64,000 nt of DNA from Chloroflexota bacterium. Lineage in GTDB: Bacteria > Chloroflexota > Limnocylindria > Limnocylindrales > CSP1-4. The stretch covers positions 84,312-148,311 of the forward strand of contig JACPOR010000021.1 of the NCBI GenBank assembly GCA_016191425.1. Direction: 5' to 3'. The translations under genes were made by a program, and so were the position numbers. Shown one piece after another: positions 1 through 64,000 of the stretch (within the stretch, counting starts at the first letter, position 1; each line of letters starts with the position of its first letter). The notes beneath the pieces were generated by a model. That model did not search any database, was not told where the DNA came from, and saw nothing but the letters and a program-made list of their open reading frames with translations.

Positions 1-228
1 ACCGCTTGCCGAGACTCTGGTCGCCACCGCTGCAGCGGCAGCGTTACCGGGCAGTTCCGCGATGAGAATGAAGTCATCGTCACCGAATGACCAGTACGCG
101 GTCTCGACTCGGCCGCCGACACTCGCGGCGAGTTCGGCGACTGCCTTCAGGCGGCTCGCCGCGCCATCCTTGAGCACGCCCTGGATGCCCGCCTGTGAGT
201 AGTGGGCACGGAAGAGATAGTGGGCCAT
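1..228 (-). CDS. GYD domain-containing protein, partial (C-terminus beyond window edge)
   Basis: Own translation of the reverse strand from ATG at 228..226 gives MAHYLFRAHYSQAGIQGVLKDGAASRLKAVAELAASVGGRVETAYWSFGDDDFILIAELPGNAAAAAVATRVSASG. This layout is typical of small GYD-family proteins. It is absent from the ORF track because there is no stop inside the window. Confidence 0.7.
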   Translation of the reverse strand, partial: MAHYLFRAHYSQAGIQGVLKDGAASRLKAVAELAASVGGRVETAYWSFGDDDFILIAELPGNAAAAAVATRVSASG

Positions 229-409
229 GGCATCCTCCTTAACAACGCCCGGCCTGGACTCGGCCGGGTCGCGAGGCACAATGGTGGGCCGAGACGGCCC
301 GCCCGTCAACGCGTCCGACCAGCCAGCCGTCTACACACGTCCGACGAGCTGGCTGGCGCTGGGCCGCCCCCAGTTCAACCAGGCCCACTTCGCGCCTCGA
401 CGGCCGCCC

Positions 410-472
410 GCATTGGCCGCATTGACCGCATCGGTCGCATTGACCGCATCGGCCGCATCGGCCGCTTCGATG
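410..472. repeat. 9-nt tandem repeat x7 (GCATYGRYC)
   Basis: Read directly: gcattggcc gcattgacc gcatcggtc gcattgacc gcatcggcc gcatcggcc gcttcgatg. It lies about 100 nt upstream of the phd/vapC pair. Confidence 0.85.
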
Positions 473-570
473 TCCGCCGGGGATGGCGTCGGCGGACATC
501 GGAACGTGCGCTCGATTTTGGCGGACCGCCTGCCACAAGAACCATCCAGTATTGTGCTACCATGTGCTAC

Positions 571-873
571 ATGAGTGAGTCGGAAGCGCGTCCAGAGCGG
601 GTGGGCGTGCGCGAATTGCGTCAGAACCTGTCCATCTACCTTGACCGCGTGAAGGCGGGCGAGACCCTCGACGTCACCGAGCATGGTCAGCCGGTGGCAC
701 GCCTCATCCCGAACCTACGGGCAAGGTTGTCGATCCTGGACCAGATGATCGCGGACGGCCGGGCGACCCCGGCCACATTCGACCATCGACTGATCCCGCC
801 GCCGCCGCGAATCGCGGGCGGCAGGCCGCTTTCGGAGATCATCCTCGAGATGCGCCACCAGGAGGACCGATGA
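571..873 (+). CDS. type II antitoxin, Phd/YefM family
   Basis: MSESEARPERVGVRELRQNLSIYLDRVKAGETLDVTEHGQPVARLIP is a typical Phd/YefM N-terminus. It overlaps the downstream PIN gene by ATGA. The 5' part of track ORF 202..873 is Arg/Pro-rich and covers the 9-nt repeat, so the ATG at 571 is preferred. Confidence 0.8.
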   Translation: MSESEARPERVGVRELRQNLSIYLDRVKAGETLDVTEHGQPVARLIPNLRARLSILDQMIADGRATPATFDHRLIPPPPRIAGGRPLSEIILEMRHQEDR

Positions 874-1313
874 CCGCCCTGGCCTATGTCGACGCGTCGG
901 CTCTGGCGAAGCTGATCCTTGAGGAGACTGGTTCGCTCGAGATGCGTCGCTGGTATGTCGAGAGTGAGCGGGTCGTGACGAGTCGCGTGGGAGTCGTCGA
1001 GACACGTCGAGCCGTTATCCGGCAGGCCCACGATCCCGCGCACCTGGAGGTGATCCTCAGGTCGGTCGAGACAGTCGAGTTCGACGCGGCCATGGCTCGC
1101 GCGGCCAGCGCCATCGAACCGGCGACGCTCAAGACCCTCGACGCGATCCACCTGGCCTCGGCGGCGGCCCTGGCGCCGGAACTCGACGCGTTTGTGACCT
1201 ACGACGACCGCCTTGCGGACGCTGCGCGAGCACTTGGCCTGCCGGTCGTCCGGCCCGCCTGGGCCGCGCTGAAGACGAGGCAGGTAGATGTGCGTAGTGA
1301 CCTGCCCGCCTGA
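870..1313 (+). CDS. vapC: type II toxin VapC (PIN-domain ribonuclease)
   Basis: The N-terminus AYVDASALAKLIL and the later motifs LDAIHLASA and VTYDDRL supply the PIN acidic residues. The gene overlaps the antitoxin stop by 4 nt. Confidence 0.8.
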   Translation: MTALAYVDASALAKLILEETGSLEMRRWYVESERVVTSRVGVVETRRAVIRQAHDPAHLEVILRSVETVEFDAAMARAASAIEPATLKTLDAIHLASAAALAPELDAFVTYDDRLADAARALGLPVVRPAWAALKTRQVDVRSDLPA

Positions 1314-1399
1314 GGAGGGAGGTATCGCTGGCCGAACCCGATCGCGCTGACGCCGACCGCATCGGCCAATTGCCAGCTCGCGAGAGCGAACGGCTCACC

Positions 1400-3349
1400 T
1401 CATCTCGGGCGTAGCGTCAGCGCAAGTCGCGTTGCGACCGGCGCCTCGAGCTTCTCGATGCGGATGGCGGTGGCCTTGAACTCGGCCGTGCCGGACTTCG
1501 GGTCCGTGGCGTCGATCGTGAGCAGGTTCGTCGCGACGTCGTCCTGGAAGTGGAGGGTCATGAAGGTCAGGCCGGGCCGGAGGCCCGCATCGACACGCAC
1601 GGGTACCTCGACCTCGCCGCGCCGCGAGACCACGCGAACCCGCTCGCCCTCGGCGAGCCCGAACGCCTCGAGATCCTCGGGGGAGACGTCGAGTGTCTCG
1701 CCCCGCCGGAGCGGTGACGTGAAGCTCCCCGTCTGGACGCCGGTGTTGTAGCTGTCGAGGCGGCGGCCGGTTGTCAGTCGGATCGGGAATTCGTCGTCCA
1801 GGCGATCCACCGGCGGGTCGTGATCCACCGGCACGAACGGCACGCGGCTGCCAGGCACCGGGTCCTCCCACAACCGCGAGTGGAGGAACAGCTCGCCGGG
1901 ATGGGTCTCGTCCCAGCACGGCCACTGAATTCCGCCGAGGGCCTCGAGGCGGGCATAGCTCATCCCGGCATGAACCGGCGATAGGGTCCGAAGCTCGTTC
2001 CAGATCCGCTCCGCCGACGGCTCACCCCAGTCGTGGCCCATCCGGCGGGCCAGCTCGAAGATGATCCACAGGTCGTCCCGCGCCTCGCCCGGCGGGTCGA
2101 GGGCCTTGCGGACCCGCTGGACCCGACGCTCCGAATTCGTGACGGTGCCCTCGGACTCCGCCCACGCGGCGGCGGCCGGCAGGACCACATCGGCCATCTC
2201 CGCGGTCGCGGTGAGGAACAGGTCCTGGACCACCATGAAGTCCAGCGAGGCGACGAGGCCTCTCGTTCGCGCCTGGTCGGCCTCGGACTGGACCGGATTC
2301 TCACCGATGACGTACGCGGCCTTGAGCTCGCCCCGCTCGATGGCGTCGAACATCTGGCTGAGATGCCAGCCCTTCTTCGAGGGAACCGGCACGCCCCAGG
2401 CGGCATCGAACTTCGCGCGGAGGGCATCCTGTTCGACGTGCTGGAACCCGGGTAGGCGATCCGGCAGGGCGCCCATGTCACCGCCGCCCTGGACGTTGTT
2501 CTGGCCCCGCAATGGGTTGAGGCCGCTGCCGTACCGCCCGACGTGCCCGGTCAGCGTCGCAAGGTTGATCAGCGCCAGGACGTTGTCCACCGCGTTGTGG
2601 TGTTCGGTGATCCCGAGGGTCCAGCAGATCATCGCCCGGTCGGCCTTGCCGTAGGCATGGGCGAGTTCGCGGATGGCGTCGGCTGGGACGCCGGTCTCGC
2701 GCTCGGCGTACTCGAGGGTGTACGACTCGACCTTCTCGCGGTAGGCCTCGAAGTCGAAGGTCGCCCGCTCGATGAACTCGGTGTTGGTCAGGCCGGCGTG
2801 GATGATCTCGCGCCCGACGGCATTCGCCAGCGCGATGTCGCTGCCGACATCGAGACCCAGCCACGTGTCCGACCATTCGGCCGAACTCGTCCGGCGCGGG
2901 TCCACGGTGAACAGACGGGCGCCGTTCCGGACCCCACGGAGCAGGTGATGGAAGAAGATCGGATGCGTCTCCCGGGCATTGCTGCCCCAGAGAATGATCA
3001 GATCGGTTTCCTCGACCTCACGATATGAGCTGGTTCCACCACCAGCGCCGAAGACGGTCGCCAGACCGGCGACAGACGGGGCGTGTCAGGTGCGGTTGCA
3101 GCTGTCGATGTTGTTGCTGCCCAGGACCACTCGCGAGAACTTCTGCGCCGCGTAGTTGACCTCGTTGGTCGCCTTGCTGCAGCTGAAGACGCCGAACGGA
3201 GCCGGTGCGTCGGCGCGGCGATGCGCCTCGGCGGCCCGAAACGCCGCCACGGTCCGATCGAGTGCCCGGTCCCAGGTCGCGGGACGGAGCTCGCCGCCCT
3301 TCGACTCCCGGACGAGGGGCTGGGTCAGTCTCAGGTAGTTCCTAGCCAC
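1400..3349 (-). CDS. fdhA: molybdopterin formate dehydrogenase alpha-type subunit with an in-frame UGA (selenocysteine); lacks the N-terminal Fe-S domain
   Basis: Track ORFs 1400..2905 and 3086..4060 share one frame and are separated only by TGA at 3088..3086. Read-through gives NNIDSCNRT-U-HAPSVAGLATVFGAGGGTSSY, matching the FdhF motif NNVDCCARVUHGPSVAGL. The C-terminal part is clearly MopB/FDH-like (RGQNNVQGGGDMGALP). The best start is GTG at 3349, preceded by AGGAGG with a 6-nt spacer. The first residues ARNYLRLTQPLVRESKGGELRPATWDRAL align to about residue 50 of E. coli FdhF. Confidence 0.8.
3050..3088 (-). promoter_or_regulatory. UGA recoding site plus SECIS-like hairpin
   Basis: mRNA sense reads UGA CAC GCC CCG UCU GUCGCC-GGUCU-GGCGAC. 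A perfect 6-bp stem (3073..3057) starts 12 nt after the UGA, with a GGUC-containing loop as in the E. coli fdhF SECIS (GCAGGUCUGC). Confidence 0.6.
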
Positions 3350-3541
3350 GGCGGGCCTCCTGCGGGTGCCGACGGGTCGAGTGTACGACGCCGCGGGTGG
3401 CGGGGGCCCGCCGCGCCACCGGGCTCGTCGAGGCGCCGCCGCGCCGGGGTCATCTGATCGGATTGGACCATCCCCTTGCCGCGACGGCAGCAGACACCTA
3501 TGGTTTCCCAGACCTCGCCGCATGCGAAGCAGGAGGAGTCG

Positions 3542-4105
3542 ATGGAAGCGGACGGCATCGCGTTCGTGGGACCTGGGTCGGAGTGGTTCTGGATCGCGCT
3601 CCAGTTCGCGGCCCTCGCGACGACTTTCTATGCCATCTATCGGCAACTGCAGCCGCAGCAGACCCAGATCCGCGACAACACGAAGGTCCTTCGCACCCAG
3701 GCCCATTATAACGCCCTGTTGCTCGCGCAGCGGCCATTCGAAATGCTGATCGAGAACGAAAGCCTGGCGAAGGTCGTCAACGTTGGGTATGCGACGCGCG
3801 AAGCGCTGAGCGATGACGACTGGTCGCGGTGCAGCTACTACACCTTCATGCAGTTCAACTCGTGGGAGTACCTGTACTACCAGAATCGTGATGGGTCGAT
3901 CCCCAAGGAGCTGTGGGTCGGCGCCGATGCGTACTTCAGGAGCCTGGTCGCGACAAGACCAGGCCTCGTCCGCTTCTGGTCGGAGTTCGAAGCGTCGTTT
4001 GACGAACCGTTTCGCTCCTACGTCACCGCGGAGTTCGCCGGAAGCCAAGACCACGGCCACGGCACTGGGGGAATCGGGCTTGCACCCCGCACCGCGTCAG
4101 GCTGA
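3542..4105 (+). CDS. hypothetical membrane-anchored protein
   Basis: ATG at 3542 is preceded by AGGAGGAG. The protein starts MEADGIAFVGPGSEWFWIALQFAALATTFYAIY (one TM helix), then a soluble domain rich in Y/W/F/N/Q. That composition is unlike the Arg/Pro/Gly shadow ORFs of this DNA. I could not recognise a family. The region is visibly less GC-rich. Confidence 0.55.
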   Translation: MEADGIAFVGPGSEWFWIALQFAALATTFYAIYRQLQPQQTQIRDNTKVLRTQAHYNALLLAQRPFEMLIENESLAKVVNVGYATREALSDDDWSRCSYYTFMQFNSWEYLYYQNRDGSIPKELWVGADAYFRSLVATRPGLVRFWSEFEASFDEPFRSYVTAEFAGSQDHGHGTGGIGLAPRTASG

Positions 4106-4133
4106 CGAGGCAGCCAAGGAATGGTCCCGTAGG

Positions 4134-4160
4134 TCGCTTGGCGTGCGGGAATGTCACTCG
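4134..4160 (+). repeat. 27-nt dispersed direct repeat, copy 1 (TCGCTTGGCGTGCGGGAATGTCACTCG)
   Basis: Identical core to the copies at 4410 and 4883. It was noticed because three track ORFs all translate to SLGVRECH. Confidence 0.85.
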
Positions 4161-4236
4161 GTCGCGGCAGCGCCCACGGTTCGATTGAGGTGGTCCGTGT
4201 GCCACTTTGGTGGCCGACCCGAGCATCGCTCCCGGG

Positions 4237-4353
4237 TCAGTCTCTACGTTCGCGCGCCTTCTCGTGCCGAATAGCGAGGCGGACCGCCCAATAGACGAGT
4301 AGGAATCCGATCAGGAGCGGGATCGCGTAGACGATTAGAACGGCAAGTTCCAT
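4237..4353 (-). CDS. small hypothetical membrane protein (38 aa)
   Basis: Own translation: MELAVLIVYAIPLLIGFLLVYWAVRLAIRHEKARERRD, one clean TM helix plus a basic tail. It is below the ORF-track size cutoff and has no clear SD sequence. Confidence 0.35.
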   Translation of the reverse strand: MELAVLIVYAIPLLIGFLLVYWAVRLAIRHEKARERRD

Positions 4354-4409
4354 GGGCCGAGCATAGACCCCCTTTGGGGGCTGCTGTTCGAAGTAATCAA
4401 GGCGGACTC

Positions 4410-4436
4410 TCGCTTGGCGTACGCGAATGTCACCCG
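4410..4436 (+). repeat. 27-nt dispersed direct repeat, copy 2 (TCGCTTGGCGTACGCGAATGTCACCCG)
   Basis: Same orientation as copy 1, 276 nt downstream of it. Confidence 0.85.
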
Positions 4437-4882
4437 AACGCTCAATCAGGTGCGGGTGGAATGAGATCAGCTATTCGAGCGAGGCGCTCCGAAATGACGG
4501 CGATCCTATCCACAATTGCGGATAGTCGACCGCCAGATGCGCGAAGCTTGGCCGTGATCCCAGAGAGCCAACGTATCGTGCCGGCATGGCTGCGAGTGAC
4601 ATCAGCATTCCGGACGGATTAGAACTCCGTAGACCTGATCCATTACCGGGGAGAACGGCATCAAGACGAACGCACTCAGACGCGGGTCGGGACCCACGGT
4701 TGCATTCGGCGTTCCCAAACGGCCCGGTGCAGGTGCCGGAATTCGTCGTTCTCGACCTGTGCGGCCTCTCCGTCGCTCGTCTCGTTGGCTCACACTGTGA
4801 TCCTAGCGGGGCACGCAACCGAGTCTTCCCTTTTCGCAATGGGATCGTACGGCATGTCGATCGGGGGTTCGGGCCCCGCGAG

Positions 4883-4909
4883 TCGCTTGGCGTCCGCGAA
4901 TGTCACTCG
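4883..4909 (+). repeat. 27-nt dispersed direct repeat, copy 3 (TCGCTTGGCGTCCGCGAATGTCACTCG)
   Basis: Same orientation, 473 nt after copy 2. It ends 52 nt upstream of the GNAT start codon. Confidence 0.85.
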
Positions 4910-4961
4910 AGGAAACGCAGTTCGTGGACACTTCCGTTGCTGGGCTGCAACAATCGCCTCG

Positions 4962-5624
4962 ATGACCCACCCGTGGCCGCTCTTTGATCTGCGGGTCCGG
5001 ACGGCTCGACTCGAGCTGCGTCTGCCTTCAGACGAGGACCTCCTCGCGCTACTCAACGTGGCGCATGCGGGCATCCATGACCCGGATACGATGCCGTTCG
5101 GGTTCGCGTGGACCGATCTTCAGGGCCTTGAGTTCGACCTTGGGTTCCTGAAGTTCTTCTGGGGGGCACGAGCCTCGTGGACGCTGTCAGCCTGGCAACT
5201 GCCGCTCGCGGTGATCCTCCGCGATCAACCGATCGGCATCCAAGAAGTACGGGCCAGTGGCTTCCTCGAGCGACGAACAGTCGAGACTGGGTCGTGGCTG
5301 GGGAGCACCTGGCAACGGCAGGGATTCGGAACCGAGATGCGCGCCGCGGTTCTCCACTTGTCGTTCGAGGGCCTGGGCGCGATGGCTGCCATCTCTGCGG
5401 CGCTGGAAGGCAACGAGGCGTCCCGCCGTGTCTCGGAGAAGCTCGGCTATCGTCCGAACGGGATCGAATTTGTTGCCCCCCGTGGCCACGCTGTCAAGCA
5501 GGACCGATACCTGCTCAGCCGAGAGGACTGGCGCCCAGATCAGTGGTCAGTTCAGATCGAGCATCTCGAAACCTGTCGCGGTATGTTCGGGCTCTCGCCC
5601 TCCACGAAAGCCGCCGCCGAGTAG
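4962..5624 (+). CDS. GNAT family N-acetyltransferase (RimJ/RimL-like)
   Basis: From MTHPWPLFDLRVRTARLELRLPSDEDL; acetyl-CoA motif WQRQGFGTEMRAAVL; C-terminal KLGYRPNG. The upstream part of track ORF 4785..5624 covers repeat copy 3 and is not protein-like. Confidence 0.8.
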   Translation: MTHPWPLFDLRVRTARLELRLPSDEDLLALLNVAHAGIHDPDTMPFGFAWTDLQGLEFDLGFLKFFWGARASWTLSAWQLPLAVILRDQPIGIQEVRASGFLERRTVETGSWLGSTWQRQGFGTEMRAAVLHLSFEGLGAMAAISAALEGNEASRRVSEKLGYRPNGIEFVAPRGHAVKQDRYLLSREDWRPDQWSVQIEHLETCRGMFGLSPSTKAAAE

Positions 5625-5665
5625 CACTCCTGGTATGGCACGCGTCGGCATCAGTCAGTGTGCTG

Positions 5666-6736
5666 TCACCAGATGCTGACGCCGGTGCCTTCCTCGACTT
5701 GGCCGACGCGCCAGTGGAGAACACCTGCCGCACTCAGTGCGGATTCCACCGCCGTCAGGGTGTCTGACCGAACGGCCGCCAGCAGCCCGCCGCTCGTTTG
5801 CGGATCGTGGGCAAGGGTCACGAGCTCCGCCGCCACACCGGGTCCGAGGTCGAGCGAGCCGGTCACGAACCGGCGGTTGTGGGCCGCGCCCCCGGTCTCG
5901 ATCCCGGTGCGCGCCAGCTCGAGCGACCCGGCGAGGGCCGGCAGGGCGGAGGCGTCGAAGACGAAGCGGGTCCCGGAGGCGCGGGCCATCTCCAGGCCGT
6001 GACCGAGCAAACCGAAGCCCGTGACGTCCGTGGCCGCCGAAACGCCGGCATCGATGAACACCTCCGCGGCCGCTCGATTGAGCGTCTGCATCTGCTCGAC
6101 TGCCGTCCGCAGGTCATCCTCGCTTGTCCGCCTCTGGCGATGGCCACTGACCAGGATCCCGGTGCCCAGCCGTTTGGTCAGAAGCAGCTGGTCGCCTGGC
6201 TTCGCGCCGCCCTTTCGCAGGATGCGATCCGGGTGGATCGCGCCGATCACGGCCAGCCCGTACTTCGGCTCCGGGTCGCGGATGGTATGGCCGCCCGCGA
6301 GCGTTCCGCCCGCCTCGCGCACCTTTGCCGATGCGCCGGCGAAGATCTCCGCGAGGACGTCGCGCGGCAGGTCCTCGGGGAAGGCCGCGATCGACAGCGC
6401 GAACAGCACCCGACCGCCCATGGCGAAGACATCGGACAGGGCGTTGGCCGCCGCGATCGAACCGAACGTGTATGGATCGTCCACGAGGGGCGGAAAGAAG
6501 TCCAGCGTCCCGATGATCGCGAGGTCGTCGCTGACGCGATAGACCGCAGCGTCGTCGGGCGGGTTGAGACCGGCGATCAGGTTCCCCGGCGCGTCGGCCT
6601 CCGCTTCCGCACCCAGCCCGGCGATCGCCTCGGCGAGCAGGTCGGCACCGAGCTTCGCGGCACAGCCGCCACACTCGGTCAGCTCGGTGAGGCGGATCCG
6701 GGGCGCACTGCTGAGGGTAGGGACGTCCATGGCCAT
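5666..6736 (-). CDS. selD: selenide, water dikinase SelD (Cys type)
   Basis: The N-terminus LTELTECGGCAAKLG is the SelD Cys/Sec-Gly-Cys-x-x-Lys motif. The remainder has the AIR-synthase-like fold pattern (DAAVY..., GGHTI). Confidence 0.9.
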   Translation of the reverse strand: MAMDVPTLSSAPRIRLTELTECGGCAAKLGADLLAEAIAGLGAEAEADAPGNLIAGLNPPDDAAVYRVSDDLAIIGTLDFFPPLVDDPYTFGSIAAANALSDVFAMGGRVLFALSIAAFPEDLPRDVLAEIFAGASAKVREAGGTLAGGHTIRDPEPKYGLAVIGAIHPDRILRKGGAKPGDQLLLTKRLGTGILVSGHRQRRTSEDDLRTAVEQMQTLNRAAAEVFIDAGVSAATDVTGFGLLGHGLEMARASGTRFVFDASALPALAGSLELARTGIETGGAAHNRRFVTGSLDLGPGVAAELVTLAHDPQTSGGLLAAVRSDTLTAVESALSAAGVLHWRVGQVEEGTGVSIW

Positions 6737-6780
6737 GGTGCGATGATAGGGAGTCCGTGCGGACGGGCTAGCATCAACGT

Positions 6781-6877
6781 GGGAGTGGGTTCGGGCCGGT
6801 GCCCGGCCCGGTCTTCAACACCGGTGGCGCGGCGCTCGGCGTCGCGCGGTGGGTTCGACTCCCATGCGCTCCCGCCA
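6781..6877 (+). tRNA. selC: tRNA-Sec (anticodon UCA at 6815..6817), encoded CCA
   Basis: Hand-folded sequence: GGGAGTGG acceptor; 6-bp D stem UCGGGC/GCCCGG with a 4-nt loop; anticodon loop CUUCAAC; long variable arm GCGCGGC..GUCGCGC; T arm UGGG-UUCGACU-CCCA; then GCGCUCCC-G-CCA. The long extra arm, 6-bp D stem and UCA anticodon are diagnostic. A possible -10 box TAGCAT lies at 6769..6774. Confidence 0.85.
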
Positions 6878-6910
6878 CGCTCAGGCTCACTTCAGTGTCG
6901 CGCTCCTGCC

Positions 6911-7600
6911 ATGGTCACGTTCTCGCTCGCGCTCAGGAGGAAGCCCGCATTGGCTGAACAGCCGGAGGTTTCGGAACCGGTGTCGTCCGGCGGCGCAGTC
7001 GAGCCGAACTGGGACGAGTACTACCGACGCACCCTCGGTCGTGAGCCGCGCCCGCTCTTCCGCCGCGGCATCGCGGCGGCGACAGCGGCCGGAGTCGTGC
7101 CGGGCCAGGCGGTCGAGATCGGTTTCGGTGATGTGACGGAGACACTGACCCTGCTCGACGCCGGCTGGCGCGTGCTTGCCGTGGATCCCACGCCCGCGGC
7201 TGCGGAGGGCCTTCGGTCGCGCGTTCGCCCGTCGCATGCCGAGCGACTCGAGATCCAGGCGGCCCCAGCGCAGGACTCGTCGCTCGTCCCGTTCGATCTC
7301 CTGTATGCCGGGTATGCCCTGTCGTTTCTCGATCGGGATGGATTTCGTCGATTCTGGCTGACCGTCCGGGATCGTCTCCGGCCCGGCGGGTTCGTGGTCG
7401 TGAACATCTTCGGGGTCCGCGACACCTGGGCCGGCGCCTCGGACATGACGTTCGTCGATCGCGAGGAGGTCGACCGACTCCTCGAGGGCCTCGAGGTCGT
7501 CGAGATTCTCGAAGAGGACGCGGACGGCGACTCCTTCTCCGGCCCCAAGCACTGGCATGTCTTCGACGTCATCGCACGTCGCCCGGGGGCGAATTCGTGA
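6911..7600 (+). CDS. class I SAM-dependent methyltransferase, TehB-like architecture
   Basis: MVTFSLALRRK...NWDEYYRRTL...GQAVEIGFGDVTETLTLLDAGWRVLAVDPTPAAAEGL...FDLLYAGYALSFL...LRPGGFVVVN. It starts 33 nt after tRNA-Sec, and its stop overlaps the selA GTG (GTGA). Only the last 229 codons of track ORF 5798..7600 are real; the remainder is antisense to selD. Confidence 0.75.
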   Translation: MVTFSLALRRKPALAEQPEVSEPVSSGGAVEPNWDEYYRRTLGREPRPLFRRGIAAATAAGVVPGQAVEIGFGDVTETLTLLDAGWRVLAVDPTPAAAEGLRSRVRPSHAERLEIQAAPAQDSSLVPFDLLYAGYALSFLDRDGFRRFWLTVRDRLRPGGFVVVNIFGVRDTWAGASDMTFVDREEVDRLLEGLEVVEILEEDADGDSFSGPKHWHVFDVIARRPGANS

Positions 7601-9015
7601 CCGTTCCACGAGCCGCGCGGCCGCACCCGCCGAGCGTTGAGCGCGTCCTCGCCGTCGCCCGGTCGCGGGCCGGTGGGCGGGACCCGGAAGCCGTCGCGGC
7701 AGTCGCTCGCACGGTGGTCGACAGCGAGCGAGAACGGCTGATCACGGGGGGAACACCCCGTGACATCGAAACGCTCGGGGCGCTCGTCGTCACCGCGCTC
7801 GAGGCCTTCGATGGGCCCGGCGTACGCGGCCGGGAAGCGCCGGCCCTGCCAGCAGGCTTGACGCAGGTCATCAATGCGACCGGGGTCGTGGTCCACACCA
7901 ACCTGGGACGGGCCGCGTGGCCCGTCGCGGCCATCGAAGCCGCCCGGCTCGCGGCGGGAGGTGCGACCCTCCTGGAGCTCGATCGAGGAACGGGGCGGCG
8001 TGGCGCGCGATTTCGCGTCGCCCAGGAGCACCTGACCGCGCTCACCGGCGCCGAGGACGCGCTCATCGTCACGAACAACGCGGCCGCGATCACCCTGGCC
8101 GTCGGGCTGGCCGGGCGCGGCGGGGGCGTGGCCGTGTCGCGCGGGGAGCTCCTGGAGATCGGCGGCGGCGTGCGGATCCCGGAGATCCTGCGTCGCGCCG
8201 GCGTGCGCCTCGTCGAGGTCGGGACCACGAATCGGACGCGGGTCGCGGACTTCGAGGCGACCCTCGCGGATCCGAAGGCGAGGATTCGCGCAATCCTTCG
8301 CGTTCATCCCTCCAACTTCGTCCAGACGGGTTTCGTGGAAGCGCCGGACCCCGCCGGACTCGCCGCGTTGGCCCACCACCACGGAGCGATTGTCATCGAT
8401 GACCTCGGCAGCGGCGCGCTCCTCCCCACGGAACGCGTCGGCCTGGCCCACGAACCCATGCCGAGGGAACGCCTGGACGCCGGCGCCGACCTGGTGACGT
8501 TCTCCGGCGACAAGCTCGTCGGCGGGCCCCAGGCGGGGCTGATCGTGGGTCGCGGCGATCTGGTCGCGAGGCTTCGGCGCGATCCGCTGGCCCGGGCGAT
8601 GCGCCCTGACAAGACGATCCTCGCGGCTGTCGCGGCAACCCTTGCCCTCTACCGCGCTGGCCGAGCCCTGACCGCCATCCCCGTCTGGCGGATGATGGCC
8701 ACCCCGCTTCCCGACCTCCGGCGGCGGGCGGAGGCCCTGGTCGCCGCACTTCCCGCCGGCTCGGCCGAGGTGACCGAGCTCGATGCGACCGTCGGCGGCG
8801 GTTCGGCACCAGGTCAGTCCCTGGCTTCGATCGGCCTGGCTCTCACCCCCCCGGGCGGCGGGTCGTCCGCCAGCCTCGTCGCCGCGCTCCGATCCGGCGA
8901 GCCCTGTGTCGTCGGCCGGATCGAGCGTGATCGCGTCGTCCTCGACCTCAGGACGGTCGCGCCCGAGGACGACGCCGCGCTCGCCGGAGCCGTCACCCGC
9001 GCGATCGCGCGCTGA
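7597..9015 (+). CDS. selA: L-seryl-tRNA(Sec) selenium transferase SelA
   Basis: VINATGVVVHTNLGRA, FSGDKLVGGPQAG (PLP lysine region) and a length of 472 aa. Confidence 0.9.
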   Translation: MTVPRAARPHPPSVERVLAVARSRAGGRDPEAVAAVARTVVDSERERLITGGTPRDIETLGALVVTALEAFDGPGVRGREAPALPAGLTQVINATGVVVHTNLGRAAWPVAAIEAARLAAGGATLLELDRGTGRRGARFRVAQEHLTALTGAEDALIVTNNAAAITLAVGLAGRGGGVAVSRGELLEIGGGVRIPEILRRAGVRLVEVGTTNRTRVADFEATLADPKARIRAILRVHPSNFVQTGFVEAPDPAGLAALAHHHGAIVIDDLGSGALLPTERVGLAHEPMPRERLDAGADLVTFSGDKLVGGPQAGLIVGRGDLVARLRRDPLARAMRPDKTILAAVAATLALYRAGRALTAIPVWRMMATPLPDLRRRAEALVAALPAGSAEVTELDATVGGGSAPGQSLASIGLALTPPGGGSSASLVAALRSGEPCVVGRIERDRVVLDLRTVAPEDDAALAGAVTRAIAR

Positions 9016-9022
9016 GCCGGCG

Positions 9023-10987
9023 ATGACCGTTGTCGTGGGTACGGCCGGGCACATCGATCACGGCAAGACGACGCTGCTGCGGGCGCTCACCGGTATCGAT
9101 GCCGACCGCCTGCCCGAGGAACAGCGGCGTGGGATGACCATCGATGTGGGGTTTGCGTACCTCGATCTGGAGGACGGGACGTCCATCGACTTCGTGGATG
9201 TGCCGGGGCACGACGCGCTGATCGGCAACATGCTCGTCGGGGCCGGCGAGATCGACGCGGCGATGGTGGTGGTCGCCGCGGACGACGGGCCGCGGGCCCA
9301 GACGCTCGAGCATCTGGAACTCCTCGACGCTCTTGGAATCCGGTTGGGTATCGTCGTCATCACCAAGGCCGATGTGGTTGAGCCCGCGCGAGTCACGGAG
9401 GTCGCGGCGGCCACCGTCGAACTCGTTTCGCGCACGAGACTGGCCGGATCGCCGGTCCTCGTTGTCTCGGCGACGCGCGGGGACGGTGTCGCGGAGCTTC
9501 GCGCGGCGCTCCTCGCGCTGCGTGACCGCGTCCTCGCCGAGCGAGCCGTCGGGCCAGCGGGCCCACTCCGGCTCGCCATCGATCGGGCGTTCACGGTCCG
9601 TGGCCGCGGCGTTGTCGTCACCGGCTCGCTGCGAGGTGGTCAGCTGCAGGTCGGCGATTCGCTCCGCCTGGAGCCCGGTGGCATCGACGTACGCGTGCGA
9701 GGGCTCCATGTCCACCACGGGCCGGTGGACGCGGCCGGGCCGGGTCGCGTGGCGATCAACCTGGCCGGAGCCGATCTGGCCGCCTGCGCGCGCGGGACCG
9801 TCGTGACCTCGGGACCGGGGATCCAGGTGTCATCCCGCCTCCTGGTGGCTCTCGGGCCGCCGGTCGTTCTCGATGCCCCTGCCACGCGGCAGAATCGGCC
9901 GACGTGGCCGCCCGCCGATGGCGCGCGTGGCCGCATCCACCTCGGTACGGCGCAGGTCGACGCCAGCCTGGGCATGCGCGGTCGCGATGCGGTCGACCTG
10001 CCGGATGGACGGGTGACGGCGATCCTGCGGTTGAATGGCTCCATCCCAACCTTTGTGGGCGACCGCGGAGTTGCCCGACGGTCGTCCCCCGGTGACGTGG
10101 TGGCCGGTTTCCAGGTACTCGATCCCGAGCCCGCGCGCGCGGTCGCTCGGCGACGCGCCTCCCCGGAGCGTCTGGCGGTCCTGGCCGCCGCCGTCCGCGA
10201 CGCCGACGTGGATGCTGCTGCCGATGCGCTCATCGGGCTGCACGGAATCCTGAACGTTGATCGCGTCGAGACGATCGCCGCCTGCCTGGGGAGTAGCCCC
10301 CGAGAAGAGCGTGGATCGGTGGATCGTGTCGTCGTGCTCGCGCCCGACATTCGCACCGCCCTCCAGAACGCCGTCCTCGCGGAGATCGAGGCCTTTCATC
10401 GGGATCACCCGCTGGAATCCGGCATCCCGCTCGGGACGCTTCGACCGATCCTGGGAACTGTGCTGCGCCGCCTCACGACGATCGGGCGCCAGGACGGCAC
10501 GGTTGCAGACGGCGCCATCGGGGTTGTCCTGGACGACCTCGCCGGCCGACACAAGCTGGCCCGCGATGGCGATCGCCTCCGGGATCCGGGTCGAACGATG
10601 GGGCCGCCGCCGGAACTCCAGGCCGCGATGGCCCGGCTGGAGGCGGCCCTCAACGTGCCGGCTCCGCCTGCCCTCTTCGATGCCGCCCGCCTCGCCGGCT
10701 GCCCCGCCGAGGGGATCCGCACGCTCGAAGCCGCGGGCCGGATTGTGCGCGTCGAGGCTGACCTCGCCTGGGCGGCGCCTTCGTTCCACCGACTCGCGGC
10801 GACGGCGCTGGCGATCGCACGCCGCCAGCCGCTGACTCCAGCGGCACTGCGGGATGCGACGGGCACGAGCCGTCGCTACGTGATGCCGCTGATCGAGGAT
10901 CTCAACCGGCGTGGGATCCTGGCCCGAACGCCGGCCGGCCACGTGCCCGGCCCCCGGGCGCCGCGCGAACCGGCAACGGCGAAATGA
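9023..10987 (+). CDS. selB: selenocysteine-specific translation elongation factor SelB
   Basis: MTVVVGTAGHIDHGKTTLLRALTGIDADRLPEEQRRGMTIDVGF (GTPase G1-G2), DVPGH, ITKAD, followed by a long C-terminal winged-helix region. It starts 8 nt after the selA stop. Confidence 0.9.
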   Translation: MTVVVGTAGHIDHGKTTLLRALTGIDADRLPEEQRRGMTIDVGFAYLDLEDGTSIDFVDVPGHDALIGNMLVGAGEIDAAMVVVAADDGPRAQTLEHLELLDALGIRLGIVVITKADVVEPARVTEVAAATVELVSRTRLAGSPVLVVSATRGDGVAELRAALLALRDRVLAERAVGPAGPLRLAIDRAFTVRGRGVVVTGSLRGGQLQVGDSLRLEPGGIDVRVRGLHVHHGPVDAAGPGRVAINLAGADLAACARGTVVTSGPGIQVSSRLLVALGPPVVLDAPATRQNRPTWPPADGARGRIHLGTAQVDASLGMRGRDAVDLPDGRVTAILRLNGSIPTFVGDRGVARRSSPGDVVAGFQVLDPEPARAVARRRASPERLAVLAAAVRDADVDAAADALIGLHGILNVDRVETIAACLGSSPREERGSVDRVVVLAPDIRTALQNAVLAEIEAFHRDHPLESGIPLGTLRPILGTVLRRLTTIGRQDGTVADGAIGVVLDDLAGRHKLARDGDRLRDPGRTMGPPPELQAAMARLEAALNVPAPPALFDAARLAGCPAEGIRTLEAAGRIVRVEADLAWAAPSFHRLAATALAIARRQPLTPAALRDATGTSRRYVMPLIEDLNRRGILARTPAGHVPGPRAPREPATAK

Positions 10988-11595
10988 CGCAGGCTACGCA
11001 CATGCTCGACGACGTAACTGGAATCATCCTGGCGGGTGGCCGATCGTCCCGATTCGGATCGGACAAGCTGGCAGTCGACATCGACGGCCGGACGATGCTT
11101 CAGCACGCGATAGACGCGGTTGCTGTCGTGGCCCCGCGGATCGTCGTGGTCCTGGCGCCGGACGCCGATCCGCCGCCGCCCTCCGCGCTCGATGATCGCC
11201 TGAGCTTCGTTCACGACCCGACGCCGTTCGAGGGCCCGCTGGCGGGACTCGCGGCGGGTCTCGACGCGGTCCGGACGTCGATTGCCCTGGTTGCTGCCGG
11301 GGACATGCCGCGGATGGTGCCCGTGGTTCTCCAGCGACTGGCCTCGACCGCCGGCCCGGACCGTCACGCCGTCAATCTCGAGGTGCCACGGCGCTTCCAG
11401 CCGTTGCCGATGGCGATCTCGGTCGAAGCTGCACGCGTCGCTGTTGCGGCGCTCCTCCGAACTGATGAGCGATCCCTGCGGGCGCTCCTGCGAGACCTCG
11501 GCGCATCCTCGATCCCGGCGCCCGTGTGGCTCAGCCTGGATCCTGGTGGCGCCACGATCACGGACATCGATCGCCCCGCCGATCTCCGGACATAG
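10984..11595 (+). CDS. mobA: molybdenum cofactor guanylyltransferase MobA
   Basis: GIILAGGRSSRFGSDKL and VAAGDMP motifs; ATGA overlap with the selB stop. Confidence 0.8.
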   Translation: MTQATHMLDDVTGIILAGGRSSRFGSDKLAVDIDGRTMLQHAIDAVAVVAPRIVVVLAPDADPPPPSALDDRLSFVHDPTPFEGPLAGLAAGLDAVRTSIALVAAGDMPRMVPVVLQRLASTAGPDRHAVNLEVPRRFQPLPMAISVEAARVAVAALLRTDERSLRALLRDLGASSIPAPVWLSLDPGGATITDIDRPADLRT

Positions 11596-11604
11596 GAGAG
11601 ACGG

Positions 11605-12162
11605 TTGCGCACCACCGTCCACCTGCTCCACGCCGGCTACGTTCGCGAGGGCGGACGCGTCGGTGGATCCGTGACCCTCGTCCGGGACGGCGACGCGATC
11701 ATCGTTGCGGACCCGGGCATGGTGGCCTCGCGATCGATGATCCTTGATCCGCTCGCGGCACTCGGCGTGGATCCCGACGCCGTGACCCACGTCTTCCTGA
11801 GCCACCACCACCCCGATCACACCGTGAACATCGCGCTCTTTCCCAACGCCGAGGCGGTCGACTTCTGGGCCCGTTATCGGGACGACCTCTGGCTCGATCA
11901 CGACGGTGACGGCTACGCGCTCTCGCCCCGAACGAAACTCTGGCTTACCCCGGGCCACACCGAGGAGGATGCCTCGCTCATCGTCGCGGCCGACGACGCG
12001 ACCTACGCGCTCACCCATCTCTGGTGGAAGGGCGATCGGACACCGGTGGTCGATCCTCTGGCCTGGGACCAGGCATCGATCGAGCGTGGTCGCGAGCGCG
12101 TGCTGGCCGCCGTCGATATCGTGATCCCCGGCCACGGCGAGGCATTTCGCCTCCTGCGCTGA
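11605..12162 (+). CDS. MBL-fold metallo-hydrolase
   Basis: TTG start preceded by AGGAGAG. FLSHHHPDH is the HxHxDH motif, and TPGHT appears later. Confidence 0.75.
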   Translation: MRTTVHLLHAGYVREGGRVGGSVTLVRDGDAIIVADPGMVASRSMILDPLAALGVDPDAVTHVFLSHHHPDHTVNIALFPNAEAVDFWARYRDDLWLDHDGDGYALSPRTKLWLTPGHTEEDASLIVAADDATYALTHLWWKGDRTPVVDPLAWDQASIERGRERVLAAVDIVIPGHGEAFRLLR

Positions 12163-12230
12163 ATCGAGGCGAAGGCTACCGGGAGCCCGGCGCCTCGACC
12201 CCGGCCGTTCAGATTTCGACGCGGACCGGC

Positions 12231-13001
12231 TCAGGCTGCCTTCACCTTGCGGTACAGGCTGACACCCGCCCCAAACCCGAATGCGGACACGATCGCCTGC
12301 GCCAGGGCTGGCCCCACGATCGGGACGATCCCGAGGACGGCACTGACGACCGCCCCGACGATCCCGAACACAAGGGCGAACGCCAGGCCCCAGCCGACGA
12401 TGAGGAGCAACCTGCCCTGCGTCATCGCCCACGAGGTCTTCACCGCGTCCACTGCGGCCGCACCGTCGGCGGCAAGCCAGCCGCTCAGGGACAGGCGGGC
12501 GCCGATGTAGATGGCCGCCAGCACGGCAACGATCAGGATGAGCGCGCCAAGGGCGCCCAGGATAGCGGCCACGATGCCGCCGACGATGATGATCGCGAGG
12601 GTGACGCTGCCGGTGATGAGACCGGCGCCGAGGATGCCGACCCAGCGCTCGCCGACCCGCGTGAACGCGGCACTGATGGTCGGCGCTTCGCCCACGCTGG
12701 CCATGGTGGCCCAGACCTGCCCGTACAGGTTGAGCAGGAGCCCGCCGACGATGGCGGCGATCACTGCACCAAGGATCCCAGCGACGATCGCACCGCCGAT
12801 CGCCGCTCCACTGCCGGTGGTACCGCCCAGCACGAGACCAAGGACGATCGGCACGATGGCCGCGATCACGACGATGTTGATCACCACGCCGATGATCAGG
12901 ATCGGGATGATGAAATTGGGCTGGAGCACCATCCGGAACCCGACCATGATCGCCTCGGTCAGCGTGAGCTGGCCCGGATCCTTGCCGCCAAAGAGCGCCA
13001 T
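12231..13001 (-). CDS. Gly/Ala/Ile-rich polytopic membrane protein, unknown function
   Basis: ATG at 13001 is preceded by GGAGGAGGAGAG. From MALFGGKDPGQLTLTEAIMVGF the protein has about 6 hydrophobic spans. The upstream part of track ORF 12231..13808 is Arg/Pro-rich shadow. Confidence 0.65.
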   Translation of the reverse strand: MALFGGKDPGQLTLTEAIMVGFRMVLQPNFIIPILIIGVVINIVVIAAIVPIVLGLVLGGTTGSGAAIGGAIVAGILGAVIAAIVGGLLLNLYGQVWATMASVGEAPTISAAFTRVGERWVGILGAGLITGSVTLAIIIVGGIVAAILGALGALILIVAVLAAIYIGARLSLSGWLAADGAAAVDAVKTSWAMTQGRLLLIVGWGLAFALVFGIVGAVVSAVLGIVPIVGPALAQAIVSAFGFGAGVSLYRKVKAA

Positions 13002-13198
13002 TCTCTCTCCTCCTCCTGGGTCGCCATACAAAGCGAGATCCGATGATGCGCGTTCCGCGGAGCGCAGGTCAACGCTTTCTGCGGTCCGGATACCGTCCGA
13101 GGTGCGGTCCGACGTACGGTCGCGTCGCCGACCTATGCCCGCGCCGGCGGCCGGCGTGCATGTTGCGTACAAGGAGTCGACCACCCGCCCGAGCGGCC

Positions 13199-14761
13199 TC
13201 AGCTGGTTTCCACCCGGACCCCAATTACAGTCGGACGCAGCCCGAACCAGCTCACCACGGCGCCGGCCACCAGGAGCGCCGTGACGACCAGGATCGTGAT
13301 GTGGAACGCCTCGGTGGATGCCACCCGCGCAGCCTGCTCGATCGCCAACCCGACCGATGGATCCGGAGCGTTCAGCGGCTGGACGGTGGCCCGGAGGCTG
13401 GCCGATCGGGGATCCAGACCCGGAACCGCCGAGGCAAGGGACCCATAGAAGCGTTCCGTGATCAGGATGAAGATGGCAGCCGATGCGAGTGGTTGGCCGA
13501 CTCTTGACAGCGCGTTGTTGATGGCCGACGCAAGGCCGGCGCGTTCGACGGCGACGGAACTCATCAGCGTCGAGGTCAGCGGTGCGACCACGAACGCGAT
13601 GCCGATGCCGAACAGCAGGATGGCCGGGAGGGGGTCGATCAGGGCCGCCAACGGCGGGACGAGGGACGCCGGGTCGCCGGCCTGTGCCAGCCAAGGGGTC
13701 GAGTCGCTGGGGACCCGGAGCCACCACAGGGCCCCCGCCGCCATCACCAGCGGACCGCCGACGAGGAAACGGCGAGCACCGAACCGGTCGGCCAGCGTGC
13801 CGGCCCACGTCGACACGATCACGAGGGAGATTCCAGTGGGGAGGCCGATGAGCGCCGACCCGAGGGGCGAGTACGCCAGGACGCCCTGGAGGAAGAGACT
13901 CTGCATGTACAGCAGCACGTAGAGCGCGGCGTAGATGAGAACCGTGGCGAGATTGATTGCCGCGAAGGTCCTGTTTCGGAAGAGCGCCGGGGGCACGAGC
14001 GGGTCGCGGCGTCGGACCATCAGGATGGGAAAGGCAACGAGCGCGAGCGCGCCGAGGCCCAGCATGATGATCGGCGCGGTCTCGGACCAGGAGACCTGCT
14101 GGCCCCGAATGGCACCGAAGGACAGGCCGCCCACCGCGACCGCGGCGACGACGGCGCCGATCCAGTCGAAGCGTGCATCCACACGATCGGGGCGCAGAGC
14201 GGGGACATAGCGCAGCGTGAGCGCCACGCCGATCAGGACGAGTGGCGCGTTGACCAGGAAGATGCTCGACCAGCCGAAGACCTCCACGAGCGTCCCGCCG
14301 ATCGGCGGCCCGAAGATGGCCACGAACGAGGTCGAGGCCGCCCAGATCCCGAACGCCCGGCCACGCTCAGGACCGTGGAAGAGCGCCGTGATGATGGCCA
14401 GCGATCCGGGCACGAGGAGGGCGCCGGCGATTCCCTGGAGGAGCCGTGCGACAGCGAGCACGTCCAGCGATGGCGCAAGGGCGCAGGCCATCGAGGTGAC
14501 GCCGAACCCGATGAGCCCGATCAGGAAGACGCGGCGGCGTCCGTACCGGTCGCCCATGGCGCCAGCGAGCAGGAGGAATGCCGCAAGAGTCGCCATGTAG
14601 CCGGCGACGATGTAGACCTGCCCCTCGAGGACCCCGATGGACACGGCCGGAAGGGTGGTCCCGATGCGGGGCAGGGCCACGTTGACGACGGTCCCATCGA
14701 GAAAGACGATTGCCGAGCCGATGATCGCCGCGGCGAGGGCCCCGCGGGACGAGGACGTCAT
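13199..14761 (-). CDS. MFS transporter, DHA2 (14-TMS EmrB/QacA-like)
   Basis: LAGAMGDRYGRRRVFLIGL (MFS motif A), about 14 hydrophobic spans, 520 aa. Confidence 0.85.
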   Translation of the reverse strand: MTSSSRGALAAAIIGSAIVFLDGTVVNVALPRIGTTLPAVSIGVLEGQVYIVAGYMATLAAFLLLAGAMGDRYGRRRVFLIGLIGFGVTSMACALAPSLDVLAVARLLQGIAGALLVPGSLAIITALFHGPERGRAFGIWAASTSFVAIFGPPIGGTLVEVFGWSSIFLVNAPLVLIGVALTLRYVPALRPDRVDARFDWIGAVVAAVAVGGLSFGAIRGQQVSWSETAPIIMLGLGALALVAFPILMVRRRDPLVPPALFRNRTFAAINLATVLIYAALYVLLYMQSLFLQGVLAYSPLGSALIGLPTGISLVIVSTWAGTLADRFGARRFLVGGPLVMAAGALWWLRVPSDSTPWLAQAGDPASLVPPLAALIDPLPAILLFGIGIAFVVAPLTSTLMSSVAVERAGLASAINNALSRVGQPLASAAIFILITERFYGSLASAVPGLDPRSASLRATVQPLNAPDPSVGLAIEQAARVASTEAFHITILVVTALLVAGAVVSWFGLRPTVIGVRVETS

Positions 14762-14816
14762 CGCCGGAGTGTAGGGCGCTCCGTGCGGGATCGCGAAGGA
14801 CGGCTAGACTCCCTCC

Positions 14817-15524
14817 GTGCCCGGACCCGTGGCGCTCATCGGCGCCGGCGAATTCCTGCCCGGAATGGAGACGCTCGACCGCGCGCTCCTCGCCGGAATC
14901 GCTCGCCCGCGACCGAGGGTGGCCATCGTGCCGACGGCGAGCGCGCCGGACGGCGAAACCGTCTTCCGAGGCTGGGCGGAAATGGGCCAGGCGCACTTCT
15001 CGGCACTCGGCGCGGAGGTCGAGACGGTCCTCGTGCGGACCGTCGCAGAGGGATTCGACGCCGGTGCCCTCCAGGCCATCGGCGAAGCGGATCTCGTGTA
15101 CCTCTCGGGCGGCAAGCCGGAACATCTTCGCGCGGTCCTTGCCGGGAGCCCGCTCGGCGCGGCCATCCACGCAGCCCATGCGCGGGGCGCGATCATCGCT
15201 GGCTGCTCGGCCGGGGCGATGGCCCTGGCAGCCGTGCAGGTCGACCTTCGACGCCGCATGCGCGCCTGGCCGCTTCGCTGGTCCCCCGGTTCGGCGCTTG
15301 TGTCCGGCGTCGCCGTTCTCCCGCACTACGACGCCTGGCCTGAGACCATCCTGGCCGTCATGGCCCTCCAGGCGCCCCGGGGTATCACGGTCATCGGGAT
15401 CGACGAGGACACCGCGATCTTTGGTCGCGACGGCACCTGGCACGTCCACGGTCGCGCCCGCGTCACGGTCTGGCGTGGACGGCACCGCGAGCGGTTCCGC
15501 CGAGGCGACAGCTTCCAGTTGTAG
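14817..15524 (+). CDS. peptidase S51 / cyanophycinase-like (type 1 glutamine amidotransferase-like fold)
   Basis: VALIGAGEF..., LSGGKPEHL, IIAGCSAGAMAL (nucleophile Ser in a GxSAG context). Confidence 0.65.
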   Translation: MPGPVALIGAGEFLPGMETLDRALLAGIARPRPRVAIVPTASAPDGETVFRGWAEMGQAHFSALGAEVETVLVRTVAEGFDAGALQAIGEADLVYLSGGKPEHLRAVLAGSPLGAAIHAAHARGAIIAGCSAGAMALAAVQVDLRRRMRAWPLRWSPGSALVSGVAVLPHYDAWPETILAVMALQAPRGITVIGIDEDTAIFGRDGTWHVHGRARVTVWRGRHRERFRRGDSFQL

Positions 15525-15589
15525 ACGTCCCGGATTGGGACGGACTCACAGCGTGGCGGACGGCCCGGGGCCCGCGCGGGGGCGTCGGG

Positions 15590-15647
15590 GTCGGGTCAGC
15601 CCGGGCGGAGTCGTCGCACGTTCCGGTGTCGGGTCAGTCCGGGCGGA
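15590..15647. repeat. 38-nt direct duplication (gtcgggtcagYccgggcgga core, 2 copies)
   Basis: Copies lie at 15590..15609 and 15628..15647. The second contains the stop codon (15636..15634) and last codons of the zinc-ribbon gene. Confidence 0.7.
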
Positions 15648-15963
15648 CCTTCCGGAAGCAGTCCGAGCAATAGACCGGCCGATCCATGCGGGGCCGGAAC
15701 GGCACCTGGGCCTGGTTGCCGCACTCGGAGCAGAGGACCGCGAAGAACTCGCGACCGCCGCCGCTCTCGAAGCCGCGCGGACCGCCGAGGTCATGCGCGT
15801 CGGCGCCACCGTCCCGGGCGGCCCGCCGACTCGCCCGGCAGGACACACATCGCTTGGGCTCGGAGGAGAACCCCTTCTCCGCGTAGTACTTCTGATCGTC
15901 GGCTGAATGGATGAATTCCTGGCTGCAGTCGACGCAGGTGAGCGTCCGATCCGCGTAGGTCAC
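15634..15963 (-). CDS. zinc-ribbon domain protein (two CxxC...CxxC knuckles)
   Basis: LTCVDCSQEF...KRCVSCR and VLCSECGNQ...VYCSDCF: two zinc-ribbon units separated by an RG-rich linker. Confidence 0.7.
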   Translation of the reverse strand: MTYADRTLTCVDCSQEFIHSADDQKYYAEKGFSSEPKRCVSCRASRRAARDGGADAHDLGGPRGFESGGGREFFAVLCSECGNQAQVPFRPRMDRPVYCSDCFRKVRPD

Positions 15964-16376
15964 TGGGTGCCTCCCGAGCGCGATGGTTCAGCGGGGTGCG
16001 CTCCGCTTGTTCGCGGGATCGGCGGGACGGCGACAACGGCCAGTGGCCGGGGCCGCCAGACCCTTGGTGCCGATGTGGGGTCCCTTGGGCGGGGCGCACC
16101 GGTTAGACGTTGATCCGGAGGATACATCGGATCGCCGAACCGACCGATTGCCCCCCGGGAACCCGCAGCGACATGCTGAGGCGTGCCAGCCTACCTGTCA
16201 CAATGGGGGGCGACGGTTCGGGAGACGAGCGGGGAGCAATGGGGGCGCCCCGTTTGTCGGGACCCGTGGGGCCGTCGGAAGCTGTCGATGTGGCGGCGTC
16301 CGTCGGCCCGGGCGGGTTCTCCTGATCCGGACCTCGTCACACCGTAGCGAGCTGTCAGGGGGAGGCCCAGGACCGG

Positions 16377-17537
16377 ATGCTTCGACTGCTCCACACCGCC
16401 GACGTCCATCTTGGAGCCCGCCACGCCGATCTCGGGGACCAGGCAACCGCCCAGCGCGAGCGGCAGTTCGCGGCATTCCGGGCCAGTGTGGACCTTGCCA
16501 TCGCCGAGAAGGTCGACCTGTTCCTTGTCGCGGGAGACCTGTTCGACTCGAACGTCCAGCCACGTCGGTCGGTGGAGCGCGTCGCCGCCGAATTGGCGCG
16601 CCTCGTCGACGCCCGGATCCGGAGTGTCCTCATCCCGGGAACGCACGACGTCTACGACCGCGCGTCGCTCTATCGATCCAACGACATCCCGGCGATGTCC
16701 GGCGCCGCGGGCCGGGACTTCGTCACCGTGCTCACGCCGGAACGACGCTCGGTTCGGCTCCAGCCCCTCGACCTGACCGTCCACAGCCAGGTCTTCGCCA
16801 CGAAGCGCGCGCCCCACTCGCCGCTGGTGGCCTTCGATCCGCGCGAGGATCCATCGACCTGGCAGGTCGGCCTGATCCACGGCTCCATCAGCATTCCCGG
16901 CCAGACCGAACACGACGAGGTCGTGATCACGACAGAGGAAATCGCGGCCAGCAACCTCGACTACCTCGCGCTGGGCCACTGGCACTCCTCGAGTCGCGGC
17001 AAGGCCGGGCGCACGGTGTACGCCTATTCAGGGGCACCGGAACCGGTCGCCCTCGACCAGGACCGGGCCGGCAACGTGATCCTGGTGGGCCTCGATCTCA
17101 AGGACGGCAAGCGGGAGGTCACCATCGAGGAGCGGAAGGTCGGCCGAACGGTGTTCGAGAAGCTCGAGATCGACGCCGCCGGTCTCGCGTCGCAGCCGGC
17201 CCTCATCGACCAGCTGGCGACCCGGGCCGATGAGGACCTGGTCCTGGACGTGCGCCTGATCGGGGTTCGGCCGGACGTGCTCGACATCCGCGAAGAGGAG
17301 GTCGAGGCGGCGCTCGCCACGCGGTTCCTCAAGATCCGGGTCCGGGATCGCTCGGTACCGCCGCTCTCGGAAGGTCCGCTGCCCCCGGAGGACACCATCC
17401 TCGGGGCATTCGTGCGCGATGTCGAGGCCGGGATCGCGGAACTCGAGGCCGCCGACGATGTCGCCGGCGCCCGCGAGGCTCGCGATGTCCTGCGGCTGGG
17501 CCGGCTCCTCCTCTCGGGCGAGGAGGTCACGCTGTGA
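16377..17537 (+). CDS. SbcD/Mre11-like metallophosphoesterase nuclease (YhaO-like)
   Basis: LLHTADVHLG, LVAGDLFD, IPGTHD and GHWH motifs; 4-nt overlap with the downstream ATPase gene. Confidence 0.8.
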   Translation: MLRLLHTADVHLGARHADLGDQATAQRERQFAAFRASVDLAIAEKVDLFLVAGDLFDSNVQPRRSVERVAAELARLVDARIRSVLIPGTHDVYDRASLYRSNDIPAMSGAAGRDFVTVLTPERRSVRLQPLDLTVHSQVFATKRAPHSPLVAFDPREDPSTWQVGLIHGSISIPGQTEHDEVVITTEEIAASNLDYLALGHWHSSSRGKAGRTVYAYSGAPEPVALDQDRAGNVILVGLDLKDGKREVTIEERKVGRTVFEKLEIDAAGLASQPALIDQLATRADEDLVLDVRLIGVRPDVLDIREEEVEAALATRFLKIRVRDRSVPPLSEGPLPPEDTILGAFVRDVEAGIAELEAADDVAGAREARDVLRLGRLLLSGEEVTL

Positions 17538-19702
17538 GGATCACCCGGCTCCAAGTCTCGAACCTGCGGCGCCATCGTACCCTCGACCTGCAGCTCGATC
17601 GCGGTCTCACGGTCGTCCGCGGACCGAACGAGTCGGGCAAGACGACGCTCCAGCGGGCACTCGAACTGGCCCTGACCCGGCGCGTGACATCCGCCTCCGC
17701 CGAGATGGAGGCCATGCGGACGTGGGGCGCCACGGAGGATGACCGACCGTCCGTCAGGCTCGAATTCGAGCAGGACGAGGAAGACGGCATCCATCCCGGG
17801 ACGGTCGAGAAGGCCTTCCGGGGCGCGAAGGGCACGGTTCGCCTCGAATACGACGGCAGTGTGGTCACGGACCCCGCCCAGGCGGACCAGATCCTGGCCG
17901 AGCTGACGGGCGTTCCGACCGAGGCATTCTTCCGGTCGACGGCGTCGGTGCGCCATCACGAGATGGACGATGTCGCCCGCGACGAGAGCGCCCTGCGGGA
18001 TCGACTTCAGGCCTCGATTTCCGGTGCCGACCGCGGGACCAGCATCGCTCGCCGGAAGCTGGACAAGGCCCTCCACGATCTCAACACGAAGGGCGACAAG
18101 AACCCCGGTCGCCTGAAGGTCGCGATGACGGCAGTCGCCCAGGCCAGCGCCACGGTGGACCAGGGAGAGGCCGCACTCGCCCAATTGGAGCGGGACCGGG
18201 ATCACCTCGTCCTGGCGCACGAGCGCCGGGCCGACGCCGATGCCGGCCTCGCGGAACGCAGGTCGCTGCTCGAGAAGGCCATGCAGGCGGAGCGTCTCAT
18301 TGCCGAGCGCGCCGTTGCCCAGGAGCGCTTCGAGCGCTTCAGGACGGCGGTCTCCGTCTCCGAGGAGATCGCTGCCCTCCAGGATTCGCATCCGTCAAAG
18401 GAACCCTTGCCCGTCCTCCGCACGACCGTCGGGCGGCTCCGGGAACTCGATGCCCGGGTCCGCGAGCTCAAGGCCATCCTGTCCGGCGACGTCGACGTCC
18501 ACTTCGAACTGCGGGCACCCGAGCCGCGGAACTGGCTGCCGGTCGCTCGGGTCGCAATGCTCATGATCGGGGCCGGCATCCTGGTCGCCGGCGTGTCGGT
18601 CCTCAACGTCGTCGCCCTGCCCGGTGGACTGATCGGGCCTCTGGCGCTCGTCATCGTTGGCTTGGCCCTCGCCCTTTACGGGCGCCAGCAGCGTCTCAGG
18701 GCCACCGATATCGGACGCGAGCGCCAGCTCCGCGACGATGAGATCGATCGACGTCTCCGCGGTCGCTCGCAGCTGGAGCAGGAGCTCCAGGAACGTGACC
18801 TCGAGTTGGCGAACCAGCTCTCCGGGCTCGAGCTGCCGGATATGGCTGCCGTCGAGGCACTGCTCGCGGCCGAGGAGGCCCACGTCGCGGCGATCGATCG
18901 CCTGAGCGCCCAGCTCGATGGGCTGGTCGGTCGCGAGCCCGTCGAGACGTTGCCCGCGGTGCGTGACGCCGCGGCGCTCGAGATCGAGCAGAAGACCGGG
19001 GCGTTGGAGCACCTCGGTCCCATCGCCAAGGAGCCACGGGCCCGGGAACGGCTGGAGGTCGAAGTCCGCGACGCGGAGCGCCTCGTCGACAAGGCCCGAG
19101 ACGATGAAGCCAACGCTCGGGCGCGGGTCGAGGCGAACACCGTCGATGCCGAGGCCGTCGCCGCGCAGGCGGAGCGGCTCGAGCAGTGGCGCGAGCAGCT
19201 GGAGACGCTCCAACGGCGCACGAGGGTCTACGAGCGCACGCTCAGGGCGATCGACACCGCGGAGCGAGCGACCATGCGCAAGGCAACGCGCTACCTCGAG
19301 AAGCACATGGTCGGCGACCTCGCGCGGGTGACAAACGGTCGATATCGACGCGTCCGCGTGGACGACACGAACCTGGGCATCGAGGTCTTCGCACCCGAGC
19401 GGAACGACTGGGTCGCCGTCGAGGCGCTGTCCCAGGGGACGCTCGATGTCGTCTACCTTGCGGCTCGCATCGGACTCGTCCGGCTCGTCACCGGGGACCG
19501 ACGGCCGCCGTTGATCCTGGATGACCCGTTCGTCACGCTGGACGACACCCGCGCGACCCAGGCCCTCGAGCTGCTCAAGCGGGTCAGCGCGGACTTCCAG
19601 GTCATCTACCTGACGACCTCGGTCCGCTACGACGCCGCCGCCGACGCGGTCCAGATCCTCCAGGCGCCCACCGCCGCGGATGCCGAGCCCGCCGCCGACT
19701 GA
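17534..19702 (+). CDS. SbcC/Rad50-like AAA ATPase with central hydrophobic hairpin (YhaN-like)
   Basis: N-terminal Walker A GPNESGKTT. Long coiled-coil-like E/R/L/A-rich arms. LSQGT signature plus LILDDPFVTLD Walker B at the C-terminus. Two hydrophobic spans (VARVAMLMIGAGILVAGVSVL / LIGPLALVIVGLALALY) are encoded at about 18533..18682. Confidence 0.8.
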   Translation: MRITRLQVSNLRRHRTLDLQLDRGLTVVRGPNESGKTTLQRALELALTRRVTSASAEMEAMRTWGATEDDRPSVRLEFEQDEEDGIHPGTVEKAFRGAKGTVRLEYDGSVVTDPAQADQILAELTGVPTEAFFRSTASVRHHEMDDVARDESALRDRLQASISGADRGTSIARRKLDKALHDLNTKGDKNPGRLKVAMTAVAQASATVDQGEAALAQLERDRDHLVLAHERRADADAGLAERRSLLEKAMQAERLIAERAVAQERFERFRTAVSVSEEIAALQDSHPSKEPLPVLRTTVGRLRELDARVRELKAILSGDVDVHFELRAPEPRNWLPVARVAMLMIGAGILVAGVSVLNVVALPGGLIGPLALVIVGLALALYGRQQRLRATDIGRERQLRDDEIDRRLRGRSQLEQELQERDLELANQLSGLELPDMAAVEALLAAEEAHVAAIDRLSAQLDGLVGREPVETLPAVRDAAALEIEQKTGALEHLGPIAKEPRARERLEVEVRDAERLVDKARDDEANARARVEANTVDAEAVAAQAERLEQWREQLETLQRRTRVYERTLRAIDTAERATMRKATRYLEKHMVGDLARVTNGRYRRVRVDDTNLGIEVFAPERNDWVAVEALSQGTLDVVYLAARIGLVRLVTGDRRPPLILDDPFVTLDDTRATQALELLKRVSADFQVIYLTTSVRYDAAADAVQILQAPTAADAEPAAD

Positions 19703-19757
19703 CGCGCGGCCACGAGCGGGTCACCCGGCCCCATGCCCTCGGTCTTGGCTGGCGTTC

Positions 19758-19809
19758 GTCGTCGTCGCGCTGGTCGTCGTCGCGCTGGTCGCCGTCGCGC
19801 TGGTCGCCG
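19758..19809. repeat. 15-nt tandem repeat x3.4 (GTCGTCGCGCTGGTC)
   Basis: Units at 19761..19775, 19776..19790 and 19791..19805, plus partial flanks. It lies in the spacer between the sbcC-like stop and the YciI-like gene. Confidence 0.85.
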
Positions 19810-19890
19810 GGGGCGGGCGATGATCACCGAGTCGATGATCCACGGATCCGGGACCGCGAGCCCTCGACGCGCATCCCTGCAGGAGGTCCG

Positions 19891-20202
19891 ATGAACAGCG
19901 AGGTCAGAGGTTCCATCGAGAGGGTCTGGCATGTCGAGGCCACGTACGCCCCGGACGGGGCCGAGGCGCGCATGCCGTTTCGAGCCGAGCACATCGCGCG
20001 ATTGCAGCGCCTCAAGGCCGAGGGCACGGTCATCGAGGCCGGGGCGTTCACGGACGTCTCCTCGACCGTGATGATCATTCGGGCGTTGACCGAGGACGAG
20101 GTATGGGCGCTCGCGCGCGACGACGTCTATCTGCGGAACGGCATCTGGGTCGAGATCCGTGTCCGGCCGTTCGGTCGCGTCCGCGATCAGGCCGATGACT
20201 GA
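19891..20202 (+). CDS. YciI-like (YCII-related) small protein
   Basis: ATG preceded by CAGGAGG. WHVEATYAPDGAEARMPFRAEHIARLQRLKAEGTVIEAGAF has the YciI family pattern. Confidence 0.55.
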   Translation: MNSEVRGSIERVWHVEATYAPDGAEARMPFRAEHIARLQRLKAEGTVIEAGAFTDVSSTVMIIRALTEDEVWALARDDVYLRNGIWVEIRVRPFGRVRDQADD

Positions 20203-20681
20203 CTGAGGACCACGCGCAGGGCCGCGATCTCCGCGGGCGATCGCAGCCGGCGCACCACGGCGAACCCCTCGTTGCGCAGCAGGGCGTCGGTGATGGATCC
20301 GAGCATCTCCAGTTGCCGCGTGAGGGCCGGAGCAGGAACGACGCGCGCGATGCGTGCCGCATTCCGGTCCCGGACCAGCTCTGGCGGAAGATCCAGCACG
20401 AGCGCCACCGCGGTCGCGCCCGCCCGACCCGCTCGGTCGAGCAGGGCCCGTCGAGCCGCGGGCGTCAGGCTGGTGGCGTCGACGAGCGTTGTCTGTCCTC
20501 CGCCGAGGCGCTGCTCCAGGGTCCGATGCAGGGCCGCAAACGCGGCGCCGGTCACCGACTGGTCCGCCTCGCCGCTGCCGATCCGCGCGCGGATCGCATC
20601 CGACGAGAGGATGGCGTCGGCCGGGAAGAGGGACGTCGCCAGCGTGGACTTGCCGCTACCGGCGGGGCCGATGAGGACCAC
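20187..20681 (-). CDS. P-loop kinase-like AAA ATPase (AAA_33 / polynucleotide-kinase-like)
   Basis: (V)VLIGPAGSGKSTLA Walker A at the N-terminus, then LVDATSL (Walker B-like). GTG start. Confidence 0.65.
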   Translation of the reverse strand: MVLIGPAGSGKSTLATSLFPADAILSSDAIRARIGSGEADQSVTGAAFAALHRTLEQRLGGGQTTLVDATSLTPAARRALLDRAGRAGATAVALVLDLPPELVRDRNAARIARVVPAPALTRQLEMLGSITDALLRNEGFAVVRRLRSPAEIAALRVVLSQSSA

Positions 20682-20730
20682 GAGCGCGCCCGGCGGCAGG
20701 ATCAGCTCGGACCCATCGGTCCACGGATCG

Positions 20731-20895
20731 GGTGCACTACGCTCACGTGCGCCAGGCTCGTTCCCGCCACACTCCCCTGCGCCAGGCTTGCGCGCGCCAG
20801 GTTTGCGCCCGCCAGGCTCGGGTGCGCCACGCTCGTACCCGCCAGGCCCGTGCCCGCCAGGCTCGCACGTGCCAGGCCCGGGTGCGCTGCCGCCT
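20731..20895. repeat. degenerate 15-nt tandem repeat x11 (consensus NNNGCGCCAGGCTCG)
   Basis: Eleven consecutive 15-mers were parsed by hand, e.g. cgtgcgccaggctcg / cctgcgccaggcttg / cgcccgccaggctcg / tgcccgccaggctcg. The array fills the spacer between the Rieske stop (20896..20894) and the kinase start (20681). Confidence 0.85.
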
Positions 20896-21775
20896 ATGGC
20901 GATCTCCGGCGGGCTTCCCAGCCCCCGCCGTCACGCCTTCGCACGTCGTACACCGGTTGGTCGTAGACGGACGGCCCGCGCACGACTCGCCCATCCGACA
21001 GGCGGAATCGTGATCCGTGCCAGGGGCACGTGATCGTTCCATCGTCGACCGAACCACCCGACAGGGGCTCGCCCGCGTGGGCACACTCGTCGTGAACGGC
21101 AAGGATCCGGTCTCCGTGCCGGACGAGCGCGAGGGCATTGATCCCGAGCCTCCCCTTGACCGGTCGACCTTCCGGAATGCCCCCATGTTCGTCGAGTTCG
21201 GCCGGCTCGAGGGCGATCCACTTGGCGCTGCTGCCCCGGAATGCGTGCCGGCTGACCATGTTGCCGAAGAGATAGACGACCTGGCCGCCCACGTAGGCGC
21301 CCGCGGCCAGGATCACGAAGCCGACGACGGAGAGACCGATCGCCACGCCGCGCTCGCCGTCCGGACCGGCGCCTGCGCGGAGCGCCAGGGAACCGGCGTA
21401 GACCAGCAGAGCCGCGACCATCAGCGTGCTGTGCACGGTGGCGCGTTCGCGTGGCGTGCCGTCTGTCTGCGAGTAGTCGGCTGCCCCGGTCACCGCAGCT
21501 GCCAGCATCGTCAGGATCCCGAAGACCAGCGTGAGGTCTGCGGCAATCGGCTGCCTGATCAAGTCGAGCACCACGAGCATGAACATGATCCCGATCGGCG
21601 CATCGGTCAGCACCGAGTGGAGCGGATGGCCGAGCCACCGCCCATGGAGCAGGTCGGCGATGGCGGGGACTGGTCGAAACAGCGCCGCGAGCCATCGATG
21701 ATTGAAGTCGCCGAGTGGACGCGCCCAGCGGGCCTGGGCGGCAATCAGCCGGTCGAAAACGCGATTCATGGGCAT
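20894..21775 (-). CDS. DUF2231-type membrane domain fused to a Rieske [2Fe-2S] domain
   Basis: N-terminal membrane part HGRWLGHPLHSVLTDAPIG plus 3-4 TM helices. C-terminal CAHAGEPL...CPWHGSRF is the Rieske CxH..CxxH motif. Start ATG at 21775 or 21769; the remainder of track ORF 20894..22132 is shadow. Confidence 0.75.
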   Translation of the reverse strand: MPMNRVFDRLIAAQARWARPLGDFNHRWLAALFRPVPAIADLLHGRWLGHPLHSVLTDAPIGIMFMLVVLDLIRQPIAADLTLVFGILTMLAAAVTGAADYSQTDGTPRERATVHSTLMVAALLVYAGSLALRAGAGPDGERGVAIGLSVVGFVILAAGAYVGGQVVYLFGNMVSRHAFRGSSAKWIALEPAELDEHGGIPEGRPVKGRLGINALALVRHGDRILAVHDECAHAGEPLSGGSVDDGTITCPWHGSRFRLSDGRVVRGPSVYDQPVYDVRRRDGGGWEARRRSP

Positions 21776-22778
21776 CCGGAGTGCCCTCGTCGAGGCGGTC
21801 GTGTTCCTCGGCATGGCCCTGGCCACGGAACCGTGGCACGTTGCCGTGAGCGTTCTCCTGATCGGCTTCCAGCTCGGCAACACCGGCGTCATGCTGGCCG
21901 GCATCCGGGACGTGACCCCGAGGGTGCGGCTCGGGACGGTCATCGCGATCTTCGGAGCGTCGGGCCCGGTGGGGTTCGCCGTCGGGCCGACCCTGGCCGG
22001 AATCCTCATCGACGGGTTCGGCTGGTCGCTGAGCGGCGTGTTTGCCGTCTCGGCCGTGCTGTCCGTCGGGACCGCGCTGCTCGTCACATTCGGGTCTCGA
22101 GAGGTCAGACCCGAGGTCGTGCCCCAGGGCAAGGTCCTGACCCTCGCCTACGGTGCCGTTCGTGGCGTGCTCTCGGACCGTACCGTGCGCGGTGTCTTCC
22201 TGATCTTCGGCATCGCGTTCCTCGCCAACCAGATGTCGCGCCCGTACGTTCCCGTGGTCGTGGAAACGGTCGTTGGACGTGGCCCGGGGCTCGCCAGCGG
22301 GATCGCTCTTGTCGCGGGCACGGCTGCCCTCGCGGGCGCGCTGCTCTCACCGGCGGTCGGGGCGCTCGGGGACCGAGTCGGCTACCGGCCGATCCTGATC
22401 GGCGCGCTGCTGGTCGGAGCGTCGTCTCTCATCCTCATGCCGCTGGCGCCGCAATACGGCGGCCTCGCCCTCCTGGCGCTCGTCGCGGTGGTCCTTGCCG
22501 CAGCGATGTCGTCGATCAGCGCGATGGTTTTCGACATGCTGTCCATCGAGGTGTCGGCCGCGCGACGGTCGCAGACCCTGAATCTCGTGTATCTGCCGCT
22601 CTACGCCGCGGGGATCATCGGGCCTTCAATCGGCGGCCTCGTGGTCCAGGCGGGACTCGGGGCGCCATTCCTGGTGGGTGGGGCGTCGCTGCTCGCCGGC
22701 GCGGTGGCCGTCTTCCGGCGACACCGGCGGCCACGGGCCGACGTCGTCCGGGACCCGCACCTGACGGGTCTGGACTGA
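21768..22778 (+). CDS. MFS transporter, apparently 5'-truncated (TM1-TM2 and first motif A missing)
   Basis: From MGIRSALVEAVVFLGMALA about 10 hydrophobic spans remain. Only the second-half motif GALGDRVGYRPIL is present. The ATG at 21768 overlaps the divergent Rieske start codons. Confidence 0.6.
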   Translation: MGIRSALVEAVVFLGMALATEPWHVAVSVLLIGFQLGNTGVMLAGIRDVTPRVRLGTVIAIFGASGPVGFAVGPTLAGILIDGFGWSLSGVFAVSAVLSVGTALLVTFGSREVRPEVVPQGKVLTLAYGAVRGVLSDRTVRGVFLIFGIAFLANQMSRPYVPVVVETVVGRGPGLASGIALVAGTAALAGALLSPAVGALGDRVGYRPILIGALLVGASSLILMPLAPQYGGLALLALVAVVLAAAMSSISAMVFDMLSIEVSAARRSQTLNLVYLPLYAAGIIGPSIGGLVVQAGLGAPFLVGGASLLAGAVAVFRRHRRPRADVVRDPHLTGLD

Positions 22779-22779
22779 G

Positions 22780-23904
22780 TCAGGCGGGCAGATCGCGTTC
22801 GCCGGGGCCCGTGTAGATGGCGTCCGGACGGATCAGTCGGTTGTCGGCGGACTGCTCGAGGATGTGAGCGGTCCAGCCCGCGTGACGGGCAAGCGCGAAG
22901 GTGGCCGGGAAGAGGTCGGGACTGAGACCCACGCCCTGGAGGACAGCCGCGGCGTAGTACTCGACGTTCGTCTTGAGCGCCCGTTCGGGGTGCTTCTCGG
23001 CGAGGACCCGGAGGGCCACATCTTCGACCTTGATGGCCAGCTCCAGCCAGTCGGGCTTGTGCTCCATCGACTCGGCGACCTTGCGCAAGGCGGCTGCGCG
23101 GGGATCGTAGGCGCGGTAGACGCGGTGCCCGAAGCCCATGAGCCGTTCGCCACGCTCCACGGCATCGCGGACCCATTGCTCCGCGCGCTCCGGTGAGCCG
23201 ACCTTGTGGATCTGCTCGACGACTTCGGATGGCGCGCCGCCGTGCAGGGGTCCCTTCATAGCCCCGATCGCGCCGCAGACTGCCGAAGCCAGGTCACTCC
23301 GGGTCGACGTGATCACCCGGGCCGTGAACGTCGAGGCGTTCAGCCCGTGCTCCGCGCCGACGATGAAGTACGCATCGAGCGCCCGGGCGGTGCCAGCGTC
23401 GGGGCGTTCGCCCGTGAGCTGATAGAGGAACCCCGGGACGAGGTCGAGGTCCGGATCCGGTTCGATCGGTTCCAGACCCCGGCGAATCCTGGCGAACGCC
23501 GCCAGTGCAGATGGCGAGAAGGCCGTGAGCGCTCGGGCCTGATCCGGCGTTGCCGGCCAGTCCAGGACCTGGGTCGCGCCCCACGTCGAGACGGCGGTCC
23601 GGAGGGCGTCCATCGGCTTGGCGGCTCTTGGCAACGAACGCAGGGCCGTCATCACGGCCGGCGGGACCGGGGCGGTCGGAAGATGGTGACTGGGCATCCA
23701 GTCACCGGTCCAGAGCAGGTTGGCAACGGCGGGGTACGTGCCGTGTTCGACGAGGTCGCCGATCCGATAGCCCCGATACGTGAGGCGACCGGCCGCGCCG
23801 TCGACGTAACCGAGGGCGGTCTCGGCAGCCGGCACGCCCTCGAGGCCCGGGGAGTAGGGATACGCGGTCGTCGCGGCGGGCGCCGTCGCTGTCCTGTCGT
23901 TCAT
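22780..23904 (-). CDS. citrate synthase (small, type I-like)
   Basis: GLEGVPAAETALGYVDGAAGRLTYRGY, GPLHGGA, GFGHRVY and ALARHAGW motifs. Confidence 0.9.
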   Translation of the reverse strand: MNDRTATAPAATTAYPYSPGLEGVPAAETALGYVDGAAGRLTYRGYRIGDLVEHGTYPAVANLLWTGDWMPSHHLPTAPVPPAVMTALRSLPRAAKPMDALRTAVSTWGATQVLDWPATPDQARALTAFSPSALAAFARIRRGLEPIEPDPDLDLVPGFLYQLTGERPDAGTARALDAYFIVGAEHGLNASTFTARVITSTRSDLASAVCGAIGAMKGPLHGGAPSEVVEQIHKVGSPERAEQWVRDAVERGERLMGFGHRVYRAYDPRAAALRKVAESMEHKPDWLELAIKVEDVALRVLAEKHPERALKTNVEYYAAAVLQGVGLSPDLFPATFALARHAGWTAHILEQSADNRLIRPDAIYTGPGERDLPA

Positions 23905-24010
23905 GAAGGGATGGTAGTCGCGCCGGTGGATTCGCGGAGTGCCATAGGTCCCGTCCGGCGGCGCCCATTGGGCGTGGCATGGTCCTGCTCGACGACGTCC
24001 CAGTCGCCCC

Positions 24011-24076
24011 GTGGGCTCTCCGCGCCCGGTTCAAGGAACGCCGATAGGCGTGGGCTCTCCGCGCCCGATTTCAAGG
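24011..24076. repeat. 39-nt direct repeat x1.7 (GTGGGCTCTCCGCGCCCGRTTCAAGG core)
   Basis: Copies at 24011..24036 and 24050..24076. Confidence 0.75.
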
Positions 24077-24086
24077 CGGCGCGGAA

Positions 24087-24147
24087 CGGCACTCCCGCGC
24101 CGACGCGGATCGGCACTCCCGCGCCGACGCGGATCGGCACTCCCGCC
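24087..24147. repeat. 24-nt tandem repeat x2.5 (CGGCACTCCCGCGCCGACGCGGAT)
   Basis: Two perfect units at 24087..24110 and 24111..24134, plus a partial third. Confidence 0.9.
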
Positions 24148-24262
24148 ATTGCGGAGGAGATCGTGGCCAGCAGCGCGACCCTCGAAGCCGCCATCAGCCC
24201 GGTGCGCCGCCGTCCATGGCGGACGGAGCGCCTGCGAGGCTTCCGGACGCCGTGTGATCTTG

Positions 24263-24298
24263 CTTCTGTCGACTGACTGACTTCTGTCGACTGACTGA
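24263..24298. repeat. 18-nt tandem repeat x2 (CTTCTGTCGACTGACTGA)
   Basis: Two perfect adjacent copies. Confidence 0.9.
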
Positions 24299-24347
24299 TC
24301 CAGCCCTTCGCGCATCCCGCCGTTCGTGAATGCCGGCCGCGGGACGG

Positions 24348-24773
24348 TCAGTGGACGGCATCACCCTCGAGGGCACGGATCCGCCCGGCGAGCCCCTCCA
24401 GGATCTGAAGACGCAGTGCCGGCTGCTCGTCCATCAACGAGTGGAACTCGCGGTGGCCCAGAACCAGGAGGCGGCATGGCTCGGTCGTCGTTACGGTGGC
24501 CGTCCGCGGGCCCTCGGAGAGCAGGGCGATCTCGCCGATGACATCACCGGGCCCCCGGTCGGCGATGGCGATGCCGTTGCGCTCGACACGCACTCCACCG
24601 CTCGCCAGGACGAACACCTCGCCGCCCAGGTGCCCCTGCTGCATCAGTACCCGGCCGGCAGGAACATCAACCTCATCGAACAACTGGCCGAGGCGCTGGA
24701 GTTCGCGCGAGTCGAGACGAGCGAACAGCGGGATCGACTTGAGCAAGGCGAGCTTCGGGTCTGCGGGCGCCAT
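24348..24773 (-). CDS. cyclic nucleotide-binding domain protein (stand-alone cNMP domain)
   Basis: ATG at 24773 after GAGGAGCGAGA. LFARLDSRELQRL...GEVFVLASG...GEIALLSEGPRTATV is the canonical cNMP-binding signature. The upstream part of the track ORF is shadow. Confidence 0.8.
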   Translation of the reverse strand: MAPADPKLALLKSIPLFARLDSRELQRLGQLFDEVDVPAGRVLMQQGHLGGEVFVLASGGVRVERNGIAIADRGPGDVIGEIALLSEGPRTATVTTTEPCRLLVLGHREFHSLMDEQPALRLQILEGLAGRIRALEGDAVH

Positions 24774-24903
24774 TCTCGCTCCTCGACGTACGGATCCAGG
24801 CCATCGGCGGTGTCCGCAGGATAGCGGTTCGATTCGTGAAGGGGAAGCCAGTCGCTGGCCTCGGAGCCAGACGCTGATCACGGCGGACCGGCCAGCCTGA
24901 ACG

Positions 24904-26607
24904 TCACGCACCGACGCCGGTATCTGGCTCGTCGAGGAATGTCTCGACGACGCGCACGAACGCGTGAGGGTGCGTGTGATGCGCGGCGTGGGCCGCCCCC
25001 TCGATGACCGAGACCCGACCGGCAGCGAGCCGCGAGTCGAGGGCTTCGGTGTTGAGACGGAATGACGGTCGACTCTCGGACCCGAGGACCTGCAGGATCG
25101 GCACGGTGGCATGGGCCAGTGCGTCGAGGCCGGCCGCCGGGTCGTTCGACGCCCCCATCTCCCGCAGGATCGTGGGTGCGGCAGCCACTCGGAGTGGCCA
25201 GACGGGATCGGCACGGAAGCGGGCCATCCCGGTGTCGTCCATGCCGACGACCGTTCGCATGAACCGCTCGAGCAGCCCTTCGAGATCGCCGCGGCTGAGG
25301 TCTTCCGCGAGCGTCGAGAGCAGCCAGGCCGGCTCGTAGGCCGAGTGCGGACCCGCGTCGCGCGGAGGGGCCCCCTCGTAGCAGACGATCCGGCGGATCG
25401 ATCTGGTCAGGAGCGACGCACCCAGCGCGCATCGACCACCGAACGAGTGGCCGAGGACGTCAACGGGCTCGCCAGCCTCAACGGCGAGTGCCTCAGCGAC
25501 GGCGGCGAGGTCCTCGAATTCGCGCTCGATCGAATAGGCCATCGGCGCGTCGCCCGACCGTCCGCGACCGCGCCGATCGATCGCGTGGATGACGCGCCGT
25601 ATCCCGAGGGTCGGCGCGACGACGCGGAAGGTCAGGTGGTCGGCGCCCGTCCCATGCACGACGACGAGCGGTCGAGTGCCCGCCGTCGCGACGCCGCTCC
25701 TGAAGACCGCGATCGGGGTGCCGTCGCGCGCCGGCACGATCCGATCCGGATCGACCATCGCCTGGACCCCCTGGACCTCCTGGATTCGCGGCAGACCCGT
25801 CGGGCCCGCATCCGGCGAGGCGGCGACATGGATGACCGGTACGCTCGGGGGGATGCCTGAGGCTGCCGCCTCGTCGAGAAGCCATACCGCGCCGGTCCGT
25901 CGAGCGAGCTGTGCGGGCAGTCGCCGGGTGTCGATCGGAGAACCGAAGAGCCGACCCAGGATCGCCGCCTTCGGGGCACCGTACATGACGACGATCGGCC
26001 TACGAGCAGCCGTGACGAGCGCGCCGTGGAGGGTCACCCGAGCGACGTGCGGCGCGATGTGCGTGGGCGCCGACACCGCCTGGACCCAGCGCGGGTCGTC
26101 CCAGGTCACAGAGTCGGGAAACACCGAGAACAGGTGGCCATCCGATCCGACGCCGACGAGGATGACGTCCATGCGGGGGAAGCCGAATGGGTCGAGTTCC
26201 ATGAACGCTGCGCGCATCGTCGCCGCATACCGTTCGGCGACGGCATCGGGCCCCTCACCCGAGTCCATGGCGGGCGCGATCGGGATCACGTGGACCTGCT
26301 CGAGGGGTATCGGCGCGTTGCGGAGCAGAAGGTCCCAGCAGGCGAGGGCGTTGGACAGGATGTCGTCCGGTCGGACCCACCGCTCGTCGCTCCACCACAG
26401 GTGCACGTGCTCCCAGGGCACCGTCTCCCTGAGCGGTGAGTCGGCAAGGTGCCGATAGATCGGGCCGGGCGTGGAGCCGCCGGTCGTGACCCAGTGGGCG
26501 ACACCTCGTTCGGCGACGGCGCGGGACAGGGCCTCGCCGATCCGGATCGCGGCGGCTTGGGAGACATCCGCCGGCTTGGGGTAGACGACGATCTGGGCCT
26601 CGCTCAC
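24904..26607 (-). CDS. pgl: 6-phosphogluconolactonase fused to a C-terminal alpha/beta-hydrolase domain
   Basis: Residues 1 to about 250 are Pgl/NagB-fold: WVTTGGSTPGPIY, HLWWSDERWV, LVGVGSDGHLFSVFP. Residues from about 290 to 567 carry VVVHGTGADH, GHSFGG (GxSxG) and a C-terminal GAAHAAHHTHP. GTGA overlap with the opcA stop. Confidence 0.8.
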   Translation of the reverse strand: MSEAQIVVYPKPADVSQAAAIRIGEALSRAVAERGVAHWVTTGGSTPGPIYRHLADSPLRETVPWEHVHLWWSDERWVRPDDILSNALACWDLLLRNAPIPLEQVHVIPIAPAMDSGEGPDAVAERYAATMRAAFMELDPFGFPRMDVILVGVGSDGHLFSVFPDSVTWDDPRWVQAVSAPTHIAPHVARVTLHGALVTAARRPIVVMYGAPKAAILGRLFGSPIDTRRLPAQLARRTGAVWLLDEAAASGIPPSVPVIHVAASPDAGPTGLPRIQEVQGVQAMVDPDRIVPARDGTPIAVFRSGVATAGTRPLVVVHGTGADHLTFRVVAPTLGIRRVIHAIDRRGRGRSGDAPMAYSIEREFEDLAAVAEALAVEAGEPVDVLGHSFGGRCALGASLLTRSIRRIVCYEGAPPRDAGPHSAYEPAWLLSTLAEDLSRGDLEGLLERFMRTVVGMDDTGMARFRADPVWPLRVAAAPTILREMGASNDPAAGLDALAHATVPILQVLGSESRPSFRLNTEALDSRLAAGRVSVIEGAAHAAHHTHPHAFVRVVETFLDEPDTGVGA

Positions 26608-27851
26608 GTCGGCCGCACGAGTTCCGCAGCGGCGAGGAGCGCGGCGACGGCGACCGGATCCCTGCCGACCGACTCGATGGTTTCCGCGAGGAGCTCCACT
26701 TCCGTTCGGCGTGGCGCCATGAACCGACGGACCGGCATCGACCGGCCATCGACGGTCGCATGCACCATCACGGCATCCGCCTCGGCCGAGACCACGACCT
26801 CGAGCGATGCTCCGCGCCGCTCGGCCGAAAGCTCGACGGTGAGCGTCGTTCCGGGCGGCATCGGCGAGGCCATCGGCAGGACCGCAACTGCCACGCTGCG
26901 CCGGCTGGCCCGGAGCCTGCCGGTCATGCGCAGGCCGAGGTCATCGCCGGACTCCGACGCGCCGTCGGGCACGACGGGCCGCAGCGGGGCCGCCACGACG
27001 AGGCCGAGGCGCGAGGCAAGCCAACCCACGTGGTAGAGCGGCTTGATGAGGTTGGTGCCCCACGGACCCGCGCCCCGATGGGCGGCGTACCGGACGGTGA
27101 TCGCGGTGATCCCCGACAGAAATGGCCGAAGCTCGGGACGATCGAAGCTCGAGGCGATGGCCTCGCGCCAGCGGGACTGGCGGATCATCGCGAAGTCCGA
27201 AACCGCGAGCTCGCCAATGCCGGCACCGTGCTCCCCGACGAGCCGAGCGAGGACCTGCAATCGGTCCAGCCCGTCCCCGGACCAGTGAGACCCGTCCACG
27301 ACGAGCCGATCTGCCATCGCGAGCATGTCCACGGCCTGCCGGGTCCCAAGCGGTGGGTCGCCGGGCCACCAGAGCGTGACCGGCAGGTCGTGCACCAGCA
27401 GCGGGGCCACGATCGCGGCGACGTGCCGGCCGGCCTCGCCGCCCGCGACGAGGTCGATGAACTCGGCGCAGGTCTCGGCCGCATCGGGGCGGGGGAGCAT
27501 GCAGATTGCCTGGATGTGCGCGTCGAGCCATGACGGCCCGTCCGGATCGGCACTCGAGACAATGAGCGTTCGGGACGGATGTCGCCCGGCGAGCATCCGG
27601 ATGACGGCGGCTGCGCGGGCCCCGATCTCGGGCTGGCGGGCGATCACGACGAGGTTGAGGACCGAGGTCCGGGCAGATACCCGCCGTTCCGCCTCACCCG
27701 TGTCGCCGGTGGTTGTCAGGGACGTTGCCGCCCAGACCTTGGCAAGCTCGGCCTCGATACCTGCCAGGGACGTGGTCCGTGAGGAGAATCGCAGGAGCGG
27801 GTCTCCGACGGTCGGCGCGTCCAGTCCCAGGGCTTCGTCCGTGGCGTGCAT
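26604..27851 (-). CDS. opcA: glucose-6-phosphate dehydrogenase assembly protein OpcA
   Basis: RTSVLNLVVIA..., LPVTLWWPGDPP, and position directly after zwf. Confidence 0.8.
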   Translation of the reverse strand: MHATDEALGLDAPTVGDPLLRFSSRTTSLAGIEAELAKVWAATSLTTTGDTGEAERRVSARTSVLNLVVIARQPEIGARAAAVIRMLAGRHPSRTLIVSSADPDGPSWLDAHIQAICMLPRPDAAETCAEFIDLVAGGEAGRHVAAIVAPLLVHDLPVTLWWPGDPPLGTRQAVDMLAMADRLVVDGSHWSGDGLDRLQVLARLVGEHGAGIGELAVSDFAMIRQSRWREAIASSFDRPELRPFLSGITAITVRYAAHRGAGPWGTNLIKPLYHVGWLASRLGLVVAAPLRPVVPDGASESGDDLGLRMTGRLRASRRSVAVAVLPMASPMPPGTTLTVELSAERRGASLEVVVSAEADAVMVHATVDGRSMPVRRFMAPRRTEVELLAETIESVGRDPVAVAALLAAAELVRPT

Positions 27852-27852
27852 C

Positions 27853-29472
27853 TCAGATCCGGCGCCAGTGACGTCCGTCGCGCTCGATCAGGGTGTCGGC
27901 TGCGTTGGGGCCCCACGTCCCGGCCACGTAATTCGGGAAGTCGGGAGCGGGTCCGTTGACCCACGAATCGACGATCGGCGTGGCGATGGCCCAGGCGGCC
28001 TCGACCTCGTCCGCCCTCGTGAACAGCGACGCGTCGCCGAGCATGGCGTCCAGGAGCAGGGTCTCGTAGGCGTCGGGGCTGTCAACGGAGAAGGCCGAGC
28101 CGTACGTGAAGTCCATCGTCACGGTCCGGATGTCCAGGCCGAGGCCCGGAACCTTCGATCCGAACCGGAGCAGGATCCCTTCGTCCGGCTGGATGCGGAT
28201 CGCGAGGAGGTTCGGCTGGGGATCCACGGCCGAGTCCCGGAAGAGCCGGTGTGGCACGCCCTTGAACTGGATCGCGATCTCGGTGGCGCGTTTCGGAAGG
28301 CGCTTGCCGGCGCGCAGGTAGAACGGGACCCCGGACCAGCGCCAGTCGTCGATCTGGAGGCGTGTCGCCATGAAGGTCTCCGTTTCCGATTGCGCGTCGA
28401 CCGCGGTCTCGGCTCGGTAACCCTGCACGGGTTTCGCCTCGACCCAGCCCGGGCCGTACTGACCCCGGACCACGTTGGCTGCGACATCCGCCGCCCCGAA
28501 CTCGGGAATCGCCCTGAGGACCTTGACCTTCTCATCGCGGAGCGCATCGGCATCGAACGTTGCCGGCGGCTCCATGGCCACGAGTGTGAGGAGCTGCAGG
28601 AGGTGGTTCTGGACGACGTCGCGGGTGGCGCCCGTCTCCTCGTAGAAGGAGCCGCGTTCCTCGACGCCGAGGGACTCGGCCATCGTGATCTGGACATGGT
28701 CGACGTAGCGCCGGTTCCAGAGTGGCTCGAAGATGCCGTTGCCGAACCGGAAGACCATCAGGTTCCGGACGGTCTCCTTGCCCAGGTAGTGGTCGATGCG
28801 ATAGACCTGTGACTCGCGGAAGACCCGTCCGACCTCTCGATTGAGCTTCCTCGCCGAGTCCAGGTCACGCCCGAACGGCTTCTCGATGACGATCCTGCGC
28901 CAGCCGCCGCCGTGAAGTTCGTGGTCGAGACCCGTCCGTCCGAGCTGGGCCACGATCTGGGGGAACGCGGACGACTGGGTCGCCAGGTAGAAGAGTCGAT
29001 CACCCTGGGTGCCGAGTTCCGCGTCCATCGCGTCGAGACGGACGGCCAGCCGATCGAACGCCTCGTCGTCCCCGAAGTCACCCTGGTGGTATGAGATCCG
29101 GCCCAGGAACTGGGCGGCCACGTCGGACTCGAGGCGAACCCGGCTGTATTGCTCGAGCGAAGCCGTGATCTCCGCGCGAAACGTTGCATCGTCATGGGGG
29201 CGGCGGCCGACCGCGACGAGCTGCCAGTCCTGGGGCAGGAGGTTCGTCCGCCACAGCTGGGCGAGTGCGGGGAACACCTTGCGATGGGAGAGGTCGCCCG
29301 TCGCGCCGAACAGGACCATGACGTGGGGATCGGGCACTCGCTCCAGGCGAAGTCCTTCGCGCAGCGGGTTGACGTCGTGCCTGACCGAGCGCCGGCGGCG
29401 ACCAATGCGCTCGATCCGCTCTTCGCGGATCGTCCTCGGCGGCGTGGTGGCGGGACCGCCGGTACGTGCCAC
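27853..29472 (-). CDS. zwf: glucose-6-phosphate 1-dehydrogenase
   Basis: LFGATGDLSHRKVFPAL and RIDHYLGKE motifs. It has an Arg-rich extension of about 35 aa at the N-terminus. Confidence 0.9.
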   Translation of the reverse strand: MARTGGPATTPPRTIREERIERIGRRRRSVRHDVNPLREGLRLERVPDPHVMVLFGATGDLSHRKVFPALAQLWRTNLLPQDWQLVAVGRRPHDDATFRAEITASLEQYSRVRLESDVAAQFLGRISYHQGDFGDDEAFDRLAVRLDAMDAELGTQGDRLFYLATQSSAFPQIVAQLGRTGLDHELHGGGWRRIVIEKPFGRDLDSARKLNREVGRVFRESQVYRIDHYLGKETVRNLMVFRFGNGIFEPLWNRRYVDHVQITMAESLGVEERGSFYEETGATRDVVQNHLLQLLTLVAMEPPATFDADALRDEKVKVLRAIPEFGAADVAANVVRGQYGPGWVEAKPVQGYRAETAVDAQSETETFMATRLQIDDWRWSGVPFYLRAGKRLPKRATEIAIQFKGVPHRLFRDSAVDPQPNLLAIRIQPDEGILLRFGSKVPGLGLDIRTVTMDFTYGSAFSVDSPDAYETLLLDAMLGDASLFTRADEVEAAWAIATPIVDSWVNGPAPDFPNYVAGTWGPNAADTLIERDGRHWRRI

Positions 29473-29473
29473 G

Positions 29474-30373
29474 TCAGACGTTCTTCACCGCGTGGCCGCC
29501 GAACTCGTTGCGGAGAGCGGCGAGGACCTTGGCCCCGTAGGAATCCTCCTGACGCGAGCGAAACCTGGTCTGGAGCGCGATCGTGATCACGGGTGCCGGC
29601 ACGTCGCGATCGATGGCCTCCTGGACCGTCCAGCGCCCTTCCCCGGAATCCGCGACCCAGCCCTTCAGGTGCTCAAGGTCCTGACCCTGACCCTTGTACG
29701 CCAGGCCCAGGAGCTCCAGGAGCCAGCTGCGGACGACGCTGCCGTGCATCCAGTTGTCGGCGATCGCGGCAAGGTCGAGGGCGTACCCGGACGCATGGAG
29801 GATCTCGAAGCCCTCCGCGTACGCCTGCATCATTCCGTACTCGATCCCGTTGTGGATCATCTTCACGTAGTGCCCGGCGCCGGGCGCGCCGGCGTGGATG
29901 TAGCCGCCCTCCGGCGCGAGGCTGCGGAACACCGGCTCGAGTGGCGCGACTGCCGCGGGCTCCCCGCCGACCATCAGGCAGAAACCTACCTCCAGGCCCC
30001 AGATTCCACCGGAGACGCCCGCATCCACGTACTGGACACCCCGCCCTGCCAGCTCAGCGTGGCGCCGGACGTCGTCATGGAAGTTCGTGTTGCCGCCGTC
30101 GACGATGGTGTCACCGGGCTCGAGGTGCTCCATGAGTTCGACGATCTGGGCCTCGGTCGCGTCGCCGGCCGGGACCATGATCCAGACGGTGCGCGGCCTT
30201 GCCAGCTTGCCCACGAGTTCGGCGATCGAGAGCGAGGGTTCGGCGCCCTCGCTGGCGATCTCCTGGGTCTTCTCGGGGCTCCGGTTGTAGGCCACGATCT
30301 CGTGTCCGTCGCGGAGCAGGCGGCGGACCATGTTGGCCCCCATCCGACCAAGGCCGATGAACCCGATTCGCAT
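29474..30373 (-). CDS. gnd: 6-phosphogluconate dehydrogenase (decarboxylating), short Gnd-like form
   Basis: MRIGFIGLGRMGANMVRRL after GGAGGCACCACGAAA; GGNTNF; about 299 aa. The stop lies 1 nt from the zwf start. Confidence 0.85.
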   Translation of the reverse strand: MRIGFIGLGRMGANMVRRLLRDGHEIVAYNRSPEKTQEIASEGAEPSLSIAELVGKLARPRTVWIMVPAGDATEAQIVELMEHLEPGDTIVDGGNTNFHDDVRRHAELAGRGVQYVDAGVSGGIWGLEVGFCLMVGGEPAAVAPLEPVFRSLAPEGGYIHAGAPGAGHYVKMIHNGIEYGMMQAYAEGFEILHASGYALDLAAIADNWMHGSVVRSWLLELLGLAYKGQGQDLEHLKGWVADSGEGRWTVQEAIDRDVPAPVITIALQTRFRSRQEDSYGAKVLAALRNEFGGHAVKNV

Positions 30374-30610
30374 TTTCGTGGTGCCTCCGATGAGAAACGC
30401 AAAGCGCCGCAGCTGACGGTTGGTGGGCTTCACCGCAGTCTACTCGCGGTGCGTGACGGAGCCCGCATCGGCACCCGCGCGCCCCGCGCCCACGCTTGCC
30501 ACGCTGCAAACTCCCATCCCCGCGCCGCGCGCCCCCACTCGAAGACGTGTTCCCAGGACGCCCACGCCCCCTGGCTCCCCCGATTCCGCGCCCCACGCGT
30601 CCCCGGCTCC

Positions 30611-30655
30611 CCAATTTCCTCGCCGGCACTCCAATTCCCCCGCCGGCACTCCAAG
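30611..30655. repeat. 20-nt tandem repeat x2.3 (CCAATTYCCYCGCCGGCACT)
   Basis: Units at 30611..30630 and 30631..30650, plus a partial. Looser related copies extend back to about 30560. Confidence 0.8.
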
Positions 30656-30696
30656 AAGGATTATCGGGCGCCCGGGTGGTCATCCGGTGGCCGCAA

Positions 30697-30767
30697 CGAC
30701 GCCGTTTGCCCGCCTACGACACGAACACGACGCCGTTTGCCCGCCTACGAGACGCACACGACGCCGG
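30697..30767. repeat. 31-nt tandem repeat x2.3 (CGACGCCGTTTGCCCGCCTACGASACGMACA)
   Basis: Units at 30697..30727 and 30728..30758, plus a partial. Confidence 0.85.
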
Positions 30768-30976
30768 TTATGCCTTCATAGAGTGGAAATACACGCGTCG
30801 AGGTTGCGAAGAGCCAGCTCGGGCACCAGGACCGGAGTTCCGTCGCCTGCTAAGCCTTCTTGGAATGAACGGGCCTTCGGATTCAGCAGCCTCGAGGCAC
30901 GAAAGCACCGTGATCCACGTGTCCTGGGCGATGCCCCGCTCGGCGGTGCCAAACGGCCAGGTCCGCCCTGTCGTCG

Positions 30977-32809
30977 TCAGGCGTCAAGCGCTCGGGTGAA
31001 GGCGCGCTCGAGGGTCGCGAAGTCGGCCGCATGATCAGGCCCCAGCCGCAATCGAAGGATCGGCAGGTTGTGCGAGGCAATGGCCTCCGCGTCGCCCTGT
31101 GCCTGCGCCTCAATCAGACCGCCGAAGGTGTAGGGCCAGCCCGGAATCTCTCGATCGGTGCCGTGGACTGACGTCAGTTGGACGAACCAGCCGATCGGGG
31201 CGCCGCCCTTGTGGAGCTGGCCGGTGGAGTGGAGGAACCGGGGGCCGTAGCCGGCGGTCGTGGCGTATCCCGTTCGATCACGTACGAGTGCCCGGATCCG
31301 TTGGATCGCTCCGTCGGCGACCTCGCTCGGGGCGATGAAGGCCTGGATGGCCACGTAGCGACCCGGATGCCGGCCGCCAAGACCGGCGCGGATCACCTCG
31401 GCGAGATGCTCCTCACCGGTCAAGGCGATGTCGAGCGGGTGCGGCGACCCCGCGCCGCGCGTCGCGCCCTGGTCCCGGGCGCGCATTCCGCCCTCGTCCC
31501 GGGCGCGCATTCCGCCCTGGTCCCGGGCGCGAATCGCTCCCTGGCCCCCTCCGGGGGCCGCGGCTTCGCTAGCTTCCCCGGCTTCGCCCCGGCCCCGCAC
31601 CTGCGAGGTCGCCGTGAGCAGGCGCCTCGTGAGCTCCTTTGCCTCCTCGACGTTGGGCTGGTCAAACGGATCGATGCCGAGGACGGCGCCCGCGATCGCG
31701 GTGGCAACCTCCCAACGCACGAACTCGGCTCCGAGATCCATCGGATCCTCGAGCGTCAGGCGGATCACCGGGTGCCCGGCCACCGCCAGCGCCTCGAGCA
31801 GGCCATGCGACGGATCCGGCGATTCGGACAGTGCCAGTGACACGAATACGCGGTCCGTGCCGTACGCGGCCACGGACCCGAGGGGTTCCCGATCGACCGG
31901 CACGATCCCGACACCTTGCTTGCCGGTCGACTCGGCGATCAGCTGCTCGGCCCATGCTCCGAATCCGGCGAGGTCCCGGTCGGTGATGAAGGTGAGCTTG
32001 TCCCGGCCCGTTCGCGCCAGCTCACCCAGCGCGATCCCCAGGAGCAGCCCGGGATTCCGATCCGGCTCCGGCTCGTGGCAGGCCGCCAGCATCATCGAGG
32101 CGGAGGCCAGCAGGGGATCGAGGTCGAGGCCGATCAGCGAGGCCGGGACGAGCCCGACGTAGGAGAGCGCCGAGTAGCGACCGCCGACGTCGGGCGGGTT
32201 GAGGAAGACCTCGCGGAGTTCGTCGTGGTGAGGGACCGCAGCGACACTCCTGCCTGGATCCGTGATGGCGACGATGAAATCACCGGGTCGCTGATCCGAG
32301 CCCGTTGCCGCGAGCGCGCCGGCCACGCGGGACCAGGCATCGGCGAGGAAGGCAAGTGGCTCGGTGGTCGTACCGGACTTCGAGGCGACGATCCACAGGG
32401 TCGCCAGCGGATCGAGGTCGTCGACCGTCGCGGCCACGGACGCTGGATCGGTGGAATCGAGGACCCGCAGCTCGAGATACCCTTCAGCGGATCCGAACGT
32501 CCGATACAGGACATCCGGCGCGAGGCTCGAACCGCCCATGCCCATGACGACGGCAGTCGTGAACCCGGCGACGCGAATCCCGTCGCCGAAGCCCTCGAGA
32601 GCCGGGATCTGATCGGAGAAGTGGGCTGGCGCATCGAGCCATCCGAGGCGTTGCGCCATGGCGGCCCGGACCTCGGGATCCTCGGACCAGAGGGTCGTAT
32701 CGCGATCCATGAGACGCTGCGCCCACTCGTTGCGCCGCGCGTGCTCGGTCACCGCGGCCAGGCGCTCCTCGTCTCTGGGTGCCAGTCGAAGTTCGAACTC
32801 CGCGCTCAT
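30977..32809 (-). CDS. pgi: glucose-6-phosphate isomerase
   Basis: ATG at 32809 after GGAGGTTCTGT. VMGMGGSSLAPDV, SKSGTTTEP and GGRYSALS motifs. Contains an in-frame 24-nt repeat insertion. Confidence 0.85.
   Translation of the reverse strand: MSAEFELRLAPRDEERLAAVTEHARRNEWAQRLMDRDTTLWSEDPEVRAAMAQRLGWLDAPAHFSDQIPALEGFGDGIRVAGFTTAVVMGMGGSSLAPDVLYRTFGSAEGYLELRVLDSTDPASVAATVDDLDPLATLWIVASKSGTTTEPLAFLADAWSRVAGALAATGSDQRPGDFIVAITDPGRSVAAVPHHDELREVFLNPPDVGGRYSALSYVGLVPASLIGLDLDPLLASASMMLAACHEPEPDRNPGLLLGIALGELARTGRDKLTFITDRDLAGFGAWAEQLIAESTGKQGVGIVPVDREPLGSVAAYGTDRVFVSLALSESPDPSHGLLEALAVAGHPVIRLTLEDPMDLGAEFVRWEVATAIAGAVLGIDPFDQPNVEEAKELTRRLLTATSQVRGRGEAGEASEAAAPGGGQGAIRARDQGGMRARDEGGMRARDQGATRGAGSPHPLDIALTGEEHLAEVIRAGLGGRHPGRYVAIQAFIAPSEVADGAIQRIRALVRDRTGYATTAGYGPRFLHSTGQLHKGGAPIGWFVQLTSVHGTDREIPGWPYTFGGLIEAQAQGDAEAIASHNLPILRLRLGPDHAADFATLERAFTRALDA
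31466..31537. repeat. 24-nt tandem repeat x3, in frame inside pgi
   Basis: gccctggtcccgggcgcgcattcc / gccctcgtcccgggcgcgcattcc / gccctggtcccgggcgcgaatcgc. It encodes GAIRARDQ-GGMRARDE-GGMRARDQ on the reverse strand. Confidence 0.9.
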
Positions 32810-32901
32810 ACAGAACCTCCGACGAGACATCTCGCGTGCTCGGATTCAGCGTTGCCGCCAGTCTACGCGCGATCCCTGTCCGGTCGGTCCGACGGCCGGG
32901 T

Positions 32902-33360
32902 TCAGCGGCCGTCAGCCTCGATGGCGAGGACCTTGTTGAGGCGCCGCACATGTCGAGCCTCACCCGAGAAGACGGCCCCCAGGAAGGCGAGGGCACACTC
33001 GAACGCCAGCTCCGGGCCGATGACGCGCGAGCCCAGCGTGAGTACGTTCATGTCGTCGTGTTCGACACCCTGACGGGCCGAGTACGTATCGTGACAGATG
33101 GCTGCCCGGACCCCCCGGATCTTGTTGGCTGCCACGGACGCGCCGACACCCGAACCACAGATGAGGATCCCCCGGTCGACGGTGCCGTCACGGACGGCGA
33201 TGGCGAGGCGGGCGGCGAAGTCGGGATAGTCGTCGGTCGGGTCCGAACCGTCGCCACCAAGGTCGATGTAGTCGTGGCCGAGGTCGGCGGCACGGAAGCG
33301 GCGAACGAGTTCAGCCTTGAGGGCGGCACCAGCATGATCCGCGGCGAACCCGATGCGCAT
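32902..33360 (-). CDS. rpiB: ribose-5-phosphate isomerase B
   Basis: [11 protein letters not shown]... and [16 protein letters not shown] motifs. Its start codon shares one base with the PIN gene stop (TGATG). Confidence 0.9.
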
Positions 33361-33767
33361 CACGTGGCCTCGGCGACGCGGTGCACGACCACACCCACGT
33401 CCGGCCATCGCTGGTCGGTCGTCAGGATTCGATCAGCCACGACGGCGTGGGCGGTCGCGATCACCAGGGCGTCCGGCTTGAGAGCTCGGCCGCAGCGCGC
33501 CTTGAGGCCGGCCGCAGCCGCAGCGATCCGCCGAGATATTGGCTCGACCCGGGCCGGCAGGGTGTCGAGGAGGTCGTCTGTTCGCTGGACGGCCTCGCCG
33601 CCCAGGCGGCTTGGCAGGACGAGAATCTCGGCGGATGCAGAGGCGGGAAGGACGAACGCATCCTGTGTCGCCGGCGCCGGGATCGCGCTTCGGGCGGCGA
33701 GGTGGTGGATGTCCGACCGGTCCATGAAGGCGATCAGGACGCCCGCGTCGAGGACGGTCGCCGCCAT
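33360..33767 (-). CDS. PIN-domain (VapC-like) protein without an adjacent antitoxin
   Basis: [14 protein letters not shown] (Asp1), SAEIL (Glu), PDALVIATA (Asp), LTTDQRW (Asp). Only 69 nt separate it from the tkt stop. An alternative start lies at 33788. Confidence 0.7.
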
Positions 33768-33836
33768 GACCTTGACTTCATCGCCCATGCGTAAAGGATA
33801 GCCGGCTCCCAAGCTGTCGGTGACGAGGGATCTGGA

Positions 33837-35897
33837 TCAGGAGTGGCCGCCGCGGAGTGTCGGCACGCGGCCGCGCAGCTCGCCTCGCACGACCTGCCGC
33901 GCGACGCCCGCGACGCGATCGACGGTGAAGCCGAACTCCTCGAAGATCGTCGGGGCGGGCGCAGATGCCCCGAAATGGTCGATCCCGAGGATCGCGCCGG
34001 CATCGCCCGCGTAGCGCTCCCAACCGAGGGACACGCCCGCCTCGATCGTGACCCTGGCCGCGACCGCTCGCGGCAGCACAGACTCCCGATACGCCTCGTC
34101 CTGGGCGTCGAACCGCTCCCAGCAGGGGAGTGACACGACCCGCGCCGGCGTCCCTTCCGCCTCGAGGGCCTCGGCCGCGCCCATCGCCAGCTGCAACTCG
34201 GAGCCGGTTGCAATGAGGATGACCGAGGGCACCCCGCCACCCGCCTCCAACGACGCAGGGCGGAGGACGTAGCCCCCGCGACGAAGGCCGTTCCGCGCCA
34301 GCTCCCCGGTGCCGGGCAGTGTCGGGAGCTTCTGCCGGGTCAGGGCGAGGGCGACGGGACCATCTTGTCGCTCCATGGCGAGTGCCCAGGCCGCGGCACC
34401 TTCGTTGGCGTCGCCCGGCCGGACAAACCACAGGTTCGGGATGGCGCGGAGCGCGGCGTAGTGCTCGACTGGCTCATGGGTCGGGCCATCCTCGCCCAGG
34501 CCAACGGAATCATGCGTCCAGACGTAGATGACATGGAGCCCGGCCAGCGCTGCCAACCGCACCGACGGACGCATGTAGTCGCTGAAGATCAGGAACGTCG
34601 CGGCGTACGGGATGAAGCCGCCGTGATAGGCGATGCCGTTCGCGACACCGCCCATGGCGTGTTCGCGGACGCCGAAGCGGAGGTTCCGCCCGGCCAGCTC
34701 GAACTCGAAATCGCCGGCACCCTTGATGTCGGTCAGGTTGGACTCCGAGAGGTCGGCGGCTCCACCGAAGAGCTCCGGTACGGGCTCGGCGAGCGCCGCG
34801 ATGGCCTGCTGGCTCGCCTGCCGCGTCGCGAAGTCCTCACCGATGGCGTACGTCTTCAGGCCTGCGTCCCAGCCATCGCGCAGGTCGCGGGCGAGTCGGC
34901 GCCGCAACTCGGCCGCCTCGGCCGGGAACGCGTCCGTATAGCGCGACATCCGCGCCTCCCATTCCTCGACCAGCGCCTCTCCCTCGGGAATGGCGGCCCG
35001 GAAGACATCGAGCGCGTCGTCCGGGACGAGGAACTGGGCATCAGGATCCCAGCCGTAGGCCTCCTTGGTCAGCCGGACCTCGTCCGGACCCAGGGGTGCA
35101 CCGTGAGCCTTCTGGCTGTCCTGCTTGTTCGGGCTGCCGAAGCCGATGTGGGTCCGTACCGCGATGAGCGACGGCCGCGCATCCCGATGCGCCGCCGAGA
35201 TGGCGGCCGAGATGGCGGCAACGTCGTTGCCATCCTCGACCCGGCTCGTATGCCACCGATACGCATCGAACCGGGCGAGGACATCCTCGGACCAGGCCAT
35301 GTCCGTGGGGCCGTCAAGCTGGATGTGGTTGTCGTCGTAGAGGACGATGAGCTTCCGGAGCACCAGGTGCCCGGCCAGACTCGCCGCTTCGGACGAGATG
35401 CCCTCCTGAAAGTCGCCGTCGCTCGCGAGGGCGTAGGTCCGGTGATCGATGACATCGTGGCCCGGCCGATTGAACTCGTGGGCCAGGCGCCGCTCGGCGA
35501 TCGCCATCCCGACGGCATTCGCGAATCCCTGCCCGAGGGGGCCCGTGGTCGCCTCGACCCCGGCGGTCAGCCCGTGTTCGGGATGGCCCGGCGTTCGCGA
35601 GCCCCACTGGCGGAACGACTTCAGATCATCGAGCGTGACGTCGTACCCGGTCAGATGCAGGAGGGAGTACAGGAGCATCGAGGCGTGTCCGGCGGACAGG
35701 ACGAATCGGTCGCGGTCCGGCCAGCCCGGCCGCGTGGGCGCATGACGGAGGAATCGCGTCCACAGGGCATAAGCCATCGGCGCCATGCCCATCGGCGCGC
35801 CCGGGTGCCCGGAATTCGCTTTCTGGACGCCGTCGATCGCCAGCGTTCGAATGGTGTTGATGGCCAGACGTTCAACATCGGGGCTCAGGTCGCGCAT
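33837..35897 (-). CDS. tkt: transketolase
   Basis: From [37 protein letters not shown]; also GDGDFQEG-type and GEDGPTHEP motifs. The upstream 92 codons of the track ORF are shadow. Confidence 0.9.
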
Positions 35898-35944
35898 GGA
35901 GCAGATCGTACCAACGGAACGCGCGAGACCGATACCATGACCCC

Positions 35945-36883
35945 ATGGCCGTCTTTCCCAGGCCCCGGGTCCTCGTTCTCGGCGATCTCGTCCTCGACGT
36001 CGTGCTGGCGCCGGAACGCGCCATCGAGACGGGGACGGACGTCCCGGGGACGGTCGGGATCCGGCAGGGTGGATCGGCAGCCAATACCGCCCGATGGCTG
36101 GCCCGACTGGGCGTGGACGTCCAGCTTGTCTGCGCCGTGGGACGGGACGGGGCCGGGCGCAGCCTTGTCGCACAGGTCAAGGGCGATGGCGTGCGCGTCC
36201 GGGCGGCACGGATCGCGGGCCAGCGGACCGGCCGTGTCGGCGTGCTCATCGCGTCCAGCGGTGAGCGTTCGTTCGTGGCGGATCGTCGGGCGGCGCTGGC
36301 CCTTCGACCCGATCACCTGAAGGCCGAGTGGTTCGCCCGCCTGGACCTGATCCACATGCCTGCCTACTCGCTGATGGGCGAGCCCATCGCGGCGACGGCT
36401 CGGGCTGCCGTCGCGATCGCCCGGGCGACATCGGGGGCGCAGGTATCCCTGGACCTCTCTTCGATCGGGCCGCTGTTGGCCCAGGGGCGTCGCGCGGCGC
36501 GCGAGCTCGTCGCCTCGGTGCGACCCGACGTCCTCTTCGCCACGGAATCGGAGGTCGAGGCGTTCCTGGGTCGGAACGCCGCTGATGGGATCCTCGAGCA
36601 TGCCGAGATCGCGGTGATCAAGCGTGGCTCGCTCGGCGCCCGCGTCGTGGCTCGGGGCAGGGCGGCCGAGCCGCTGCGCTTTGACGTCGCCACGCCACAG
36701 GTCAATGCCACTGACACAACTGGCGCGGGTGACGCGTTCAGCGCGGGCTTCATCACCGGCTGGTTGACGGCCCGAGCCGCCGGCCGACAGGCACCGGATG
36801 CGCTGCATCGCGCCACGCTGGCAGGCCACCGTGCGGCGACCCGGCAACTCACCACGTCGAAGCAGGAGCTCCCGCCCGGATGA
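35945..36883 (+). CDS. PfkB-family sugar/nucleoside kinase (likely pseudouridine kinase)
   Basis: VLGDLVLDV and [13 protein letters not shown] motifs; ATGA overlap with psuG. Confidence 0.75.
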
Positions 36884-37839
36884 CCTCGTCCCTCCGCGAT
36901 CGACTCACGCTGCTCCCGGAGGTCGACCACGCGCTCGCCACCGGAAGGCCCATCGTGGCACTCGAATCCACCCTGATCAGCCACGGTCTGCCGTATCCCC
37001 AGAACGTGGAGGTTGCCCGGGCATCCGAAGCCGCCGTGCGCGGAGCCGGTGCGGTGCCGGCCACGATCGGCATCCGGGACGGCCGGGTCCTCATCGGACT
37101 GGACGACGACGCCCTCGATGGGCTTGCGACTGCGCCGTCCGGGACGGTATTCAAGGCTGCCCGCCCGAGCCTGTCGGCGGCGCTGAGCCGCACCGGCTGG
37201 TCGGCGACGACGGTCTCGGCCACGATGATCGCGGCACACGCGGCAGGAATCCGCGTGTTCGCGACCGGCGGGATTGGTGGGGTCCATCGCGGGGCGCTCG
37301 GCGGACCGGACGCGATCCACCGGCCCACCTTCGATATCTCGTCGGATCTTGAGGAGCTGGCGAGGACGCCGATGGTCGTTGTCTGTGCCGGCCCGAAGGG
37401 CATCCTCGATGTCGCCGCGACGCTCGAGGTCCTGGAGACCCGCGGCGTGCCGGTGGTGGCGGTGGGCCAGGCCGAGCTGCCCGGCTTCACCGCACGATCG
37501 GCGGGCATCCGCGCGCCATGGAGCGTGCCCGACGTCGCCGCGGCGGCGGCGCTCGCGGCGACGCACCTCGCCCTGGACCTGGGCAGTGGGATCGTCATCT
37601 GCGTCCCGGTTCCCGCCGACGTGGCGCTCCCAGACGACGTTGCCCGGGCCGTCGCCGAGCGTGCCGCCCACGAGGCGGACGAGGCCGGCGTCCATGGACC
37701 CGCCCTCACGCCGTGGCTCCTCGCCAGGATCGCCGAGATCACGGATGGCGCGTCGGTGCGAGCCAACACGGCCCTGATCGTGAACGATGCTCGCATCGCC
37801 GGACAGATCGCCGTCCGTCTGGCGCAGGTCCCCGGCTGA
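36880..37839 (+). CDS. psuG: pseudouridine-5'-phosphate glycosidase
   Basis: IVALESTLISHGLPYPQN and TGGIGGVHRG are IndA/PsuG motifs. Confidence 0.85.
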   Translation: MTSSLRDRLTLLPEVDHALATGRPIVALESTLISHGLPYPQNVEVARASEAAVRGAGAVPATIGIRDGRVLIGLDDDALDGLATAPSGTVFKAARPSLSAALSRTGWSATTVSATMIAAHAAGIRVFATGGIGGVHRGALGGPDAIHRPTFDISSDLEELARTPMVVVCAGPKGILDVAATLEVLETRGVPVVAVGQAELPGFTARSAGIRAPWSVPDVAAAAALAATHLALDLGSGIVICVPVPADVALPDDVARAVAERAAHEADEAGVHGPALTPWLLARIAEITDGASVRANTALIVNDARIAGQIAVRLAQVPG

Positions 37840-37912
37840 CCGCACCGTGGGGTCAGCCGTGCCCGAAGGCTCGTCGCTCCCGATAGCTGCCGCGCCGCCC
37901 TCGGCGGCGGTG

Positions 37913-38929
37913 ATGCCACCCCTCGCCATTGAGGTGCGCGGAATCCGACGCGTCTACTCGGCCAAGCCGGCGCCCGTCGTTGCCCTCGACCGCGTGGACC
38001 TGCATGTTGCGCCCGGAGAGTTCTTCGGCCTCCTCGGCCCGAACGGCGCCGGCAAGACCACCCTCATCAAGATCCTGACCACGCTGCTCCTGCCCTCGGC
38101 AGGTACGGCGCGGGTCTTCGGCTTCGACGTCGAACGCGACACCAAGAAGATCCGGCGAATCATGAACATGGTGGCCGGGGGCGAGCAGTCCGGCTACGGG
38201 ATCCTCACCGTCCGGGAACAGCTGTGGATGTTCACCCAGTTCTACGGACTGGCCGGGGGCGATGGCTGGCGCCGGGTCGACGAGCTCATCGAGGCCGTCG
38301 GCCTCACCGAGCAACGCATCCAGCGGGTCAGCACCCTGTCGACCGGCCAGCGCCAGAAGATGAACCTGGCGCGCGGGCTCCTCAACGACCCGTGGATCCT
38401 CTTCCTGGATGAGCCCACGCTGGGCCTGGACGTATCCGCCGCACGATCCCTGCGCGAGTTGATCGTCGACTGGAAGCGCGCCGTGCCCGGCCGAACCATC
38501 CTTCTCACGACCCACTACATGGCCGAGGCGGACGAGCTCTGCGACCGCATCGCGATCGTCGATCACGGCCGGATCCTCGCCATCGGTTCGCCCGACGAGC
38601 TGAAGCGACGCGTCCAGCGCGAATCGATCTTCCGTCTCGAACTCGATCACCTCGACGGCGGTGTCGCGACCCTGGTGCGCCTGCCCGGCGTCGTGAGCGC
38701 GAGCGAGGCGGCCGGCGCCATCGATGCGGCAACGCGCCAGACCGTGGTCATGAACCTGGTTCTGGAGGACGACGGGGTGCTCGGTCAGGTCGTGGGCGCG
38801 CTGGCCAGGACCGGGTCCGAGATCCTGGGCCTGCGGAAGTCCGAGCCGACCCTCGAGGATGTCTTCGTGGAGCTCGTCGGCCGGGGGTTCGCGGAATCGG
38901 ATGCCGAAGCTGCCGGGAAGGCCGGCTGA
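37913..38929 (+). CDS. ABC transporter ATP-binding protein (ABC-2/DrrA-like)
   Basis: GLLGPNGAGKTT, LSTGQRQK and ILFLDEPTLGLD motifs. Confidence 0.9.
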   Translation: MPPLAIEVRGIRRVYSAKPAPVVALDRVDLHVAPGEFFGLLGPNGAGKTTLIKILTTLLLPSAGTARVFGFDVERDTKKIRRIMNMVAGGEQSGYGILTVREQLWMFTQFYGLAGGDGWRRVDELIEAVGLTEQRIQRVSTLSTGQRQKMNLARGLLNDPWILFLDEPTLGLDVSAARSLRELIVDWKRAVPGRTILLTTHYMAEADELCDRIAIVDHGRILAIGSPDELKRRVQRESIFRLELDHLDGGVATLVRLPGVVSASEAAGAIDAATRQTVVMNLVLEDDGVLGQVVGALARTGSEILGLRKSEPTLEDVFVELVGRGFAESDAEAAGKAG

Positions 38930-39816
38930 TGGCCGGCATCATCGATCTCGTCGGGCGGGCGGGCATCGGGCCACACGAGGCGGCGGACTGGAGTCGTCGC
39001 CAGGAGCTGATGACGGACCTCCGATCGGTGCGCGGGCGGGCCTACCCCCGCGTCATCGGGCTGGCGCGCGAACCGTCGTGGGTGCTGTTCGAGATCCTCC
39101 TGCCGTTCCTCGCCACGGCGGCGTTCGTGTTCGTGTACCGCGCCATCGGCGCGCCGCAGGAGTACGTCGGGTTCGTGGTCCTCGGCGGGGCCCTCACCGC
39201 GTTCTGGCTCAACGTGATCTGGATGATGGCCAACCAGCTGTACTGGGAGAAGAGCCAAGGCAACCTGGAACTCTATTTCGCCGCCCCGATGCACTTCATG
39301 TCGATCCTCTTCGGGATGGCCATCGGCGGCATCGTCATGAGTACGACCCGCGCCGCCACCGTCCTGCTGATCGCCGGTCTGGTCTTCGGGGTCACCTTCA
39401 GCGTCGACCAGTGGGCTCTCCTGCTCGGGGTGTTCCTGCTCACGCTCGCTGCGCTGTACGGACTCGGCATGGTCCTGGCGAGCCTCTTCCTCGTCTGGGG
39501 GCGCGAGGCCTGGCACATGGGCCAGATGCTGACGGAGCCGGTCTATTTCGTATCGGGCCTGAACTTCCCGGTGGCCCGCCTCGGGTTCCTCGGCGCGCTC
39601 TCGGTGGCCTTCATCCCGCTCGCGACGGGGCTCGACGCGATGCGTCAGCTCGCCTTCACTGATGCGGCATTTCCGCTCGGAACGCCAGACCCCCTCCTCG
39701 AGGTCGCGATCCTGACGGTGATGACAGTCGTCTCGATCCTCGCCGCACGCTGGATGCTGATCACCATGGAGCGACGCGCCCGACGCGATGGGCGCCTCTC
39801 GATTCGATGGCAGTGA
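38929..39816 (+). CDS. ABC-2 type transporter permease
   Basis: Six hydrophobic spans; TGATG overlap with the ATPase gene. Confidence 0.75.
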   Translation: MAGIIDLVGRAGIGPHEAADWSRRQELMTDLRSVRGRAYPRVIGLAREPSWVLFEILLPFLATAAFVFVYRAIGAPQEYVGFVVLGGALTAFWLNVIWMMANQLYWEKSQGNLELYFAAPMHFMSILFGMAIGGIVMSTTRAATVLLIAGLVFGVTFSVDQWALLLGVFLLTLAALYGLGMVLASLFLVWGREAWHMGQMLTEPVYFVSGLNFPVARLGFLGALSVAFIPLATGLDAMRQLAFTDAAFPLGTPDPLLEVAILTVMTVVSILAARWMLITMERRARRDGRLSIRWQ

Positions 39817-40757
39817 GCGCAACGTCGGCGCCCGTCCCGGCCCCGGCGCGGTTCGATTTCGCGAAGGCGGAGGGAAACGGGATCCGCGACTTCCTGCGGA
39901 CGTTCGCGGTCGCGGTTCGGCTCGGCTGGCAGCTCGAGGCAAACTGGACGGACCCGTTGCTCTTCTTCATCTACTCCGTGGCCAAGCCCGTCAGCTCGGC
40001 GCTGATCCTCGTCGTCATGCTGGAAGTCATCGGCGGTCCGTCCGGCCGGGCCTTCCGGCCCTTTGTCGTGGTCGGCAGCGCCCTCTGGTCCTTCGTCGTG
40101 AGCGGCATCGCCGGGTTGGCCTTCTCGATCCTCGAGGACCGCGAACGCTTCCGCATGCTGAAGTACGTCTACGTGAGCCCCAGCGACTTCCTGACCGTCC
40201 TCGTCGGGCGCGGGGTCGCCCGAGTCGGCGTGGGCCTCGCGGGAGCCGCGATCACGGTTGCCGTCGGGGTGGTTGTGCTCGGCGTGCCCTTCGACCTCGG
40301 CAGCGTGAACTGGCCGCTCTTCGTGACCGTGTTCCTGCTCGGGCTCTGGTCCATCGTCGCCGTCGGTCTCCTGATGGCCGGGGTCGTCATCCAGACGCGC
40401 CAGGAGTCGTGGAGCTACCCGGAAGCATTCGCAGGCGCGCTCTTCCTCGTCGCGGGAGCGGTCTTCCCGCTCGCCGTCCTGCCTGCCCTCGTGCAGGTCA
40501 TCGGCCTGCTCACCCCGCTCAGCTGGTGGATCGCCGGCATTCGCGAGGCGCTGTTCCCCGGAGGCCCCGGTTCGATCGGCGGCGCAGGGTCGGTGTTCGC
40601 CGGGGCATTCGGGCACGCGCAACCCGGACCTCTGGAGATCGTTCTTGCCTTGATGGCCACGGGAGCCATCGCTACACTCGGCGCAGTGGCCGTGTTCAGG
40701 GTGAGCGACCGGCGTGCGAAGCAGGCCGGCCTCTACGACCGGACGACCGGCTCCTGA
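39807..40757 (+). CDS. ABC-2 type transporter permease (second subunit)
   Basis: Six hydrophobic spans; overlaps the previous permease by 10 nt. Confidence 0.75.
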   Translation: MAVSATSAPVPAPARFDFAKAEGNGIRDFLRTFAVAVRLGWQLEANWTDPLLFFIYSVAKPVSSALILVVMLEVIGGPSGRAFRPFVVVGSALWSFVVSGIAGLAFSILEDRERFRMLKYVYVSPSDFLTVLVGRGVARVGVGLAGAAITVAVGVVVLGVPFDLGSVNWPLFVTVFLLGLWSIVAVGLLMAGVVIQTRQESWSYPEAFAGALFLVAGAVFPLAVLPALVQVIGLLTPLSWWIAGIREALFPGGPGSIGGAGSVFAGAFGHAQPGPLEIVLALMATGAIATLGAVAVFRVSDRRAKQAGLYDRTTGS

Positions 40758-40811
40758 GGCCATGCGACCCCGTGAGGCCAGTCGGTCCCGCCGCTCGCAT
40801 CAGGAGAAGAC

Positions 40812-41342
40812 ATGCGGATCTACGACGGCAGCCCTCGCCAGGATTTTGCAGAGGTTCTCCGTTCGATCGGCGCGTACCTTGACCAGCGCGGGATGAAGGA
40901 CGTCCTGGTGATGGAGGCCCCCGATGGCTACATCGTCCAGGGGGTGACCCGCGTGGGAGCCACCACCAGCACCTGGTCCGAATCGATGGGTCAGATCGTC
41001 AAGGAAACGATGACCTTCCTCGATGACGACATCGGCCGGTTCATGGACGAATCGATCGCCCGTCGGGGAACCGGTCCGCAGGAGCAGCTCCCGCCGCCCG
41101 GACGGTACGAGCATGCCCTCCGCGTCATCGGCCACTATATCGACGAACAGAAGCCCAGGGACATCTTCTTCTTCGAACAGGACGGCGCCTTCGTCGTACG
41201 CCTGCACAATGGTTCGCAGGCTGGTGCCCTCCATGCGCTCGTCGAGTTCACGCGGGAGGACGTCGAAGCGCTCATCACCAGGGGACCGACCTTCCGCCTC
41301 CCTCCCCGACCGACCGGGCCGGACGGGGCAGCCAGTTCCTGA
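40812..41342 (+). CDS. hypothetical protein with an internal two-fold repeat
   Basis: Two similar halves: ..FAEVLRSIGAYLDQRGMKDVLVMEAPDGYIVQG..TFLDDDIGRFMDE and ..YEHALRVIGHYIDEQKPRDIFFFEQDGAFVVRL..EFTREDVEALITR. Protein-like composition; no family recognised. Confidence 0.6.
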   Translation: MRIYDGSPRQDFAEVLRSIGAYLDQRGMKDVLVMEAPDGYIVQGVTRVGATTSTWSESMGQIVKETMTFLDDDIGRFMDESIARRGTGPQEQLPPPGRYEHALRVIGHYIDEQKPRDIFFFEQDGAFVVRLHNGSQAGALHALVEFTREDVEALITRGPTFRLPPRPTGPDGAASS

Positions 41343-41373
41343 ACCAGCCACCACGCTTGCGGAGGACATCGCC

Positions 41374-41529
41374 ATGCGCGCACTCAAGACCGTCGCCGTC
41401 GCCCTCGGGATCACCCTTGGTGCACTCGTCGTCATCCCGCTGATCGTGCTGGCCGGACTGTTCGTCTGGCTGAAGCTGACCGAAGAGGACGACGAGGATT
41501 CGCTCGAGCTCGACCAGGACGGCGCCTGA
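41374..41529 (+). CDS. small membrane protein (51 aa) with acidic tail
   Basis: GGAGGA lies 8 nt upstream of the ATG. MRALKTVAVALGITLGALVVIPLIVLAGLFVWLKLTEEDDEDSLELDQDGA. Confidence 0.5.
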   Translation: MRALKTVAVALGITLGALVVIPLIVLAGLFVWLKLTEEDDEDSLELDQDGA

Positions 41530-41589
41530 TTCGAAGGCCCGCCGCCCGGCGCGAACGAGGCGCCCGCCGGGATACCGGTGGGCGTCGGT

Positions 41590-41778
41590 GTACCCACGCC
41601 ACGATTGGATGTGCCGACGCCGCGGAAGGCTCTGCCCACGGGACTGAATGCCGTATACACGCAACCGAAGGCCGTACACACGCGACCGAAGGCTGTGCCC
41701 ACGCCGCGGAAGGCCGTACACACGCGACCGAAGGCTCTTGCCGCGCAACGAAACGGTCTGCCCACGCCCGACGACGGC
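41590..41778. repeat. degenerate 21-nt tandem repeat x9, ending flush at the ATG of the EamA gene
   Basis: Nine consecutive 21-mers were parsed, e.g. gtgccgacgccgcggaaggct / gtacacacgcgaccgaaggct (x2) / gtgcccacgccgcggaaggcc. In the EamA frame they read as heptads (VPTPRKA / VHTRPKA ...). Confidence 0.9.
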
Positions 41779-42668
41779 ATGCCGGAGCATCCTTCCGTGC
41801 CTGACGTCACCGTTGCGCCTTTGCGACTGCCGGGCGATCGGCGCAAGAGCAGGGCCTGGTTCGCTTCCCATCGCGCGGCCGAGCTGGGCGTGTTGGTGGT
41901 GGTTGTCGCGTGGGCGGCCAACTTCATCGTCGTCAAGGCCGCGAACCGGGAGATCGCGCCCATCGCCTTCGCATTCATCCGTTTCTCCTTCTCGGCGCTG
42001 CTCCTTCTCGCGCTGGTGCGCTGGCGCGAGGGCTCGATTCGGATGTCGATCCGGCAGGTCGCCCCGATCCTCGCCTTGGGCGCCATCGGGTTCGGGTTCT
42101 ATCAGATGCTCTGGTCGACGGCACTCCAGACGATCCCGGCGGGCGACTCGGCGTTCCTGATTGCCGGGACGCCGGTGTTCACCGCGCTGTTCGCATCCGT
42201 TGCCGGCTCCGATGTCCTTACCCGTCGCAAGCTGGCGGGGGCGCTTGTCTCCTTCGCCGGGGTCGGCATCGTCGTGGCCGGCGGCCCGGGTCTCGGCCTG
42301 GCTGCGTCTCTTCTCGGCGATACGCTGACGCTGCTTGCCGCCGCCTGCTGGGCGATCTACTCATCCTGGGGCGCGCCGGTCCTGCGCCGTCATTCACCGC
42401 TCCGGACCACCGCATGGGCGATGGTCGGGGGCAGCCTGGTGCTCGCTCCGATCGGGCTGATCCAGGCGGCCGCGACTGACTGGGGATCGGTGAGCCCCGG
42501 AGCCTGGGCGGGGTTCGCCTATTCGAGCTGGGGGCGGCCTTCCTGTCGGAGGCGGTCCAGCCGGCCCAGCTGGCGGGTGGCGCGGTGATCATCATCGGGG
42601 TGACGGTCACGCGGGCCTTGCGGATCCCGGGCGTGTCCGGTCGCTTCTCGACCCGTCGGATCGCTTGA
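41779..42668 (+). pseudogene. EamA/DMT-family transporter with internal deletion and frameshift
   Basis: The first frame gives a normal EamA N-half and the start of the second half, up to AWAGFAYSS. At about 42525 the protein-like sequence continues only in the +1 frame: LFELGAAFLSEAVQPAQLAGGAVIIIGVTVTRA, a typical EamA C-terminus with stop at 42666..42668. Roughly two TM helices are missing in between. Confidence 0.5.
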
Positions 42669-42830
42669 TCCCGAGCCTGACGTGCCGGGTACTCACCCTG
42701 CGGGTGGTAGGTGGATGTCCGTCCGCATCACGACCTCCTGCGGGCACGTCACGTGCACCTCCACGCTCGGCGCGGCGCACGACACCGGAGGCGAGGGGCC
42801 AACAGCAGCGCGCACGGACGCCTACGACTC

Positions 42831-42910
42831 GTCCCAGGAGTGAATGGCATGTCCCAGGAGTGGCAGGCATGTCCCAGGAGTGAATGGCATGTCCCAGGAG
42901 TGAATGGCAT
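42831..42910. repeat. 20-nt tandem repeat x4 (GTCCCAGGAGTGAATGGCAT)
   Basis: Four adjacent copies; the second is variant (..tggcaggcat). Confidence 0.9.
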
Positions 42911-42976
42911 GCCGTGCCCCGGTCGCTGATCGCGTAAGGGTCGCAAGCGGACCTCCGACCCGTGCCGCCCGCTCGT

Positions 42977-43195
42977 TCAATTCTCGTGTCGAGACGCCTC
43001 CCGGCCGTTGGCCTTCAAGCGTCCGCCGCAGGGGCAGCCGGTCGGGATCGGGAGGGCCGTCTCGAGCACCCGCACGAGTTCGGCCCACAGCGCCTGGCCG
43101 GCCTCGGCCAGAGCGGCGTCGATCGCCCGCTCGAGCGAGCCCAGATCAGCATGCTCGGCGCGCAGGGTCACGGTCAACGGCACGGTATGCTCCAT
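42977..43195 (-). pseudogene. possible N-terminal fragment of an ISKra4-like transposase
   Basis: MEHTVPLTVTLRAEHADLGSLERAIDAALAEAGQALWAELVRVLETALPIPTGCPCGGRLKANGRE... then a stop. The helical N-terminus followed by a CxCGG zinc knuckle resembles the beginning of ISKra4-type transposases. This is from memory only, and the catalytic domain is absent. Confidence 0.3.
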
Positions 43196-43362
43196 CAGAG
43201 CCCTCCGGCTGCTGGTTGTATTCAACAGCCCCAGCGTACCGACGGGCTCATTCCCTGACCGCTCGCTCCAGCACAGACGTTCGGATGCATGCGACACCGA
43301 GCCGCCGCATTGCCCCGGGACCCGTCTTCCGGTAGCATTGGAAAAACCCCCGGAGGTCTTGA

Positions 43363-45162
<1,800 letters not shown>

Positions 45163-45824
45163 TCTGGCTTGGCGTTTTCCGCGATGCGTGGCCGCGTAGG
45201 CACGCGAGGCCAGCTCGCGCGCCCTGTGACGGATGGCGCTCGGCCCCGTTGGGCGCTTGGCGTGGTCGCCCGGAGTCCGACGGGGTGGGTCTCAGCTGGA
45301 CAGGCCGCCCCCAGATACTCACGCAGCGAGTGGTAGGAGGTCGTGTGGCCAAGACTGTGCACACGGTCAGCGTGATTCGTGCTTGCGCGGGCAGACATAG
45401 GTGCCGATCCCCACGCTTCCGAGCGCCCAACACCCACACAGAGAGTGTCTGGGGCAATGACGCAGCTCACACGGGCTGAGGCGCCCGGCTCGGCTCCTAA
45501 TCGAAACGCCCAGCCGCTCGAGGACGTCCGGATGCAAGAGGTCTATGGCGGCGCTCGCAGCTCCGTGAACACGATCCTCGTTGTTCAGGCCGATCGTCCC
45601 GGGCGAAGGACCGTGATCCTCATGCGCCAGGCAGCCGGATTCTGAGCGGGGCTGGTTCGGCGGCCGAGCGGTAGAATCGCGCCGCCGTCGAATCGACCCC
45701 ATCAGGTCCCGGTGCAGCCAGGAGTCCGACCGGAAACCGCCACCGCCAGGCGAGGCGACATCCGTCGCCCGGCCCAGGCGAGCATCCGCCCAGAGGCACC
45801 AAGGATCAGGAGTTCGAACCCACC

Positions 45825-46493
45825 ATGAAGCTCTTCCTCGATACCGCCGACATCAGCGAGATCCGGACCGTCGCCCGCTGGGGCGTCCTCGACGGGGTCA
45901 CTACCAACCCGAGCCTCTTCGCCCGGACCTCGGGGATGACCTACGACGAAGTCCTCGCCGAGATCTGCACGATCACCGACGGGCCGGTCTCGGCCGAGGT
46001 CGTGGCGGACGACGTCGATGGCATGCTCTCGGAAGGCCGGCACTTCGCCAAGATCGCCGACAACATCGTGGTCAAGGTCCCGATGTCGGAAACGGGTCTG
46101 GAGGCCATCAGCCGGTTCGCAGCCGAGGGCATCAGCACCAACTGCACGCTGATCTTCACTGCCAATCAGGGTCTCCTCGCGGCCAAGGCCGGGGCGTCGC
46201 TCCTGTCACCGTTCGTCGGCCGCCTCGATGACATCAACGAGGAGGGGATGGTCGTCATCCGCGAGCTGTCGGACATCATCCGGTTCCACGAGATCGAATC
46301 CGAGGTCCTCTCGGCCTCGATCCGCCACCCCCGACACGTCACCGACTCGGCCCTGGCCGGGGCCCACATCGCGACGCTGCCGTTCAAGATCTTCCAGCAG
46401 ATGGTTCATCACCCGCTCACGGACAAGGGCATCGTCCAGTTCCGGGCCGACTGGGACGCGGCGCGCAAGGCACTGAAGGCCGCGAAGGACTGA
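45825..46493 (+). CDS. tal: transaldolase / fructose-6-phosphate aldolase family (short type)
   Basis: MKLFLDTADISEI, TTNPSL, VKVP and SPFVGR motifs. Confidence 0.9.
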   Translation: MKLFLDTADISEIRTVARWGVLDGVTTNPSLFARTSGMTYDEVLAEICTITDGPVSAEVVADDVDGMLSEGRHFAKIADNIVVKVPMSETGLEAISRFAAEGISTNCTLIFTANQGLLAAKAGASLLSPFVGRLDDINEEGMVVIRELSDIIRFHEIESEVLSASIRHPRHVTDSALAGAHIATLPFKIFQQMVHHPLTDKGIVQFRADWDAARKALKAAKD

Positions 46494-46527
46494 TCGAGGC
46501 GGTCTCTTCGGGCGCTCGTGCCAGACC

Positions 46528-46623
46528 GCCGGACGAACGAACGCGCCAAGGGACGAAGGCGCTGCCGGACAAACACGCCGCGGGACGAAGGCGCTGCCGA
46601 ACGAACGCGCCACGGGCGGGCGG
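46528..46623. repeat. 32-36-nt tandem repeat x2.8
   Basis: gccggacgaacgaacgcgccaagggacgaaggcgct / gccggacaaacacgccgcgggacgaaggcgct / gccgaacgaacgcgccacgggcgggcgg. It lies between the convergent tal and menG stops. Confidence 0.8.
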
Positions 46624-46631
46624 TCAGGCAA

Positions 46632-47354
46632 TCAGGGACGGCGCCCGACGTGTAGGGTGACCATGCCGAACGTCATCGGCGTCCACGTGACCTCGACGAG
46701 GCCGGCTCGCTCCATGATTGCCACGATGCGATTCGGCGACGGATACGCCCTGACGCTGGCCACGAGATATCGATAGGCATCGCCCTGTCCGGCCAGCCGT
46801 CCTATCCTCGGGACGATCGCCTCGAACCAGACGCGTCCGAGGCGGCCGACCGCCGACGCCGGCCGCGCGATCTCGAGGCAGGCTACGATTCCGCCCGGAC
46901 GAACCGCCCGCGTCATTTCGGCGAACCCGCGCCGGTAGTCGGGCAGATTGCGCATCCCGAACGCGATGGTGGCCGCATCGAACGACGCGTCGGTGACCGG
47001 CAGGGCCATCGCGTCGCCGACACAAAACGTGAGCTGCACAGGCCCGCCCGCGTGTGCCCGCGCCCGCTCGAGCATCCCCGGCGAGATGTCCACGCCGACG
47101 ACACGGCCCGTCGCGCCCACGCGCCGCGCCAGGTCGCGTGCGACGGCTCCCGTTCCAGTCGCCACGTCCAGCGCTGCCATCCCCGGTCGGAGGCCGCAGG
47201 CCGCCACGAGCCCGCGACGCCAGCGCGGTTCCTGAAACCCCGAGATGACGGCGTTCAGGGAATCGTAGCTACCGGCGATGCGGTCGAACATCGCGCCGAC
47301 CTCGGCCGACGGCGCTGGGTTGCCGGGGTCCGAATGCTCCGGTCTGTCGCTCAC
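46632..47354 (-). CDS. demethylmenaquinone/ubiquinone methyltransferase (UbiE/MenG family)
   Basis: MFDRIAGSYDSLN, LDVATGTG and AFGMRN motifs. Confidence 0.85.
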   Translation of the reverse strand: MSDRPEHSDPGNPAPSAEVGAMFDRIAGSYDSLNAVISGFQEPRWRRGLVAACGLRPGMAALDVATGTGAVARDLARRVGATGRVVGVDISPGMLERARAHAGGPVQLTFCVGDAMALPVTDASFDAATIAFGMRNLPDYRRGFAEMTRAVRPGGIVACLEIARPASAVGRLGRVWFEAIVPRIGRLAGQGDAYRYLVASVRAYPSPNRIVAIMERAGLVEVTWTPMTFGMVTLHVGRRP

Positions 47355-48520
47355 ACGGAAGCCTGGGACCGGTCGACCTCGACCCAGCGCTTCTCGCGGG
47401 CACTGAGGGCGATCGCGTCATTGACGAGCATCTCGTCGTGGCCGGCCGCGAACGTGGCATAGGGCGGGTCGGCATTGGGCCGGCCCACCGCGACGTCGGC
47501 ATAGATCGCCCGGAACAGCGCCCCGAACGAGTCCCCGAACCCCTCGACGTGTCCCCCGGGCAGCGTGGAGGCTGCCCGGCCCGCGGGTCCCATCAAGGCC
47601 GGGTCGCGAAGGAGGATCTCATTCGGCCGATCCCGGTGTCCCAACCAGAGGTGGTCCGGGGTTTCCGAATCCCAGGCGGCGGCACTCTCGGCTCCGTCGA
47701 TCTCCCACTGGAGCGAGTTCTTGCGGCCGGCGCTGATCTGCGAGACGGCCAGCGACCCGCGCGCACCATTGGCAAAGCGGAGGAGGATCGTCGCGACGTC
47801 CTCCGTGACGATCCGGCGGACTGTACCGTTCGCGGAGCGGAGGGTAGAGAACGTCTCGACGGGACCGACCGGCTGCTGCCGTGTATTGACGAAGGTCGCC
47901 ATATCGGCCATCACCGACACGATCGACTGACCCGTCACGAACGCCATGAGGTCCAGCCAGTGGGAGCCGATGTCACCCACTGCACGGAGTGCACCGCCCA
48001 GCTCCGTATCCAGCCGCCAGTTCCAGTCCGTGTCGTGGAGGAGCCAGTCCTGGAAGTAGTGACCGGTCACGAGGCGCACGTCGCCGAGGCCTCCGCCCGC
48101 GATGACCTCGCGCATATGCTGCTGGACGGGGTAGAAGCGGATGTTGAAGTTGACCGCGTTGACGAGTCCGGACGTCTCGGCCAGTCGGACGAGTTCGCCG
48201 GATTCGGCGGCCGACAACGCGAGGGGTTTCTCACAGACCACGTGTTTGCCCCCGGCGAGGATCGCCGCGGCCTGCGGTACATGGAGGTTGTTGGGCGAGG
48301 TTACGTGGACGACATCGACTGACGGGTCGCCCAGGACCTCGTCGAGGTGTCTGTAGGCGCGGCGGACGTTGAGCGCTTCCGCACGCGCCGCGCCGCGCTC
48401 GGGAGTGCTGCCGAGGACGCCGCGTACATCCACGCCAATCCGGCGGAGAGCCTCGACGTGGACGGTTCCGATGAACCCAGTCCCGATTACGGCGGCACCG
48501 ATGTCGGCGAACCTGCGCAT
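47351..48520 (-). CDS. Gfo/Idh/MocA family oxidoreductase
   Basis: From MRRFADIGAAVIGTGFIGTVH (Rossmann fold), then VVCEKPLA. It overlaps the UbiE/MenG-family gene start by 4 nt. The upstream part of the track ORF covers the 19-nt repeat. Confidence 0.8.
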   Translation of the reverse strand: MRRFADIGAAVIGTGFIGTVHVEALRRIGVDVRGVLGSTPERGAARAEALNVRRAYRHLDEVLGDPSVDVVHVTSPNNLHVPQAAAILAGGKHVVCEKPLALSAAESGELVRLAETSGLVNAVNFNIRFYPVQQHMREVIAGGGLGDVRLVTGHYFQDWLLHDTDWNWRLDTELGGALRAVGDIGSHWLDLMAFVTGQSIVSVMADMATFVNTRQQPVGPVETFSTLRSANGTVRRIVTEDVATILLRFANGARGSLAVSQISAGRKNSLQWEIDGAESAAAWDSETPDHLWLGHRDRPNEILLRDPALMGPAGRAASTLPGGHVEGFGDSFGALFRAIYADVAVGRPNADPPYATFAAGHDEMLVNDAIALSAREKRWVEVDRSQASV

Positions 48521-48533
48521 GATTCCAAGCCAT

Positions 48534-48609
48534 GATCCAATGCGGGAGCGACGGTCCAATGCGGGAGCGCCGATCCAGTGTCGGAGCGACGGTCCAATGC
48601 GGGCGATCG
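48534..48609. repeat. 19-nt tandem repeat x4 (GRTCCAATGCGGGAGCGMC)
   Basis: Units at 48534..48552, 48553..48571, 48572..48590 and 48591..48609. The array begins 14 nt upstream of the oxidoreductase start codon (reverse strand). Confidence 0.9.
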
Positions 48610-48864
48610 ACCGAAGTTCACCGTTAGCGTATCGGATCAGGGCGTCCTCCAGGATTGTTGCCGGCGATGCCAACGAGCACACCCGCCGAATACCCCGCCT
48701 CCGTCGGCATCGATGGGTAACGGACGTACGGAACGAGTACACGTGATGATTGACGAGGGACCCGAGGCGGTCCATACTTCGTGCATTCCCCACCCGTCCG
48801 CGCCGCGGACTCTTCCCGCGCGGTCGAATGGTCCCTCCTTGCATGTGCAGGTGGCCCCTTTCCG

Positions 48865-50241
<1,377 letters not shown>

Positions 50242-50277
50242 GGCCGTTCGGCCTACCTGTGCGGGCCATCGGAGGGT

Positions 50278-50490
50278 TTGCGCGCGTTGAAGGACCCGTG
50301 GTAAGGTCCGGCCGAGTCGGCGCCCGCGGAGGAGTGGGCAGCGGCCGCGAAACACGAGACCCCAGCTCAAGACATCGCGGATCTAGGGCGGTCCCACCCA
50401 GGAGGTTCTGTGCTCCGAACACAGCGACCGTCCGTCAGGAGACCATATTGCTGAACGCCCCAGTCGGCGTAACGCGCGCAATCGCGCGCT
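50278..50490 (+). promoter_or_regulatory. structured 5' leader, possible cyclic-di-AMP (ydaO-type) riboswitch
   Basis: The outer helix pairs GCGCGCG (50280..50286) with CGCGCGC (50473..50479). That 3' strand can instead form the hairpin GCGCGC-AAUC-GCGCGC (50474..50489). Internal hairpins are GGACC..GGUCC, CCGC..GCGG and CUGUG-CUCCGAA-CACAG. Fragments resemble ydaO consensus pieces (CCGAAC, CCGUCAG, CGUAAC-GCG). The downstream gene is a LysM/M23 cell-wall hydrolase, a classic ydaO regulon member. Confidence 0.35.
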
Positions 50491-50573
50491 TCCGTCAGAC
50501 CACGAGCGAGCGATCACGTCGAGCCAAGCGCTTCCAGGGCCGATCGAGTGTTCACCACCGATCCGTCAGGACG

Positions 50574-51767
50574 ATGCGGAGCCTCGGCGCACGGATCGCC
50601 GTTTTCGCCCACCTCGCCCGCCTGGGACCGCGCCCGGCTGGAAGCCCACGCCGGGCTTCGATTCGTCACAGAGCTGCGGTTCGCCTCTCGTCCGAACAGG
50701 TGCTGCCGGTCATCGCGGCAATCGTCGTGCTCGGTGCGAGCCTCGTCAGCTTCCAGCCCGCAACCGCGGTCGGTGGGACCGGTTCCGTCGACGGTCCGGG
50801 ATCCGCGCCCAGGCTTGCCATCGGCGGTGCGTCCGATCGGCTTGACCCCTTCGAGATGGAGGCCGTGGCGGGAGCCACCCGGGCGAAGAGCGAACCCGCA
50901 CCCGCCTCGGTCGAGAGCTATGCGGCCGATGGCACCATCTACAAGCCGGTGGCCGTCGATACCATGGTCGCCGACGGCAAGGATCTGCTCCAGACCTACA
51001 CCGTCAAGTCCGGCGACTCCCTGACGGGCATCGCCAGCCGCTACGGCGTCTCGATGATGACGATCTGGTGGGCGAACAAGCTCACCGCCAAGGATCAGCT
51101 CCGTGTCGGCCAGAAGTTGACCATCCCGCCCGTGAACGGGCTGGTGATCACGGTCAAGGCAGGCGACACGCTCGAGTCGCTCGCCGCCCAGTACAAGGTT
51201 GACGGCGCCGATATCCTCGCCGTCAACGAGCTCGAGGACCCGAATCTCATCATCGGCCAGACGCTCATCCTGCCGGATGCCGCAGGCGCCCCGATCGCCA
51301 CGCCCAAGCCAGCCCCGCCGTCGCGATCGTCGGTCAGCGGTGGTGGTTCGTCGCGAAGCGGTGGCGGCGGCCCGTCGACCTACAGCGGCGGCAACTTCGC
51401 CTGGCCACTCGTCGGTGGTGGCAACTACATCAGCCGGGGCTTCATCTACGGCCACGGCGGGCTCGATATTGCGGCCGACTACGGAACGAAGGTCATCGCT
51501 GCCGCTGCCGGACAGGTGACATTCGCCGGATGGAAGAACAACGGTGGCGGGTACCAGGTCTGGATCGCTCACGGCTCGGGACTGTTCACGACCTACAACC
51601 ACCTGGCCTCGGTTTCTGTCGCCGTCGGCGAATCCGTTGGCCGGGGCGAGCAGATCGGGCGCAACGGCTCGAGCGGCAACTCCACCGGTCCACATACACA
51701 CTTCGAGGTCTGGATCGGGCCCATCTGGAACGGCGGTTACCGGGTCAATCCGCTCCGATACCTCTGA
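50574..51767 (+). CDS. LysM-domain M23 family peptidoglycan metalloendopeptidase
   Basis: One TM helix (VLPVIAAIVVLGASLV). Two LysM repeats (YTVKSGDSLTGIASRYG; ITVKAGDTLESLAAQY). M23 motifs HGGLDIA and GPHTHFEV. The start is uncertain. Confidence 0.85.
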   Translation: MRSLGARIAVFAHLARLGPRPAGSPRRASIRHRAAVRLSSEQVLPVIAAIVVLGASLVSFQPATAVGGTGSVDGPGSAPRLAIGGASDRLDPFEMEAVAGATRAKSEPAPASVESYAADGTIYKPVAVDTMVADGKDLLQTYTVKSGDSLTGIASRYGVSMMTIWWANKLTAKDQLRVGQKLTIPPVNGLVITVKAGDTLESLAAQYKVDGADILAVNELEDPNLIIGQTLILPDAAGAPIATPKPAPPSRSSVSGGGSSRSGGGGPSTYSGGNFAWPLVGGGNYISRGFIYGHGGLDIAADYGTKVIAAAAGQVTFAGWKNNGGGYQVWIAHGSGLFTTYNHLASVSVAVGESVGRGEQIGRNGSSGNSTGPHTHFEVWIGPIWNGGYRVNPLRYL

Positions 51768-51777
51768 TCCCGGCTCG

Positions 51778-51806
51778 CGGCTGCCGCCGCATCGAACCGG
51801 CAGCCG
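51778..51806 (+). terminator. perfect 9-bp hairpin after the M23 peptidase gene
   Basis: CGGCUGCCG-(11 nt loop)-CGGCAGCCG, 11 nt after the stop. There is no U-tract, so intrinsic-terminator function is uncertain. Confidence 0.3.
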
Positions 51807-51863
51807 GCAACCGCCCTTCGCGCCCGTGGCCGTCGCGCCGCGAGCTCGTGGGAAGATAGTCCA

Positions 51864-53177
51864 ATGTTTCTCGACCGCGTCAAGATCCTCGTTCGCGCCG
51901 GAGCCGGCGGGGACGGTGCCGCCACCTTTCGGCAGGAGGCGCACGTGCCGCGCGGTGGGCCGGACGGCGGTGACGGAGGGCGAGGCGGTTCCATCCACCT
52001 GACCGTGGACCCTGGTCAGACCACCCTGCGCGACTTTTCCTACCGGCACCACTTCCGGGCCGACTCCGGGGGTCGTGGCTCGCGTGCCCGGCGTCATGGC
52101 AAGGCCGGTGGCGACCTGGTCCTCGCGGTTCCTCCCGGGACCGCCGTCTACGACGATGAGACCGGGGAGCTGATCGCCGACCTTGTTGCGAGCGGTCAAG
52201 CGGCGATGGTTGCGCGCGGTGGACGGGGCGGCCTCGGCAACACGCACTTCAAGACGTCGACCCACCAGGCCCCCAGGCACGCCCAGAAGGGCGAGCCGGG
52301 CCAGGAACGATGGGTCCGCCTCGAGCTCCGCCTGATCGCCGACATCGGTCTCGTCGGCCTGCCGAACGCCGGCAAGTCGACGCTGCTCGCGGCCCTGACC
52401 GCGGCGCATCCGAAGATCGCCGACTACCCCTTCACCACGCTCGAGCCGAACCTCGGGGTCATGGACCTCGGGATCGAGGACCGTCGACTGCCGACGATCG
52501 CCGATGTCCCCGGCCTCATCGAAGGTGCCAGTGAGGGCGCCGGGCTCGGCCATGCCTTCCTGCGCCACATCGAGCGCACGCGCGTGCTCGTCCACCTGGT
52601 GGATGGTGCGGCCCGGGATCCCGAATGGGACCACCAGGTCATCCGCGATGAGCTCCTCGCTCATGACCCCGTGCTCCTGGAAAAGCCGATCCTTGTCGCG
52701 TTCAACAAGGTGGATCTGCCCGTCGCGGCCGAGGCCTGGCCGGCATTCCAGCGTGCTCGGCGGAGCGAAGGCATTCCGGTCCTCGCCATTGCCGCATCCG
52801 AGGGCCGCGGCATCACTGCCTTCCGAACAGCGCTCGGCAAGCTGCTTCCCAGTGCCGAGACGCTGGCCGAACCTCCGGAGCCGACCGGCGTCGTCGTTCA
52901 TCGGATCGAGACCCTGGAGGACGGGTTCGGCGTCGAACGGGACGCCGACGGGGCCTTCCGCGTCCGCGGCCGACGGGTCGAGCGACTCGCCGCGCAGACG
53001 AACTTCGATGTCGAGGAGTCGAGCGAGCGATTCCAGCGGGATCTCGAGCGGATGGGCGTCGACGCCGAACTGCGTCGGGCGGGCATCGCGCGCGGAGATC
53101 TGGTTCGGTTCGGCGAGGTTGAGCTCGAATGGAGCGGCGAGGCGTGGTCCGCCGAGCGTTGGGCGGAGCCAGAGTGA
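51864..53177 (+). CDS. obg: GTPase Obg/CgtA
   Basis: MFLDRVKILVRAGAGGDGA, the GGDGGRGG glycine-rich Obg fold, and GLPNAGKST. Confidence 0.95.
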   Translation: MFLDRVKILVRAGAGGDGAATFRQEAHVPRGGPDGGDGGRGGSIHLTVDPGQTTLRDFSYRHHFRADSGGRGSRARRHGKAGGDLVLAVPPGTAVYDDETGELIADLVASGQAAMVARGGRGGLGNTHFKTSTHQAPRHAQKGEPGQERWVRLELRLIADIGLVGLPNAGKSTLLAALTAAHPKIADYPFTTLEPNLGVMDLGIEDRRLPTIADVPGLIEGASEGAGLGHAFLRHIERTRVLVHLVDGAARDPEWDHQVIRDELLAHDPVLLEKPILVAFNKVDLPVAAEAWPAFQRARRSEGIPVLAIAASEGRGITAFRTALGKLLPSAETLAEPPEPTGVVVHRIETLEDGFGVERDADGAFRVRGRRVERLAAQTNFDVEESSERFQRDLERMGVDAELRRAGIARGDLVRFGEVELEWSGEAWSAERWAEPE

Positions 53178-53863
53178 CCGAACCAACCTCGGGGCCCTCG
53201 CCCGAGTTCGTTGGCCCGTTCCGGCACATCCGGCCCGACGCATTCGGCGTGATGGGCGGGACGTTCGATCCCATCCACGTCGGGCATCTCGCCGTTGCCG
53301 AGGAGGCCCGCGAAGTCCTGGGCCTGGCCACGATCCTGTTCGTGCCGGCCGGGATTCCGCCGCACAAGCTCGGGGGCGCCGCCGTATCGGCCGAGGATCG
53401 CGTGGCGATGGTCAGCCTTGCGATTCGTGGGAACAAGGCCTTTGAACTCAGTCGCGTGGACGTGGATCGAGCAGGCCCGTCCTACACCGCGGACACGATC
53501 GCCCTGCTCAGGGAGGAGCGACGCACGGCTGGCCACGACCCGGACGTGACCGTGATCATGTCGACCGAGACGCTCGCCGGCCTGCCCTCGTGGCGCGAAC
53601 CGCGGCGACTCGTCGGCCAGTGTCGCGTGGCGGTCGTGCCGCGTGAGGGCCACGATGGACCGACCCGGGCCTGGCTCACGGAGCACTTCCAGGGCCTGGA
53701 GGACCACTTCGACCTGCTCGCCGCGCCTCGACTCGGCATCTCGTCTACGGCGATCCGTGAGCGTGTTGCTGCAGGTCGCTCCATTCGGTATCTCGTCCCG
53801 GAGGCGGTTGAGCGCCATATCGCGGATCATCACCTGTACGCCCGCGCGAATCGCACGGGTTGA
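53174..53863 (+). CDS. nadD: nicotinate-nucleotide adenylyltransferase
   Basis: GVMGGTFDPIHVGH motif; GTGA overlap with the obg stop. Confidence 0.85.
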   Translation: MTEPTSGPSPEFVGPFRHIRPDAFGVMGGTFDPIHVGHLAVAEEAREVLGLATILFVPAGIPPHKLGGAAVSAEDRVAMVSLAIRGNKAFELSRVDVDRAGPSYTADTIALLREERRTAGHDPDVTVIMSTETLAGLPSWREPRRLVGQCRVAVVPREGHDGPTRAWLTEHFQGLEDHFDLLAAPRLGISSTAIRERVAAGRSIRYLVPEAVERHIADHHLYARANRTG

Positions 53864-54501
53864 CAACCACCGAGGACCACTTGCCCGTGACCAAGCCCGT
53901 GACCAGCCCTGCGACCAGCCCTGGGACCAAGGTCGTGACCATGCCCGCCGCGAAGGCTGCCGGCAGGTCAGCCCGACCATCCCTCATCGAGAGTCCGTCG
54001 GCGGGCGATGCCGTTGCGGAGGTGGCGGTCGCCGACGCCGACACCCCGGTGACGACGCTCGCCGAGGTTGCGAGTCCGACTGGTCCGGCGTCGACGGACA
54101 TGCCTCGCCGGGTCCGGGCCGTCGCCAAGGCCCGCAAGGCCGCCGCGGCTGCGGATCGCTCTGCCCTCGATGTCGCGCGCCGGATCGTCGAACTCGCCGA
54201 AGACAAGAAGGCCGCCGACATCGTCCTCCTCGATCTCGGGGGTCTCACGACACTGGCGGATTACTTCGTGATCTGTTCGGGAGGGTCGGAACGCCAGCTC
54301 GACGCGATCGCCGACGGGATCATCGGAGGTATGCGAGACGAGAAGATCAGGCCGTTCGGGCGGGAGGGAACTCCGGCATCGCACTGGGTCCTCGTCGACT
54401 TCGGAATCGTGATCGTCCACATCTTCACGCCCCCGGAGCGCGACTTCTACCAGCTCGAGAAGCACTGGTCGGAGGCCAGGACCATCCTTCGAGTCCAGTA
54501 A
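53860..54501 (+). CDS. rsfS: ribosome silencing factor RsfS with repeat-containing N-terminal extension
   Basis: The C-terminal 110 aa (KKAADIVLLDL...LADYFVICSG.SERQLDAIAD...WVLVDFG.VIVHIF) are canonical RsfS. TTGA overlap with the nadD stop. An alternative ATG lies at 53941. Confidence 0.8.
   Translation: MTTTEDHLPVTKPVTSPATSPGTKVVTMPAAKAAGRSARPSLIESPSAGDAVAEVAVADADTPVTTLAEVASPTGPASTDMPRRVRAVAKARKAAAAADRSALDVARRIVELAEDKKAADIVLLDLGGLTTLADYFVICSGGSERQLDAIADGIIGGMRDEKIRPFGREGTPASHWVLVDFGIVIVHIFTPPERDFYQLEKHWSEARTILRVQ
53884..53943. repeat. 12-nt tandem repeat x5 (CCCGTGACCAAG), in frame in the rsfS 5' extension
   Basis: cccgtgaccaag cccgtgaccagc cctgcgaccagc cctgggaccaag gtcgtgaccatg, which reads PVTK PVTS PATS PGTK VVTM. 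Confidence 0.85.
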
Positions 54502-54542
54502 CAGGGCACCAGCCGTACCGGGGCTCCCCGTACCGTCGGGTC

Positions 54543-54827
54543 ATGTTGGCGCGGAGTGCAGCCTTGCACCATCGCTGCATGCCACCCGTTCGCGAACGAT
54601 GTCCCGCCTGCCGGCGTCGCCTCATCACCACCCGGTTCGATACGGCGTTCCGCATGGCCGATCAATCCGAGCGACTGTGCTTCGGCATCCCCGGCGGACT
54701 GTGCGAAGACTGCCACCAGCTCTACATCGATCCGGAGCTGATCGAGCTGCTCGATCTCGCTGCGGGTCGCTGTACCTTCGCCATCGAGAGCGATCTCGTG
54801 ATCCAGGAGCAGGCCTGGTCGGCATGA
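54543..54827 (+). CDS. small hypothetical Cys-rich protein (CxxC ... CxxC)
   Basis: ...RERCPACRRRLITTRFDTAFRMADQSERLCFGIPGGLCEDCHQLYIDPELIELLDL... Protein-like composition at the tail of track ORF 53643..54827. Start at 54543 or 54579. Confidence 0.45.
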   Translation: MLARSAALHHRCMPPVRERCPACRRRLITTRFDTAFRMADQSERLCFGIPGGLCEDCHQLYIDPELIELLDLAAGRCTFAIESDLVIQEQAWSA

Positions 54828-54895
54828 GCCACCGGTCGGCATGAGCCGCCGGTCGGCATGAGCCTCCGGTCGGCGTGAGCCACCGGTCGCCGCGG
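54817..54895. repeat. 17-nt tandem repeat x4.6 (GGTCGGCATGAGCCNCC), first unit contains the upstream stop codon
   Basis: Units at 54817..54833, 54834..54850, 54851..54867 and 54868..54884, plus a partial. The TGA at 54825..54827 is inside unit 1. Confidence 0.9.
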
Positions 54896-54905
54896 TCCCG
54901 ACGGA

Positions 54906-55997
54906 TCAGACGGTCGAACCGACCCGATCGGACACCCACAGGTCGAACGCCAGCCTGATCTGGCCCTCCCCGGCGCTCGTGCCTCCGACACCCTTCACGC
55001 GTGCATCCAGCTCGAGCAGGCCCTCCAGGGCGCCACCGAGATCGGCGACGGTCCAGCCCCGTGCCTGGCGCGCCAGCGTCTCCGCCCGAAACGGCTGGAG
55101 GCGCATTGACCTCACCAGTGAACCCGGCGACTCTCCAGTCGCCAGGCGATCGGCGACCTCGATGAGTTCCCGAAGGCGCCGATGGAGCACGGCGAGCAAA
55201 ACCGGTTCGGGCGTGCCGTCCAAGAGCGGCTCCAGGAGGTCAAGAGCACGCGCCCGCTGTCGCATCCCGACCGCGTCCACGAACCCCCAGATTGTTCCCG
55301 GCTCGGCTTCCGGCACGAGCGCACGAACGTCATCCACGGAGATCGTGGCCGTGGAGATCGCGGCGTCGACCGTCGCTCCGCTGCCTTCGACACGCGGCGC
55401 GGCACGGAAGAGGCAGAGCTTGTCGAGTTCCATGACCGCCAGCCGGCCCTGATTCCGGCGATCGACGTCGCCTTCGCGGACGAACCCGCCGACACGTGTC
55501 GCGAGTTCGCGGGCGGCGCCTGGCCCGAGGGTCATCTGGCGCTCACGTGCTCGAGCGTCGATCCAGGCTGCGAGTGCCCCCTCGCGGGGCGCCTCGAACC
55601 GGCGGACCGGTCCACCGGCGGCCCGGATCGCGTCCGCGAACGCCTTCGCCGGGGGATCCTTCCTGCCGGATTCCGTTTCCTCGGCCACCACGAGAGCGTT
55701 GCCATCGGCAATGAGGCCGATCGACTCCAGGAGGTACTCGCGATCGGTGCCCTTGCGGACGAGCTGACCCGCGTTCGTGAGGATGGCCATCGTGCCGGCG
55801 CCGAACATGGTCCCGGTCGACAGGCGAGCTCGGAGCTCGCCCAGCATCCGCGTGGCGTCACCGATCTCGGCCCGAACGCGCCAGCGTTCCGGTGCCCCTG
55901 ACGGGAAGCGGGCGCCGTCGTTCCGAAGGGAATCCACTGCGGCCTCGATCCCGTAGCTGTCGTCTCCCCAGAAGTAGGCGACGACTGGACCACTCAC
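54906..55997 (-). CDS. holA: DNA polymerase III delta subunit
   Basis: Size, position after comEC, and the pattern VVAYFWGDDSY...MFGAGTMAIL...LDKL are typical of HolA. Confidence 0.75.
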   Translation of the reverse strand: MSGPVVAYFWGDDSYGIEAAVDSLRNDGARFPSGAPERWRVRAEIGDATRMLGELRARLSTGTMFGAGTMAILTNAGQLVRKGTDREYLLESIGLIADGNALVVAEETESGRKDPPAKAFADAIRAAGGPVRRFEAPREGALAAWIDARARERQMTLGPGAARELATRVGGFVREGDVDRRNQGRLAVMELDKLCLFRAAPRVEGSGATVDAAISTATISVDDVRALVPEAEPGTIWGFVDAVGMRQRARALDLLEPLLDGTPEPVLLAVLHRRLRELIEVADRLATGESPGSLVRSMRLQPFRAETLARQARGWTVADLGGALEGLLELDARVKGVGGTSAGEGQIRLAFDLWVSDRVGSTV

Positions 55998-56003
55998 AGC
56001 AGT

Positions 56004-58862
56004 TCACCGGCGGCGGCCGCAGCGGGCCCGGGATCGTGGCATAACGACTCGCCGACCGGCCGGGTGACCCCGTACGAAACGGCCGAATCGTTCGTCCGGG
56101 AGCAGCGTGGCGGTGTCTGTCGCGACGGCCGGTCGGGGGATGCGTGGCGAGCGAGGATCACGAGCAGCATCGTAGCCGAGGCCGCTCGCGACGTCGGAGG
56201 AGGCTGCTCGGGCCGTCGATGGCTTCGGACGATCAGGCGGGATCGGCGGGGGCCCGTTCAGGGCTGCCGAGGTCCTAGCTTGGGAGAGCAAGGCCTCCGA
56301 GGCTTGCGAGGTCTGCGCGGCGTGCGAGGTCTGCGCGGCGTGCGAGGTCTGCGCGGCGTGCGACCCTTGCGACATCGCCGCGGCCTGTGCAGCCGCCGCT
56401 GCGCCGGTCCCGCCCGCCGTCGGGGCCGCAACGGTTCGCCCGCCCGTGGTACGGACGCGGAGCGGGCCAACGCCAAGATCCACGGTGACGGTGCCATCGG
56501 TATCCGTTCGAAGCACGCGTGCGCCGGTCGCCTCGAGGCGGGCGACGGTGTCCGGAGCCGGGTGGCCGTATGGATTGCCCTTGCCGGCGGAGATCGCGGC
56601 GACTGCCGGCTGGACGGCCGCGAGAAACGTTTCGGTGGACGAGGTCCTCGAGCCGTGATGCGCGACCTTGAGGAAGTCGACTCGAGGCAGGCCCCGCGCC
56701 AGGAGTCCCGGATCGATCTCCTCCTCGATGTCGCCGGCAAGCAGTACGCGATGGCCGCCGACGTCTCCGAGCAGGACGATCGAGACATTGTTGATGCCGG
56801 TACCCGTGTCCGGGGGTTGCTCCGGTACGCTGCCCGGATCGGGCCACAGCACCCGAAAGCGGAACTCGTCGACCGACAACCGATCCCCGGTCGCCAGGGT
56901 TCCCCTGGCAATTCCGAGTGCGATCAATTCGGCATTCAGGGCGGCATAGCCGGGTCCGGGACCGAACATGCCCGGTTCAAACACCCGGGTCACCGAATAG
57001 CGGTCCAGGATCGCTGCGAGTCCCGCCGCGTGGTCTTCATGCGGATGCGACAGGATCACGACATCGACACGGCGGTCCCACGGAGGCAGCTGCTCATCGA
57101 GGGCGACGAGGAGTCGAGCCGGATCCGGTCCGCCGTCGATGAGCAGCCGCCCGCCGCGCCCTCCCTCGACGAGGATCGCGTCGCCCTGACCGACGTCCAG
57201 CACGGTGATCCGCGGGACCCCATCGGGGCGCTGGACGACGACGACCGCCAACGAGACGATCGAGGCCGCCAGTCCGCCGGCGAGCACGCGTCCGACGCGC
57301 GTGTGCCACCAGGACGGCGCGCGACCAGCCGCCCTCGAGGTGACGGCGTCGCCGGGTCGGCGCTGACCTCTGCCCGCGCGTCCGATCCCGGACGGGCGCC
57401 GCGTTGCCACCGTGGCCAGGAGGATCGCGAGGCCGGCAGTTGCCGCAACCACAACGTTCCACGGGTCATCGAGCTGGAGGCTCGCGAACGGGAGCGACGC
57501 GCCGCCACGGACGACTCCAACCATGAGCGAGAGGAGCAGCCAGGCCGGAAGACCTCCGATCGTGGCCACCGCGGGCGCCAGCCCCGCCATCGCGAGGAGA
57601 CCACCTCCGAAGGCTGCGACCCCGGCGCCCATCGCCGGCGCCACGAGTGGAACGACCGCGAGGTTCACGACGGGTGAAACGAGGGACAGGCGCCCGAACG
57701 CGAGCACGACAATAGGCACGGTGGCCAGCTGGGCCGCGAGCGAGACGCCGAGGCTCTCCGCGAGCCAGGCCCTCGGCCGGCCCGGGGCCCTGCCGGCCAG
57801 GCGATCCGTGAACGGTGTGCCCCACACGATCAGGCCCACGGTCGCGAGCGCCGACAGCTGGAATCCCACATCCTCGACGAGTCGTGGGTCGGCGACGAGC
57901 AGGGCCACGACGGCCCAGCCGATGGCGGCTGCGGCTCGGCTCGGGCGCCCGAGCTCGCGGGCGAGCATGACCACGCCGGCCATGCCCGCCGCCCGGATGA
58001 CCGATGCCGAGGGCCCGACGAACGCGACATAGCCCACGATCGCCAGGGCGGTGAGAAGGACGCGACGGCGCCGGGCAAGGCGTCCGGCGAGGGCAGCCAG
58101 TGTCGTCGCCACGATCGCGATATTCCAGCCTGAGATCGCGACGACGTGGGTGGCTCCGACGGCCGTGAACGCGGCCGAGAGGCCCCGGTCCACGCGGTCG
58201 CGCAAGCCGATGAGGATGCCGCTTGCCAGGCCGGCCTCCGGTTCGGGAATGGCGAGCCGCAGGGCACGATCGGCGCCGCGCCGGAGACCCTCGAGTGCCC
58301 GGGCTGGATCACTCGGCTGTGGTTCGAGGTCCAGGTGTGTCACGCGGATCGTGCCCTGGACGCCGATCCGCTCCAGGTAGTCACCGTACGGATCGTCGGC
58401 CGGCGGCGCCCGGAGTGTTCCGCTCAGGCTCACCCGATCGCCCGGGATCACCACCGGAAAGACCGGCAACGTGCCGGCCACCCGTGTCCCGGCGGGAGCC
58501 TCGAACGCGACGACGGCAGGTTGCTGGCCGGCACGCGGTGCCCCGATCGAGACGACCGTCGCGATCCAGGGCCCGTCACCCGTCGGGAGTGGGCCTGGCC
58601 TGGGTGCCTCCACGGGATCCGTTACGAGTACACGCCCGGCGACGAACAGGATCCCGAGCGTCAGGAGTGCGATCTTCGAAGCTGCAGCCCGGAGGGTATG
58701 GGCCCGTTCGAGGCGTTCCGACCAGGCACGCCGGGCCGCCCATGTGATGAACATGCCAGCGGTACCCATCAGCATGATCGCGGCGAGCGCCCGGTGCGTC
58801 GCGTGCGCGGCGGCGATCGCGGCGATGACCGCGCCGATCGCGATCCAGCCGCTGCGTGGCAC
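56004..58862 (-). CDS. comEC: DNA internalization competence protein ComEC/Rec2 with MBL domain and low-complexity tail
   Basis: Polytopic competence domain, then the MBL motif ILSHPHEDH. GTG start shares one base with the comEA TAG. The C-terminal tail contains the SHAAQT repeats. Confidence 0.85.
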   Translation of the reverse strand: MPRSGWIAIGAVIAAIAAAHATHRALAAIMLMGTAGMFITWAARRAWSERLERAHTLRAAASKIALLTLGILFVAGRVLVTDPVEAPRPGPLPTGDGPWIATVVSIGAPRAGQQPAVVAFEAPAGTRVAGTLPVFPVVIPGDRVSLSGTLRAPPADDPYGDYLERIGVQGTIRVTHLDLEPQPSDPARALEGLRRGADRALRLAIPEPEAGLASGILIGLRDRVDRGLSAAFTAVGATHVVAISGWNIAIVATTLAALAGRLARRRRVLLTALAIVGYVAFVGPSASVIRAAGMAGVVMLARELGRPSRAAAAIGWAVVALLVADPRLVEDVGFQLSALATVGLIVWGTPFTDRLAGRAPGRPRAWLAESLGVSLAAQLATVPIVVLAFGRLSLVSPVVNLAVVPLVAPAMGAGVAAFGGGLLAMAGLAPAVATIGGLPAWLLLSLMVGVVRGGASLPFASLQLDDPWNVVVAATAGLAILLATVATRRPSGIGRAGRGQRRPGDAVTSRAAGRAPSWWHTRVGRVLAGGLAASIVSLAVVVVQRPDGVPRITVLDVGQGDAILVEGGRGGRLLIDGGPDPARLLVALDEQLPPWDRRVDVVILSHPHEDHAAGLAAILDRYSVTRVFEPGMFGPGPGYAALNAELIALGIARGTLATGDRLSVDEFRFRVLWPDPGSVPEQPPDTGTGINNVSIVLLGDVGGHRVLLAGDIEEEIDPGLLARGLPRVDFLKVAHHGSRTSSTETFLAAVQPAVAAISAGKGNPYGHPAPDTVARLEATGARVLRTDTDGTVTVDLGVGPLRVRTTGGRTVAAPTAGGTGAAAAAQAAAMSQGSHAAQTSHAAQTSHAAQTSQASEALLSQARTSAALNGPPPIPPDRPKPSTARAASSDVASGLGYDAARDPRSPRIPRPAVATDTATLLPDERFGRFVRGHPAGRRVVMPRSRARCGRRR
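56303..56374. repeat. 18-nt tandem repeat x4, in frame in the comEC 3' tail
   Basis: cttgcgaggtctgcgcgg / cgtgcgaggtctgcgcgg x2 / a degenerate 4th unit. It encodes (SHAAQT)x3-4 on the reverse strand. Confidence 0.9.
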
Positions 58863-59503
58863 TACCGGACCGTGACGAGCTCGCGGAGCCCGTCGAAGGT
58901 CTTCTGCCCGACGAGCTTCCGGTCCCTGAGGTCCTGGACCGCGCTGAAGCGGGACGATTCGCGGGAGGCGATGATCTTGGCCGCGGTCACCGGGCCGATC
59001 CCCGGCAAGGCGTCGAGGTCTCCTGAAGAGGCTGTATTGAGGTCGATGAGGCCCGGCGCGGCCTGCCCACCCTGTGGCTGGTCGGCCGCCGCGCCATTCC
59101 CGGAACCGTCGTCCCGCGACGGCACGACGAGATGCTGGCCATCTGTCAGCAGAGCGGCGAGATTGAGCTCCTGAGCGACACGCCGGGCGTCGACTCGTGG
59201 GCCATAGCCACCGGCCATCGAGATGGCGTCGCCAACGCGAGAGCCGGCCGGGACGCGATAGACGCCCGGATCGGCCACCGCGCCCGCGACATCAATGACG
59301 AGCAGCTGGTCAGCCTCCGGGCTGCCGCTCGGCGTCGGGTCTGCCGCGGCGACCGTGACTTCGCTCAGACTTGGGTCACCTGCCGCGAGCCACGTGGCAC
59401 CGACGACGATCAGGACGGTCGCAGCCACGATCGCCAGGACGGCTCCGCGCGGCACGGTCGAGGCGACGGTGGCTCGTGCGGTGCCCGCGGGTCCAGGCTG
59501 CAT
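58862..59503 (-). CDS. comEA: ComEA family DNA-binding competence protein
   Basis: One TM helix (AVLAIVAATVLIVVG), the SLBB region (GVYRVPAGSRVGDAI), and C-terminal helix-hairpin-helix LNTASSGDLDALPGIGPVTAAKI. The ATG at 59503 is preferred over the track's TTG at 59566. Confidence 0.8.
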   Translation of the reverse strand: MQPGPAGTARATVASTVPRGAVLAIVAATVLIVVGATWLAAGDPSLSEVTVAAADPTPSGSPEADQLLVIDVAGAVADPGVYRVPAGSRVGDAISMAGGYGPRVDARRVAQELNLAALLTDGQHLVVPSRDDGSGNGAAADQPQGGQAAPGLIDLNTASSGDLDALPGIGPVTAAKIIASRESSRFSAVQDLRDRKLVGQKTFDGLRELVTVR

Positions 59504-59584
59504 TGCCGTTGGTGAGGAGGGCTCGGGCGTCTCGAACGAGCGCCACGGCGAACGGGATGGCTCCAAGGGATCCTCGCCCGGCGG

Positions 59585-59687
59585 GTGCGGGGCGGGCAGA
59601 CTGACGTGCGGGCGGGCAGACGGACGTGCGGGGCGGGCCGACTGACGTGCGGGGCGGGCCGACTGACGTGCGGGCTGGCAGACTGAC
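59585..59687. repeat. 20-21-nt tandem repeat x5 (GTGCGGGGCGGGCMGACTGAC)
   Basis: Units at 59585..59605, 59606..59625, 59626..59646, 59647..59667 and 59668..59687. It lies in the divergent spacer between comEA and the amidohydrolase gene. Confidence 0.9.
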
Positions 59688-59983
59688 GTCCCGTCCGCCG
59701 GGGCACATCGTCGGACGGGACGTTCGATGGATCCTATGCGGGTCGGATTAGCTGCGACTTATCGGCCAGGGGCAAGGGTGCTGGTGACGCGCTGTTGTGG
59801 CGGACCCGGGTACTCGACGACCTGGGGTCCAGCCCTGACACGCCCACCGAACACGGCACGACCTGGTTGGCTAGTCTGGCCGTATCTACCAGTGACGGGC
59901 AACCCAGCCGGCGCGAGCGCCTGGCAGAATCGTCCGACGCCTCGGCGAGGCGCCCGTTTCCGGCCACGACGAAGGAGGCTTCA

Positions 59984-61185
59984 ATGGGACGCGTGGTGTT
60001 GCGCGGCGGGTCGGTCTTCGACGGTACGGGAGCCGACCCTGCGCCGGCCGATATCGTCATCGAGGATGGCCTGATCGTTGACGTCGGGTCGGCGCTGGAC
60101 GGTGACGAGGCCATCGACGCGACCGGCAAGACGATTCTTCCCGGCCTGTTCGACTGCCACGTCCACGTGACCCTCGACACGATCGATGTCTGGCGGCTGG
60201 TGAACCGGCCGTTCAGCTACAACTTCTACGTGGCGGCCCGGAACCTGCAGGCGACCCTCGCGACCGGCATCACCTCGGTCCGCGATGCCGGCGGTGCCGA
60301 TCTCGGGATCAAGCAGGCCGTCGAGGACGGCCTCATTGCCGGGCCGCGCATGCAGATCAGCCTGACGATGCTGAGCCAGACCGGTGGCCACGGGGACGAT
60401 TGGCTCCCATCCGGCGTGATGGTGCCGATGATCGCGGGTCATCCCGGCATCCCATCGCAGATCGTCGACGGCCCGGACGAGATGCGGCGCAAGGTCCGCG
60501 AGCTCCGCCGCATGGGCGCCGACGTGGTGAAGGTCGCCACGTCGGGTGGTGTTCTGTCTGCCCGGGACGACCCGGCCCATGCGCCTTCCGGCCCGCCGAG
60601 CTCGATGTGCTCGTGGAGGAGGCGACGGCGGCCGGCATGTTCGTGATGGCCCACGCGCAGGCCGCGGACGGGATCAAGAACGCGGTTCGTGCCGGGATCC
60701 GATCCATCGACCATGGGGTCTTCCTCGACGACGAGGGGATCGAGCTCATGCTCGCGAAGGGCACGTGGCTGGTGCCGACCCTTGTTGCGCCCCACGGCGT
60801 CCTGGAGGCCGCTGCTGCGGGCGCCGCCATCGCGGAACCGATCCTCGAGAAGGCCCGGGCCGTGATGACACGCCACACGAACGCGATCCGCCGGGCCATC
60901 GAAGCCGGCGTGCGGATCGCGATGGGCACGGACTCCGGCGTGACCCCACACGGACGGAACCTCCGCGAGTTCACGCTGATGGCCGAACTGGGCATGGCCC
61001 CTTCGGCGGTGCTCGAGTCGGCAACGCGCAGCGCGGCGCAGCTCATGGGCGTCGACTCCGAACGCGGCGCGATCGAGCCGGGCAAGCTCGCCGATCTGGT
61101 CCTCGTGGACGGCGACCCGTACGGGTTCGACACGTTGGCCGACCGGATCAGCTCGGTCTACCTCGGCGGGCGGCAGGTCATCTGA
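59984..61185 (+). pseudogene. metal-dependent amidohydrolase with a single -1 nt frameshift near 60588
   Basis: ATG at 59984 after GAAGGAGG. The N-half carries PGLFDCHVHV (HxH metal site) ...VKVATSGGVLSARDDPAHA. The family sequence then continues only in the next frame (FRPAELDVLVEEATAAGMFVMAHA...GTDSG...). The junction gcg-cc-ttc looks one base short. Confidence 0.6.
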
Positions 61186-61208
61186 GGGCCGGAACTCGCC
61201 GGCGACTT

Positions 61209-61311
61209 GCATGGCGGGCGTGACATGTGCGGCAGGTATTGCACGCGCGGCAGGTGCGGCCCGCGGCGCCGCGCCCTCGAGCATGGCAGGCGTGCCCGTT
61301 CGCGGGGCAGG
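61209..61311. repeat. imperfect direct repeats (GCATGGCRGGCGTG...GCGGCAGG)
   Basis: Copies at 61209..61236 and 61281..61311, with an extra gcgcggcagg at 61245..61254. They lie between convergent stops. Confidence 0.5.
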
Positions 61312-61319
61312 AGCGACCG

Positions 61320-61751
61320 CTAGCGCGGGAGGCGCTCCCACGCCACCCAGTGGCTTCCGTCCCACCAGCGGTGCCAGGTCAGGCCGTCACGTCCCAGGGC
61401 AAAGACGTCGAGGCGATTCGCCCCCCATGAGGATGCAGCGGGCGTTTCTCGCGGATCGAGTTCGCCGCCAAGGGATTCCCAGGGATGCCACGAGGCGCCG
61501 TCCCAGTAGCGATTCCAGAGCTCACCGTCCGCCATGACGGCGAAGACTTCCATGCGATCGACGGCCCAGGCCGTGACCGTGGGTGCCGACGCCAGCGAAC
61601 CGCCGAGTGATTCCGGATCCAGCCATCCGCCGTCCGCGAAGGCTCGATGGATCAGGGCGCCATCTGAACCCCTCCAGAAGAGGTCGATGCGGCCGGGTCC
61701 CCAGGAAACCGCCGCTGTCCCGCTGCCGAGCTGGTCGTTCATGGCCGCCAC
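61320..61751 (-). CDS. DUF346 / PLL-like beta-propeller repeat protein (three blades)
   Basis: Three units of about 45 aa: ..SWGPGRIDLFWRGSDGALIHRAFADGGW..ESLGG / ..AWAVDRMEVFAVMADGELWNRYWDGASWHPWESLGG / ..SWGANRLDVFALGRDGLTWHRWWDGSHWVAWE. Confidence 0.65.
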   Translation of the reverse strand: MAAMNDQLGSGTAAVSWGPGRIDLFWRGSDGALIHRAFADGGWLDPESLGGSLASAPTVTAWAVDRMEVFAVMADGELWNRYWDGASWHPWESLGGELDPRETPAASSWGANRLDVFALGRDGLTWHRWWDGSHWVAWERLPR

Positions 61752-61758
61752 GGTACCC

Positions 61759-61860
61759 GCAAGGCCGCCGACGCGCCAGCAAGGCCGCCGCGACGCGCCA
61801 GCAAGGCCGCCGCGACGCGCCAGCGGGCAGCCCGACGCGCCAGCGGGCAGCCCGACACCG
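61759..61860. repeat. 20-22-nt tandem repeat x5 (GCAAGGCCGCCGCGACGCGCCA / GCGGGCAGCCCGACGCGCCA)
   Basis: Units at 61759..61778, 61779..61800, 61801..61822, 61823..61842 and 61843..61860. The array starts 8 nt upstream of the DUF346 GTG start. Confidence 0.9.
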
Positions 61861-61918
61861 GCAGCGAGCGAAGGGCCTCACCACGGGCCGGCAAGGGAGC
61901 GCGCCCGGAGGTCGCCGG

Positions 61919-62857
61919 TCAGTCGCGCTCGAGTGCCGGGCGAACCTCGATGGCGAGTCGGGCCATCGATTCCTCGTCGTGGGGGCCCGGAAACCCCGCC
62001 ACCAGGTGCCGGTAGCCGATTGCGGGATATGGCGCAAGCATCTCGATGACGTCCTCGGGCGTGCCGACGGGCTGGTCCAGCCAGAGCCTGGCATTGCCGT
62101 TCCGGGCGAACATCGCCTCGAAGACCCGCTGCGCCTCGGCCCGTGAGTCCCGGATGATCACGGTTCCGACGCCCGTCGTGCGTTCGATCTCGGACGGGTC
62201 ACGTCCGATCCGCTCGCAGTGCTCGATGAGGATCGCGTCCTTGCGCTTGACCGCCTCAATGCCGCCCCCGAGGTTGTTCGCATCGGCGTAGCGGGCCACG
62301 AGCTTGAGGGTGATCTTTTCGCCACCGCCTCCGATGAGCAGGGGCAGGTGTTCCTGTACCGGCAGCGGGACGTTGCGCACCTGCCGCGCCGAGTACCGCG
62401 GTCCGGTGGCCGACGGCGCCTCGCCGTGGAGCATGCCACGCATGATCGGCAGGGCCTCGGCGAGCCATCGCAGCCGATCCGGCGGTCCGTCACCGAACTG
62501 CAGCCCATAGGCCGCGTGTTCGCGATCGAACCAGGCAGCGCCGATCCCGAGAATCGCCCGGCCGCCGCTGACGTGGTCCAGCGTCGTGGCCAGCTTCGCC
62601 GTCAGGGCCGGCTCCCGGAAGGTGTTGGCACCCACCATGAGCCCGATCCGAATCCGCTCGGTCGCCATGGCCCAGCCCGTCAGGACCGTCCATGCCTCCA
62701 GAATCGGGCCCTCCCAGGAGCCCACGATCGGGTACAGGTGGTCCCAAGTCCAGAGGCTCGTGTATCCAAGTGCATCGGCGCGAATGCCCGCTTGGAGGAG
62801 CGACGGCCAGTCCGTGTACTGGTTCCAGCACAGGGCGCCGATCTTGACTTCGGGCAC
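61919..62857 (-). CDS. LLM-class (luciferase-like) F420-dependent oxidoreductase
   Basis: GYTSLWTWDHL, LGIGAAW and LLIGGGGEK motifs, typical of TIGR03560-like LLM proteins. Confidence 0.8.
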   Translation of the reverse strand: MPEVKIGALCWNQYTDWPSLLQAGIRADALGYTSLWTWDHLYPIVGSWEGPILEAWTVLTGWAMATERIRIGLMVGANTFREPALTAKLATTLDHVSGGRAILGIGAAWFDREHAAYGLQFGDGPPDRLRWLAEALPIMRGMLHGEAPSATGPRYSARQVRNVPLPVQEHLPLLIGGGGEKITLKLVARYADANNLGGGIEAVKRKDAILIEHCERIGRDPSEIERTTGVGTVIIRDSRAEAQRVFEAMFARNGNARLWLDQPVGTPEDVIEMLAPYPAIGYRHLVAGFPGPHDEESMARLAIEVRPALERD

Positions 62858-62883
62858 GTCTCCTCCACGGTGTCCAAACGGTG

Positions 62884-63066
62884 CTAGCCGACGCGCCGGT
62901 CGCGCCGCAGGACATCGAGGTAGACACCGGCACCGACGACGGCTGCGACGACCCAGACGAGGATGTTACCGGAGCCGAAGAGCCATCCGGCCACAAGGGA
63001 GACCGCGAGCCACGCGATAACGAACGAGCCGAAGGCTATCCCGACTCGGCGAGCGATCTTGAACAT
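62884..63066 (-). CDS. small membrane protein (60 aa, two TM helices)
   Basis: MFKIARRVGIAFGSFVIAWLAVSLVAGWLFGSGNILVWVVAAVVGAGVYLDVLRRDRR. Confidence 0.5.
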   Translation of the reverse strand: MFKIARRVGIAFGSFVIAWLAVSLVAGWLFGSGNILVWVVAAVVGAGVYLDVLRRDRRVG

Positions 63067-63296
63067 GGACCGACTCCAGGGCGCGGCGCAAGAACCGCCA
63101 ACGAAGCTTCCGCATGCGCCACCGGTCTGTCAACGCCGATGGTCTCAGCACGTGCCCGCGGCCCTTGGGTGTCCCGTTCGGTCGCCGCGCTCGATCAGAT
63201 GACTTGAAAACGAGCCCGAAGGGCGGTTCCGTCGTCCTCCGGGCTCTCCCTGCATCGCCTGGCTAGAGGTGATGCAAGTGCCCCTACGGTACCCCG

Positions 63297-63845
63297 TCAC
63301 AGCGTGAGGCGCGCCACGACCTCGATGCCGTCCATCTCCCCGGTCGGGACGAAGCCCAGGTCGCGGTAGAAGGGCTCGGGGCCACCGTCCGCGGGGACCC
63401 AGCTCACGAGCAGCTCACTCGCGTTCGGCAGCGTCCGGGCGTGCGCGACGGTGAGCCCGATCGCTGCTCGCCCAAACCCGCGGCCCTGATGGGCCGCGTC
63501 GATCATGAAGCGCCAGAGGAAGTACTCGGGCTTCTCGGTGTCGATCGACAGCATGACGAACCCGACCGGGTTGCCGTCGGCGCAGACCGCGCGATACCAC
63601 GCCTTCGGTTCGAAGAGTGCCTCGGCGAACGAGATCGCGTTGGGCGCGACGAACGACGCCTGGCTGGGCGCCACGGCGAGCCGGCAGATCGCGCGCACAG
63701 ATTCGCGCGTCACCTCGCGGAGCTCAACGACGGCGCCGTCGGCAACGGAGCGAGGCGCGATGACCCCAGACGCAGCGTCCTCGCGTTTCGTCAAGGTCCG
63801 CCAGGCCTCGTTGGCCGCCAGGGCGGGGCGCCAGGTTTCGGCCAC
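63297..63845 (-). CDS. GNAT family N-acetyltransferase
   Basis: HQGRGFGRAAIGL acetyl-CoA motif and C-terminal FYRDLGFVPTG. Confidence 0.8.
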   Translation of the reverse strand: MAETWRPALAANEAWRTLTKREDAASGVIAPRSVADGAVVELREVTRESVRAICRLAVAPSQASFVAPNAISFAEALFEPKAWYRAVCADGNPVGFVMLSIDTEKPEYFLWRFMIDAAHQGRGFGRAAIGLTVAHARTLPNASELLVSWVPADGGPEPFYRDLGFVPTGEMDGIEVVARLTL

Positions 63846-63855
63846 CAGGGCATGC

Positions 63856-64000
63856 TCAGCCGCGGACGACGAGATTCACAAGGCGGCAGCCGCCCGCGAC
63901 GATGACGCGATCAGGGGTTCTGCCGGACAGGGCCGCCATGACCTTCGGCGCGGCGAGTACCGCCAGCTCGAGATCGGCGTCGGAGACGTCGGCTGGCACG
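63856..64000 (-). CDS. C-terminal fragment of an unidentified protein (N-terminus beyond window end)
   Basis: The reverse strand is open to the window edge and ends ..VPADVSDADLELAVLAAPKVMAALSGRTPDRVIVAGGCRLVNLVVRG with stop at 63858..63856. No family recognised. Confidence 0.3.
   Translation of the reverse strand, partial: VPADVSDADLELAVLAAPKVMAALSGRTPDRVIVAGGCRLVNLVVRG

Follow-up and report, generated by a model that had tools for sequence, protein, structure and literature searches.

Dense VNTR-type minisatellite arrays, probably made locally, in a 64-kb stretch of a Chloroflexota genome

Bacterial VNTR loci, among them those of Burkholderia pseudomallei and Xanthomonas and the non-MIRU VNTRs of Mycobacterium tuberculosis, consist of head-to-tail units specific to each locus. 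They lie between genes or in frame within them, vary in copy number among strains and originate by slippage. The arrays that we describe here resemble them in layout and siting, probably in origin and, at one array of a related lineage, in copy-number variation, but known VNTR loci are far sparser. We count 78-141 arrays per Mb by Tandem Repeats Finder (TRF; at least 4 copies), and the bacterial maximum in Subirana and Messeguer 2019 (PMC6749651) is 23 per Mb, a value from a stricter, different detector that can be compared in order of magnitude only. Burkholderia VNTRs also derive from 6-8-nt microsatellites; the units here do not, and are mostly 15-32 nt long.

Number and density of the arrays

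The DNA analysed (the window) is a 64-kb stretch, 69% GC, of a metagenome-assembled genome (MAG) from an uncultured, Limnocylindria-like soil/water Chloroflexota bacterium. Its genes include three candidates for decay: a split amidohydrolase, an MFS gene shortened by 84 residues at its N-terminus, and a LUD-domain remnant.

An initial annotation had reported dense short tandem arrays by eye and proposed a TRF run. With default scoring and a score of at least 50, TRF found 23 distinct arrays, whereas 100 dinucleotide shuffles averaged 1.54 and never exceeded 7. Strong arrays (period at least 9, score at least 60) numbered 18, against 0.38 on average and at most 3 in the shuffles. Such an excess over chance is characteristic of minisatellites. 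Eighteen of the 21 annotated loci were recovered at, or a few bases from, their reported positions and periods. The loci at 15590 and 24011, credited with 1.5-1.7 copies, are genuine two-copy direct repeats (15586..15647, 24 nt at 92% identity, spacing 38; 24010..24070, 22 nt at 95%, spacing 39), and the one at 61209 corresponds to a weak TRF match (61229..61265, 18-nt unit, 2.1 copies, score 46). Both TRF and unit-by-unit layout confirmed that units follow one another head to tail, as minisatellite units do; contiguous copies without unique spacers rule out a CRISPR array. Across the window and its relatives units measure 9-45 nt (median about 20).

When only arrays with at least 4 copies and at least 80% matches were counted, density was 78 per Mb in the window, 85 in array-rich relatives, 0 in array-poor relatives and 5 in 2.4 Mb of other bacteria; a genome-wide density is an extrapolation from these figures because the DNA examined comprises 64 kb of the source genome plus about 20 kb from each relative. 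Arrays are unevenly spread along the window, with only one in the first 19 kb. The array load is about ten times that of typical bacteria, and the density is possibly the highest recorded for Bacteria.

Siting, unit sequence and structure

Non-coding DNA makes up 14.6% of the window, yet it holds 14 of the 18 strong arrays, and arrays cover 13% of spacer DNA (0.3% in shuffles). Divergent, convergent and tandem spacers are occupied alike. Divergent spacers carry the TRF arrays at 408..469 (9-nt unit, 6.9 copies, higher-order periods of 18/27 nt), 48536..48603 (5' of rho; 19 nt, 3.6 copies) and 59585..59689 (21 nt, 5.1 copies, 90% matches), and the convergent tal/ubiE spacer carries one at 46534..46616 (32 nt as 2x16, 2.6 copies). 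Other TRF arrays lie past the sbcC-like gene at 17534-19702 (19758..19806; 15 nt, 3.3 copies, 97% matches), 5' of the minus-strand citrate synthase gene (24077..24148; 24 nt, 2.8-3 copies, 97%), at 24263..24298 (18 nt, 2.0 copies, 100%), in the EamA/pyrG spacer (42831..42911; 20 nt, 4.1 copies, 90%) and, as a pair, in the 543-nt 6PGD/PGI spacer (30603..30654, 20 nt, 2.6 copies; 30696..30766, 31 nt, 2.3 copies, 95%). The array at 61743..61856 (21/22 nt, 4.7 copies, 42-nt higher order) has minus-strand genes on both sides. A degenerate TRF array at 20728..20877 (15 nt, about 10 copies, 45-nt higher order, 68-70% matches) fills the junction between the stop of a Rieske gene (20894, minus strand) and the start of an AAA_33 gene (about 20723, minus strand); in the sister genome there is no such gap, the two genes sharing 4 nt.

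Four strong arrays lie within reading frames, and their periods (24, 21, 12 and 18 nt) are all multiples of 3; intergenic periods include 17, 19, 20, 22, 31 and 32 nt. The first, at 31456..31548 (minus strand, 3.9 copies, TRF), encodes (RARDQGGM)x3-4 within a 44-residue linker insertion of PGI that the sister genome lacks. At 41589..41768 (plus strand, 4.7-8.6 copies, 63-nt higher order) the array lies in the 5' leader or N-terminus of an EamA gene. The TRF array at 53883..53947 (plus strand, 5.4 copies) lies in the N-terminal tail of RsfS, which is of low complexity and longer here than in the sister. The fourth (56291..56363, minus strand, 3.5 copies, TRF) encodes (SHAAQT)x3 in the C-terminal tail of ComEC, which is not conserved. 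Three of the four (PGI, ComEC and RsfS) lie in additional sequence relative to the sister, those of PGI and ComEC being in-frame insertions.

The initial annotation had placed the arrays at gene boundaries, which does not hold for these four. Its claim of an array in nearly all spacers above 80 nt was too strong: the count is about 13 of 29 with default stringency and 20 of 29 with a relaxed, very noisy setting. It also overstated how often arrays touch or enclose a start or stop codon, which it had said of most. A stop lies demonstrably within the arrays at 45055 and 54817 only, and 2-3 arrays are affected overall; the array at 20728 fills a gene junction, that at 61743 adjoins a possible start, and the remainder lie within spacers. 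The association with gene boundaries more plausibly reflects a selection filter, in which a duplication persists only at sites where it does no damage, and is no evidence of a process that targets gene ends.

Each locus was said to have its own unit rather than a copy of one dispersed family, and this agrees with an all-vs-all comparison in which 33 units, taken from four genomes, shared k-mers only at the level of shuffles. The units have no excess of structure propensity (mean folding z +0.45), and Rfam returned no family except tRNA-Sec. No array coincides with a canonical intrinsic terminator; the 40-57 kb segment has two terminator-like sites (5.6 expected), neither of them at an array, and the arrays there do not qualify as intrinsic terminator arrays.

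Strong hairpins directly flank 3 of 16 window arrays. The arrays at 408..469 and 59585..59689 each end where a hairpin begins (468-501 and 59686-59723), and these are the only two hairpins with 12-bp stems in the window; the array at 46534..46616 adjoins a hairpin with an 8-bp stem (46498-46530). The array at 41589..41768 also lies directly past a conserved hairpin. Replication in relatives is weak (2 of 20 arrays abut hairpins), and the adjacency hints that there may be some site preference. Two array-adjacent hairpins have an 11-mer in common, which is not enriched in the window (13 matches, 11.4 expected).

Local origin, turnover and alternative explanations

Two gene ends reveal the source of the units. 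The TRF array at 54817..54889 (plus strand, 17-nt unit, 4.3 copies, 92% matches) lies at the end of an 82-aa gene (54579-54827). Its unit, GGTCGGCATGAGCCACC, matches the single-copy orthologous gene end, GGTCGGCGTGAACCCGC, in the sister genome L161, so that the unit is the amplified gene end, TGA stop included. Another relative, L002, has an array at this same gene end that arose independently; its unit differs but likewise contains the stop codon. At the 3' end of pyrG, the TRF array at 45055..45161 (plus strand, 19-22-nt unit, 5.4 copies, 55-nt higher order, 94%) has in its first unit the last four pyrG codons and the TGA stop, and its fourth copy is a perfect 22-nt duplicate of the gene end; L086 and L081 have independent arrays here too. 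Both loci thus exhibit the locally derived unit that defines a minisatellite. These comparisons directly show that arrays are born in situ by tandem duplication of neighbouring sequence, and they support the suggestion of the initial annotation that a lineage-specific process duplicates local segments, gene ends included.

Lineage specificity was evident from the sister genome, which has 2 arrays in 36.7 kb of syntenic DNA against 15 in 37 kb of the window. L002, L086 and L083 are array-rich, L161, L163, L165 and L167 are array-poor, and array-rich lineages are scattered on a PyrG tree. Some lineages have the trait while their closest relatives lack it, and this patchiness points to a switchable mutational process, not a regulatory system.

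Variation among strains, which the initial annotation had proposed to look for, was seen at one array of a related lineage: L173 differs from L174, L176 and L177 by one 21-nt unit, and this is the sole indel in 5.3 kb over which L173 and L174 are 97.6% identical. The one comparison within the source species gave equal copy number: L178, an independent Logan contig with 99.9% identity, reproduces the array at 41629 (within 41589..41768).

We conclude, with a probability of roughly 0.8, that these are ordinary prokaryotic minisatellites of VNTR type, made locally at an unusually high, lineage-specific rate or retained unusually well. A local stretch of 9-45 nt is duplicated head to tail, as the gene ends show. 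Copy number then rises, often by blocks of two or three units, a pattern seen in the higher-order periods of 55, 63, 45, 42 and 18/27 nt; replication slippage or unequal exchange may drive this step, and slippage and microhomology duplication are the proposed generators. Arrays last only at harmless sites, as their positions show: spacers of any orientation, sequence past a stop codon kept intact by the first unit, and in-frame disordered linkers and tails. Rapid divergence and replacement follow, and orthologous spacers of relatives therefore carry unrelated arrays or none. Sister lineages differ about 10-fold in rate or retention. The likeliest cause would be an inherited alteration of the replication or repair functions, for example ssDNA exonucleases or helicases, that normally suppress slipped intermediates; sbcCD-like genes are present in both window and sister. 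Weaker selection for compact intergenic DNA might add to the effect. Single arrays are most likely without a dedicated function.

Might that weaker selection suffice? Under drift, duplication input would be normal, and a small effective population with less pressure to stay compact would let slightly deleterious arrays, long spacers and pseudogenes build up in certain lineages. Syntenic non-coding DNA, calculated from coordinates, is indeed about 11% in the window against 3-7% in the sister, three candidate decayed genes occur in 64 kb, and unique amino-acid changes are in modest excess in the window lineage (196 vs 150, chi-square 6.1). However, this excess is small (about 25-30%) and is missing in the rich/poor pair L002 vs L165 (157 vs 145), and split genes in a MAG could be assembly errors. 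The arrays are also young, with 80-100% identity between units, and a 10-fold excess of young arrays needs high input, beyond slow removal. We regard drift by itself as unlikely.

The initial annotation had also raised a contingency-like system, in which copy number tunes the promoters, UTRs, terminators or terminal peptides of neighbours. Three arrays (408, 48536 and 59585) do occupy 5' regions, protein termini or linkers are altered in EamA, RsfS, ComEC, PGI and PyrG, and copy number is polymorphic between strains at one in-frame array. The annotation had noted that many units carry TGA, and on the plus strand they are in excess (7 of 18, 2.2 expected). A stop-codon origin accounts for only two of these, and with the minus strand added (0, 2.5 expected) the excess is not significant (7 vs 4.5 on either strand). 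Against regulation, convergent 3'/3' spacers, which are promoterless, have arrays equally often, the units are mutually unrelated and unstructured, and they measure 9-45 nt where phase-variable repeats usually measure 1-9 nt. The neighbours are housekeeping genes (pyrG, tal, rho, rsfS, holA) rather than surface or restriction genes; the same genes are array-free in the sister, and orthologous spacers of relatives bear non-homologous arrays or none. Tuning of this kind is unsupported, and we think it decidedly improbable.

Given the MAG origin of the window, assembler loops or mis-joins might be suspected. Assembler loops do not produce position-specific unit differences or higher-order structure, however, and reading frames are intact around and through the arrays. 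The match to L178 came from an independent contig. Loci just as rich are found in long-contig MAGs and in other metagenome assemblies from different projects; L002, L086 and L083, which are similarly dense, come from different projects and assemblers, and the same long-read datasets also yield array-poor MAGs. An artefact is very hard to credit. A dispersed mobile or interspersed family of MIRU, REP or MITE type, which the intergenic siting, occasional stop codons and common hairpin 11-mer recall, has a next to negligible chance given the chance-level sharing among units, the unenriched 11-mer, the Rfam result and the local ancestral source of the units.

Comparison with known systems

The resemblance to mycobacterial MIRU/VNTR loci noted in the initial annotation is superficial for MIRUs. 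MIRUs are likewise tandem intergenic units in a high-GC genome, some with flanking stop and start codons, and variable in copy number. They reportedly form (Supply et al. in 1997) a single dispersed family with a common consensus at about 40 loci. Their units are 46-101 bp long, whereas those here are 9-45 nt and unrelated between loci, ruling out MIRU identity; the MIRU type of siting, between operon genes with unit ORFs that overlap the neighbouring stop and start codons, is ruled out as well, since only 2-3 arrays include a stop codon and divergent and convergent spacers are also occupied. Palindromic REP, BIME and MITE elements are excluded by the folding scores, the lack of a common motif and the Rfam search.

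Contingency loci of Haemophilus, Neisseria and Campylobacter share slippage-variable tandem repeats with our arrays. They differ in having 1-9-nt units in promoters or 5' coding ends of surface or restriction-modification genes, where they act through changes of frame or spacing, and most arrays here fit none of these traits. Identity is decidedly improbable: only one array has a 9-nt unit, 3'/3' spacers and 3' ends are used, and coding arrays are in frame.

Microhomology-mediated tandem duplications are reported to be rapidly reversible and to occur within populations (PMC8639346). They are a frequent local process and a plausible seeding step, differing from our arrays, which are fixed, multi-copy and partly diverged.

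Methanosarcina (Archaea) has short-unit satellites at up to 89 per Mb, ranging from 7 to 89 among related species (PMC6749651). Like ours, these arrays are very dense and short, with units under 30 nt and many unique sequences, vary strongly in density among related species, and read as local replication errors. They differ in belonging to another domain, at about 40% GC rather than 69%, and in that many are microsatellite-derived or fall into families, whereas here an origin in situ from gene ends is seen directly.

Detection and placement of the arrays

Tandem Repeats Finder (TRF) returned 82 rows on the 64-kb window, corresponding to 23 distinct arrays with a score of at least 50. One hundred dinucleotide-preserving shuffles of the window yielded 1.54 such arrays on average and never more than 7, confirming the dense head-to-tail arrays that the initial annotation had described by eye. 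When the period was required to be at least 9 and the score at least 60, 18 strong arrays remained; at these settings the shuffles averaged 0.38 and never exceeded 3. TRF recovered 18 of the 21 annotated loci at essentially the same coordinates. Those at 15590 and 24011, recorded as having 1.5 to 1.7 copies, are true two-copy direct repeats of 92-95% identity, while the imperfect locus at 61209 is a weak array. The view that each locus has its own unit also held: when 33 units taken from four genomes were compared with one another, their longest common k-mers were distributed as in shuffled sequence. A common motif or dispersed family is rejected, as k-mer sharing was at chance in this all-against-all comparison.

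The arrays are not assembly artefacts, on four grounds. Copies inside arrays vary at particular positions and carry higher-order structure. An independent Logan contig (L178, from SRR12113392) is 99.9% identical to window positions 40814-41934, with the array and its copy number unchanged. Array-rich loci were found in long-contig MAGs and metagenome assemblies of other projects, and the long-read datasets that yield them also yield array-poor loci. Finally, ORFs are unbroken around and through the arrays. Exact-protein look-ups with PyrG, Tal, the 82-aa protein encoded at 54579-54827, YCII and G6PD found no second assembly of the window strain; L178, reached through a 51-aa protein, was the sole same-strain contig.

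To place the arrays, genes were called with a purpose-built codon-usage caller and refined by homology to the sister genome (stretches L161 and L179). Non-coding DNA makes up 14.6% of the window and holds 14 of the 18 strong arrays (binomial probability ~3e-9). Arrays cover 13% of spacer DNA and 1.5% of coding DNA; in shuffled sequence the spacer value falls to 0.3%. They occur in divergent (408, 48536, 59585), convergent (46534, 54817) and tandem (19758, 24010-24298, 30603/30696, 45055, 61743) spacers, and across these orientation classes we found no specific tie to 5' or 3' gene ends. The earlier statement that almost every longer spacer contains an array was too strong: at default stringency about 13 of the 29 spacers of at least 80 nt do, and the first 19 kb has one array only. 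In all four strong arrays in reading frames the period is divisible by three (24, 21, 12 and 18 nt); intergenic periods take any value, including 17, 19, 20, 22, 31 and 32 nt. Protein alignments revealed that the PGI linker array, encoding (RARDQGGM)x3-4, is an insertion missing from the sister, as is the (SHAAQT)x3 array of the ComEC C-terminal tail, and that the array-bearing N-terminal tail of RsfS is longer in the window than in the sister. The fourth in-frame array could lie in either the N-terminus or the 5' leader of EamA.

The window is 69% GC, and by Pfam its gene content is ordinary housekeeping, with pentose-phosphate and sbcCD-like genes, a selenocysteine cluster, and pyrG, tal, rho, obg, nadD, rsfS, holA and comEC. 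PyrG assigns it to the Chloroflexota, at 87-93% identity to Candidatus Limnocylindria / Limnocylindrales MAGs, and its G6PD matches NCBI protein MBI2763310.1, encoded on a 155-kb contig of a 'Chloroflexi bacterium' MAG, at 100% identity. The selenocysteine cluster (1400-10987) is complete: an FdhA-like molybdopterin oxidoreductase (1400-3349, minus strand) whose reading frame contains a TGA (3086-3088) within the motif CNRT-U-HAPSVAGL, selD (5666-6736, minus strand), tRNA-Sec (6781-6877), selA (7597-9015) and selB (9023-10987). A toxin-antitoxin-type pair, Phd/YefM antitoxin and PIN toxin, lies at 601-873 and 870-1313. A lone PIN gene (33360-33788), not present in the sister genome, is inserted between rpiB and tkt. 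A single 567-aa ORF at 24904-26607 joins 6-phosphogluconolactonase to an alpha/beta hydrolase; the sister counterparts are two overlapping genes (L179 12871-13686 and 13683-14531).

Origin, growth and turnover of the arrays

Origin in place can be viewed directly at three loci. The 82-aa gene (54579-54827) ends in the sister (L161) with a single copy of ...CCTGGTCGGCGTGAACCCGC. At the same point the window carries GGTCGGCATGAGCCACC repeated 4.3 times, and the first unit still supplies the last codons and TGA stop of the gene. In the array-rich relative L002 (MFD10097.bin.1.8), a different 18-nt unit occupies this gene end, again with the stop codon inside. The second locus is pyrG, whose stop codon falls within the first unit of the array at 45055; 57 nt downstream is a perfect 22-nt copy of its last four codons, the TGA and the 7 next nucleotides. 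Independent arrays are found at the pyrG 3' end in the relatives L086 and L081. At the third, a 15-nt x 10 array at 20728 takes up the space separating the Rieske gene from the AAA_33 gene; in the sister genome the two overlap by 4 nt. Many arrays also have higher-order periods (55, 63, 45, 42 and 18/27 nt), which implies growth in multi-unit blocks. The arrays display stepwise remodelling of gene ends, intergenic spacers and disordered protein tails through local amplification.

The clearest case of arrays inflating intergenic DNA is the divergent tkt/pfkB spacer of L002, which is ~720 nt long versus 47 nt in the window. It consists almost entirely of two arrays, at L002 564-877 and 1032-1135 (27 nt x 9.9 with 97% matches; 24 nt x 4.3 with 95%). 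PyrG C-termini were compared between the window (44960-45069), the loci L001-L088, and P0003 and P0012. Past residue ~530, both the sequence and the length of the tail are hypervariable within the clade (total protein length 552-800 aa), and some tails contain in-frame repeats, such as (AVSPPT)x2 in L081.

Synteny with relatives is well kept, yet orthologous spacers hold arrays of unrelated units or none. We observed such turnover, for example, after tal, after the 82-aa gene, upstream of pyrG and at the EamA 5' end. Identity inside arrays is 68-100%, and window and sister proteins average 81.5% identity; the arrays are therefore much younger than the species split. In a related lineage, L173 is 97.6% identical to L174/L176/L177 over 5.3 kb, and the sole indel between them corresponds to a single 21-nt unit within an array encoding (APQPGAP)n in frame.

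Functional readings

The suggestion that the arrays form a contingency-locus-like system is not supported. Their units show no tendency towards structure: trimerised, they fold no better than trimerised shuffles (mean z +0.45), which eliminates structured RNA or hairpin units. No canonical intrinsic terminators or promoters, and no excess of them, were detected at arrays, and Rfam found nothing in the window beyond tRNA-Sec. A TGA, a feature that the initial annotation had reported for many units, is present on the plus strand in 7 of 18 units (2.2 expected) and on the minus strand in none (2.5 expected); counting either strand, the enrichment is not significant (7 versus 4.5 expected). Two of the seven trace to real stop codons.

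The data hint weakly at a possible nucleation of slippage by stable hairpins. Strong hairpins adjoin 3 of 16 window arrays, both hairpins with 12-bp stems among them, but only 2 of 20 arrays in relatives, and hairpin nucleation is thus rejected as a general rule. The two 12-bp-stem hairpins, the strongest of the window (468-501 and 59686-59723), lie in divergent promoter regions, share the 11-mer GTCCGCCGGGG, and each start exactly at the end of a tandem array; elsewhere in the window this 11-mer shows no enrichment. Another hairpin, GCCCGCCGG-loop-CCGGCGGGC at ~41563-41590, closely follows a conserved 51-aa ORF with no assigned function (41374-41529). It is kept, with compensating stem differences, in every relative examined (L161, L163, L165, L173-L177); it may act as a terminator or attenuator preceding EamA.

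Lineage specificity, possible cause and comparison

We counted arrays with at least four copies of a 10-200-nt unit. The window contains 141 per Mb (78 with at least 80% matches) and its array-rich relatives L002, L086 and L083 contain 137 (85), versus 8 (0) in the array-poor L161/L179, L163, L165, L167 and L082 and 13 (5) in 2.4 Mb around pyrG from unrelated bacteria. The sister comparison is the sharpest lineage-specificity result: across 36.7 contiguous kb of L179 and L161 (from the 2.98-Mb contig_6508 of ENA ERZ25039495), syntenic to window 19.6-56.6 kb, the sister has 2 arrays and the window 15 (binomial p ~0.001). Rich lineages do not group together in a neighbour-joining tree of PyrG but pair with poor sisters (window/L161; L002/L165), indicating that the trait changed repeatedly and recently. 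The proposed lineage-specific duplication process is borne out and can now be given a mechanistic description.

On the most economical model, short tandem duplication and slippage have become more frequent in this lineage. Such a rise might stem from changed replication or repair, candidates being the ssDNA exonucleases or helicases that clear slipped intermediates, a role established for these enzymes in E. coli genetics. We give roughly a one-in-three chance to the fuller proposition that some Limnocylindria-like Chloroflexota have a heritable 'tandem-amplification mutator' state, caused by a particular replication or repair factor having been gained or lost. This state would switch on and off between sister species, yield the highest minisatellite density yet seen in Bacteria (~80-140 per Mb), measurably inflate intergenic DNA and remodel protein termini.

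Weaker purging may contribute to the excess, given that intergenic DNA, computed from gene coordinates, is ~11% of the window versus 3-7% of the sister and that three window genes are possibly decayed. A general point-mutation mutator or severe drift is unlikely: in relative-rate tests the window lineage had 196 unique amino-acid changes versus 150 (chi-square 6.1), an excess of just 25-30%, and L002 versus L165 gave no excess (157 versus 145), which also disposes of strongly relaxed selection. A trait common to the whole clade is ruled out by background array density in four relatives at 86-93% PyrG identity.

The three possibly decayed genes are as follows. An amidohydrolase (59993-61185) is split into overlapping frames, 59993-60646 and 60607-61185 (Pfam positions 1-127 and 140-342), by a frameshift or assembly indel; no repeat lies at the junction, and tandem duplication is excluded as its source. 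The MFS transporter at 21777-22733 is missing 84 N-terminal residues that the sister ortholog has, probably through deletion or as a pseudogene; the Rieske gene starts directly beside it (21769), at a place occupied in the sister by a divergent spacer of 65 nt. At 45499-45642, in the unusually long 755-nt pyrG-tal spacer, the final 47 residues of a LUD-domain gene survive as a remnant; in L173 this gene is intact downstream of pyrG.

Returning to a rise in tandem duplication, rich and poor sister genomes are available as long contigs, so a simple comparison of gene content could identify what ordinarily holds short tandem duplications down in bacteria. The arrays are ready VNTR markers for tracking strains of the window lineage, whose class is abundant in soil and freshwater but uncultured. 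Short-read assemblies of these organisms should be expected to break or collapse at many spacers.

Literature searches turned up no earlier description of tandem repeats in Limnocylindria. Should the whole genome prove as dense in arrays as the window, it would be richer in minisatellites than any bacterial genome described so far. With a detector stricter than TRF, Subirana and Messeguer found a median of 0-3 satellites per Mb; their highest values were 23 per Mb among bacteria (Burkholderia pseudomallei chromosome II) and 89 per Mb among prokaryotes as a whole (Methanosarcina vacuolata) (PMC6749651). Our TRF background of 5-13 per Mb suggests that TRF is a few-fold more permissive, and with different detectors the window density and these values are comparable in order of magnitude alone. 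We conclude that the arrays are minisatellites of an ordinary kind; what is exceptional is their density in this uncultured lineage of Chloroflexota, a density that is also phylogenetically patchy.

Follow-up and report, generated by a model that had tools for sequence, protein, structure and literature searches.

Integrons are the textbook means by which bacteria stockpile and shuffle single genes, and they rely on a tyrosine recombinase that acts on folded single-stranded sites. The large serine integrases that have been studied require two half-sites in each att site. For the integrase of Listeria phage A118 (LI), the ZD motif lies at 16-24 in attP and 5 bp further in, at 11-19, in attB (PMC3783163). 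SCC/SCCmec elements and the Enterococcus cassette chromosome are moved by the large serine recombinases CcrAB/CcrC and use an attB in the 3′ end of rlmH. These elements accrete in tandem between co-oriented att-core copies, with nested att sites, and recombinase-less elements are mobilised alongside (PMC11470126).

The locus described here lies in a 64,000-nt stretch of a Limnocylindria (Chloroflexota) contig, referred to as the window. It points to a system of gene capture that resembles integrons and is apparently undescribed, in Chloroflexota of freshwater and soil; in the literature on serine-recombinase gene cassettes, half-site cassette arrays and Limnocylindria integrons we found no description of a comparable system. 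Judging from the pattern of the sequences, we think it probable that three short repeats in the window are attP-type half-sites of a large serine recombinase (LSR), each forming the 3′ end of one small gene cassette, and that the cassettes are arranged head to tail behind an attB-type half-site at selD.

The 27-nt repeat TCGCTTGGCGTNCGNGAATGTCACNCG has exactly three matches in the window, all on the + strand (4134-4160, 4410-4436 and 4883-4909). The chance expectation is zero, as none of 100 dinucleotide-preserving shuffles contained a match. When the window was scanned with a weight matrix built from 58 sites, the three copies scored 36-39 bits and nothing else reached 5 bits, so that a half-match previously reported at about 45252 is attributable to chance. 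The initial annotation had allowed for a motif that occurs nowhere else and arose by local triplication of one segment with aligned flanks. The flanks are in fact unalike, being unrelated beyond approximately 28 nt, which rules out a local triplication, and the motif is found in 54 of the 66 genomes of the source genus (Limnocylindria, Chloroflexota), with 1 to 71 copies in each. The upstream similarity seen between copies 1 and 3 (GGYCCCGYRRG) is present in the window, but these positions carry zero information across 224 sites of the family. The description of the motif as non-folding was upheld, with single-stranded DNA z-scores ranging from -1.3 to +0.6 and no structure common to the copies. 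A tRNA-Sec gene at 6781-6877 raised the possibility that the repeats are duplicates of its attachment site; the repeat is dissimilar to tRNA-Sec, and this candidate was rejected.

The 27-mer represents, in the window, a junction element of 28 nt, which on the gene strand reads GTGACATT-N5-ACGC(TGAsyGA / CCAAGCGA). Across the genus the element is a bipartite site of 24-28 nt with an outer block, GTGACAT, and an inner block, ACGCTGAsyGA or ACGCCAAGCGA, and its copies form co-oriented arrays in which they divide unrelated single-gene cassettes. In an alignment of 224 unique sites, information is limited to 28 nt and drops sharply to background just past the terminal GA. Beyond this GA it amounts to at most 0.17 bit per position, and there is no second conserved half at cassette junctions or at the B-type sites described below. 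Every reading frame of the motif's reverse complement includes a TGA, and one of these triplets often serves as the stop codon of the cassette gene.

A two-block scan revealed that the spacing between outer and inner blocks falls into two main classes. The blocks are separated by 5 nt in 205 sites and by 0 nt in 22, with 6 nt in 4 sites, 4 nt in 1, and no other spacing detected. Sites with the 5-nt spacer are designated P-type. The 0-spacer sites, designated B-type, are the chromosomal form; they occur once per array, at its 5′ end, on core-gene stop codons. In the 20 arrays with a strict 0-spacer site, it is always site number one. Among 18 further arrays, 13 have a B-type site 5′ of the first P site that scores at least 13.4 bits, compared with a background maximum of 13.2 in 300 windows, and 5 of the 38 arrays with a visible 5′ end have no convincing B site. 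The order is B-P-P-P, with B seen solely in first position. In other genomes, the xseB stop codon carries a B site, or the B site comes immediately after thrB.

The two classes differ in a manner that recalls the att sites of large serine integrases. Measured from the G/A centre, the outer block spans positions 16-23 of P sites and 11-18 of B sites. P and B sites both present a half-site whose inner and outer blocks correspond to RD and ZD motifs, and the putative ZD motif is 5 bp nearer the centre in the attB-like form. A pair of inverted half-sites around a central dinucleotide was found only at a composite site that precedes the LSR gene (see below). The statement that the repeat belongs to no known class holds for REP, attC, CRISPR and IS ends, but does not extend to LSR att sites, whose half-site anatomy it matches.

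The features of the window locus are listed in Table 1. On the minus strand, selD with its B site is followed by the GNAT cassette and P3, a decayed cassette and P2, the cassette encoding a 38-aa peptide and P1, and then by ORF209 and fdhA.

Table 1. Features of the cassette array next to selD, in minus-strand order. Half-site types are putative assignments.
Feature	Position	Strand	Basis and remarks
selD, selenophosphate synthetase	5666-6736	-	Core gene; ORF; B-type site at 3′ end
B-type (attB-like) half-site	5651-5669	-	Two-block scan; reads GTGACAGC+ACACTGACTGA, spacer 0
GNAT acetyltransferase gene, 220 aa	4962-5624	+	Acetyltransf_3 Pfam match; between B site and P3
P-type half-site P3 (copy 3)	4883-4910	-	cgaGTGACATT-CGCGG-ACGCCAAGCGA; 38.8 bits; 3′ end of the B-proximal, GNAT-bearing cassette (4883-5650)
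P-type half-site P2 (copy 2)	4410-4437	-	37.4 bits; 3′ end of the middle cassette (4410-4882)
38-aa ORF, single-pass membrane peptide MELAVLIVYAIPLLIGFLLVYWAVRLAIRHEKARERRD	4237-4353	-	Sequence reading and cassette ORF scan
P-type half-site P1 (copy 1)	4134-4161	-	35.9 bits; 3′ end of the last cassette (4134-4409)

The site at the selD end, a fourth and related one, is absent from the initial annotation. It contains both blocks without a spacer and overlaps the selD TGA stop codon (5666-5668), and its predicted crossover dinucleotide, GA, corresponds to TC at 5651-5652 of the + strand. With the B model, which consists of P sites with the spacer deleted, it scores 22.8 bits, compared with a background 99th percentile of 9.3. 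We propose that this site is the entry point of the array, comparable to attI or attB. Its presence places the GNAT gene within a cassette, as the cargo of the first unit, in a direction opposite to that of most cassette genes. The closest relatives of this GNAT in the genus (40-51% identity, full-length matches) are outside arrays, and an Acetyltransf_3 gene is also present in a cassette of another array. An ATG or GTG lies within the repeat itself, and a 21-aa ORF begins in copy 3 and terminates at the GNAT start, in ATGA. In the middle cassette no convincing intact gene is present; its ORFs, of which 4602-4793(-) is an example, are short, arginine-rich or fragmentary, and the two that were searched had no Pfam match. 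The last cassette carries the membrane-peptide ORF in the usual cassette direction, and small membrane proteins are common cargo in other arrays. Past P1, around ORF209 and fdhA, there are no further bounding sites, with none of at least 5 bits in the window.

The relationship between the B site and the presence of cassettes can be followed at selD in related genomes. DNA synteny around the window was not found in any relative. As the genus is too diverged for such a comparison, the loci were compared through the SelD and FdhA proteins. selD is conserved in 60 of the 66 genomes, and a B-type site is likewise located on its stop codon in G062, G072, G075, G066 and G048. Cassettes 3′ of selD occur in these five genomes and in the window genome (G000), and only there, at selD ends which bear a B-type site; approximately 18 selD ends without such a site have no cassettes. 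Between selD and fdhA lie 119 nt in G050, 2.3 kb in the window genome and 5.9 kb in G062.

Throughout the genus, the median cassette is 563 nt in length and arrays reach at least 16 units; G013:C47 and G005:C8 are among the larger ones. The longest ORF is antisense to the motif, in the orientation in which it was first written, in 142 of 176 cassettes; in about 17%, including the cassette with the window GNAT, it is on the other strand and the direction of the site is unchanged. The cargo is very diverse and integron-like, with 58 Pfam families represented in 141 ORFs. It includes GNAT, glyoxalase, SnoaL, aminoglycoside-modifying and immunity-type genes, and its function is mostly unassigned.

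Homologous cassettes recur in different surroundings. An all-against-all comparison of the first 56 cassettes revealed none that were shared, and shared ones emerged after approximately 120 more were added. A cassette protein from G013:C51 is 87% identical to one on G050:C12 and 72% identical to one on G020:C125, and a cassette on G013:C20 matches others on G013:C36 (86%) and G050:C12 (about 76%). In every case, DNA homology ends at the limits of the cassette and the neighbours are unrelated. In the one close homologous pair, with 89% DNA identity, the 3′ P sites differ at approximately 8 of 24 positions, mostly in the spacer, and this divergence exceeds what is expected from simple co-inheritance.

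A candidate enzyme is encoded in 12 of the 66 genomes by a clade of LSRs with Resolvase, Recombinase and Zn_ribbon_recom domains. In at least eight loci of this clade, a composite site abuts the LSR start codon; its first half has spacer 0 and its second, inverted half has the 5-nt spacer (GTGACAnC+ACGCTGAsyGA, then TCTAAGCGT-GTGGT-AATGTCAC). In at least six of these loci, the LSR is followed by a conserved first P site, with cassette arrays beyond it. The LSR of G013 (UBA5189) is 464 aa long, and an 86-aa protein is also encoded in the neighbourhood. The LSR gene is paired with a rolling-circle Rep gene, and the pair, with its own P site after it, heads several arrays. The integrated LSR-Rep element has a B/P′ site on one flank and a P site on the other. 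A circular form with a reconstituted P/P′ attP was not found in metagenome contigs, in which the only close LSR-Rep relative again has the integrated B/P′ form. Actinobacterial LSR homologues with about 44% identity have no such sites nearby. Array-rich genomes without the LSR clade include G050, G076, G052 and G018. In the window genome, a tblastn search of the assembly, which is 92% complete, detected no cognate LSR but only a 26%-identical serine recombinase on another contig, and on this basis the array in the window apparently has no cognate recombinase in its genome.

Three roles had been suggested for the repeat, namely protein binding (as an operator, for example), recombination, and marking the conserved end of a small mobile cassette. 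We favour the last two, since the motif bounds single-gene cassettes in arrays throughout the genus, since homologous cassettes have unrelated neighbours in different arrays and genomes, and since the motif constitutes half of an inverted site beside an LSR gene. The operator option did not receive comparable support. As to mechanism, we put at roughly even chances a 'serine integron' in which a small rolling-circle replicon supplies the LSR, and this enzyme moves single-gene cassettes, which have only one attP-type half-site each, into and out of a reusable attB-type half-site on a core-gene stop codon. The recombinase and zinc-ribbon domains of the LSR would bind the half-sites and the enzyme would cut at GA, allowing a circular cassette, composed of a P half, the GA and its own 5′ end, to recombine with the B site. 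As the products would again be one B and one P site, the B site would be reusable and the array would grow at its selD end, as occurs at an integron attI. Because each product would keep one half-site type, the one-way logic of serine integrases would become that of a reusable docking site. The LSR-Rep element may represent the autonomous member of the system, with a full two-armed attP when circular, and the cassettes would be passengers served in trans. This scheme assumes that recombination can take place on a half-site plus any second half.

The arrays could instead have been built by another recombination system. The LSR-Rep element would then be a parasite that uses an array-type sequence as its attachment site, and the repeats would be boundaries rather than substrates on which the LSR moves cassettes. 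Such a division of labour would account for the LSR clade being in only 12 genomes while sites occur in 54, for the single half-site at each junction, which is too little for characterised serine integrases, and for the resemblance of the LSR-Rep unit to a single inserted element heading an array. We regard it as unlikely, since the cassette sites contain both blocks of the LSR's own arms and show the exact 0/5-nt split in spacing that is typical of LSR attB and attP, and since the B-first order is also present in arrays without an LSR. Furthermore, no other recombinase is consistently adjacent to the arrays. Tyrosine recombinases number 2-4 per genome and are far from arrays; in a PF00589 search of 7 array-bearing genomes, none of the 2-4 matches in each was beside an array and none was on the contig of the window.

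It is considerably less probable that the motif is a regulatory signal of small accessory genes, acting as a promoter or operator, in RNA processing or in translational coupling, and that it travels with these genes without a role in recombination. In gene orientation the motif ends 0-40 nt before the next start codon, often with GAGG just after it, and its three-frame TGA and the operon-like co-orientation of most cassette genes would also fit such a signal. The motif has no -10/-35 arrangement and no structure, however, and cassettes with their longest ORF on the opposite strand, that of the window GNAT included, keep the orientation of the site. Also difficult to reconcile with regulation are the non-cassette DNA that follows the last site of an array, the distinct 0-spacer form of the first site on a core-gene stop codon, the inverted copy in the composite site that abuts the recombinase start codon, and the sharp end of conservation at GA, with no taper. 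Two related candidates were rejected. A leaderless promoter with a start codon does not agree with the cassette genes of relatives, which are on the other strand, or with a -10 position that lacks the essential A. A conserved in-frame peptide, SLGVRECH, with variable bases at wobble positions, was discarded because those bases are the unconstrained 5-nt spacer.

A role as tyrosine recombinase substrates, either Xer/dif-like as in the pdif modules of Acinetobacter or as atypical integron attC sites, is highly improbable. With a length of about 28 nt and a variable centre, the sites hinted at a dif-like 11-6-11 organisation; there is a resemblance between the right block, ATGTCA, and the XerD arm of actinobacterial dif, and array architecture and cargo are integron-like. 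However, the two arms do not form inverted repeats of one another (inspection by eye gave 5-6 of 11 positions), attC-like folding was not seen, simple patterns detected no canonical dif in the genome, the tyrosine recombinases are unlinked, and neither the 0/5 spacing classes nor the link to an LSR is expected for Xer or IntI sites.

If the serine integron reading is correct, cassette capture would have arisen a separate time, with a serine recombinase as its chassis. The reading would account for the exchange of accessory genes, including those of resistance and immunity type, among little-studied Chloroflexota (Limnocylindria) of freshwater, groundwater and soil. It would also provide a natural half-site LSR with a reusable landing pad, a property that is sought in genome engineering.

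Among known systems, pdif modules, which are bounded by XerC/XerD sites on Acinetobacter plasmids, share with the present arrays the flanking of small accessory gene modules by sites of approximately 28 bp in varied contexts. The pdif sites have the inverted 11-6-11 structure of Xer sites and alternate in direction, whereas the sites described here all point the same way, consist of a single half-site and are linked to a serine recombinase.

Similarity to the att sites of phage-type integrases (A118/LI, Bxb1 and phiC31) extends to the length of the half-site (about 24-25 bp), to its division into an RD motif on the inside and a ZD motif on the outside, and to a non-palindromic central dinucleotide, in this case GA. 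Canonical sites show two half-sites, in contrast to the one conserved half of the cassette and B sites. In addition, canonical attL and attR react only when a directionality factor is present, while the products of the reaction proposed here would stay substrates. To our knowledge, phage integrases do not insert serially at a single attB.

With SCC, the arrays have in common a large serine recombinase, an attB-type site at the 3′ end of a core gene (here selD, xseB or thrB, among others), and tandem elements behind this site with co-oriented att-core repeats between them. The units of SCC are multi-gene elements of tens of kb, whereas those described here are single genes of about 0.5 kb. The lineage is also different, being Chloroflexota, and the enzyme is probably only distantly related to Ccr. 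We know of no description, for SCC, of a P-type/B-type grammar with a reusable B site.

Integrons and CALINs, the latter being attC clusters that have no integrase, offer a parallel in organisation. Both they and the present system comprise arrays of mostly promoter-less, co-oriented single-gene cassettes with content that varies between relatives, a recombination site at the 3′ end of each cassette, a distinct acceptor at the array head and very diverse cargo, and many of the arrays have no recombinase, as in CALINs. The differences concern the machinery. Neither IntI nor any other tyrosine recombinase is adjacent to the arrays, and the enzyme linked to them belongs to the large serine recombinases. 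The sites are unstructured double-strand half-sites of about 28 nt, unlike attC sites, which are folded hairpins of 57-141 nt with R''/L''/L'/R' boxes; in a search for the attC boxes (RYYYAAC / GTTRRRY), no GTTRRRY core was conserved, conservation being confined to the 28 nt. The acceptor is located on a core-gene stop codon, whereas that of integrons is beside the integrase gene. The outcome here is integron-like, with rows of diverse cassettes of one gene each at a single docking site and in many cases no enzyme, but it has apparently been reached through another enzyme family and another logic of the sites.

The initial annotation had reported a 27-nt direct repeat in three copies of the same orientation, and the repeat is real: the + strand of the window has three occurrences of TCGCTTGGCGTNCGNGAATGTCACNCG, against zero matches in 100 shuffled windows. 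Similarity among the copies is limited to about 28 nt and the flanks cannot be aligned beyond that, which excludes the simple local triplication that the annotation had named as its opposing case; copies also lie on other contigs and in relatives. A suspected half-match near 45252 is attributable to chance, since in a weight-matrix scan of the whole window the three copies score 36-39 bits and nothing else reaches 5 bits. G000, the assembly to which the window belongs (2.38 Mb in 56 contigs, 92% complete), carries a further four copies, diverged in sequence, on three of its other contigs; these copies are probably remnants of small arrays.

Genomes of the genus, which belongs to the Limnocylindria (Chloroflexota), carry the motif in co-oriented clusters with 0.2-1.5 kb between copies, and the clusters that were fetched proved to be arrays with as many as 16 copies. 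A model based on nothing but the sequence of 58 sites detected the element in 54 of 66 genus genomes, at 1-71 copies each; in a class-level sample it was present in 8 of 43 genera and nearly confined to one family. Among 224 unique sites, conservation is limited to 28 nt, and information falls to background level right after a terminal GA. Read in the direction of the cassette genes, the reverse of that first described, the consensus is tCgcGTGACATTCgCc.ACGCTGActGA, with an inner-block variant, ACGCCAAGCGA, used by G000 and a few other genomes. The 5 nt separating the two blocks are nearly unconstrained, and this accounts for the variable positions in the repeat as originally written.

A scan for the outer block, k intervening bases and the inner block resolved two main spacing classes. 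The blocks lay 5 nt apart in 205 sites and were directly adjacent (0 nt) in 22; a gap of 6 nt occurred in 4 sites and one of 4 nt in 1, with no other value found. We refer to the 5-nt-spacer form as the P (attP-like) site and to the 0-spacer form as the B (attB-like) site. B sites sit on a core-gene stop codon and are never internal to arrays; by the strict rule, the B site comes first in gene orientation in 20 of the 20 arrays having one, giving the order B-P-P-P. In 13 of 18 further arrays, a B model made from P sites with the spacer deleted, and so independent of the observed B sites, found a site of this type at 13.4 bits or more, 350-2050 nt ahead of the first P in gene orientation (background in 300 windows: 99th percentile 9.3, maximum 13.2). 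In this search a convincing B site was absent from 5 of 38 arrays. A weak B-like sequence follows an FMN-dependent dehydrogenase gene on contig C51 of G000.

Features of the array, its surroundings and related loci (window positions unless a contig is given)
Feature	Position	Strand or order	Remarks
Repeat copies P1, P2, P3	4134, 4410, 4883	+	
B site	5651-5669	minus	GTGACAGC+ACACTGACTGA; selD stop within outer block
GNAT cassette	4883-5650	gene inverted relative to array	follows selD and B site; ends in P3
Apparently decayed cassette	4410-4882	second in minus-strand order	ends in P2
ORF in middle cassette	4602-4793	minus	63 aa, ending ...FVLMPFSPVMDQVYGVLIRPEC
38-aa membrane peptide cassette	4134-4409	third in minus-strand order	ends in P1
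ORF209	3476-4105	+, convergent with array	209 aa, one hydrophobic segment; between last P site and fdhA
ORF209, fdhA		beyond P1 on minus-strand reading	after the last cassette
Selenocysteine locus around array	1400-3349 and 5666-10987	first part minus	fdhA with in-frame TGA (...CNRT*), selD, tRNA-Sec (6781-6877), methyltransferase, selA, selB
Phd/YefM-type antitoxin and PIN (VapC) toxin pair	202-1313		just upstream of fdhA; 9-nt tandem repeat in region upstream of pair
Solitary or paired P-type sites in G000	C5:72558, C25:73469, C51:40492, C51:41445		between core genes, without clear B-type partner
Transposase gene (Mutator family, PF00872) at L063	G072:C46, locus 5255-6073		between Rep gene and platform first site
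Recombinase pseudogene at L066	G005:C11:486963-488327		three in-frame TGA and frame breaks; B-P' site kept; one cassette downstream
L050 array	G005:C8:117200-125000		16 P sites between two cyanophycin-synthetase-like genes

The window thus holds a small three-cassette array without a recombinase. The ORF of its middle cassette resembles the truncated beginning of a genuine protein, and the gene appears to have decayed. As selD and fdhA are only 119 nt apart in the relative G050, the array splits an otherwise tight pair; the corresponding gap is 0.9 kb in G004, 2.3 kb in G000 and 5.9 kb in G062, an empty-versus-occupied comparison at a single locus. SelD was found in 60 of the 66 genomes. In G000, G062, G072, G075, G066 and G048 a B-type site lies at the selD 3' end and P sites follow in each, with cassettes that are not the same between genomes, while about 18 selD ends without a B-type site had no P sites within 1.5 kb. 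ORF209, which has no Pfam match, is missing from the G050 gap and may therefore represent an old insertion whose site is gone.

The interval between successive sites usually contains one ORF that fills most of it, and the median unit is 563 nt. The longest ORF runs opposite to the repeat as first described in 142 of 176 cassettes; cassette ORFs start 0-40 nt beyond the preceding site and often stop on one of three TGAs within the next. Cargo is very diverse (58 Pfam families among 141 ORFs) and includes SMI1/KNR4, DMP19, several DUFs, SnoaL-like, glyoxalase, GNAT, aminoglycoside nucleotidyl- and phosphotransferase-type and metallo-beta-lactamase-fold proteins, along with many lipoproteins and small membrane proteins. 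Third-position GC is mostly 0.6-0.85 in cassette ORFs and the flanking core ORFs were filtered at 0.80 or more, so no argument is drawn from composition. Most of the 176 cassettes are unique, and clear homologues lie in different arrays. The protein of a cassette at G013:C51 is 87% identical to one at G050:C12 and 72% to one at G020:C125; for a cassette at G013:C20 the values are 86% (G013:C36) and about 76% (G050:C12). Between homologous cassettes, DNA similarity stops at the cassette ends, and the 450-nt neighbours on either side are unrelated, the site itself excepted. These comparisons indicate that cassettes are shuffled between arrays. In one close pair the 3' site is more diverged than the cassette body.

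The array at G013:C47 is adjoined by a 464-aa protein whose Resolvase, Recombinase and Zn_ribbon_recom domains identify it as a large serine recombinase (LSR). Before the LSR start codon, at 8 or more loci, lies a composite site made of a 0-spacer half and then an inverted 5-spacer half (GTGACAnC+ACGCTGAsyGA joined to TCTAAGCGT-GTGGT-AATGTCAC); composite-site loci of the LSR clade comprise seven in the genus and two further records (L079 and L155). Some loci have a convergent 86-aa ORF after the LSR gene, and every locus extending far enough has a convergent ORF of about 260 aa that matches PF23343, a rolling-circle Rep. At six loci the Rep gene is followed by a conserved 5-spacer "first site" (gtCATGCTG..GTGACAkC-AnnAC-ACnCyGACTGA) and then by cassettes with ordinary P sites. 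The genes upstream of LSR-Rep differ by locus (xseB, selD, thrB and others), which indicates that the unit, too, has inserted at B-type sites. On excision, its two ends would join as a two-armed P-P' site; both arms have an AnCAC-type spacer, unlike the cassette spacers, and a circular form was not found in metagenome contigs. One internal site of the L050 array, where an LSR is absent, is identical to the first site (GTGACATCACGACACGCCGACTGA), which suggests a trace of a lost or excised LSR-Rep unit.

The sites also fit the anatomy of serine-integrase attachment sites. In the A118/LI integrase-attP complex the half-site is 25 bp long with the zinc-ribbon (ZD) motif at 16-24, and in attB this motif is 5 bp nearer the centre, at 11-19 (PMC3783163). 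The centre of the composite site before the LSR gene, set by symmetry (ACGCT GACTG/ATCTA AGCGT, with the slash at the centre), is the GA at which conservation ends in all 224 sites. Counted from this centre, P sites have the outer block, GTGACATT, at 16-23, and B sites have it at 11-18. Few positions are better conserved than the terminal A (2.4 bits), in line with a crossover dinucleotide, which has to match between partners.

The shuffled cassettes and the link of their sites to an LSR support the annotation's suggestion of a recombination site or the end of a mobile cassette, and from the arrangement of sites we infer LSR-driven cassette insertion at the B site. A circular cassette would carry a P half joined through the GA to the cassette's own 5' end. 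Once it had recombined at the GA with the B site, the incoming cassette would lie immediately after the core gene, preceded by a regenerated B site and with the P half as its 3' terminus, and the array would grow at the B end; the reverse reaction could free the B-proximal cassette or a block. With one recognisable half per site, the self-inhibited attL/attR state known from phage integrases may not arise; more speculatively, the docking site would then be reusable. The LSR would be supplied in trans, plausibly by an LSR-Rep replicon that could also move cassettes between cells.

On the main rival view, the arrays are the work of another, unseen system, and the LSR-Rep element does no more than target them. 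Two weaknesses of LSR-driven insertion speak for this view. Homologues of the array-linked LSR occur in only 12 of the 66 genomes, and in G000 relatives are limited to a 26%-identical match over 217 aa (C22:274-882), the sole serine-recombinase-like sequence of that genome, which lies at a contig end with no sites nearby. Moreover, characterised serine integrases require two half-sites, and the cassette sites show one recognisable half. The close cassette pair with the diverged 3' site and the five arrays in which a convincing B site was absent also count against LSR-driven insertion. A purely regulatory role of the motif fits poorly, as does a role in tyrosine recombination.

A full-text literature search returned no description of such serine-recombinase cassette arrays, nor of integron-like arrays in Limnocylindria. 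What gives the window array its value is the family-wide system it reveals, whose site grammar is clear and testable. Functionally, the arrays resemble integron arrays and CALINs, yet they lack the features that define those, as IntI and folded attC are absent. Their nearest mechanistic relatives are SCC/SCCmec-type islands. In these the attB lies at the 3' end of rlmH, Ccr large serine recombinases stack elements behind it, att cores are repeated, and passengers that lack a recombinase occur (PMC11470126). The present arrays differ from those islands in being long, in having single genes as their units and in showing an explicit P/B half-site grammar.

Follow-up and report, generated by a model that had tools for sequence, protein, structure and literature searches.

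In a 64,000-nt stretch of DNA (the window) from an uncultured soil Limnocylindria (Chloroflexota), a tandem array of 21-nt units runs up to the start of an EamA transporter gene. The question is whether this array is coding sequence, an untranslated leader or a regulatory repeat, and where its unit came from. The host genome is a MAG of 2.38 Mb in 56 contigs with 68.8% GC; homologues of the window were labelled Chloroflexota or Candidatus Limnocylindrales, and the neighbouring genes (pyrG, ABC-2 exporter) are chromosomal housekeeping genes.

An earlier note on this DNA had described nine degenerate 21-mers at 41590-41778 followed by an ATG, and a frame open into the EamA gene from GTG 41578. 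Both descriptions were confirmed. The array could be parsed in exact register into nine units, 189 nt in total on the plus strand, with the ATG (41779-41781, plus strand) directly abutting its 3′ end. Agreement of the units with the consensus GTACCCACGCCACGGAAGGCT ranged from 11 to 18 of the 21 positions, with unit 9 the weakest (11/21), while random 21-mers of the window matched the consensus at 5.9 positions on average and at 12 at the 99.9th percentile. The 63 codons of the array contained no stop, and their translation returned exactly the heptads listed in the note (VPTPRLD, VPTPRKA, LPTGLNA, VYTQPKA, VHTRPKA, VPTPRKA, VHTRPKA, LAAQRNG and LPTPDDG), with in-frame GTG codons at 41611 and 41695. 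TRF reported a period of 21 with 4.7 copies, 76% matches and 0% indels (score 121), as well as a higher-order period of 63 nt (score 152). Units 5 and 7 were identical and units 2 and 6 agreed at 19/21 positions, while most pairs of units shared only 9-15/21. Since the units are only about 76% alike, slippage within the array should be rare now. The in-register flanks matched the consensus at only 6-7/21 positions, and no partial repeats were evident there. The array contained 22% A, compared with 15.6% in the window, and 10.6% T. Differences between units were distributed over the three codon positions as 10/17/19, so that all positions were hit and there was no sign of selection at the peptide level.

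The locus was compared with its orthologues at 39 loci of the genus and family and at 3 loci taken from public assemblies. Gene order was conserved among the related loci: an ABC-2 exporter, a 176-aa protein, a 51-aa mini-gene, a spacer (about 35-90 nt in the relatives), a hairpin, a variable segment and the conserved EamA core (..HRAAELGVL..WAANF). The mini-gene, which closes the ABC-2 exporter cluster upstream, lies at 41374-41529 on the plus strand in the window; it appears in the ORF list, encodes a single-TM protein (MRALKTVAVALG...EEDDEDSLELDQDGA*) and has a coding score of 0.62 per codon. It was conserved in all related loci, each with a strong GGAGG site. Its TGA (41527-41529) shares the frame of EamA in the window genome. 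A start of EamA at this stop codon, as a cTGA overlap, was rejected, as the phase of the spacer from the mini-gene stop to the hairpin is not conserved (23, 4 and 2 loci in the three phases, with 7, 4 and 2 distinct lengths). From 38929 to 41529 in the window, and at all related loci, an ABC-2 exporter, a two-module protein of 176 aa and a mini membrane protein of 51 aa with an acidic tail precede EamA in an order that was kept family-wide, which hints that they may form a functional unit.

The hairpin lies at 41559-41586 on the plus strand, with the sequence GGCGCCCGCCGG-GATA-CCGGTGGGCGTC and a 12-bp GC stem, and was identified by folding and by covariation over 36 loci from many genera, in all of which it sits directly upstream of EamA. 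Its consensus across the relatives was ACGCCCGCCGG-N4-CCGGCGGGCGT. In the 36-locus alignment 96.7% of the cells were paired, and five pairs carried compensatory double changes, a number reached in 0 of 500 shuffles. G.U pairs were tolerated on the plus strand, which points to an RNA. We also considered a dispersed REP-like element, and this was rejected because the hairpin is locus-specific, with one copy in the window genome. The GC-rich stem-loop resembles an intrinsic terminator, but a U-tract is absent (0-3 T after the stem) and the terminator consensus scan did not call it. In the nearest relative, L014 (genome G118), a 39-nt segment upstream of the 3′ arm of the hairpin, including its 5′ arm, is duplicated (PDANDAPAGHQPG / PDANDAPAGNPAG), indicating that the locus is repeat-prone there as well.

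The variable segment behind the hairpin keeps its frame. The distance that separates the end of the hairpin core (GGGC) from the Trp codon of WAANF took 28 different values between 57 and 327 nt, and it was a multiple of 3 in 36 of 36 loci. This requires at least 27 indel events, every one of them frame-preserving, indicating that the segment is a translated N-terminal tail in the family. In this branch of EamA proteins the tail is fast-evolving and 5-90 residues long. The codon 6 nt past GGGC was ATG in 3 loci, GTG in 8, TTG in 2, CTG in 6 and ATT in 2, together 21 of 36, and it was never NTC despite a GC3 of about 0.9. The residue after this codon was mostly Ser, and public gene calls frequently begin there (MSAGSW.., MSVPPSS.., MPDDSV..). 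The start codons and the public calls together place the usual start directly against the hairpin, where it lacks a Shine-Dalgarno site. A group of relatives (L009, L010, L011, L016, L018, L019, L005 and L006) carried TCG, CCG, GCG or GTT at this position, and most of them had no canonical in-frame start before TM1; L018 had an in-frame TTG about 24 nt past the hairpin. The hairpin-to-TM1 distances in this clade were still all divisible by 3, at several lengths. A frame-constrained tail in a clade without a recognisable start codon raises a question about translation initiation in Chloroflexota.

In the window, the usual start position is occupied by GTA 41590, with which unit 1 opens. We compared blocks at the start of the tail in relatives with the window units, for which the 99th and 99.9th percentiles of chance matches were 13/21 and 14/21. 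The first block of L282, CTGCCCGCGGCACAGCGGGCC, and its second block, ATGCCCGCGACGCGGCCGGGC, each matched the best window unit at 15/21 positions; the third matched at 13/21, the 99th percentile of chance, and the fourth at 10/21, within chance. L282 therefore has about three in-frame 21-nt units, with a marginal fourth. The best matches of the first blocks of L014 and L002 were 15/21 and 14/21. Taken together, the block matches of L282, L014 and L002 identify the array unit as the seven codons with which the ancestral ORF began, start codon included. The unit is no copy of the present post-array sequence, to which it matched at only 7/21 positions. The species compared form a series from one unit over about three to nine. 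The L282 protein and the window protein share about 82-83% identity, and both belong to a clade of seven members whose internal order is unresolved; judged from these sequences, the array is probably older than the split of these species. In the orthologue comparison proposed in the earlier note, L282 had about three units, the nearest relative L014 no array and L280 no repeat. Other species carried arrays of their own in the EamA tail: 15 nt x 4.1 in L012, 24 x 2.1 in L020, 18 x 7.8 in L026 and 24 x 2.6 in L037, and in L283 (protein P0005) a GAELPT-like motif was seen by eye three times at about 18 nt per unit. Every strong tail array in the relatives had a period divisible by 3, the sole non-multiple being a weak 17 x 1.9 array in L036.

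On this evidence we favour, with a probability of roughly 60%, a reading of the array as an in-frame minisatellite of the coding region that is old and decaying and was seeded on the 5′ end of the EamA ORF. The first 21 nt of the ORF, that is, the start codon and six further codons, would have been duplicated head to tail to nine copies, presumably by replication slippage or unequal exchange, and the copies would now separate the conserved RNA hairpin from the original ATG. With a unit of seven codons, every copy stays in frame. A copy that kept an NTG codon (GTG 41611 or GTG 41695), or the new GTG 41578, could serve as the start of a protein lengthened by up to 67 residues, which would form a basic, Pro/Thr/Lys/Arg-rich and predicted disordered tail on the cytoplasmic N-terminus, and copies upstream of the start in use would be leader. 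The array may have been tolerated because the tail is unstructured, and it would have no dedicated regulatory role. AlphaFold gave residues 1-85 a pLDDT of 41-61 and no secondary structure, followed by a confident helical core.

The N-terminal tail proposed in the earlier note is supported in part, by the tail frame kept in 36 of 36 loci, by the origin of the unit in the first ORF codons and by the in-frame arrays elsewhere. GTG 41578 (41578-41580, plus strand) is the sole canonical in-frame start upstream of the array, and the relatives have GCG there; it lies in the 3′ arm of the hairpin, buried in the 12-bp GC stem, and no Shine-Dalgarno site precedes it. Its position inside the stem makes it a poor start candidate. 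Further evidence against the minisatellite reading is found around the array, where the ancestral start position holds the non-start codon GTA, an ATG homologous to the start of L280 follows the last unit, and the public gene call begins at a GTG led by GGAG.

These same features are what would be expected if the array were an untranslated 5′ leader before the true start, at ATG 41779 or GTG 41797, which merely lengthens the gap between hairpin and start; the period of 21 and the open frame would then be remnants of a coding-sequence origin plus chance. We regard this as possible but doubtful. After the array, ATG 41779 opens MPEHPSVPD.., and its counterpart in L280 is MPDDSVTPD.., which begins with a GTG directly past the hairpin of that locus, 6 nt from the hairpin core and without a repeat. 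By the refuting condition that the earlier note itself set, this one orthologue keeps alive the 5′ UTR that the note proposed as its alternative. Downstream, GGAG (41784-41787), 9 nt and GTG 41797-41799, all on the plus strand, form the only start with a Shine-Dalgarno site, 18 nt past ATG 41779, which is also the start of the public call (P0001, 263 aa). The distribution of unit differences, with no excess at third positions, also suits a leader, as does a GC3 of 0.70 in the array compared with 0.86 in the gene core. The array scored -0.15 per codon, below the 1st percentile of long genes. The frame-constrained tails of the relatives, however, had a mean codon score of -0.14, and in codon score and GC3 the array resembled these tails and the lower quartile of certainly coding internal arrays. 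Codon usage and GC3 were therefore dropped as a coding test, because the relatives' tails and many coding internal arrays score alike.

To judge what arrays of either kind look like in this host, we turned to the genome as a whole. At thresholds of score ≥80 and period ≥9, TRF found about 480 array clusters, which corresponds to 202 per Mb and takes up 2% of the bases, with units unrelated to each other. The arrays were classed by their linkage to ORFs (coding stretches). Among those abutting the 5′ side of a coding stretch, 49 of 79 had a period divisible by 3 (p = 1.7e-7), and 46 of these 49 were open in the gene frame; the excess implies that about three quarters of the open 5′-edge arrays with a period divisible by 3 were selected for frame. 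The period was divisible by 3 in 15 of 15 internal arrays and in 26 of 27 of the 3′-edge arrays open in frame, which suggests that the latter are C-terminal extensions. We also considered units containing a start codon as a general rule for 5′-edge arrays; this was rejected, as in-frame ATG, GTG and TTG codons are depleted there.

Several of these figures bear on the leader. A Shine-Dalgarno site with a start just downstream was found at 43% of the arrays with a period other than a multiple of 3, which are presumably non-coding, compared with 17% of those with a divisible period, so that in this respect the window array looks like the non-coding arrays of its genome. On the other hand, its nine units carry no indel despite about 24% divergence. 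Among host-genome arrays with ≤80% matches, 2 of 19 clearly non-coding ones were indel-free, compared with 12 of 19 that were open with a period divisible by 3. A leader also fits poorly with the stop-free run of 63 codons at a period divisible by 3, with the homologous 21-nt units of L282 lying inside a frame-constrained tail, with the in-frame GTG codons inside the array and with the share of open 5′-edge arrays that exceeds the non-coding expectation. The in-phase status of the window array itself follows automatically from the period of 21 and is no independent evidence. We consider it slightly better than a coin toss, inferred from these comparisons, that the array was translated while the gene was intact, and put the chances that it is still translated in the window genome at about even.

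The position of the array, with a conserved hairpin of regulatory appearance before it and the start after it, and a period of 21 bp, equal to two helical turns, would also suit a phase-variable or regulatory repeat, a contingency locus whose copy number tunes tail length or expression, the latter through the hairpin-start spacing or through protein binding sites every two helical turns. The identity of units 5 and 7 and the 19/21 match of units 2 and 6 point to some recent duplication. We nevertheless consider it very unlikely. A unit likeness of about 76% disfavours slippage, the EamA gene is broken, and with hundreds of unrelated arrays in the host genome, at a continuum of periods, one factor for each is implausible. 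Moreover, a scan of the locus for sigma-70 promoters and terminators found no promoter-like site and no terminator, RNA folding of the array gave no structure beyond chance (z = -0.09), and the Rfam search gave no match to it. In a more speculative reading as a start-codon ladder, which we think improbable, multiplication of the start codon and the six codons after it would shift the usable start off a conserved hairpin that otherwise abuts and occludes it. The array would thereby offer several alternative in-frame starts, with gain, loss and decay of repeats tuning translation efficiency and tail length. If this were true, the rampant repeat formation of the lineage would be a supply of evolvable translation-initiation regions.

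The earlier note had also reported an internal frameshift in the transporter gene and suspected that the locus is degenerating. The gene is indeed damaged, consistent with degeneration, but the event is a deletion of 109 nt and no single-base frameshift. The 5′ part of the EamA/DMT gene, which covers the first EamA domain and reaches into the second, runs from 41779 to 42526 on the plus strand. Pfam matched two stretches, the first domain at E = 1.8e-28 (PF00892) and the second cut by the deletion, while the relatives are complete with two EamA halves. The AlphaFold core had high pLDDT, and the product was 81-87% identical to its nearest orthologues, no homologue being closer than 87%. Nucleotide alignment with seven orthologues placed the junction at approximately 42526/42527, with a short GCT microhomology. 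The deletion takes out about TM7-8 and shifts the frame; the 3′ remnant (..LGAAFLSEAVQPAQLAGGAVIIIGV..), at 42527-42668 on the plus strand, is readable in another frame only and ends at TGA 42666-42668. The gene therefore appears dead. As the sequence on either side is otherwise undamaged and close to that of L014, the deletion looks recent, or a strain or assembly variant.

That the array, the deletion or both are artefacts of short-read MAG assembly is in our view extremely improbable. The genome is a MAG of 56 contigs, and the identical units 5 and 7 could let a 42-nt block collapse or expand. The degenerate units are individually distinguishable, however, homologous units occur in the independent assembly of L282, and like arrays occur in other independently assembled relatives. 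An exact scan of metagenome and genome contigs with the 16-mer ACACGCGACCGAAGGC, a short pattern for which a two-unit pattern would have been better suited, returned single chance matches in unrelated taxa only.

The abundance of arrays seems to be confined to a narrow lineage. In a comparison of the window genome (G000) with G118, G018, G005, G006, G227, G066, G022 and G021, based on small samples, the nearest relative G118 had 6 arrays in a sample of 18 kb, a density similar to or above the roughly 200 per Mb of G000. The rest of the genus had 33-50 per Mb and the family's other genera about 17 per Mb; no arrays were found in 80 kb sampled from the sister family. The repeat burst thus looks specific to a sub-lineage. 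The literature searched contained no paper linking Limnocylindria with tandem repeats.

The closest known parallel is provided by the TRs and aaTRs of Borgs, extrachromosomal elements of Methanoperedens (Schoelmerich et al. 2023, PMC9879509). Genic TRs there are all divisible by three, compared with only 14-38% of intergenic ones, and the encoded peptide repeats are disordered, P/T-rich, often in membrane proteins and in some cases N-terminal (PMC9879509). The host genome resembles Borgs in the large number of its private head-to-tail repeats of about 10-60 nt, each specific to its locus, and in that units within ORFs are divisible by three, add disordered Pro/Thr-rich peptide repeats, often sit in membrane proteins, sometimes at the N-terminus, and arise independently in homologous proteins; the mild A-enrichment of the window array on the coding strand may be a further likeness. 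With nine direct units over 189 nt, the array exceeds the region of at least 50 nt and at least three units by which Borg repeats are defined, and its period of 21 leaves a candidate coding ORF unbroken. The differences are that Borg repeats are perfect and recent, while the window units are about 76% alike and appear older than a species split; that the host is a bacterial chromosome of 69% GC and not an AT-rich archaeal element; that flanking partial repeats are not evident here; and that the window unit includes a start codon.

By this comparison the array is a further instance of a repeat type already known, the in-frame minisatellite within a disordered tail, and not a new mechanism; its genomic setting is unusual, and the gene that carries it is broken. 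It may serve as a well-resolved example, on a bacterial chromosome, of what has been described for Borgs, where private repeats start from the ends of genes and create new stretches of disordered peptide; in this case there is a series across species. Coding-region VNTRs and contingency loci of bacteria are found in surface-protein and phase-variable genes of Neisseria, Haemophilus and Mycoplasma, and in the MIRU-VNTR of mycobacteria. Contingency loci consist of identical short units with measurable copy-number polymorphism, and copy changes often switch the frame. The window array shares with them its place at the 5′ end of a gene and a unit length that decides whether copy change keeps the frame; unlike them, it is built of degenerate rather than near-identical units, always keeps the frame and belongs to a housekeeping-type inner-membrane transporter. 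DMT/EamA transporters (PF00892) have 10 TM and include YddG/YedA-type exporters. The gene that follows the array is a typical member of this family, with an N-terminus preceding TM1, but this branch is set apart by its fast-evolving tail and RNA hairpin, and the window copy by the 109 nt missing from its second half. The comparison exposed this conserved hairpin against the transporter start in many genera; the hairpin-abutted start, the clade without start codons and the lineage-specific burst of private repeats are more intriguing than the array itself.

Two further features were observed in the window. A second array, of 20 nt x 4.1 (GTCCCAGGAGTGAATGGCAT, 90% matches), lies at 42831-42911 in a gene-free spacer of 700 nt before pyrG; it is missing from L014, and the spacer of L283 holds an 81-aa gene and a PIN-domain gene. 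A tRNA-Sec was detected at 6781-6873 (Rfam RF01852, 65 bits).
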